DNA from: Candidatus Saccharimonadota bacterium
GTDB taxonomy: Bacteria; Patescibacteriota; Gracilibacteria; Absconditabacterales; Absconditicoccaceae
Assembly: GCA_965231145.1 (NCBI GenBank)
Contig: OZ246420.1
Coordinates: 1,020,001-1,052,000 of the forward strand
Length of the DNA: 32,000 nucleotides
Reading direction: 5' to 3'
A program made the position numbers and the translations under genes. This document shows, piece by piece, positions 1 through 32,000 of the stretch (within the stretch, counting starts at the first letter, position 1; every line of letters starts with the position of its first letter). A model generated the notes under the pieces. It worked only from the letters and a program-made list of their open reading frames with translations, was not told where the DNA came from and made no database searches.

Positions 1-583
1 CGTCAGCTGGAAGTTGCATTTCAGATACGTCTGGAAGGTCAAGAACTTCTATGCTCTTATCTCCCTTGCTGATCTTTAACCATGCAATTTTGCTATCTGC
101 ATTGTCAAATGCTCCTTGGTAAAGAGCGCTTGATGCTGCTTTATCTCTTACCTTGATAACATCTCCTGGTTCTACGTAGTATGATGGCACATTATGCTTC
201 TGCCCGTTGAGAGAAAAGTGTCCATGTACAACCATTTGTCTTGCTTGCATGATAGTTTTTGCAAGTCCAGCTCTTACAAGTACGCTGTCCATTCTTCTTT
301 CAAGGAACTGTACAAGTGCCTTATCATGATTTGTACCTTTATTTTTAGCATATCTGAGAGACGTTACAGAAACGAGCTTTCTGAACTGTTTTTCAGCCAT
401 AAAGTACATTCTCTTAAGCACCTGCTTATTTCTCAGCATTTTACCGTACTCAGAAAGTCTTGGCATATTCGCGCCATGCTGACCAGGTACTCCTCTTCTT
501 TTCTTCACGTCATATTTTGGCACGCCGAAAAGATTGATTCCTTCTCTTCTTGCTAATTTAAATTTAGGTCCTGTATATTTCAT
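1..583 (-). CDS. rpsD: 30S ribosomal protein S4 (C-terminal end runs off the window)
   Basis: Reverse translation from ATG at 583 gives MKYTGPKFKLARREGINLFGVPKYDVKKRRGVPGQHG...VVHGHFSLNGQKHNVPSYYVEPGDVIKV, typical S4. No in-frame TGA. Follows rpsK as in the alpha operon. Track ORF 194..556(+) is its antisense shadow. Confidence 0.9.
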   Translation of the reverse strand, partial: MKYTGPKFKLARREGINLFGVPKYDVKKRRGVPGQHGANMPRLSEYGKMLRNKQVLKRMYFMAEKQFRKLVSVTSLRYAKNKGTNHDKALVQFLERRMDSVLVRAGLAKTIMQARQMVVHGHFSLNGQKHNVPSYYVEPGDVIKVRDKAASSALYQGAFDNADSKIAWLKISKGDKSIEVLDLPDVSEMQLPAD

Positions 584-631
584 GTGTAAATACGTAGCAT
601 TATAAATAATAAAACAGCTATCCTATATTTA

Positions 632-1033
632 TTACATTCTCTTTGGTCTGATTCCCTTACATCCCCCGAACTGGATAGATGTTTCTTCCTTGATATACAG
701 GATATCAATAAGTCCAAGGTCATTGATGGCTTTGAAAACCCCATCTCTTCCCATACCAGCACCTCTGAAGATGATACCAACCTGTTTGAGTCCTCTGTCA
801 TCTCTTGCTTCTTTCATCACATTTTTTGTGAGCATCTCTGCAGCGTATGGAGTGTTTTCTTTTGCTCCCTTAAACCCCGCACTTCCTGTACCAGCTCCTG
901 AAATCTTATTACCCTTCTCATCAGTCAGCGTAACGATAGTGTTGTTTTCAGTTGTTTTTACGTAAAGCAAACCAGAAGAGATCTTCGTCCCCTTCTTTTT
1001 CTTTACTTTTTCTTTTACTGGTGTTGTTGCCAT
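632..1033 (-). CDS. rpsK: 30S ribosomal protein S11
   Basis: Track ORF intact (133 aa). It carries GLLYVKTTENNTIVTLTDEKGN...GFKGAKENTPYAA...GRDGVFKAINDLGL...DETSIQFGGCKG..RPKR, the S11 signature. Lies between rpsM and rpsD. Confidence 0.93.
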   Translation of the reverse strand: MATTPVKEKVKKKKGTKISSGLLYVKTTENNTIVTLTDEKGNKISGAGTGSAGFKGAKENTPYAAEMLTKNVMKEARDDRGLKQVGIIFRGAGMGRDGVFKAINDLGLIDILYIKEETSIQFGGCKGIRPKRM

Positions 1034-1076
1034 CTACATTAAACAATGGAATTAAAAAACATTTATAGAGCAGTTC

Positions 1077-1140
1077 GATATTGAATATTAGAGGTTAGCA
1101 TTGCAATATTGCCAATATCTAATATCTATAATCTAATTGC
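1077..1140. repeat. Intergenic AT-rich array of short words (AATATT / TCTAATA-TCTATAA-TCTAATT)
   Basis: Between the rpsM stop and the rpsK start. Right half reads as three tandem 7-mers (tctaata tctataa tctaatt). Left half carries gatattg aatatta. Confidence 0.4.
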
Positions 1141-1150
1141 TGAGTATGTA

Positions 1151-1525
1151 TTATTTCTTGAGAACTGGTCTTACCTTTGCTCTACCAAGAAGTTTCTTTG
1201 CTGTACGTCCATTTTTCCTTGTTGCCTGACCTCTTACAGGGAGACCCATATTGTGTCTCATTCCTCTGTAGCACTTAATTTCCTTCAATCTTTTGATGAA
1301 AGCATTTACTTCACGCTTCAAATCATTTTCCAAAAGATAATCTTTGAGTGCATCAGTGATCTTCTTCTCTTCCTCCGATGAAATTTCTTTCACCTTCTTA
1401 AAAGGATCAATACCAAGCTCTCCAAGAATCTTCTGAGATCTTGATCTTCCGATACCATAGACAGCCGTAAGACCTATCCAAATATTTTTCTGCTCTGGGA
1501 TGACGTGTCCTTGAATTCTTAACAT
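1151..1525 (-). CDS. rpsM: 30S ribosomal protein S13
   Basis: MLRIQGHVIPEQKNIWIGLTAVYGIGRSRSQKIL...YRGMRHNMGLPVRGQATRKNGRT. Start taken at the internal ATG (1525) that matches the usual MARIAGV.IP N-terminus, not the longer track ORF. Confidence 0.9.
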   Translation of the reverse strand: MLRIQGHVIPEQKNIWIGLTAVYGIGRSRSQKILGELGIDPFKKVKEISSEEEKKITDALKDYLLENDLKREVNAFIKRLKEIKCYRGMRHNMGLPVRGQATRKNGRTAKKLLGRAKVRPVLKK

Positions 1526-1556
1526 AATGGAAGTTGTATGAATATAAATAAACATA

Positions 1557-1615
1557 ATTACAAATTACCAATCTCTCATTACTAATTTCATAGTAATTAA
1601 TAATTAGTAATTAGG
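1557..1615. repeat. Intergenic inverted array of 7-nt words (ATTACNN x3-4, spacer, (T)AGTAAT x3)
   Basis: Sequence attacaa attacca atctctc attacta atttcat agtaatt aataatt agtaatt agg. The right words are reverse complements of the left words, giving an imperfect hairpin between the rpmJ stop and the rpsM start. Confidence 0.5.
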
Positions 1616-1619
1616 TTTG

Positions 1620-1733
1620 TTACCCCTGTCTTTGCTTATGTTTTACATTTTCACAAATGACGCGGACAGTTCCTTTTCTCTTGATGATTTTGCATTTGTT
1701 ACAAATGGCTTTGATAGATGCTCTTACTTTCAT
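1620..1733 (-). CDS. rpmJ: 50S ribosomal protein L36
   Basis: Hand translation gives [37 protein letters not shown] then TAA. Canonical L36 with the zinc-ribbon Cys/His pattern. Too short for the ORF track. Confidence 0.92.
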
Positions 1734-1773
1734 CGTAGAACGAATATGATTTAGGTAAATAGAGTCTGAAGTA

Positions 1774-2088
1774 TTATGCTGCTTTTCTCAGTCACGGATC
1801 TGGAGCAAGAGGAATTGTTTTTCCTTGCACACCAGCATCTGTTTGAGCGGCAGGTCTTGGTTTATCTTTACTATGTCTGTAGATGATACGTCACTTAGTA
1901 GGTTCGTAGGGACTGAGCTCTACATCAACACTATCACCTGGAAGGATACCGATTCTATGATTTCTCATCTTTCCTGCAGCCACGGCATTGACGTCGAGTC
2001 AAAGCTCATGAATTCTTACAGTGTATCCACCCGGTCAAAGGTTTGCCATAACCTCACCCTGCATTACCATACCTTGGTCTTTAGCCAT
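1774..2088 (-). CDS. infA: Translation initiation factor IF-1 with ~30-aa C-terminal extension
   Basis: [17 protein letters not shown](G)[11 protein letters not shown](G)[35 protein letters not shown](G)RIIYRH..., where (G) marks TGA. The conserved K-G-R-I motif needs TGA=Gly. The first TAA/TAG comes only after a further [26 protein letters not shown](G)LRKAA. The ATG overlaps the rplU stop by 8 nt. Confidence 0.85.
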
Positions 2089-2401
2089 TCAGCACAACAT
2101 CTTTAATAACTAAAGTAGTCTGCAGTGGCCTGAAACCCTTATTTCTTTCATATCTATTCTTTCTCTTAAACTTCAATACATTGATCTTTTCTCACTTTCC
2201 TGATCCGACCACGTCTGCAGTAATCTTCACGTTTGTAAGCGTAGGTGCCCCTACCTGAACTTGCTGACCCTGCTCATCAAAGAGAGCAAGCACCACAAAA
2301 TCAGAAAATACCTTTTTATCTGTATCAATAAAATCAACAACAAGTTCTGTTCCTGCCTGTACGATATACTGATGTCACTGTAGTTGTACAACTGCTAACA
2401 T
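2081..2401 (-). CDS. rplU: 50S ribosomal protein L21
   Basis: MLAVVQLQ(G)HQYIVQAGTEL...VVGSGK(G)EKINVLKFKRKNRYERNKGFRPLQTTLVIKDV matches the L21 pattern (SGGKQ..V ... GRGEKV.V.KF.RRK.Y....GHRQ..T...I). Two TGA codons fall at Gly positions. Confidence 0.85.
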
Positions 2402-2430
2402 AGTTTCTAGGGATATGTTAATATGATAAA

Positions 2431-2694
2431 TTAGACAATCTTACCAAGCTGAGCAAGAGTATTGTACTTAGACTTATTTCTCTTGTACGCATGAGAAACC
2501 AACGCTCTAAGTCTTTTATATCTTCTTGCACTTGGGAACTTATATTCGATAAATTTTCTATACCACTTTGTTCCATAGTGCTTCTGCTTCTTTGCTTTAT
2601 CGAGGATGTGAGAAGACCAAAGCTCTTTTTTATAGAAAGCGATAAGTCTTTCATTTGTATTGAGATCTCATGTTCTATATACGGTAAAACCCAT
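2431..2694 (-). CDS. Small basic protein (87 aa), possibly S21-like
   Basis: MGFTVYRT(G)DLNTNERLIAFYKKELWSSHILDKAKKQKHYGTKWYRKFIEYKFPSARRYKRLRALVSHAYKRNKSKYNTLAQLGKIV. Lys/Arg-rich and embedded in the ribosomal cluster. Only a loose pattern resemblance to S21. The track ORFs here (2418..2654-, 2491..2715+) are in other frames. Confidence 0.35.
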
Positions 2695-2727
2695 GATAAT
2701 ATGATAACTAGATGATTAAAAGCAATG

Positions 2728-2814
2728 TGGTGCCTGGAACCGGAATCGAACCGGTACGGGGTTAAATCCGGCGGATTTTAAGTCCGCTGCGTCTACCAAT
2801 TCCGCCATCCAGGC
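2728..2814 (-). tRNA. tRNA-Leu (anticodon UAA), long variable arm, CCA encoded
   Basis: Reverse complement is GCCTGGATGGCGGAATTGGTAGACGCAGCGGACTTAAAATCCGCCGGATTTAACCCCGTACCGGTTCGATTCCGGTTCCAGGCACCA. Acceptor pairs GCCTGGA/TCCAGGC. Anticodon loop is CT-TAA-AA. Confidence 0.9.
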
Positions 2815-2857
2815 ATGGACGTACTCGGTCTATGACCGAGGTTGGAGACCATATCTA

Positions 2858-3205
2858 CTATGCTACAACCGCATCGTAGATTTTATCAAAAACTTGTGGA
2901 TACGCTACAGCGATATTTGAAAGTACTTTTCTGTTGAGCACGATACCCTTTTTAGTCATCTTACCCATAAACACACTGTACTTTTCTCCTTTAGCCGTAA
3001 GAGCAGCATTTATTCTCTCAATCCAAAGTTGTCTCATATCTCTTTTCATCAACTTTCTTGAGTCATATGCATGCTGACCCTGCTTTACGAGCGCGAGTCT
3101 TACCTGCTTGTAGAGATTTCCTCTTCCGAGTCTAAATCCAGACGCACGGTCGATATATTTCTTATGTCTTGCGTGTCTTTGTAAACCGTTTGATACTCTT
3201 ACCAT
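2858..3205 (-). CDS. rplT: 50S ribosomal protein L20
   Basis: Track ORF intact: MVRVSNGLQRHARHKKYIDRASGFRLGRGNLYKQVRLALVKQGQHAYDSRKLMKRDMRQLWIERINAA... Last gene of the canonical infC-rpmI-rplT order. Confidence 0.93.
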   Translation of the reverse strand: MVRVSNGLQRHARHKKYIDRASGFRLGRGNLYKQVRLALVKQGQHAYDSRKLMKRDMRQLWIERINAALTAKGEKYSVFMGKMTKKGIVLNRKVLSNIAVAYPQVFDKIYDAVVA

Positions 3206-3207
3206 TG

Positions 3208-3411
3208 TTACCTTACACTATAAGGAAGTAAATTTTTGATTCTGCTTTGCTGTGTGTCAGAAAGCACTCTACCAGTCTTTGACTGTTTTGTTGCTCTTCC
3301 TTTGTTTGTCAGCAAGTGACTTTTCTCTGCCTTATCATGAACGTACTTATTGTTTTTCGTTACTCTGATTCTTTTGGCAGTTCATTTGTGTGTCTTAAGC
3401 TTTCCAGCCAT
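3208..3411 (-). CDS. rpmI: 50S ribosomal protein L35
   Basis: MAGKLKTHK(G)TAKRIRVTKNNKYVHDKAEKSHLLTNKGRATKQSK...RIKNLLPYSVR. The conserved K-T-H-K-G-x-A-K-R motif needs TGA=Gly. The stop lies 3 nt before the rplT start. Confidence 0.88.
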
Positions 3412-3470
3412 TCTCGTTATTTACCCTTAGGGAATAAAACCATACTATATCCATTGTTTTCTTCTTTCAC

Positions 3471-4124
3471 TCATTGCGATCTACTCTGATCCTTGAGTGT
3501 TTCTTCTATATGATGTAATTTTTCTACCACTTTTGATGCATAGATCTTCTCTCTTCCTTTGAGTCTCACAGCATATCTTACACTGTAGCCATCATCGAGG
3601 AATTCAAGTGATTTCTTTATCTTCAACTGCAAATCGTTGTCCCCTATCGTATATCCAAACTTAATCTCTTTCATACCTTTCGACTTCTGCGTTTTCTTCT
3701 TATCTTTTTCTTCTTTCTGCTTGTTATACATGTATTTCCCATAATCCACCATCTTCGCCGTACAGACCATTTCAACAGGATTATATGCTATTTGCACAAG
3801 ATCCAATCACTGCTCTGAAGCCATACGAAGCGCATCATCTCTGGCAAATGTTCCGAGATTCACACCCTCTTCATCGACAATAACGATGCGAGGCGCTTTG
3901 ATCATCTCATTGGTAAACACTTGTCTTGGTTGATTTCACTGCGGACGAGGTCATGCAGCAGGACGTGGCGCCATTGCTGGACGCACTCCTGTACCACCTG
4001 TAGGCGCACTACCTGGACGAGGTCATTGGAACTGTCCCGGGGGTCTTACTCCACCTGGTCTTGGTCACTGTGGTCTATTTTGTCCAAATGAAGGACGAGG
4101 AGAAGAAGGTCTTCCGTCTACCAT
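3471..4124 (-). CDS. infC: Translation initiation factor IF-3 with ~75-aa Pro/Gly-rich N-terminal extension
   Basis: Track ORF 3471..3806 is the C-terminal part (DLVQIAYNP...MDYGKYMYNKQK...KEIKFGYTIGDNDLQLKIKK...). Reading through TGA adds NEMIKAPRIVIVDEEGVNLGTFARDDALRMASEQ(G)LDLVQI, a conserved G-L-D-L-V. Further upstream is MVDGRPSSPRPSFGQNRPQ(G)PRPGGVRPPGQFQ(G)PRPG... back to ATG 4124. That stretch is visibly GC-richer than the intergenic DNA. Confidence 0.8.
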
Positions 4125-4164
4125 AGAGCTCGAGGAACATTAAAAGGTAATACATTTCGTTTCA

Positions 4165-4238
4165 CACTCCCAGCGGGATTCGAACCCGCGATCTCCACCG
4201 TGAGAGGGTGGCATCCTAGGCCGCTAGACGATGAGAGC
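4165..4238 (-). tRNA. tRNA-Glu (anticodon CUC)
   Basis: Reverse complement is GCTCTCATCGTCTAGCGGCCTAGGATGCCACCCTCTCACGGTGGAGATCGCGGGTTCGAATCCCGCTGGGAGTG. Architecture parallels E. coli tRNA-Glu. Anticodon loop is CT-CTC-AC. No encoded CCA. Confidence 0.85.
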
Positions 4239-4245
4239 ATAAATT

Positions 4246-4323
4246 CAGTTTGTAAAGTTATAAAGTTCTTAAAGTTAAAATACCTTATTCGTTTCAACTT
4301 TCTACTTTATCAACTTTTAACTG
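4246..4323. repeat. Family A palindromic intergenic repeat, copy 1 (AAAGTT / AACTTT words)
   Basis: cagtttgtaaagttataaagttcttaaagttaaaata...gtttcaactttctactttatcaacttttaactg. The two arms are imperfect reverse complements. Right arm is near-identical to copy 4 (8294..8376). The whole copy is the reverse complement of copies 2 and 3. Confidence 0.75.
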
Positions 4324-4328
4324 TTTTA

Positions 4329-4404
4329 TGGCGCCCTAGCATGGACTCGAACCATGAACCTACAGCTTAGAAGGCTGTTGCTCTATCCATTGAGCTACTA
4401 GAGC
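4329..4404 (-). tRNA. tRNA-Arg (anticodon UCU), CCA encoded
   Basis: Reverse complement is GCTCTAGTAGCTCAATGGATAGAGCAACAGCCTTCTAAGCTGTAGGTTCATGGTTCGAGTCCATGCTAGGGCGCCA. Anticodon loop is CT-TCT-AA. Confidence 0.9.
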
Positions 4405-4757
4405 ATAATAATGCTTGGCACATAATACAAATAACAAAGAAAAATAGACACAAGCTATTTGTGTTATTTTTAAGGCATTGTATTATTATCTTTAAAGATC
4501 GGTTCTTCAGTCATCAGCATATACAACTGATGTGCCGCCTATACACATGGATAGTACCGACTAGCTACTGAAGTCATATCGAGCAATAGTTTTTGCTCAG
4601 TAGGGAAAATATACGAATGTCCAGTATGATTGCAAGAGCATTTCAATGTAATTGAATTTCACCCCCCTTTCTATAAGGTGTCAAACAGTGCTCACATTGC
4701 ACAAAAAATTGATCATTAACAATATTATTCACACAAAACAAAAACATATATTGTAAT

Positions 4758-5843
4758 ATGGAAACAACAGCCACAGCCGACAATGTCGGCAAAATCACAT
4801 TTACTCCTCCCCCGAAAGACGGACTGAGTAAAACCCTCAAAAAGAGAGTGGATGAGTACTTTACCCAAAACAACCTCAGCAAAAAAGGAGACTGGAGGCT
4901 CTACAGCAAGACTATTATCCTTTTTACACTCCTCATCGCAAGCTTCATTGTAGCTCCCCTCGCTACAGAATGGCGGGCAGTATGCCTCCATTATGTATTC
5001 AGAGGGCTCATAGTTGCTGGCATCGGCTTCTGCGTCATGCATGACGCCTCGCATGGATGTTACTGCGCAAACAAGTCTCTGGAAAAACTCGTACTTTTCC
5101 TTGGAGGCGACGCCATGGGTCTAAGCACATTCGTATGGGATATCAAGCATGTACAGGTACACCATACCTATACCAACATTGAAGGACATGACGATGATAT
5201 AGCACAGGGAAGCATATTAAGGATGAACACCCAGCAACCCAAAAAGCCGTGGCACAAGTACCAACACATCTATGCAGTAGGTCTTTACACTCTCCTATCC
5301 ATCTCCTGGATCATTAAAGACTTCGTAAGAATCTTTAAAACAAAAATGGTGATGCACAAGAAGATAAAGATGGACCGAAAGGAAATTTTATTATTCCTCT
5401 CTGGCAAAGCATTGTGCATTTTACTGTTCTTGGTAATACCACTGCTCGTTTCTCATACGTGGCAGCATGCTTTAGTTGGTTTTTTGCTTATGCATGCCGT
5501 ATTGGGACTGACTCTTTCGTTAGTCTTTCAAGGTGCACATGTCGTTGAGGAAACTGATTTTCCTGAGCCTCCTACCATGGAGGAATGGATGATACATCAA
5601 TTAGCGACTACGGCTGATTTTGATCAAAAGAACAAAGCGCTATCATGGTATGTTGGAGGTCTGAACTTCCAAATAGAACACCACCTCTTTCCCAACACAT
5701 CTCACATCCACTATCCTAAGATAGCGAGAATAGTGCAAGATGTCTGCAAAGAGTACAACACGAATTACATCGTATTTCCCAATTCCAGAACGATGCTAAA
5801 GTCACACTTTAGCTTACTTCGGAAGGTAGGCAACGCAGAATAA
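4758..5843 (+). CDS. Membrane fatty-acid desaturase (three His-box, front-end/acyl-lipid type, no cytochrome b5 domain)
   Basis: Track ORF intact (361 aa). His boxes are HDASH, HVQVHH and QIEHHLFP, with four or more hydrophobic spans between them. No in-frame TGA. Visibly GC-richer than its neighbours. Confidence 0.85.
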   Translation: METTATADNVGKITFTPPPKDGLSKTLKKRVDEYFTQNNLSKKGDWRLYSKTIILFTLLIASFIVAPLATEWRAVCLHYVFRGLIVAGIGFCVMHDASHGCYCANKSLEKLVLFLGGDAMGLSTFVWDIKHVQVHHTYTNIEGHDDDIAQGSILRMNTQQPKKPWHKYQHIYAVGLYTLLSISWIIKDFVRIFKTKMVMHKKIKMDRKEILLFLSGKALCILLFLVIPLLVSHTWQHALVGFLLMHAVLGLTLSLVFQGAHVVEETDFPEPPTMEEWMIHQLATTADFDQKNKALSWYVGGLNFQIEHHLFPNTSHIHYPKIARIVQDVCKEYNTNYIVFPNSRTMLKSHFSLLRKVGNAE

Positions 5844-5869
5844 TGCATTCATTATGGCGCAACAATTAC

Positions 5870-5897
5870 ATCCTGGGATTTTCCCGGGATTTTTTTG
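5870..5897 (+). terminator. Rho-independent terminator after the desaturase
   Basis: atcctggg-atttt-cccgggat followed by ttttttg. The stem is 8 bp (one G:U) and GC-rich, unlike the AT-rich word hairpins elsewhere in the window. Confidence 0.7.
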
Positions 5898-5960
5898 TTG
5901 CAAAAAAATCACTATCCGAAGATAATGATTTTGAGTACTATGTAGTTTATTATAAAGGCT

Positions 5961-6602
5961 CTATAGATCTTTCTGAGAAATAGGCTGAACAGAATATTTA
6001 TCTAATACTCCACTAAACAAGTAGTGAGCGAGCTCTACATCTCATTCACGCTCTGCATTTCGAGTTGAATCAGACTCAGGGTCGTATTTTCAGGGATGAA
6101 GTACTATTTCATAGCTTTTGCCTTCCTCTAAAGAACTAAGCCAATCCTCTATTTCTGCATGAGTCTTTTTGTATGAGATATATCTAATTTCATCCGTATG
6201 CTTTTGAGAAAGCTCTTTATCTCAACGATTTCTCAAAGCAATGTGTAATTCATCTGCCTTCTCTCTGAGAAGTCTTTTTCATTCTTCATTATGTAGGTCT
6301 TTATGAACATCCAAATGTGTTGGCTGTTGTCAAAATATAGAAAGAAATTTATCTAGTTGATCATTAATAATATTCTTGGTATTTTCATCTTCAGAGTCAA
6401 AGATAAGATGCAATCACAAGCTTATGTTTTTTCCTTTACACGCCTCTTTTAATGCTTTTACATCTTCTGCCTGGTTTTCAATTCCTCTTTTTACCATGAT
6501 CGAAATTCCTGTTAATTTATTTTGTTCACACAACAAAACTATTTCATGATTGAATATTTTACTTGTTCCGAAATCATCAGCATCAATAACTAATTTCTTC
6601 AT
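5961..6602 (-). CDS. YdjC/ChbG-family carbohydrate deacetylase-like protein
   Basis: MKKLVIDADDFGTSKIFNHEIVLL... (ADDFG motif). Reading through six TGA gives ...(G)LHLIFD...QQPTHLDVHKDLH...VLHP(G)KYDPESDSTRNAERE(G)DVELAHY..., ending at TAG 5961. The HPG motif needs TGA=Gly. Confidence 0.6.
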
Positions 6603-6692
6603 CTATGATCTAGAGTGATAAATACAACCAGTATAAAAGATTTCTTTTCTCAAACAATAAAAAAAATGCCTACCCGTAAGCAGACAAATTTT

Positions 6693-6766
6693 TGGACCTT
6701 AGGGGAGTCGAACCCCTCACCTCCTCGGTGCAAACGAGGCGCTCTAGCCAAATGAGCTAAAGGCCC
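6693..6766 (-). tRNA. tRNA-Ala (anticodon UGC)
   Basis: Reverse complement is GGGCCTTTAGCTCATTTGGCTAGAGCGCCTCGTTTGCACCGAGGAGGTGAGGGGTTCGACTCCCCTAAGGTCCA. The G3:U70 alanine identity pair is present. Anticodon loop is TT-TGC-AC. Confidence 0.9.
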
Positions 6767-6772
6767 ATAGAT

Positions 6773-6838
6773 GAGTTGAAAGTTTCTAAAGTAGAAAGTT
6801 GAAACAAATGAAGTTTTAACTTTACGAACTTTATAAAC
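6773..6838. repeat. Family A repeat, copy 2 (inverted relative to copy 1)
   Basis: gagttgaaagtttctaaagtagaaagttgaaacaaatgaagttttaactttacgaactttataaac. About 90% identical to copy 3. Aligns to the reverse complement of copy 1 (shared aaagtagaaagttgaaac and ttttaacttta.gaactttataac). Confidence 0.8.
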
Positions 6839-6848
6839 TAATTTGATT

Positions 6849-6931
6849 TGGGAAGGGAAGGATTTGAACCTTCGTAGGGTTGCCCCGAGGGATTTACAGT
6901 CCCTTGCAATTGACCGCTCTGCCACCTGCCC
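6849..6931 (-). tRNA. tRNA-Tyr (anticodon GUA), long variable arm
   Basis: Reverse complement is GGGCAGGTGGCAGAGCGGTCAATTGCAAGGGACTGTAAATCCCTCGGGGCAACCCTACGAAGGTTCAAATCCTTCCCTTCCCA. Anticodon loop is CT-GTA-AA. Confidence 0.88.
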
Positions 6932-6939
6932 ATTAAAAT

Positions 6940-7015
6940 GAGTTGAAAGTTTCTAAAGTAGAAAGTCTAACAAAATGAAGTTTTAACTTTACGAACTTTA
7001 TAACTTTATGAACTG
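6940..7015. repeat. Family A repeat, copy 3
   Basis: gagttgaaagtttctaaagtagaaagtctaacaaaatgaagttttaactttacgaactttataactttatgaactg. Direct repeat of copy 2, sitting immediately upstream of the next tRNA on the reverse strand. Confidence 0.8.
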
Positions 7016-7018
7016 TGT

Positions 7019-7246
7019 TTAGTTGATCCTAAGACCTGTTGGATCTGGTTTGACAAACTGAGCGCCAAACATGATCATCACGCCAAGGACGATGAAGATA
7101 AACCCAAGACCCATGCATGCTTGTCTTGTTCCTCCGATATGACTTTCTGCTCGTTCCCATCTTCCCATTATTTTGGCAAGAGGCGCAGAAAAACCTATAA
7201 GAGCAACTCCTATACCTGCTATAAATAAACCTGCGAGAACACCCAT
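7019..7246 (-). CDS. Small hypothetical membrane protein (75 aa, two hydrophobic spans)
   Basis: Track ORF MGVLAGLFIAGIGVALIGFSAPLAKIMGRWERAESHIGGTRQACMGLGFIFIVLGVMIMFGAQFVKPDPTGLRIN. No family recognised. Confidence 0.4.
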   Translation of the reverse strand: MGVLAGLFIAGIGVALIGFSAPLAKIMGRWERAESHIGGTRQACMGLGFIFIVLGVMIMFGAQFVKPDPTGLRIN

Positions 7247-7288
7247 ATTGAAGAGATAAACGCAAAGTAAAACAAGGTACAGTCAATT

Positions 7289-7362
7289 AGCGAGCAACGG
7301 GACTTGAACCCGTACAGGCAGAGCTGAATTCTGCCATGCTACACCAATTACATCATGCCCGC
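7289..7362 (-). tRNA. tRNA-Gly (anticodon UCA), the UGA decoder
   Basis: Reverse complement is GCGGGCA-TG-ATGT-AATTGGTGTA-GCAT-G-GCAGA-ATTCAGC-TCTGC-CTGT-ACGGG-TTCAAGT-CCCGT-TGCTCGC-T. Anticodon loop is A-T-TCA-G-C. Acceptor pairs are G1:C72, C2:G71 and G3:C70, with discriminator U73, which are the glycine identity elements. Confidence 0.85.
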
Positions 7363-7529
7363 ATGTCACATGCACTGTGGGTGTGACTATATCAATATGG
7401 TGTATAATTGCAAGCTAAATTCTTTATTATTTTCTTATAGATAAAAAAAGATAAAGGATGTTGGATTATCGATAGTGACTCATATGAGTTCGCCCTTAGC
7501 GATTATCCTTGATCCAATATCCAATCAGA

Positions 7530-8291
7530 TTAGTCAATGGCTCCGCCTGTTCTACTATCCAACTCATCTCTGATCTGGATAAGTCTCTCGAGGTAGCTAT
7601 CTTCAAAGAGATCTACATTTGCGATGATGATGTCTTCATTTGTTGTAAGAAGATTTTCAAGTTCTCTGAGGGCAAGCGTATAATTTCTCAGTCTTCATGT
7701 CACAGCCTGATACACATTGCTAGAGATCCTTGCCGTAGTTTCACACGTACCAAATCTCAGTGAATCACTATATCATTGCTGCATAAGATCAGCATCGGGC
7801 GCACCAAGTCACTGAAAAAACTGATTGTCCGCCGCTGCCTTATCTGAAGCACATTGTTGATACTCAGTTAAGGCGCTATCGTATTCACTCTGAAGCGATA
7901 CAAGCACCTGTTCTCCTTGCGCCACCGTCTTGCTTATACTTTTGGTATATGTGTCGAGCGCAAGCTTTTTATTGTTAGCATTTTGTAGATATGAGATAAC
8001 ATTGTTTGCGAGGATTGTATTAGCTTTTTTGAGGACATCTGCTGCCTGTGAAAAAGAAACATTTGCGGCAACGCTTTTATGCATAAGTTCAAGATGAAGC
8101 ATAGTCACACCCAGAACAGAATCATCAACAAGAGATTTTTTCTGGTAAATCGTAGGAGTAACTTGTTTCTGCGACGTCCAGACTCCGAGCCACGATGCTC
8201 ATGTTGCAGAGCGTACGGAAATAAAGAGCGCTGCACACGCTCCCAGAAGGACGATATAAAACAGTGGATGACTCACTACTCTACGGAACAT
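7530..8291 (-). CDS. Hypothetical N-terminally anchored or secreted protein (253 aa), last gene of the pilus-like operon
   Basis: MFRRVVSHPLFYIVLLGACAALFISVRSAT(G)ASWLGVW... joined to track ORF 7809..8108. It reads through three further TGA to TAA at 7530. The frame was checked codon by codon and has no TAA/TAG. Helix-prone, Ala/Leu/Gln-rich. No family recognised. Confidence 0.55.
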
Positions 8292-8293
8292 AA

Positions 8294-8376
8294 GAGTTTA
8301 TAAAGTTTATAAAGTTCTTAAAGTTTATAAAGTGAAAGAAGATTTATGAACTTTCTACTTTACAAACTTTTAACTG
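8294..8376. repeat. Family A repeat, copy 4 (between the pilC stop and the next gene start)
   Basis: gagtttataaagtttataaagttcttaaagtttataaagtgaaagaagatttatgaactttctactttacaaacttttaactg. Shares ataaagttcttaaagtt and aactttctacttta..aacttttaactg with copy 1. Confidence 0.8.
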
Positions 8377-8377
8377 A

Positions 8378-9481
8378 TTAGCCTGCCGCACCAATGGTGT
8401 TTACCATGTCAGCCATCGGCAAGAAGATAGAAGCAACTATCACACCGATCACGATTGCGACACCCGCGAGAAGAATAGGCTCAAGCAAGCTCATGAGCGT
8501 TTTGATTCTTGTATCCAGAAGATCGTTGTAAAATGATGCCATCTTTTCAAGTACGGTATCAATATTACCCGTACGTTCACCTACCAGTACGATCTGTACG
8601 AGGATCGGATCAAAGAGAGAAGAACCTTCCATAGAGTCTGAGAACCCAAAACCCGCTTCCAAGTCTCTTCTAATATCGAGAACCTTCTTTTTATAATGGT
8701 AATTTGCCATAATCGCAGAGATCTGTTCGAGCGCAACTGTCGGACTTACTCATGCTTTGTAGAAGTCACCAAGAAGCTTCGAAAACCTATATAGATAAAA
8801 TGTTTTTACTGTTTCCCCCACTACGGGTGTTTTCAGCATCACATCATCGATGAATATCTTGAAGAGAAGGATGTGCTTATACGAAAACTTGTACACAATG
8901 ATAGTACCTACGATAACAAGTCCAATAATCCATCGCCATATTTTGAGAAAGTCTGACATACCGATCACAAATTTTGTGATAGATGGAAGAAGATTTGGAT
9001 CCGGGAAAAGTGTCACGATTGTTGGGATAACCTTAATAAGAAGAACCGCCACAGCAAGGATCGCAAAAACCAAAAGCACGACAGGATACGTCATCGCACT
9101 TTTTACTTTGTTCTTTGTTCTCTGGAAATTTTCAAGCTCCTCTGCAATATTCAAAAGAATATCCGGCATATTACCAATAGATTCTGACGCCCTTACCAGC
9201 TCTATTTCATCATTTCCAAAGAAGTTTTTATATCTTTCCATCGCCTTCGCAAGGCTCACACCTTCATTAATCTGATCTTCAATTCCCTGGATGATCACTT
9301 TCATTGCATAGTTTCTTTCTCCATAGATGAGTGAATTGAGAGCTTCTTTCAGACCAAGTCCCGCCTTCTGAGATACCGACAGCAATCTGAAAAACACCGT
9401 CTTATTTTTGACAGTTGCGCGGTTGAAGATACTCATCACCCGCTCGACGACGTTGATCTGAGATGATTTAGTTGCAGCCAT
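8378..9481 (-). CDS. pilC: Type IV pilus / type II secretion platform protein (PilC/GspF family)
   Basis: Track ORFs 8750..9481 and 8378..8710 join in frame through one TGA (..DFYKA(G)VSPTVALEQISAIMANYHY..). The protein shows two GspF-type repeats (LLSVSQKAGLGLKEAL... and ...LVGERTGNIDTVLEKMASFY) and three hydrophobic spans. Confidence 0.85.
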
Positions 9482-9507
9482 TGCAATAGCATAGAAGAGT
9501 AAAGAAT

Positions 9508-10818
9508 TTATTTATGTTTCACCAATCTGTATAATTCGTCCAATGTGATATTTCACTTTATCACTTTATAGATACCATCTCTTTCAAGATTTGACATACC
9601 TCTATCGAGCGCGTACTTTTCAATCTCGAAGGCTGTTTTACCCTGAAGAAGAAGGTCTTTAATCGAATCATTATACTCCATCACTTCAAAGATACCCATA
9701 CGTCACTTATATCACGATCCTGAACATACAGGACACACCTCTCACGTCTTAGGATCTTTTCCAGATCCAAGGAGCACCTTTCCTCACACGAATCTCTGCC
9801 ACATTACATCATCGATTCCTCTTTTCTTCATCTCCGTCACTAGCGTTTCCTTTGGTATACGTCCAAGCTCTTCTCTTGCCCACAGATATTGTTTGTCTTC
9901 TTTCATATCTACTTCCTGCTTACAGTTTGTACATACTTTTCTCGAAAGACGCTGAGCCATAACGAAGTTAAATGTACCTGCAAGCATGTATGGTTTTGCA
10001 CCTAGATTGAGTACACGCGTAATAGTTTCTGCTGCTGAGTTGGTATGGATCGTAGAGAAGACAAGATGTCATGTCATCGCTGCTTCCATCGCCATATCAA
10101 TGGTTTCCTTATCACGAATTTCTCACACCATGATAATATCCGGATCCTGACGTAACGCAGCACGAAGTCCTTGCGCAAACGTATAGCCAATATCAGATCT
10201 AATTTGAGACTGAGAAAGACCATCCATCTTGTTTTCCACCGGATCTTCATAGGTAATGATATTCACATCTACCTTATTGATATAGTCCAGCGCGGCATAC
10301 AACGTTGCGGTTTTACCCGAACCTGTCGGTCCGGTATTGAGGATAATTCCATTTGGGAATTCGAGCTGACGCAAAATGAGTTCTTCATTTGTTCCTTCGA
10401 TACCAAGTTCATTGAGTTTTTGCGTCTTCTTTGACTTATCCACAATACGCATCACAAGTTTCTCTCACCAGACCGTAGGCAGTGTTGATGCACGTAAGTC
10501 TATTTCCTTGTTGGTGAGTGTTATCGTAGATACACGCGCATCCTGGGGAACACGCTTTTCGTCCGGACGCATCTGTCCCGATTCAATTTTAAATTTAGCG
10601 ATAATACTTTCGTGAATATTTTTTGGATATTGAATAAGTTCAAATAATAGCCCATCAACTCTGAGTCTAATTCTTCCAAAATTTTCAAATGGCTCAATAT
10701 GGATATCGGATGCACCCTCTTCTACAGCGATCGTCAAAAGATTGTCGAACAACTTGATCGTGTCCGCCTGTATGATCGAATCCTGAAGACTTTTTCTAAA
10801 TTGAGATGTATCTGTCAT
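9508..10818 (-). CDS. pilB: Type IV pilus / T2SS / competence assembly ATPase (PilB/GspE/ComGA family), 436 aa
   Basis: Four track ORFs plus a C-terminal piece join through eight TGA. Motifs are Walker A GPTGSGKT, DPDIIMV(G)EIRD, MT(G)HLVFSTIHTN, and the tetracysteine CTNCK...CPVCSGS(G)YK(G)RMGIFE. The frame was checked codon by codon to TAA at 9508. Confidence 0.9.
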
Positions 10819-10881
10819 TGGTATCGAATTAATAAAGAATGATTGGTTTGTATTCTCTATAGTGTTTTTAGTTATGTAAGA

Positions 10882-12291
10882 TTATTGTTTCGCACTACAC
10901 AATCCTGCATCGTCGAGCATTCTATATAGTTCAAAGAGCTTCACCACCTGCTGATATTTTGGAAGCGATGGGTATTCTCTCTGGACATTTGCAAACAACA
11001 CAGAGAGTTCTGTAAGATCTCTACTCTTTTCGTTGCTGAGTCTTGCGATACTTCCAAACTGTTTTGTATTCTCCTGAAGATATTGGATAGCACTCTGTGG
11101 TGTCATTGGATTTTTATTAACAAAACACTGCTTACCAATAGCGGCCGAGATCTCTTCAAGTTCTGTTTGTGAGATAGCCCTTCCAAATACATCGATCTGG
11201 ATGTTTCCGATGTACTGGTCAGCAGTTCCAAGAGATCCAGCCTTTTTCTGGAATGAGAACTGCTTCACATTTATCACCGGAGGAAGATACTGTAGAAATG
11301 CTTTGAGCTGACCAACAGTATTATTTCCTGGGAAGCCAAGCGTATACGCAAGAAGTGGGATAGATCTAAATTTCTCTCTGAACTTAAAGTAACAGAAGTC
11401 CTGATTTGTATCTGTACATCCAACTGTTTGCATCACCGCCTTATCAATAATAGCTTCTGTTACGAACGTACTTCCGCCTGTACCATAGAGCCACTCATAG
11501 ATACCTTCACCAATGTATTGCTCTACGTTAGCATTTCCAGAAAGTTCTGATTCGCGATCCTGCTTGATCTGCTCCCGGATGTTGTACATAAGCTCATTGA
11601 TGAGTGAAATATTTCCTCTGTTTGATGTAATAGAGAGCTTATCAACAAGCATAAGAAATGAACGCTTATTTGTTGATGAGAACGACACACTAATAGGAAG
11701 CGTAAACGATCCGTTTTCATTTTCTTTTAGCTTACCAATATTGATATCATTGATCTCATTATACTGTGTATTTTTTCCAATATCTCTGAAGAAGTCTGTC
11801 CAGTGAGAGATAAGGTTGTTATCCATGTATGGATTCTTCTGGAGATATGACTGCCCCACGATAGTAGTGTCTATCAGATCAGAATATCTGTCCTTCCAGA
11901 TGTTCATCGATGGAAAAAGGATATACTGAAGAAAATACTGATAAGGAGTCTGGAGTTTCCCAAAATACTCTACTGATGTGTCTTTTTCTGTAAGAGTATC
12001 CTGTTGCATCATGATGATATCTTTGATATCAGCAGCATTTTGCACAGCATCTTTTGTCAGCGGACTCGCCTTCAGTGTCTGGATGTTGTAACGAGAAAGC
12101 TCTGTAAGCGTATTGCTCTTCTTATTGAGAAGGACAAAGTCTCTTACACACAAAGCGATCAGCACAATAGCAAGCACTCACAAAAGCCCAGCTATACCCT
12201 TAACGATCTTAAGGGCCTTTCTTTTGTCTATCACAAAAGATCGTTTCTTGTGCCCTGCAGATTTATTTTCCATAGTGTCCATTGGTGACAT
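10882..12291 (-). CDS. Hypothetical bitopic membrane protein (469 aa) in the pilus-like operon
   Basis: MSPMDTMENKSAGHKKRSFVIDKRKALKIVKGIAGLL(G)VLAIVLIALCV... joined to track ORF 10882..12177. Layout is a short basic cytoplasmic N-terminus, one TM span, then about 420 aa outside. No family recognised. The stop lies 63 nt upstream of the pilB start. Confidence 0.65.
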
Positions 12292-12321
12292 GATAATAGA
12301 GGTAATAGAGTATAAAGAATG

Positions 12322-13671
12322 TTATTGTTTCTGATCGTAATCGTAGATTTCTCTTTGCGCTCCCTTCTGTAGCGGAAGGATAAAGTCGAACATTGAGTTA
12401 TTGACAACATACTCCTGACTACCTACTCTTAGTTTTTTCTTGTTTACTCTCAGCGTATTGAGGTTAATTGGAGCCGCTACGACGAACTTACTTTCTCTCA
12501 GGAGATTGATGATCTTCGTTGCAAGATAGATATGTGGATTGAGTATTCCTTTGTTCAAAAGCTGTACTTCATCTTCCTGGAAGGTATTGAGCTCGATACT
12601 AAATGAGATGTTATTCTGAAGAGGATCGAAGCTCTTGATGTTAATCTCCAAGCTTGGGAAATCTGTATTTTCAAGTTTTGCATCAAGGTAGCTCATGAGT
12701 ATAGGGAACGCTCTCTTATCGATGACAGCCTTATCATCTACATACGTATAGTAGTTGATGAAGTCATTTCACTGTGGCATATTACAACTGTCTGCATTCA
12801 CATATGGATTGAAGTAACATGTTGTCAGATAGTTCTGTATGTCTTTTTCTCCTCTCTCTTTATACTCTTGCAAGATAGCAGCTATCTGTGAAGGACTCAT
12901 AGAGATGAAGTTACTAAACTGCTGTATAAATGTATCGAGATTACTAAAGAAGGTCAGCGCTGTAGAAAATCTAATAGCTTCTACTGCGAGGAGCGAACTC
13001 TGCAGCGAGTTATCTACAAATGTTGACTGAGCAAAAAGCTGCACGTTCTTCGGGAAAAATCCATAACTACCAATATCCTGCTTCACTTCATCGAGCTTCG
13101 TGTATTGTACAAGTGTATTTTTCGCAAGCTGAGCCACAGCCTTGGTCAATACTTCTTTCTTCGTAATATAGTTCATAGATCTATCTGTAATGATCGTGTT
13201 GAGCGTTTGTTGCGCTCTTGGCGTTGTGAGACTATCTGCACCGTACGAGTCAGCATCTTGTCCTACGAGAGAAGCAAGACTAAGATATCCCTTATGGATC
13301 ATAGGCATATAGTATGAAAAGATGGTTGGGATGCTTTTTCACTCTACATAACCCAAATATTGCTTGAAAATATATCCAAGAAGGGAAAGCACGAGGAAAA
13401 TGACAGCGATAACACCTGCTCTTGTCATGTTTCTAAAAAAGTTTTTTTCAAAAGCAGCATCTCTCATGACCTTTTCTTTTGCGGCCGCACCCTCATCTAC
13501 CGTGAAGTCGATCTTCTTGCGCTCTTCCGTTGATTTAGGTTTACTGAAAGATGCGCCAAGACCTGACAAGTCCACCGCTGCAGGAGCATTTGCACTACTC
13601 GCCGCCGGCTGTGAAGTAAGATCAGATCCAGGAAGGGTACTTGGATTTGTGTTTTGGAGATTATCAACCAT
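12322..13671 (-). CDS. Hypothetical bitopic membrane protein (449 aa), first gene of the pilus-like operon
   Basis: Track ORFs 13339..13704, 12769..13308 and 12322..12696 share one frame and are separated only by TGA (..GYVE(G)KSIPTIF.. and ..CNMPQ(G)NDFINYY..). Start taken at ATG 13671 (MVDNLQNTNPS...) because the longer track start is TTG. Layout is a disordered Ala/Ser/Pro N-terminus, TM AGVIAVIFLVLSLLGYIF, then a large external domain. Confidence 0.6.
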
Positions 13672-13806
13672 CTGATTGCATTCAGAAATATAAATAATAC
13701 ACAAATAATGATAATGAGCCGTAGATATTTATCCAAATTTTACCTCCCCCACCCTCTACGCACGTCTCTTTCTACTAGACAGTTTTCATAAAATATTTTT
13801 AATACT

Positions 13807-13826
13807 AAAAAACGCCGTTTCCGGCG
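13807..13826 (-). terminator. Rho-independent terminator after recX
   Basis: On the reverse strand cgccg-gaaa-cggcg is followed by tttttt, about 30 nt after the recX stop. Confidence 0.55.
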
Positions 13827-13855
13827 AGAGCAATAATTTCTCATATGAAACTAGT

Positions 13856-14287
13856 TTATCCTTTGAGTGCTCTTTTAATATCTCCCACTCTGTAGCCTTT
13901 TTGAGAGATTTTTGTAACGATATCGAAACCGTCAAGTCCCTTCTTTTTGAGTTTTTCGACTTCTTTTTTAATGCGCTCGATAATTCCTTCGTCTATTTCG
14001 TTCTCCAATTGGCGATAAATCTTCTCAACGATCTGCTTATCTACGCCTTTTTGCAGAAGTTTTTGTTTCACGAGATAGGGTGGTTTTCCCTTTTTTACTG
14101 ACTCTGACTGAAAGTACAGACGTGCAAATTGCGTGTCATCTACCCATGACATCTTCTTCAACCACGCAATAGTTTTATCAATATCCTCTTCATCATAACG
14201 CTTCGTCAAAAGCTTAACTCTGAGCTCCTGCTCGGTCTTTGGATAGGTATGGATATATTTGAGTGCATAATCTTGGCAACTTGGCAT
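13856..14287 (-). CDS. recX: RecX-like regulatory protein
   Basis: MPSCQDYALKYIHTYPKTEQELRVKLLTKRYDEEDIDKTIAWLKKMSWVDDTQFARLYFQSE...YLVKQKLLQKGVDKQIVEKI shows the repeated three-helix RecX pattern. Start placed at the internal ATG 14287, because the longer track ORF would run through repeat B1. Confidence 0.5.
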   Translation of the reverse strand: MPSCQDYALKYIHTYPKTEQELRVKLLTKRYDEEDIDKTIAWLKKMSWVDDTQFARLYFQSESVKKGKPPYLVKQKLLQKGVDKQIVEKIYRQLENEIDEGIIERIKKEVEKLKKKGLDGFDIVTKISQKGYRVGDIKRALKG

Positions 14288-14294
14288 CAATATT

Positions 14295-14356
14295 ATCTTA
14301 AAACATAAAGCTAAAATCTTAAAACTGCTTTTGGGTTTTAGATTTAAGTTTTCAGT
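14295..14356. repeat. Family B palindromic repeat, copy 1 (TAAAATCTTAAAAC ... GTTTTAGATTTAAGTTT)
   Basis: atcttaaaacataaagctaaaatcttaaaactgcttttgggttttagatttaagttttcag, in the divergent region between recX and the methyltransferase gene. Confidence 0.7.
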
Positions 14357-14444
14357 TAATAAGTTTATAACTATTTTCTCCCTTTTTTCCACGAGGAAAA
14401 CACAATTGTTGTTTTCTCTAACGGTTTTTCTATACTTATGAGGT

Positions 14445-15902
14445 ATGATACACGATAATTTTAAAGAACTCATAGAAAAACTGCTACCTGACGTGAAAGA
14501 GCGTGAGGATTTTTTTGCATGCTATCATGAGCTCTTACCCAGAAGTATTAAGATCATCGAGCACAAAATTACTTCTGATGCCTTTACAGAACATGCACAT
14601 GGACTCGGACGAAAACTGACTCCTCCTCCCTTTGTCGGTAACAATGATAGCTGGTATATTGAAAGAGGTGAAAACGATATTGCGCTTGGGAAGCACTTTT
14701 TGCATACTGCAGGATTTTTCTATATTCAGGAAGTAGCGGCTTCGCTTGCAGTACATGCTTTGAACATTGCACCTTGAGATATCGTCCTCGATATGTGCGC
14801 CGCCCCAGGCGGCAAGTCGACGCAGATCGCAGATAAACTATTAGTACTAGACCCTAGCAATCCTGGCTGCGTCGTCAGCAATGAAGTAAGTGGTTCAAGA
14901 ATTATCGCGCTGCAAAGCAATTTAAATAGAACATGAGTATATAATACGGCTGTCACGAAATTGGACGGTGCTCAATTTGGAAATATGGTTCCAGAGTTTT
15001 TTGACAAAATATTGGTAGATGCTCCATGTTCAGGAGAGGGAACTGGATTTAAGTCAGACGCTTCGACAAAGCGATGGCGCGAAGAAAACGTGCAACAGAT
15101 AGCAAGATTGCAATACTCTCTTTTAGTGTCGGCCATAAAAGCATGTAAGACATGAGGTGAGATCGTCTATGCAACGTGTACGTTAAATCCTTGGGAAAAT
15201 GAATGAGTCATTGCGAAAGTGCTAACGGAATATGCCGACATCATTGAGCTCGAAAATGTAGACATTGCAAATAAGTCTCCAGGAAGCAATTCTGCTTTAC
15301 TGGATTATTCGCTGAGTGACGAACAACTCCATAAGCTAGCCCGCTTCTGGCCGCATCGCCAACATACCGGAGGATTTTTTATTACCAAGCTTATTAAAAA
15401 TAAATCCACAGATCACAAATCACAGGTCACAATGAAAAAAAGTAAAACACAAAACAGATCCCAGTACGACATATCAAATAAACTACAAATAGAGATAGCA
15501 AAACAATTAGCAAACGACTATGGCATAGTAGTTGATCCGGCGAAGCATTTTTTTATAGGCACAAACAAACAAGTATATCTCACCACACCAGCCTACAAAA
15601 AACTACACGATCTGCTCTACGTAGAAAAAACATGAATCCCTATTTTCAAATGGCACAGCGATACTGAGCTTCATCCACTGCATGGACTGGGAAATTGCCT
15701 TGGTCATCTCGCAATAAAAAATAGTGTGTCGCTTTCGGATAATGAGTGTCAAAAGTACAGTGACGGCGCTGATCTAGCAGATAGCAATTGGCAATTAGCA
15801 GTTAGCACCAAGCATAAATATGTCATACTCCAGCGACAAGGAAAATGATTTTCTGTAGGAAAAGTGGTAAATGAGACGATAAAAAATAAGTTTGCTAAAT
15901 AA
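14445..15902 (+). CDS. RNA cytosine-C5 methyltransferase, RsmB/RsmF (NOL1/NOP2/Sun) family, 485 aa
   Basis: Track ORFs at 14445, 14961 and 15219 share a frame and join through six TGA. Motifs are GFFYIQEVAASL, LDMCAAPGGKST, DAPCSGEGT and ATCTLNPWENE. The C-terminal third carries two in-frame 7-nt word arrays (15407..15434, 15774..15808). Confidence 0.8.
15407..15434. repeat. Intragenic tandem 7-mer array (CACAGAT CACAAAT CACAGGT CACAATG)
   Basis: Four tandem degenerate heptamers in frame inside the methyltransferase gene. They encode STDHKSQVTM in a low-complexity linker. Confidence 0.55.
15774..15808. repeat. Intragenic tandem 7-mer array (TAGCAGA TAGCAAT TGGCAAT TAGCAGT TAGCACC)
   Basis: Five tandem heptamers of the same T(A/G)GCANN word family that forms the intergenic element at 21086..21164. 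They are in frame and encode LADSNWQLAVST. Confidence 0.55.
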
Positions 15903-16647
15903 GCCTTCAATCAAAACTAGCCATAAAATACTTTTTAAATTTTCTTCCTTCTTCTGTAAACTTATATGTTGCTTCCTCTAGGATGCCCTTTTTTAATAGT
16001 TCTATAATTCAATAATCCAACAATAAACTTAGCACATTAGTATTATGTACATACTCCTGCCTGTCTATAGCTCTAAATATCATTAATACTTCTCCCGATT
16101 TTTCTTCTCTTTTAATGCGATCCATTAAGGAACTATAATTATAATTATTAACACCTTCCTCTTCCTTTAGTCTTTGCTTTAATATTTCATCTCTTTCCTG
16201 TTCTGCACTTATTCTAAGCTTACGCTCATCATTATGTTTTGTTCTCAATATTTCAGATTGTTCTGCTAAGGTTTCATAGTCTCTCTTTAATACAACAGAT
16301 CATATATCCGTAATTTTATAGACAGCTGGCGTTATAGTTTTCTCAAAAAAGTTAGAAATAAGCCTTGCCACATTTATAAGTATATATGCTATCGTCATAG
16401 CTATAAATGCCTGCCAAGAGGCATGGAAAATTGACCAAAAAAAATCATTTTGTAGATAAGCGGTTATATATTCGACTCTCGCATTATAATCCTGCTTTCA
16501 TGCAAATTCAAAATTAAATATTGTGTAGATGAATTGCCAATTATGAACAAGCCATATTGCTATAAGCGTACCAAAAAAAGGATTTGTAGTCTTTTGCAAA
16601 ACATTATCTTTTATACCATCCCAAATTTTATCTAACATATCAACCAT
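15895..16647 (-). CDS. Hypothetical membrane plus coiled-coil protein (250 aa)
   Basis: MVDMLDKIWDGIKDNVLQKTTNPFFGTLIAIWLVHNWQFIYTIFNFEFA(G)KQDYN...ITDI(G)SVVLKRDYETLAEQSEILRTKHNDERKLRISAEQERDEILKQRLKEEE...LLDY(G)IIELLKKGILEEATYKFTEEGRKF...D(G)RLI then TAG. Its 3' end overlaps the convergent methyltransferase gene by 8 nt. No family recognised. Confidence 0.5.
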
Positions 16648-16663
16648 GAGTTATAAATAAGAA

Positions 16664-17686
16664 TTAGTGAGATTTTTTCTCTGCTCTGACAGAACTCCAC
16701 AGCGAAAACCCAATAAGCACGGCTCCGATAAGTCCAGTGATGACTTCAGGAATATGATAGATAGTACCGATGAACATCATAAGCGCTAAAGCAATAATAG
16801 CATAGAACGCGCCATGTTCAAGATAGCGATACTGCGCAATCGTTCATTTCTCATAGAGATAAATGGTAATGCTACGCACGAAGTACGCTCCAATACCAAG
16901 ACCAAGAGCGATAACAAAGATGTTTTGCGAGAGGGCAAATGCACCTATCACTCCATCGAGAGAAAATGATGCATCGAGAAGCTCGAGATAGAGAAACGAC
17001 ATGAGACCGTTTTTCGCAACAGCCATAGTGGTGTTTTCTCATGAAGCGCCGACCAACGAGCTCAGTCCATTGACGATGATGTATGTAATGACTCATCGCA
17101 CTCCACTGATGAAGAATTGGTGCGATGCAGCCTCAGGAAGAAGATAACTAAAGAGTTCTAGAAAAATCAACACACACGCTCACTCCACCGCCTCCATCTT
17201 TCCAAGCTTTGTGAGTCATCTTTCTATGCGACGAAACCAGTGATGTTCTTTTTCTTTATTGAGAAAAAATGCGAGCCCAACCATCATGAGGAATGCTCCA
17301 CCAAATCATGCGATTGCAATATGCGATGATGTAAGGATCTCCCCATAACGAGCATGATCATTGACAACTAAAGAGATAGCTTCCCAAGGAGAAATATTTC
17401 CAAAGATTGCGACGATCAATACAGGAAATACTATTCTCATACCCACGACTGCGATGAGTATTCCCCATGTCAGAAATCTTTTTCTCCAGAGAGGACTCAT
17501 TGTCTTCAGCGTAGAGACATTTACCACAGCATTGTCAAACGACAACGAGATCTCAAGTATTCATAGAACAAATACAATGAAGAGCGTTGACCATCATACT
17601 ACCCATCCATCCTGTACAAATCCTAGAAAAAATGCAGCAACTAAACATATCACCGAAAAAATAATACTACCACGAAAGTATTTCAT
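16664..17686 (-). CDS. DUF475 / TerC-related integral membrane protein (340 aa)
   Basis: MKYFRGSIIFSVICLVAAFFLGF...EISLSFDNAVVNVSTLK...YLELLDASFSLDGVIGAFALSQNIFVIALGLGIGAYFVRSITIYL. Eight TGA are read through. The SFDNA and LDASFS.DGV.GAFA motifs are characteristic of this family. Confidence 0.6.
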
Positions 17687-17693
17687 ACTTCTA

Positions 17694-17760
17694 TCTTAAA
17701 ATTAAAATCTTAAAACTTAAATCATGTAGATTTTAGTTTTTTGTTTTTAGATTTAAGTTT
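17694..17760. repeat. Family B palindromic repeat, copy 2
   Basis: tcttaaaattaaaatcttaaaacttaaatcatgtagattttagttttttgtttttagatttaagttt. Lies between the DUF475 gene start and the pilin-like gene stop. Confidence 0.7.
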
Positions 17761-17761
17761 A

Positions 17762-18936
17762 TTAGTAATTAGTTTTTATATTAAACGTAGTTTGTAGATT
17801 GTAGAAAATCTTATCAAATACTTTGGTATCCATCTTTGTATATCGCGCTGGCGCGTAGAGATGGGTTGTGATAAACAGCTTTATGTAGGGATTTATCTGC
17901 ATATCGGTTTCTCCCCACGCATAAAGAGGATCTCTTGATGGATAAATCTGCATGTTCCGCTCACCTACTGTGATGTCACTACCGAAAAGATTTACCCAAC
18001 CGTCTTCTGCATCAAGGGGCAAACTATATCAACTATAGACTGCCTGATTTACTCCGCTACCATGACAAATAAATCACTTCGCGTAGTCGCACGCCCATGT
18101 ATCTGTTTGTCCATCATACATGTATTGATTTTCCGGATCTGATGCGTCAAAAGTATGTTTTGTCCCAGCATCAAATCATCTGAGCTGGAGCATCTGTATG
18201 ACATATAAGTTCTCATAAGGTGAATAGACGAGGTCGCCATTTATGTCATTTTGTTCAATAAGCTTTCTTCTCAAAAGCAGTCTAGACTTTTTATCTTTTG
18301 AAATAAGATAGAGTTCAGGAATATTTTCGTTGTCAGCAATAGCAATCGGTCCAATACCAAGATCTGTATCATCATCATCACCAATCGGAGAAGGAGATGC
18401 ATCGGCATTGTCTTTTACATCCAGAAACTGCTGCCTATATTCTCCAAACGCCTGCGGTTCTCCTGTAACGACACATCATGCTCCGGTCAACACATCAACA
18501 TTTTGTGTCACATATGAAAGCACACTATCATCAAGATAGTTTACCGTACTAGAACAGCGATAAAGAATATGCCAGTTAGGATCCACAAGAGCAGATCACC
18601 ATGTACTCATCGCGGACAAAGGAGCTTTGTTTCCATAACCTGCGTCTGTAGTACAATATCCTGTCATACCAACATCCCACCCACTCATAAGTCCGACACT
18701 CGTACATCCATACATTCTTCTATTGAAGTACTGTTCATAGTCTATGGTGTAGTCTTTGAGAATGATATTTAACTTTTCCAGTATCGTGTAGGTCGTTGTC
18801 ATGAGATGATTTCTTGCATCAAATTCTCTTTTGACATTGAGCATCCTGGTATAGATAGTCATGATAGCGCCAAAAATTATTCAGAAAATCATAAGTGCAA
18901 GCACCATCTCAACTATCGTAAATGACTTTTTTTGCA
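17762..18936 (-). CDS. Large type IV pilin-like protein; prepilin leader separated from the body by an apparent frameshift
   Basis: The ATG at 18936 opens MQKKSFTIVEMVLHL(G)FSE then TAA, a class III leader motif (KK-S/FTIVEM). The frame displaced by -1/+2 continues ..ALMIF(G)IIFGAIMTIYTRML... for about 375 codons to TAA at 17762. That frame was checked codon by codon with six TGA read through. The first in-frame ATG of the body is at 18892. Confidence 0.6.
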
Positions 18937-19054
18937 TAGAAAAACAGCTAAGAACAAATGTCTACTATATGGCTGATTAGCGGGTTAATTGCAAGTTGAT
19001 TTTACGCACAGGACAGATATAAGTAAGAAAATATTTACTCCGTTAATAAAAAAA

Positions 19055-19663
19055 ATGACCCTTATACCTACCGTAATAGACAAAACTCCACAGGGAGAAA
19101 GAGCTTATGATATATACTCTCGTCTTTTAGAAGACAGAATTATTTTTGTTGGTGAGGCTATCAGCGATGGCCTTTCAAATACTGTTATCGCACAACTTCT
19201 CTATCTTGAAAAGAAAGATCCGGACAAGGATATCATCATGTATATCAACTCTCCTGGAGGAAGCATCAGCGCTGGCATGGCTATCTATGATACTATGCAG
19301 TTCGTAAGCTGTGATATTCAGACTATTTGTATCGGCATGGCTGCAAGTATGGGAAGTATCCTGCTTATGGCTGGAACAAAAGGGAAAAGATTCGCTTTAC
19401 CAAACAGCGAAGTGCTTATTCATCAGCCACTTATCCAGTGAGGAATAGGAGGTCAAGCAACGGAAATAGAAATATTTGCGAAGCAAATGCTAAAGACGAA
19501 AGATAAAATGAATGGTGTAATCGTGAAACATACAGGTCAGCCTCTCGAAAGAGTCATCAAAGATACAGATAGAGATTACCGAATGGATGCGCAGGAATCT
19601 CTCACCTATGGTATCGTCGACAAAATTATTACAGAGAGAAATAACGCGAAGAAAAGTAAATAA
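19055..19663 (+). CDS. clpP: ATP-dependent Clp protease proteolytic subunit
   Basis: [33 protein letters not shown]...[21 protein letters not shown]...[11 protein letters not shown]...VLIHQPLIQ(G)[11 protein letters not shown]... carries the catalytic Ser (GMAASMG) and His (IHQP). One TGA lies in the Gly-rich loop after the conserved HQP. Confidence 0.92.
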
Positions 19664-19832
19664 TAACTATCCGCTTACTACAGACATAATACCCACGATA
19701 CTCAGTACAAAAAGCGATCCATAGATCATAAATGCTGCTCTCATGTGATGACAATAGAATATAAATCTTCTTAATATTATAGATATAAAATATATATTGT
19801 CAATTTTCGTTCTACTTTTTCTCACGAATTAT

Positions 19833-19858
19833 AAAAACCCACCGTTTGGTGGGTTTTT
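19833..19858. terminator. Bidirectional rho-independent terminator
   Basis: aaaaacccacc-gttt-ggtgggttttt is a perfect stem flanked by an A-run and a T-run. It lies between convergent clpP and the 19940..20425 gene. Confidence 0.75.
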
Positions 19859-19939
19859 GTTATATCAAATATATGTGAATGATGTATTGAAATGGATGTA
19901 AAATATTACGTCGCTACAAACAAAACGACGTGAATTACA

Positions 19940-20425
19940 TTAGTCTGTAGCCTCTTCTTTGCTTTTCTTTACGAGCATTGGATAATGAATTAAGAACAGT
20001 ATCAATGCGAGCGTCCCCCACGTAATACCTCCTATCACTGTTTGCTTTGTATCATAACTTCTTTGTGCAAGAAGGTTCGCTGTTGTCTTTTCTTCACATG
20101 CTGTGATCTCCTCTGCGGTTGGCGCTACGGGAGTTTCATCTGCCTTCGCTACAGCAGAATACTGAGGCTGTTTGCATTGATCAAGTGAGTACATTCTTCC
20201 CTGCCCTGCCATATACTCTTCATTTGAGATAAGCGCAGACTGGATACCATTATACAAAGCGACACCGTATCCTACTGCAAGCCCAATCACTCCAACGAGT
20301 GAAACCATAGTAAGGTAGAACTTCAGAAGCGAGAATCTATTTTTCATGGCGAGTACAATAAGAAATATAAAAACGATACCTAATAGTAATACTAACATGG
20401 GAATAATTGGTGAACTATCAAACAT
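19940..20425 (-). CDS. Hypothetical membrane protein (161 aa, three hydrophobic spans)
   Basis: Internal start of track ORF 19940..20512: MFDSSPIIPMLVLLLGIVFIFLIVLAMKN...VGVIGLAVGYGVALY...GGITWGTLALILFLIHY. No family recognised. Confidence 0.45.
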   Translation of the reverse strand: MFDSSPIIPMLVLLLGIVFIFLIVLAMKNRFSLLKFYLTMVSLVGVIGLAVGYGVALYNGIQSALISNEEYMAGQGRMYSLDQCKQPQYSAVAKADETPVAPTAEEITACEEKTTANLLAQRSYDTKQTVIGGITWGTLALILFLIHYPMLVKKSKEEATD

Positions 20426-20528
20426 GATTACATAGTAGTTATTAAAACAAGATCTACAAGGCGATATTAAATGGCAAATGTTGCATGAAAAATACAATAC
20501 TGCATTTAACATTTCACATTACTATTAT

Positions 20529-21029
20529 TTAGTCAAATAATCCACGAATTATTTCTTCCACATGCTTCTCCCTGACCGGCATATGGACAATGGGCTGCTT
20601 TGCAGCCGCGCTGCGCGCGAGTTTATCAACTTTATTATTTATTTCATTGTTTGCGTGACCTTTCACCCACTGCCAGCGGATAGTGAAATGAGGCAGAAGG
20701 ACATGAAGCTGTTGTCGAAGATCTTTGTTTGCAACGGGCTTTTTATTAGCAAGCTTTCGTCATTTATGAATCCATGCTGGCAACCACTCTACTCCTTGCT
20801 GCACATATTTACTATCGAGATAAATAATAATATTGTCTGCCGGAGCATTTTTCTCTTGAAGGTATTTCAGTGCTTCTATGACGGCAAGAAGCTCCATTCT
20901 ATTGTTTGTCGTCATGGGTTCTCCTCCGGAAATAGCTTTCTTCTTGCCCTCTGCTATGATGATCGCTCATCGTCCACCTTGTCATGGATTGCCAAGACTG
21001 CTTCCGTCTGTGTATATTTCTATCTTCAC
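20529..21029 (-). CDS. rnhA: Ribonuclease HI
   Basis: (GTG)KIEIYTDGSSLGNP(G)QGGR(G)AIIIAEG...TTNNRMELLAVIEALKYL...IYLDSKYVQQGVEWLPAWIHK(G)RKLANKKPVANKDL...IRWQWVKGHANNEINNKVDKLA. The catalytic D-E-D-D context is present, and TGA falls at the conserved GNPG.GG.G glycines. The GTG start is inferred. Track ORF 20562..21050(+) is its antisense shadow. Confidence 0.85.
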
Positions 21030-21085
21030 GATTACACTGTTAGCTTGTAAACTATGAACTAATATATACAAAGTATCTTAATAAA

Positions 21086-21164
21086 GCAACTAGCAGTTGG
21101 CATCTAGCATACTACGATCACCTTATTAAGTGCTATCTGCTACCTGCTATAATCTATCTGCTAA
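21086..21164. repeat. Intergenic inverted 7-nt word array (TAGCANN x3 ... CTGCTAN x4)
   Basis: gcaac tagcagt tggcatc tagcata ctacgatcaccttattaa gtgctat ctgctac ctgctat aatctat ctgctaa. The right words are reverse complements of the left words. It sits in the divergent region between rnhA and the PrsW-like gene. Confidence 0.6.
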
Positions 21165-21172
21165 AAGTATGT

Positions 21173-21991
21173 ATGAATTACGTATTAGCTTTCTTAGTAA
21201 ATCTCCTCGCACTCAATGTGCGAATTTGGCTCTTTCAGAGCACTTTTCGTCGAAAACAAAAAAAACGACTGATCGTTCTTCTCGTTATTAGCATGGGTTT
21301 AATAAGTACTGCAGCTATGGTTGCTTATCCTCTTGCGTTGAGACATATAAGTTCCATGACATTTAATGTGCAAACGCTTTCACTACAGGCGATTGTCTTT
21401 CTTATCATATACATTGGAATCATTGGTCTTCTCATCTCGCTCTTTGGAAAAAAGATTTCTCTGCACCAGAAAATACGAGTGCGATCAGTCTCATTTATTG
21501 CACTCGCAATAGGCATTTCATTGTGATATATTACGTTGCCACTATGAATTGTTCTTTATTTCCTCTGTACAGCGGGTGCAGAAGAGTTTCTTAAACTCAG
21601 TGTCGGACAAGGCTTTTTCGCACAGTATCGCATAAGCAAAAAAGATCTTCTGCTCTTCTCACTGCTATCTGCAGTCGGCTTTGCGCTCATAGAAAATATT
21701 ATCTATCTGTTTCAAAATCCAAGCCTTGGATTAACGATCTCCAGAAATTTCACCACAGTGATCATGCATATGATCTTCACCGGCATAATAGCATATATCA
21801 TCATGACCCGCGGTCACAAAAACAGATGACGATACGTCATCGCATTCCTCGTCGGTATGGGTCTTCACCGAGGGTATAATACCTTTGTGAGCTATAACAA
21901 CCCTCTCGTAACTGCTCTTATGGTTATCGTATGATACTTTGTGATTAGTTATTTTCTGTATAAGTCGGATAGACTATATTTGAGAAAGTAG
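21173..21991 (+). CDS. PrsW-family intramembrane protease-like protein (272 aa)
   Basis: Track ORF 21173..21526 extended through four TGA. Multi-span protein carrying AGAEEFLKLS (EExxK), ALIENIIY and TVIMHMIFTGIIAY (HxxxxxG), as in PrsW/CPBP-like proteases. Ends at TAG 21989..21991. Confidence 0.5.
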
Positions 21992-22666
21992 TTATTGGGC
22001 AGATCAATCTGTATATATCTTTTTCGCATCTTCAAAAGACATATTTGAATATGCTTCTACAAACGACCAATCAAAATGTTCATACAACTGAATAATAAAT
22101 CTATTATTTTTCTCGTTGTCATTTTTATCGTGTAATGCCACGTTATAGAGGGCCTCTAGTTTGTGCTTGTCTCTTTGTAAAAATGCTATAGTAGCCTGTA
22201 TATACGCCTCTCAAAGAGTTCTATGCCCTTCGTTATACAAAGATTCTATGTGTTCCAATGCATGAGTGTAATCTCCAGCCATTGCATATAGCTGTCAGAT
22301 ATGCCATCTCAAAAGAGACTTAAAACGAGTAGCTTCTGGAGATTGGGTGAAATCATAATGTTCAAGATAATAGATCATGACCTTCAAGGCGTTGTCTATG
22401 TTCTGAGCATCCTTACCAGCAGACAATACAAATCTTTTGCTACTTTCTGGTTCTGCCTGAATACTCCTCCGTCCCTTTTGAGGATCTTGATCAAAGGTAC
22501 GAGGGTCCAACTGCAGAAATGACTCTAAGTAAGGTTCATCTGTAAGCGCTTCCATCAGCGAATTTGCAATATATTTTTTCTGCATCGACAAATTATTCGC
22601 TTCCTGTTGGGCATTATAAGCGTCGATTATTTCATTTCAACCGCTATCTCAATCTGGTTTATTCAT
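21992..22666 (-). CDS. Hypothetical soluble helical protein (224 aa), TPR-like segments
   Basis: MNKPD(G)DSG(G)NEIIDAYNAQQEANNL... joined to track ORF 22295..22591, then ..WHI(G)QLYAMAGDYTHALEHIESLYNEGHRTL(G)EAYIQATIAFLQRD... to TAA at 21992. Its stop codon directly abuts the convergent PrsW-like stop. Confidence 0.45.
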
Positions 22667-22896
22667 ATATATAGTATAGCGTTCACCATTCCACATGTCA
22701 AAAAAATAATATACAGAAAAAACCTGCCAGTTGATAGCAGGTCTTATCCATTCTATTTCATAGAAATGAACATTCAGCAATAGTATAGCAAAGAGGTAAG
22801 CCAGAATAGGTTTTACGAAGTAGAAATGATTCTACTCGTGGTTGGTTATATATTTTTTCAATATTTATATCAATCTACTACGATTGATTACTCTTG

Positions 22897-24388
<1,492 letters not shown>

Positions 24389-24454
24389 AAATCCTGGCTT
24401 AACCTCTTTGCTATGCTATCAACTGTGAATGTTCATGTGGTAGAACCATATCTA

Positions 24455-24580
24455 CCAAAGGTGGCATCAATCTACTTTCCCAGGACCATTGATCCCAGTA
24501 TCATTGACCACTAGAGGCTTAACTACTGTGTTCGGAATGGGAACAGGTGTTTCCCTCTGATGCATCGATACCACCATTGG
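24455..24580 (-). rRNA. rrf: 5S ribosomal RNA (ends approximate)
   Basis: Reverse complement contains CCCATTCCGAACACAGTAGTTAAGC and GGGAAAGTAG. Terminal helix I pairs ccaatggtgg.atcga with ttgatgccacctttgg. Confidence 0.85.
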
Positions 24581-24631
24581 TAGATAGAGCGTTTCCATCT
24601 CGAGACAAATATATCATATTTTTAAAAGAAC

Positions 24632-27580
<2,949 letters not shown>

Positions 27581-27928
27581 GTCTTTTAAAAATATGATAT
27601 ATCTGTCTGTTAATGGTCCACTTTCTGCTCGAGGCAGTGGTGAAAAAGATATAGAAGTTAGAAGCTATTGCAAGTGATTTTTTGACTTTTTACATACCAC
27701 GTAAACTGAATTGGTAACTAGGCGTTCGCATTCTGACCATACATTTGTCAAAAGAATGTTGATAAAAAGTGCTCAAGAACTGTCTTTTTCGTAGCAAAAT
27801 TTTTCATTTTTCTTTATTACTCATTTCCTTCGTATACTATTCGCAATAAAACCTTGCTTCGCTCCTCTATTTTCGTACAACACATGCATCTCGTCTCATT
27901 ATTTATTATCTTGTATTATGTCAAATAC

Positions 27929-29122
27929 ATGACTTATAAAGCCGCTTTCATTCACGACCGAATATCACACGAGTGATGAGCAGAATCTGTACTGAAGTAT
28001 CTAATCAGAACCACTTATCATGACGAATGAGTCATTTTCACCTATTATAGTAAGCAGACTTGGTGGCGTGTGGATGACAAAGCATATCGCATTGTTACCG
28101 CACTTCCTTACTGGTTAAATAAACGATTTATTATCTGCAATACCAGAAACCTTTTTTTACTCTCTACATTATTTGATTATAGGAATCTTATGTTTCGATT
28201 TCCTCTTCTTACGAAAATGTTGAGACGTAAAATCAATAACTATTCTCCTGATGCAATAATAATTTCTTCTTTTGCAGCAGTAAAAAACGTCATATCTACC
28301 AATAATAATTCTCAATTCTGAATTCTAAATTCTAAATTAAATACCGAGAATTGAAAATTGAAAATTGAAAATAGACCTACGGTGAGTCTATACCTCCATA
28401 GCCCTATGCAATACATATGGGAGAACTATGAAGAGAATATTGCAAAGCTTCGTTTTCCTATTAAACAACTCTATCAACTTGCGACACTCTATCTTCGTCC
28501 ATGGGATAAAAAGAAAAGGTATTATGATACGGTTTGTTTTAATAGTGAGTACACACAATCATTGGCGCATAAACTCTATAAGATGGAAGGAGAAGTAAAA
28601 TACCCTCCTATCAATTCAGAATTCAGAACTCAAAATCCAAAATTATTATGAGATGTGAGTTATGAGATATGAGTTTACTATGTATTTATGTGAAGAATAG
28701 TTCGTTATGTGAGAGAGATAGATACAATTATTCATTTGTTTAATACCCTACAACTACCACTCATTATGGCAGGCGACGGACCCGACATGGCATATGCACA
28801 AAGCATAGCGTGACCGACCATCATCTTTACTGGTTATATAGATAGTGTAGAAGAAAAGAAAAAACTACTACAACAATCACGCTGATACATCAACCTTGCG
28901 AAGGAATCGTTTGGTATAGGAACAGCAGAGGCACTCTGCTCCGGTGTGCCGGTATTTGGATATAATGCATGAGCAACCTCCTATCTTGTGGATGAAAGCA
29001 ATGGCGTTCTCGTGGATAAAAAAGATGAAAAGAATTTGATACAGTGATTTTCGGAATTTAGTAGCAAGACTTTTGATAGAAGAAAAATCGCAGAAGATGC
29101 GCAGAAAAAGTTTTTTACGTAA
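27929..29122 (+). CDS. Family 4 (GT-B) glycosyltransferase, 397 aa
   Basis: MTYKAAFIHDRISHE(G)(G)AESVLKYL... has two consecutive TGA in the conserved GGAE motif (27974..27979). Further motifs are ...DAIIISSFAAVKNV...LYLHSPMQYIWE...YPPI...YYVFM(G)RIVRYVREID...LIMAGDGPD...FTGYI...ESFGIGTAEALCSGVPVFGYNA(G)A...GVLV. Twelve TGA are read through. It contains two in-frame 7-nt word arrays. Confidence 0.75.
28307..28374. repeat. Intragenic 7-nt word array pair inside the GT4 gene
   Basis: aattctc aattctg aattcta aattcta aatt aaataccgag aattgaa aattgaa aattgaa aatag. It is in frame and encodes NNSQF(G)ILNSKLNTEN(G)KLKIEN, between the ISSFAAVKNV and LYLHSPMQYIW motifs. Confidence 0.65.
28615..28676. 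repeat. Second intragenic 7-nt word array pair inside the GT4 gene
   Basis: ttcagaa ttcagaa ctcaaaa tccaaaa tt attatt atgagat gtgagtt atgagat atgagtt. It is in frame and encodes SEFRTQNPKLL(G)DVSYEI(G)VY. Confidence 0.6.
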
Positions 29123-29193
29123 CCCTTTCGACAAACATTTGCATTGAGAGGTGGATGTGGCTATATAGTAAGTATTATCTCTTTTTGTATGAC

Positions 29194-29673
29194 ATGAAAA
29201 AAATCATCCTTTCCCTTTTTGTTCTTTCTGCCTTCTGCTCGCTCATGATGACGCGAGTAAGCGCAGGAACGACTACAAGCAATAGTCGATGAGACAAATG
29301 AAGCTCACCGATAGAAATTCTTGACCGCGTTGCGGAAGAGTCGAACAAAGAGTATAATGTACAGGATACAAGCCTGGATGGAGTAAGCGCCGATGACGGC
29401 GAGTATTCCTCTGAGTATAAAATCGCTAACACGCTTGATAGCATAAGACAGAATATCGCACCATATCTCCAATGGATGTTTTATATCTGACTATGAGCAG
29501 CAACATTGCTTATCGTCTACAATGGTTTTCTGCTTGTTACCGGTGCTGTGAGTGGAGAAGATTTCAAGAAAGTACAGTGAAGGATAAAAAATATCGCTAT
29601 TGGCATCCTGATCATGACATGATTTGCTATGATAGTCAGACTATTCCTCGCGATCATCGCTTCTATCGTTTAA
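29194..29673 (+). CDS. Secreted two-TM helical-hairpin protein, VirB2/TrbC-like (T4SS-pilin-like), 159 aa
   Basis: Not in the ORF track because six TGA split it. It was rebuilt codon by codon: MKKIILSLFVLSAFCSLMMTRVSAGTTTSNSR(G)DK(G)SS...APYLQWMFYI(G)L(G)AATLLIVYNGFLLVTGAVSGEDFKKVQ(G)RIKNIAIGILIMT(G)FAMIVRLFLAIIASIV then TAA. It has a signal peptide followed by a TM-loop-TM hairpin. Confidence 0.5.
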
Positions 29674-29713
29674 ACATTATGTGTTATTTATTGATTTACG
29701 CTTCTTGAAATAG

Positions 29714-30622
29714 ATGGTCAAAAAGATTCTCCTTGGATTAGTATTGTTGTGAATCATGAGTTTTGAAGTTTCGATGACCTTTGCCGCCCCATCATTTAAC
29801 CAGGATATTGCTAATCCTCTTACACTTGGGATTGTGGCTAATGAAAATATGATATCGCCCATGACTCTTGGGATAAATCCCAACATGCCACTAAGATGGA
29901 ATATCTACAATCTCTTCTCTCCTTCCAATGACAACGCAATCCTCTGGCGCATGCTGAGGACTGTTATGGTTGGCGTTCTCATCCTGTATCTTGCCTGGAC
30001 AGGCATAGAGATGATGCAAAAAGCCTGAGACGAAAAAGGTCTCGCAAAGGCAAGAAAAAGTTTTCTGTACATCCTCTTTGGATGTTTTCTTGTCTGGGGA
30101 GTTACGTGGATTCTTGGAACAGCATTACAAATCGATACCGTTCAATGATCGCAGTGACTACTCAACAATCTGCAAAACAATGCACTGTTTCAGATATTAG
30201 CCTTCCTGAAGGGTCTCGCATTCTTCTATGCAATCATCATGTTCATCTACTATGGCTTCCAATTTATGAGGGCACTCGAAGAAGAATCAAAGATCAAAGC
30301 AGCAAGAACGGGTATCGTCAATGTGATCGTTGCTCTTATCCTCATCAAGATCATCGACTTCATCTACTATCTCGCACAGCAACAAAACTTCGCTTCTCAG
30401 TTCCAAAACTTCCTCATCAACGCAGCAAGAATATCGGCGTATGTACTTGGATCTATCATGGTCATCATGCTGATCCGAGGGGGTGTCAAATATCTTACAG
30501 CACAAGGAGATGAGGCAAAAGTGAAAGACGCACAGAAAATCATTACCACGAGTTTCTTTGTTATCCTTATTATCTTCTTATTCCTCCTTATAGCATATCA
30601 AATTATTGCAGAATTTACCTAA
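29714..30622 (+). CDS. Membrane protein with three tandem VirB2/TrbC-like helical-hairpin modules, 302 aa
   Basis: MVKKILLGLVLL(G)IMSF... joins track ORFs 29756 and 30239 in frame through four TGA. The three modules are TVMVGVLILYLAWTGIEMMQKA(G)DEKGLAKARKSFLYILFGCFLVWGV; AFFYAIIMFIYYGFQFMRALEEESKIKAARTGIVNVIVALILIKII; and AYVLGSIMVIMLIRGGVKYLTAQGDEAKVKDAQKIITTSFFVILIIFLFLL. Confidence 0.5.
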
Positions 30623-30626
30623 TTAG

Positions 30627-30675
30627 CTAAAACCTTAAAACTAAAGACTGCTCTCAGTTTTGAGATTTAAGTTTT
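30627..30675. repeat. Family B palindromic repeat, copy 3
   Basis: ctaaaaccttaaaactaaagactgctctcagttttgagatttaagtttt. Shares ctaaaa.cttaaaac and gatttaagttt with copies 1 and 2. Lies between the pilin-module gene and murF. Confidence 0.7.
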
Positions 30676-30708
30676 ACCCTATCTGTATTTAATAGCTCGA
30701 ATTTCTCG

Positions 30709-32000
30709 ATGAAAGATAAAATACTGAAATTATTCTATAAGCTACTGTGAGCGCTTGCTCGCCGTTATGTGAAAAAACGAAAACCTATCATCATCGGGAT
30801 TAATGGAAGCGTAGGAAAAACGTCATGCAGGATGATCATCTCCGATATCTTGAAGAAATATGCACCAGACGATGTGATCTACACTTCTCCGAAAAATTTC
30901 AATGGAGAACTATGAATGTCTCTTGCTATATTTAAAATTGAACACCGAGGCGCAAGTATAGGAGCTATGATTTCGGTTCTTTGTAAAACTATATGACTTG
31001 TTTATCTTTCATCTCGCAAGCCATATGACGTCACCATACTTGAATACGGTATAGACACCCCTGGTGAAATGTCCTTTCTAGTTTCTATCGTCAAACCACA
31101 CATCAGCGTTCTGACAAAAATAGACGCAGTACATTCTTTGCAATTTGGCGATCCTCAAGCGATCGCCAAAGAAGAAACAAAGTTACAGAAAGCGACACTT
31201 GAGACATGTATCATCAATCACGACGACGTCTATGGACGTCAATTACAATGAAAGACTGATGTCGACCTTCTTCGATATGACACAAACGAAACTGACAATA
31301 CAAACCTTACTATTCGCTATAATAATTACGAATTGGAGATGAACAAAAAGACACTTCAATCAGCATCTCACATGCATGTCGGCAAAAAGTCTCTTCGTGT
31401 CTCGACAAATATACTTGGGAAAAACAATCATGGCTATATTGCAGTGGGATTGGCTATAGCTGACATCGTCTCATATAAACTGCATGGCAAGGAGGCCATT
31501 CCGCAGACAGGAGATCTCTTCCTCGATCTCCATCTACAGTCGTGAAGAATGACAGTCTTTGAAGGGATACACAACAGCATCATCCTCGACAGTTCATATA
31601 ATGCCTCTCCTCTGAGCATGGAAGCGGCGATCAATGACACTTATCGCATCCAGCGTACTACTCTACCTGACTATAAAGTTATCCTCGTACTAGGAGACAT
31701 GCGTGAACTTGGTGAGCGAGAAGAAAAACATCATCGCGAACTTGCCGCATATCTTTCACAGTATGGCGACAGCATATTTCTTCTAGGAGCATCTACAGGA
31801 AAATATACAGTAGATGAACTACGCAAAATCTGACACGACATGAAAAACATTCACCACTTTATGCACTATGACACCCTGGGACAAGCAGTCAAAGATACGA
31901 TTGAAAAGCATCCTGATGATAATTTCCTTCTTCTGTTTAAATGAAGTCAAAATACTATCTTCCTTGAAGAGGCGGTAAAACATGTTCTTAAAAACAAGGA
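30709..32000 (+). CDS. murF: UDP-N-acetylmuramoyl-tripeptide--D-alanyl-D-alanine ligase (3' end beyond the window)
   Basis: Track ORFs at 31069, 31333 and 31549 share a frame with ATG 30709. Motifs are GINGSVGKTS, NFNGEL(G)MSLAI, EYGIDTPGEM, LQS(G)RMTVFEG, DSSYNASPLSMEAAI, GDMRELGE and LFK(G)SQNTIFLEEAV. Seven TGA are read through inside the window. Confidence 0.8.

Follow-up and report, generated by a model that had tools for sequence, protein, structure and literature searches.

Convergent arrays of 7–9-nt words at gene junctions of an Absconditabacteria relative: a possible REP/STRR-like DNA-level repeat

Paired word arrays in the window

The window, which is the whole 32-kb stretch of DNA analyzed here, stems from a code-25 Absconditabacteria (SR1) relative. 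It contains ribosomal protein genes (rpmJ, rpsM, rpsK), tRNA genes, pilC-, recX-, rsmB/F- and terC-like genes, rnhA, a glycosyltransferase gene and a Mur ligase gene, and carries the elements listed in Table 1. Ten of these had been noted in a reading of the DNA made from the sequence alone (referred to as the sequence-only reading), and all ten were recovered at the same positions and with the same words. The contexts given for them were also correct: some elements separate operon genes of the same orientation, others separate tRNAs, and two (14295 and 21086) occupy divergent regions. C2, G1, and G2 are three elements beyond that list.

Table 1 Word-array elements in the window (n, any nucleotide; a dot in the strand column, no strand assigned).
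Element	Family	Positions	Strand	Words	Context
E1		1070..1140	.	GATATTG/AATATTAG, then CAATATC/TAATATC/TATAATC	between rpsM stop (1151) and rpsK start (1033); dG −18.4/−16.7
E2		1556..1615	.	ATTACnn, then AGTAATT	fills rpmJ-rpsM spacer
A1	A	4246..4323	.	AAAGTTnn x3, then AACTTTnn x4	between tRNA-Arg and tRNA-Glu
A2	A	6773..6840	.	opposite orientation by 21-nt motif	between tRNA-Tyr and tRNA-Ala
A3	A	6940..7015	.	near-identical to A2	between ORF 7019-7246 and tRNA-Tyr
A4	A	8294..8375	.	TATAAAGTT x4, then AACTTTnn x3	entire spacer from pilC-like stop (8378) to next start (8291)
B1	B	14295..14365	.	CTTAAAA-type, then TTTTAAG-type	divergent region, recX-like ORF (−)/rsmB/F-like ORF (+)
B2	B	17692..17760	.		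fills spacer from ORF 17762-18937 to terC-like gene
B3	B	30624..30680	.		directly after stop of ORF 29714-30622, upstream of Mur ligase gene
C1		21086..21165	.	TAGCAnn, then CTGCTAn	divergent region, rnhA (−)/ORF 21173 (+)
C2		15782..15810	+	direct-only TAGCAAT x3.7	within 3' part of rsmB/F-like ORF 14445-15902
G1		28307..28375	.	AATTCTn x4, then GAGAATTGAAAATTG...	in frame in glycosyltransferase ORF 27884-29122
G2		28613..28675	.	AATTCAG-type, then TGAGATA-type	in frame in glycosyltransferase ORF 27884-29122

Each element pairs two convergent arrays of a single core word, and the previously described arrangement of 3–5 words per arm around a central spacer was borne out for the listed sites, with a centre of 7–20 nt. 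The words are 7–9 nt long (mode of the unit length, 7), and units of 7 and 9 nt are mixed within one array. The purine/G-containing version of the word usually forms the 5' arm: the purine-rich arm was 5' in a ratio of 17:4 across the SR1 vocabularies, and the polarity with the AAAGT array 5' and the ACTTT array 3' was 39:4. The arms match in the core word only, while linkers and word order are independent, and permuting the word order did not weaken the arm–arm duplex. The distance from the upstream stop codon to the element is typically a few nucleotides, and the element often takes up all the space as far as the next start or tRNA.

At least seven vocabularies occur within the 32 kb, including the multi-copy families A (AAAGTTnn paired with AACTTTnn, four copies) and B (CTTAAAA paired with TTTTAAG, three copies). 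All family A sites contain the 21-nt motif ACTTTCTACTTTANNAACTTT, which occurs in either orientation (4 hits versus 0.01 expected), and a 14-nt motif is common to the three family B sites. Compared with the closest homologues, G1 is an in-frame insertion of ~24 amino acids in a variable, permissive loop; in the nearest relative, this loop holds another 7-mer array (AAATCAG x4). G2 is a net insertion of ~6 amino acids immediately before the Glycos_transf_1 domain.

Non-random occurrence

The paired tandem-word arrays at gene junctions of the window are real and non-random. Our strict detector used exact 5-mers and required at least three tandem words spaced 6–11 nt plus at least two reverse-complement words within 45 nt. 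It found inverted arrays at 6 loci, compared to 0.005–0.02 loci (maximum 1 in 200) in the shuffled-sequence control that had been proposed in the sequence-only reading and was run here with dinucleotide-preserving shuffles, either globally or in blocks of 100 or 300 nt. Tandem arrays with at least three words numbered 24 versus 2–3 expected in the window, and E. coli K-12 had no period-7 array in the matching 32 kb around its rRNA and ribosomal-protein genes. Repeat periods in the window and 74 SR1 loci peaked sharply at 7 nt (194 cases), followed by 8 nt (68), 9 nt (39), 6 nt (23), and 10 nt (8).

The AT-richness of the intergenic DNA, and the many words that are near-palindromic AT strings, could be taken to indicate that the arrays are an accident of low-complexity sequence. 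This explanation is refuted because the shuffle controls, including the local ones, fall so far below the observed number of loci; the sharp period peak and the 21-nt motif common to four copies also speak against it, and we consider its probability negligible.

Array density was 7.5-fold higher in intergenic than in coding DNA. The types of junction that carry arrays matched the background expectation, with divergent regions as frequent as the background predicts. In a survey of inverted-repeat density, Gracilibacteria ranked second among all phyla.

Turnover at orthologous junctions

At the corresponding junctions of the closest relatives (L001–L003 and L201–L203), the arrays of the window were missing. 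The E1 junction measures 49–63 nt in L001–L003 and lacks an array, and the E2 spacer, 64 nt long here, is roughly 30–40 nt long without an array in the same three genomes. At the A1 junction, L002 has a spacer of 18 nt and L001 a different word array (AATTTT), and no family B array was found at the B3 junction in L201–L203.

Across about 70 genomes, the rpsM|rpsK junction is either 21–30 nt long or 80–157 nt long with an array. Word identity at orthologous junctions, a comparison suggested in the sequence-only reading, was not conserved: at least 12 different vocabularies occur among the relatives at rpsM|rpsK alone, other Absconditabacteria use different words at the same junctions, and at the pntA2|pntB junction L130 has AAAGTT words where L177 has TTATGAG words. 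Two close relatives, L035 and L037 (about 93% identity), are distinguished by a block of two words that affects a single arm. This difference directly supports the slippage-type process that had been among the roles first proposed; of these three roles, a mutational or self-propagating origin appears to fit best.

Some copies appear constrained. The flanking genes of the orthologous pairs L099/L194 and L146/L148 are only 76–80% identical, as against ~98% for the arms of the former pair and ~95% for the elements of the latter. The loop varies freely, and one compensatory change from A-U to G-C was observed. The conservation of the arms above the level of the flanking genes suggests purifying selection or recent homogenization.

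RNA folding and transcription termination

The predicted hairpins had been characterized as AT-rich and periodically mismatched, and folding of all elements indeed gave stems rich in AU and interrupted by internal loops at periodic intervals (dG −8 to −21 kcal/mol; z-scores of −2.4 to −5.5 for most). Like intrinsic terminators, including bidirectional ones, the elements are post-gene stem-loops with an A-rich 5' side and a U-rich 3' side. Unlike them, they have AU-rich stems with periodic mismatches, lack a dedicated T-run, and lie within operons. The elements are not ordinary terminators, because canonical terminators with a GC-rich stem and T-run occur separately in the same window (5870-5890, 6686-6667, and 13826-13813). 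Arrays are also found inside transcription units, for example in the order ORF, A3, tRNA-Tyr, A2, tRNA-Ala, terminator (6686-6667), in agreement with the earlier view that a simple terminator role is inadequate. A further canonical terminator was seen by eye near 19830.

A selected function of the hairpin, as an intercistronic or inter-tRNA RNA stem-loop, is possible although rather unlikely. Such a structure could shield processed RNA ends, segment polycistronic precursors, or act as a leaky bidirectional attenuator or insulator; it could also couple translation if a ribosome terminating at the stop codon melted the stop-side 5' arm and thereby freed the start-side 3' arm. With its words in tandem, the stem would withstand indels, and its arms could pair whatever the register. 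Consistent with this explanation, the cores of the arms are complementary in every genome even though the words differ at the same junction, the orthologous pairs keep their arms while the loops vary and show one compensatory change, elements extend from the stop codon, often as far as the following start, and the purine-5'/pyrimidine-3' polarity equals the A-tract/stem/U-tract polarity of bidirectional terminators. Two related contigs carry family A in the interval from the Bacteroidota −7 box to the start ATG, at yidC and at pntA, and transcript stability or translational coupling has been proposed for the cyanobacterial STRR repeats (PMC2670836). However, the RNA processing or stability hairpin considered in the sequence-only reading received no strand-specific support. 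Sense RNA had no folding advantage (the sense strand was more stable for 20 elements and the antisense strand for 17, p = 0.92), and G:U pairs were equal overall (53 versus 52); at rpsM|rpsK the antisense strand folded, if anything, better, with twofold more G:U pairs (61 versus 30). The hairpin explanation is further weakened by the non-complementary linkers and word order, many G.A and A.C mismatches per word, the direct-only form of about half of the family A arrays, which cannot make the hairpin, copies that lie in frame within a gene or occupy divergent regions, and close relatives that lack the elements.

AAAGTT words in metagenome contigs

The AAAGTT vocabulary with bimodal 7/9-nt units was detected in more than 120 metagenome contigs, mostly of code 11, which were retrieved with the AAAGTT motif itself and thus carry an ascertainment bias. 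At least some of the contigs are Bacteroidota: those examined carry Bacteroidota genes, and one has a SusC/SusD pair. Their direct-only AAAGT arrays lie preferentially on the sense strand (23:7) and begin 0–20 nt past the stop codon; arrays abut the following ATG, and the arm polarity is fixed.

These features, together with the polarity bias and the conservation of arms above gene level, would agree with recognition of the AAAGUU/AACUUU words in trans, either by a conserved RNA-binding protein or by the machinery of transcription or translation, with family A as a widespread post-stop or intercistronic signal common to Bacteroidota and this CPR bacterium. We regard this as improbable, given that family A in the window also flanks tRNAs, where translation is not involved, that sites of these kinds also carry other vocabularies, and that the contigs were fetched by the motif. 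In addition, the helix-17 position of this bacterium's 16S rRNA lacks the AAAGTT that the T7 'epsilon' idea would require.

Comparison with known repeats

The sequence-only reading did not recognize the elements as a described class, but the class is not undescribed, and two known systems come closest. The cyanobacterial STRR (Mazel et al. 1990 and Vioque 1997, as described in PMC2670836 and PMC2408588) are intergenic, hairpin-capable tandem repeats of 7-bp units whose function is unknown. Both kinds of repeat have many dispersed copies in few word families, can form a hairpin with an inverted array, and are mostly intergenic, including between co-transcribed genes (hupS-hupL for STRR); both are tolerated inside a structured gene (rnpB for STRR, according to the title of Vioque 1997). 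The STRR words contain GC (e.g., CCCCAGT and TTGTCAG), whereas those described here are AT-rich, and STRR have been described only in heterocystous/filamentous cyanobacteria, in contrast to the Patescibacteria and Bacteroidota considered here. For STRR, we found no report in the literature of the convergent two-array form with fixed polarity or of stop-codon placement.

In Geobacter metallireducens, multicopy pairs of 3–5 tandem 7–9-nt repeats on opposite strands, also located between operon genes, were named hepta/octanucleotide 'global regulator binding sites' (Aklujkar et al. 2009, PMC2700814). Like our elements, they are spaced at variable distance, form several multicopy classes per genome (16–48 copies in Geobacter), are intergenic (including proB-proA), and are missing from the sister species. 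Their words differ in being GC-rich (GTTGCTYN, TCTCCGTS, MTYCTGA). IS elements insert at a fixed distance in Geobacter, and nothing similar was observed here.

The arrays might also be periodic double-stranded DNA sites for cooperative small DNA-binding proteins, such as ribbon-helix-helix or nucleoid proteins (IHF/HU). Ribbon-helix-helix operator and centromere arrays (omega of pSM19035, MetJ boxes, ParG sites) consist of contiguous 7–8-bp units with a conserved core; omega recognizes 7-bp heptads in direct and inverted order and MetJ tandem 8-bp boxes. Our elements share the unit length of these arrays, their direct and inverted order, and the conserved core. The period of 7–9 bp, the free linkers, the independence of the two arms, the fixed convergent polarity, and the strand-symmetric behavior would all suit such proteins. 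On the other hand, ribbon-helix-helix arrays use one vocabulary per protein at few promoters or centromeres, whereas many vocabularies occupy most junctions here. Sequence-specific binding, as contained in the earlier suggestion of periodic protein-binding arrays, is made unlikely by this number of vocabularies, since many co-evolving specificities would be needed in small CPR genomes (about 1 Mb in the complete relative CP060225.1). Mixed units of 7 and 9 nt are poorly suited to cooperative helical phasing, and arrays lie between tRNAs and within a coding loop. We thus consider DNA-binding sites quite improbable, even though the Geobacter pairs were interpreted by their authors as putative IHF/HU sites (PMC2700814).

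The REP/BIME/REPIN elements of proteobacteria are likewise dispersed, extragenic, imperfect palindromes that form lineage-specific families in operon spacers and at gene ends, and their transcribed hairpins can stabilize the upstream mRNA. Unlike our elements, a REP is a single palindrome of 20–40 nt without internal tandem words. REPs are moved by RAYT transposases, and no RAYT was identified in the part of the genome covered here. Rickettsia palindromic elements (RPE) can sit in frame in genes, and mycobacterial MIRUs are tandem repeats that fill intercistronic operon spacers; their units of 40–150 nt (not 7–9 nt) have no sequence relation to the words described here.

A DNA-level repeat as the preferred explanation

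Our preferred explanation, which we hold tentatively at somewhat below even chance, is that the arrays are a family-structured, REP/STRR-like DNA-level repeat that expands through slippage of its units and spreads by copying from one junction to another, with the hairpin at most a secondary spacer. Arrays would arise and change in size at the DNA level when whole units are gained or lost by replication slippage. Multi-word blocks would be copied or homogenized between junctions via recombination or a putative transposition-like step, and each genome would therefore keep a few vocabularies, with copies surviving almost only in non-coding spacers. As the arms are complementary in the core only, either strand can form a weak, AU-rich stem in any of many registers, with internal loops at periodic intervals. 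A DNA-level process is supported by the in-frame element G1, the intergenic enrichment, and the background-like junction types. Against it count the copies that look constrained (L099/L194 and L146/L148) and both arm polarity biases, and no copying machinery, target-site duplication, or transposase was identified. The sense-strand bias and stop-codon placement of direct-only AAAGT arrays are not obviously expected of neutral junk, and slippage alone leaves one vocabulary in two phyla unexplained.

By analogy, the arrays appear to be the same kind of object as the unexplained heptamer repeats of cyanobacteria (STRR) and G. metallireducens, of which they would represent an AT-rich counterpart. 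Their most likely effect is that of a REP-like intercistronic or inter-tRNA structural spacer, secondary to the persistence of the repeat at the DNA level.

Source and gene content of the window

A tRNA with the anticodon UCA was detected, and the ORFs of the window were continuous only with TGA as a sense codon. Both observations point to an Absconditabacteria-type organism using genetic code 25 (UGA = Gly). The nearest public genomes, based on ribosomal protein S13, were Patescibacteria/Absconditabacteria (SR1), with 89% identity to the relative L001 and 78% to L002; a look-up for an exact copy of the window's S13 protein found no entry. The majority of genes lie on the minus strand; the gene map comprises rpsD-rpsK-rpsM-rpmJ-infA-rplU, tRNAs, type IV pilus genes, clpP, rnhA, an rRNA cluster, a glycosyltransferase and a Mur ligase, and a Pfam scan covered two window ORFs. 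The ORF upstream of element B1 is presumably RecX-like, judged by eye from its translation. The rRNA genes are arranged as 23S-5S-16S with spacers of 53 nt and 71 nt, unlike the usual order 16S-23S-5S.

Positions of word-array elements and of other features in the window
Feature	Position	Strand	Description
A1	4246		Family A (AAAGTT/AACTTT)
A2	6773		Family A
A3	6940		Family A
A4	8294		Family A
B1	14295		Family B (CTTAAAA)
B2	17692		Family B
B3	30624		Family B
C1	21086
C2	15782-15810		Direct-only TAGCAAT array
E1			rpsM-rpsK junction
E2			rpmJ-rpsM junction
G1	28307-28375		Inverted array in ORF 27884-29122
G2	28613-28675		Inverted array in ORF 27884-29122
Terminator	5870-5890	+	Canonical GC-rich stem and T-run (terminator scan)
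Terminator	6686-6667	-	Canonical GC-rich stem and T-run (terminator scan)
Terminator	13826-13813	-	Canonical GC-rich stem and T-run (terminator scan)
tRNA	7289-7362	-	Anticodon UCA
ORF	13856-14287	-	Upstream of B1
rRNA cluster	22898-27581	-
23S rRNA	27581-24629	-
5S rRNA	24575-24459	-
16S rRNA	24387-22898	-

Reality and anatomy of the word arrays

The elements consist of two tandem arrays of 7-9-nt words (arms) in convergent orientation around a centre (loop) of 7-20 nt. The sequence-only reading had placed such inverted arrays at ten or more gene junctions, and at all ten sites that it listed (10/10) the words and their layout were present as described. A strict detector, which required at least three exact 5-mers spaced 6-11 nt and at least two reverse complements within 45 nt, recovered 6 inverted loci, compared to 0.005-0.02 in dinucleotide-preserving shuffles of the whole window or of 100-300-nt blocks. 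Tandem arrays with at least three words numbered 24 in the window (2-3 expected). In E. coli K-12, the equivalent 32 kb with rRNA and ribosomal-protein genes yielded 7 weak TRF rows, all with periods other than 7, vs 32 TRF rows for the window. Three further elements (C2, G1 and G2) were found. The predicted long, AT-rich and periodically mismatched hairpins were also recovered, as the folds showed AU-rich stems with periodic internal loops and dG values of -8 to -21 kcal/mol. The arrays are real and highly non-random.

Within the 32 kb, the arrays form dispersed multi-copy families with four copies of family A and three of family B. The four AAAGTT elements have ACTTTCTACTTTANNAACTTT in common, two in each orientation (4 matches vs 0.01 expected), and the three CTTAAAA elements contain common AAAATCTTAAAACT-like and AGATTTAAGTTT blocks. 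A TGGAAA family occupies five sites in the relative L047. The AAAGTT hexamer occurs 31 times in the whole window, which equals the chance expectation, yet 18 of these 31 copies lie inside the four family A elements (~300 nt in total).

Across the window and 74 SR1/Gracilibacteria loci, repeat periods of 7, 8, 9, 6 and 10 nt were found 194, 68, 39, 23 and 8 times, respectively, and the window arrays themselves have periods of 7-9. Pairing of arrays by TRF consensus was insensitive (2 of >10 found) and was retained for densities and periods only. Complementarity between the arms is restricted to the core word; in A4, for example, units of 9 nt in the left arm face units of 7-9 nt in the right arm. 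Shuffling the unit order in one arm left the arm-arm duplex unweakened (mean +0.4 kcal/mol, p = 0.11, 32 elements). An origin by snap-back or template switching, which predicts colinear complementary arms, was rejected, as this word-order permutation showed no colinearity.

The arms have a preferred polarity. Among the family A matches listed, the AAAGT array preceded the ACTTT array in 39 cases and followed it in 4, and over all SR1-locus vocabularies (the word sets of the arrays) the G/purine word was in the 5' arm at a ratio of 17:4 (binomial p ~0.007). Because an inverted repeat is identical on both strands, this polarity cannot be a strand bias. The loop of A1 (4277-4290) contains AAAATACC, and a loop motif AAAAAAUACC(A/G)AC adjoins the 3' arm in several elements of differing vocabularies (L044, L046, L047).

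Position relative to genes and terminators

The window elements begin 1-10 nt past the upstream stop codon, and several extend to 1-5 nt from the next start codon or tRNA. In the SR1 loci, array density was 0.74 per kb in intergenic and 0.10 per kb in coding sequence (7.5-fold), and the spread over co-oriented, convergent and divergent junctions matched the background, as it did for family A in the metagenome contigs listed. Two elements, B1 and C1, lie between divergent genes.

The earlier doubt that a simple terminator role could account for the elements was well founded, since separate canonical terminators are present and elements lie inside transcription units. A terminator scan of positions 1-20000 found 12 terminator-like sites, none of them in word elements; those starting at 5870, 6686 and 13826 were the convincing ones. 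The elements lack the G+C-rich stem, T-run and unit-end position of intrinsic terminators and sit between co-transcribed genes and tRNAs. The terminator starting at 6686 lies 3' of tRNA-Ala, so that the unit ORF-A3-tRNATyr-A2-tRNAAla ends in an ordinary terminator, with A2 and A3 as spacers within the unit.

Comparison with relatives

The relatives L001-L003 are syntenic with the first 11 kb of the window and have short spacers without the window's elements at the same junctions. The rpmJ-rpsM spacer measures roughly 30-40 nt in these three vs 64 nt in the window, and the tRNA-Glu-tRNA-Arg spacer 18 nt in L002 vs 89 nt in the window; in L001 the latter junction carries another word array, AATTTT. 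In the relatives L201-L203, the Mur ligase gene has no family B array upstream. In other Absconditabacteria (L044, L047, L049 and others), the ribosomal-protein junctions are packed with such arrays. Among ~70 genomes, the rpsM-rpsK junction occurs in two states, either a spacer of 21-30 nt or one of 80-157 nt with an inverted array directly past the stop codon, followed by the conserved leader ATTTATCATTTATCATTGTTTA. This leader, just upstream of rpsK, is itself a tandem 7-mer (L035, L037, L040, L046, L048, L054, L060, L062, L066 and others). Word identity is not conserved at orthologous junctions, with at least 12 vocabularies at rpsM-rpsK alone.

A block of two words, in a single arm, distinguishes the closely related loci L035 and L037 (~93% identical). 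This difference is direct evidence of whole-unit gain or loss, in agreement with the slippage-type process proposed earlier. In another pair of loci (L099/L194) the arms are ~98% identical with an unalignable loop and one compensatory pair, the surrounding genes being 76-80% identical, and in L146/L148 the element is ~95% identical vs 76-80% for the surrounding genes. The conservation in these two pairs counts against pure neutrality.

Arrays inside a glycosyltransferase gene

ORF 27884-29122 encodes a GT4-type glycosyltransferase. Compared to the closest homologues, G1 is an in-frame insertion of ~24 aa in a variable loop after SSFAAVKNI, and G2 a net insertion of ~6 aa. In L201, the nearest relative, this loop holds another 7-mer array, AAATCAG x4. 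Together with the coding copies G1 and G2, this indicates a general DNA-level process of array formation, in which copies inside genes persist only where they are in frame and tolerated. The loop after SSFAAVKNI is an insertion hot spot among homologues from Absconditabacteria, where insert length ranges from 0 to ~45 aa (alignment columns ~250-310); in the protein P0028, LPPQVAVKNI stands twice in tandem there.

RNA or DNA level

A primary function of the elements as RNA is a serious rival to a DNA-level repeat, as some arms are conserved above the gene level, the polarity is biased and the elements adjoin stop codons. A selected sense hairpin should bias G:U pairs and stability to the sense strand. 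Folding both strands of 38 elements between co-oriented genes did not bear out the suggested RNA-hairpin role, with the sense strand more stable in 20 and the antisense strand in 17 cases (p = 0.92) and 53 vs 52 G:U pairs in sense and antisense, respectively. At rpsM-rpsK (n = 21) the antisense strand folded better (13 vs 8, mean 2.1 kcal/mol, p = 0.058), with 61 antisense vs 30 sense G:U pairs. About half of the family A arrays among the matches listed are direct-only. No element matched an Rfam family at gathering score in the whole window, or at E ≤ 1 in positions 1-22000 (10 of 13 elements). Because an overall sense-strand signature is absent and the signal at rpsM-rpsK is reversed, an RNA-only explanation was not adopted.

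The best-supported reading is that the window arrays are a DNA-level, family-structured repeat. Whole-unit slippage, as illustrated by L035 and L037, would resize the arrays; the common multi-word blocks suggest spreading or homogenisation between junctions; and the arrays would be tolerated mainly in spacers, where the weak, multi-register hairpin may act at most secondarily as a REP-like intercistronic spacer. Periodic arrays for sequence-specific protein binding, another role considered earlier, are unlikely because of the number of vocabularies.

Family A beyond the Absconditabacteria

A scan of metagenome contigs detected the family A motif in at least 120 contigs. Among the matches listed, most had AACTTTnn arrays and many the full AAAGTT...AACTTT architecture. 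The contigs listed mostly use the standard genetic code, and those examined contain Bacteroidota-type genes, including a SusC/SusD pair in one. Their vocabulary is that of the window (AAAGTAG, AAAGTTTAT, AAAGTTCAT, AAAGTTTGT, AAAGTTCTT and others), with a bimodal unit length of 7 and 9. Of all results, the most surprising is that the AAAGTT vocabulary occurs in more than one phylum. Family A separates a Bacteroidota-type -7 box (TAnnTTTG) from the ATG of yidC and pntA in two related contigs; at pntA2-pntB, one of them has family A and the other a TTATGAG vocabulary. Direct-only arrays among the matches listed have AAAGT on the sense strand at 23:7 (p ~0.005) and start 0-20 nt past the stop codon, which often lies within the first word.

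Viral contigs are essentially devoid of family A arrays; phage carriage was rejected, with 9 of 10 viral matches attributable to chance and located in coding sequence. A BLAST search of a plasmid collection with A4 gave no match, for which the low-complexity filter is possibly responsible. Pairing with 16S helix 17, like the T7 'epsilon' sequence, was rejected, as the window's 16S rRNA has AAAGTT only at ~743.

Several contigs showed further peculiarities. L143 contains, at 6500-12699, ~208-nt repeats in which as many as 12 AACTTT words form direct arrays. These repeats lie 1.0-1.4 kb apart between small ORFs and resemble a cassette array. One adjacent small-ORF pair we take, from the N-termini, to be HEPN- and nucleotidyltransferase-like. 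A 37-nt palindromic motif beside the arrays looked CRISPR-repeat-like at first; CRISPR spacers of family A words were rejected, as these are ~208-nt cassette-flanking repeats at ~1 kb spacing. L082, L100, L142 and L188 have family A arrays immediately ahead of the start codon (ATG) of a small gene whose product starts with MKIxRFEDIIxWQK, presumably a four-helix-bundle, 23S-IVS-protein-like protein. A GC-rich palindromic repeat, CCCCAAACCCCTAAAGGGGCTTT...AAAGCCCCTTTAGGGGTTTGGGG, occurs at junctions of Bacteroidota-like contigs (L177 2049-2181; L098, L161) and stands in for a family A element at an orthologous site in at least one case. In L160 (~13200-13250), a family A array is immediately adjoined by a long (AG)n microsatellite.

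One could suppose that a putative RNA- or DNA-binding factor reads the AAAGTT/AACTTT family in trans as a signal conserved across phyla, marking gene ends or intercistronic spacers in many Bacteroidota and at least some Patescibacteria, which we consider improbable. Such a signal would comprise 7- or 9-nt units with AAAGU usually 5' of AACUUU, start on the sense strand within ~10 nt of the stop codon and often reach the next start codon. As an equally improbable extension, the sharp 7-nt period that cyanobacterial STRR, Geobacter, Bacteroidota and CPR arrays have in common could stem from a single, so far unrecognised machine or repair process in which heptamer repeats are laid down with fixed polarity.

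Relation to known repeats

Cyanobacterial STRR are hairpin-capable 7-bp repeats, found for example between hupS and hupL (PMC2670836; examples in PMC2408588), with a suggested role in transcript stability or translational coupling (PMC2670836). The window elements resemble them in their tandem 7-nt units, the period peak at 7 in the window and SR1 loci, the dispersed multi-copy word families, the mostly intergenic location and the capacity to form hairpins. They differ in their AT-rich words, which have no relation to those of STRR, and in their host, which is a code-25 Absconditabacteria relative and not a cyanobacterium. Geobacter metallireducens has four multicopy classes of paired arrays of 3-5 tandem 7-9-nt repeats on opposite strands, which are missing from G. 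sulfurreducens and for which IHF/HU binding was guessed (PMC2700814). Compared by that description, the likeness extends to 3-5 tandem 7-9-nt opposite-strand pairs at variable distance, multicopy and lineage-specific.

As extragenic imperfect palindromes in dispersed families, the window elements also resemble REP/REPIN. With regard to MITEs, the flanks of A1-A4 lack a common duplication by eye, copy length and word number vary, and the relatives' empty sites are unalignable. RHH heptad operators have one word per protein and few sites, whereas the window has at least 7 vocabularies in 32 kb. A CRISPR array, with repeats of 24-48 nt and unique spacers, was rejected, as the window units are contiguous and 7-9 nt long. 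A survey ranked Gracilibacteria second among all phyla for inverted-repeat density. A literal literature search for the family A words returned primer coincidences only, and in the papers searched we found no description of such repeats in Absconditabacteria. To our knowledge, heptamer-type tandem repeats have been on record since 1990 (cyanobacteria) and 2009 (Geobacter) and have no accepted function or origin. Thus, the elements are not the undescribed class suspected earlier, given the STRR and Geobacter precedents, and represent an AT-rich member, in new phyla, of this unexplained heptamer-repeat kind.

Arrays of this architecture are abundant in a code-25 bacterium of a candidate phylum and in its relatives, where they fill ribosomal-protein operon junctions, and one word family also occurs in Bacteroidota with a polarity bias and stop-codon-adjacent placement. 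This abundance and recurrence turn an organism-specific curiosity into a cross-phylum phenomenon with testable regularities, namely period 7, convergent polarity, independent arms and stop-codon adjacency. In practical terms, the arrays lengthen intergenic spacers and add residues to proteins, and in CPR and Bacteroidota genomes they can cause errors in gene calling, terminator prediction and assembly.
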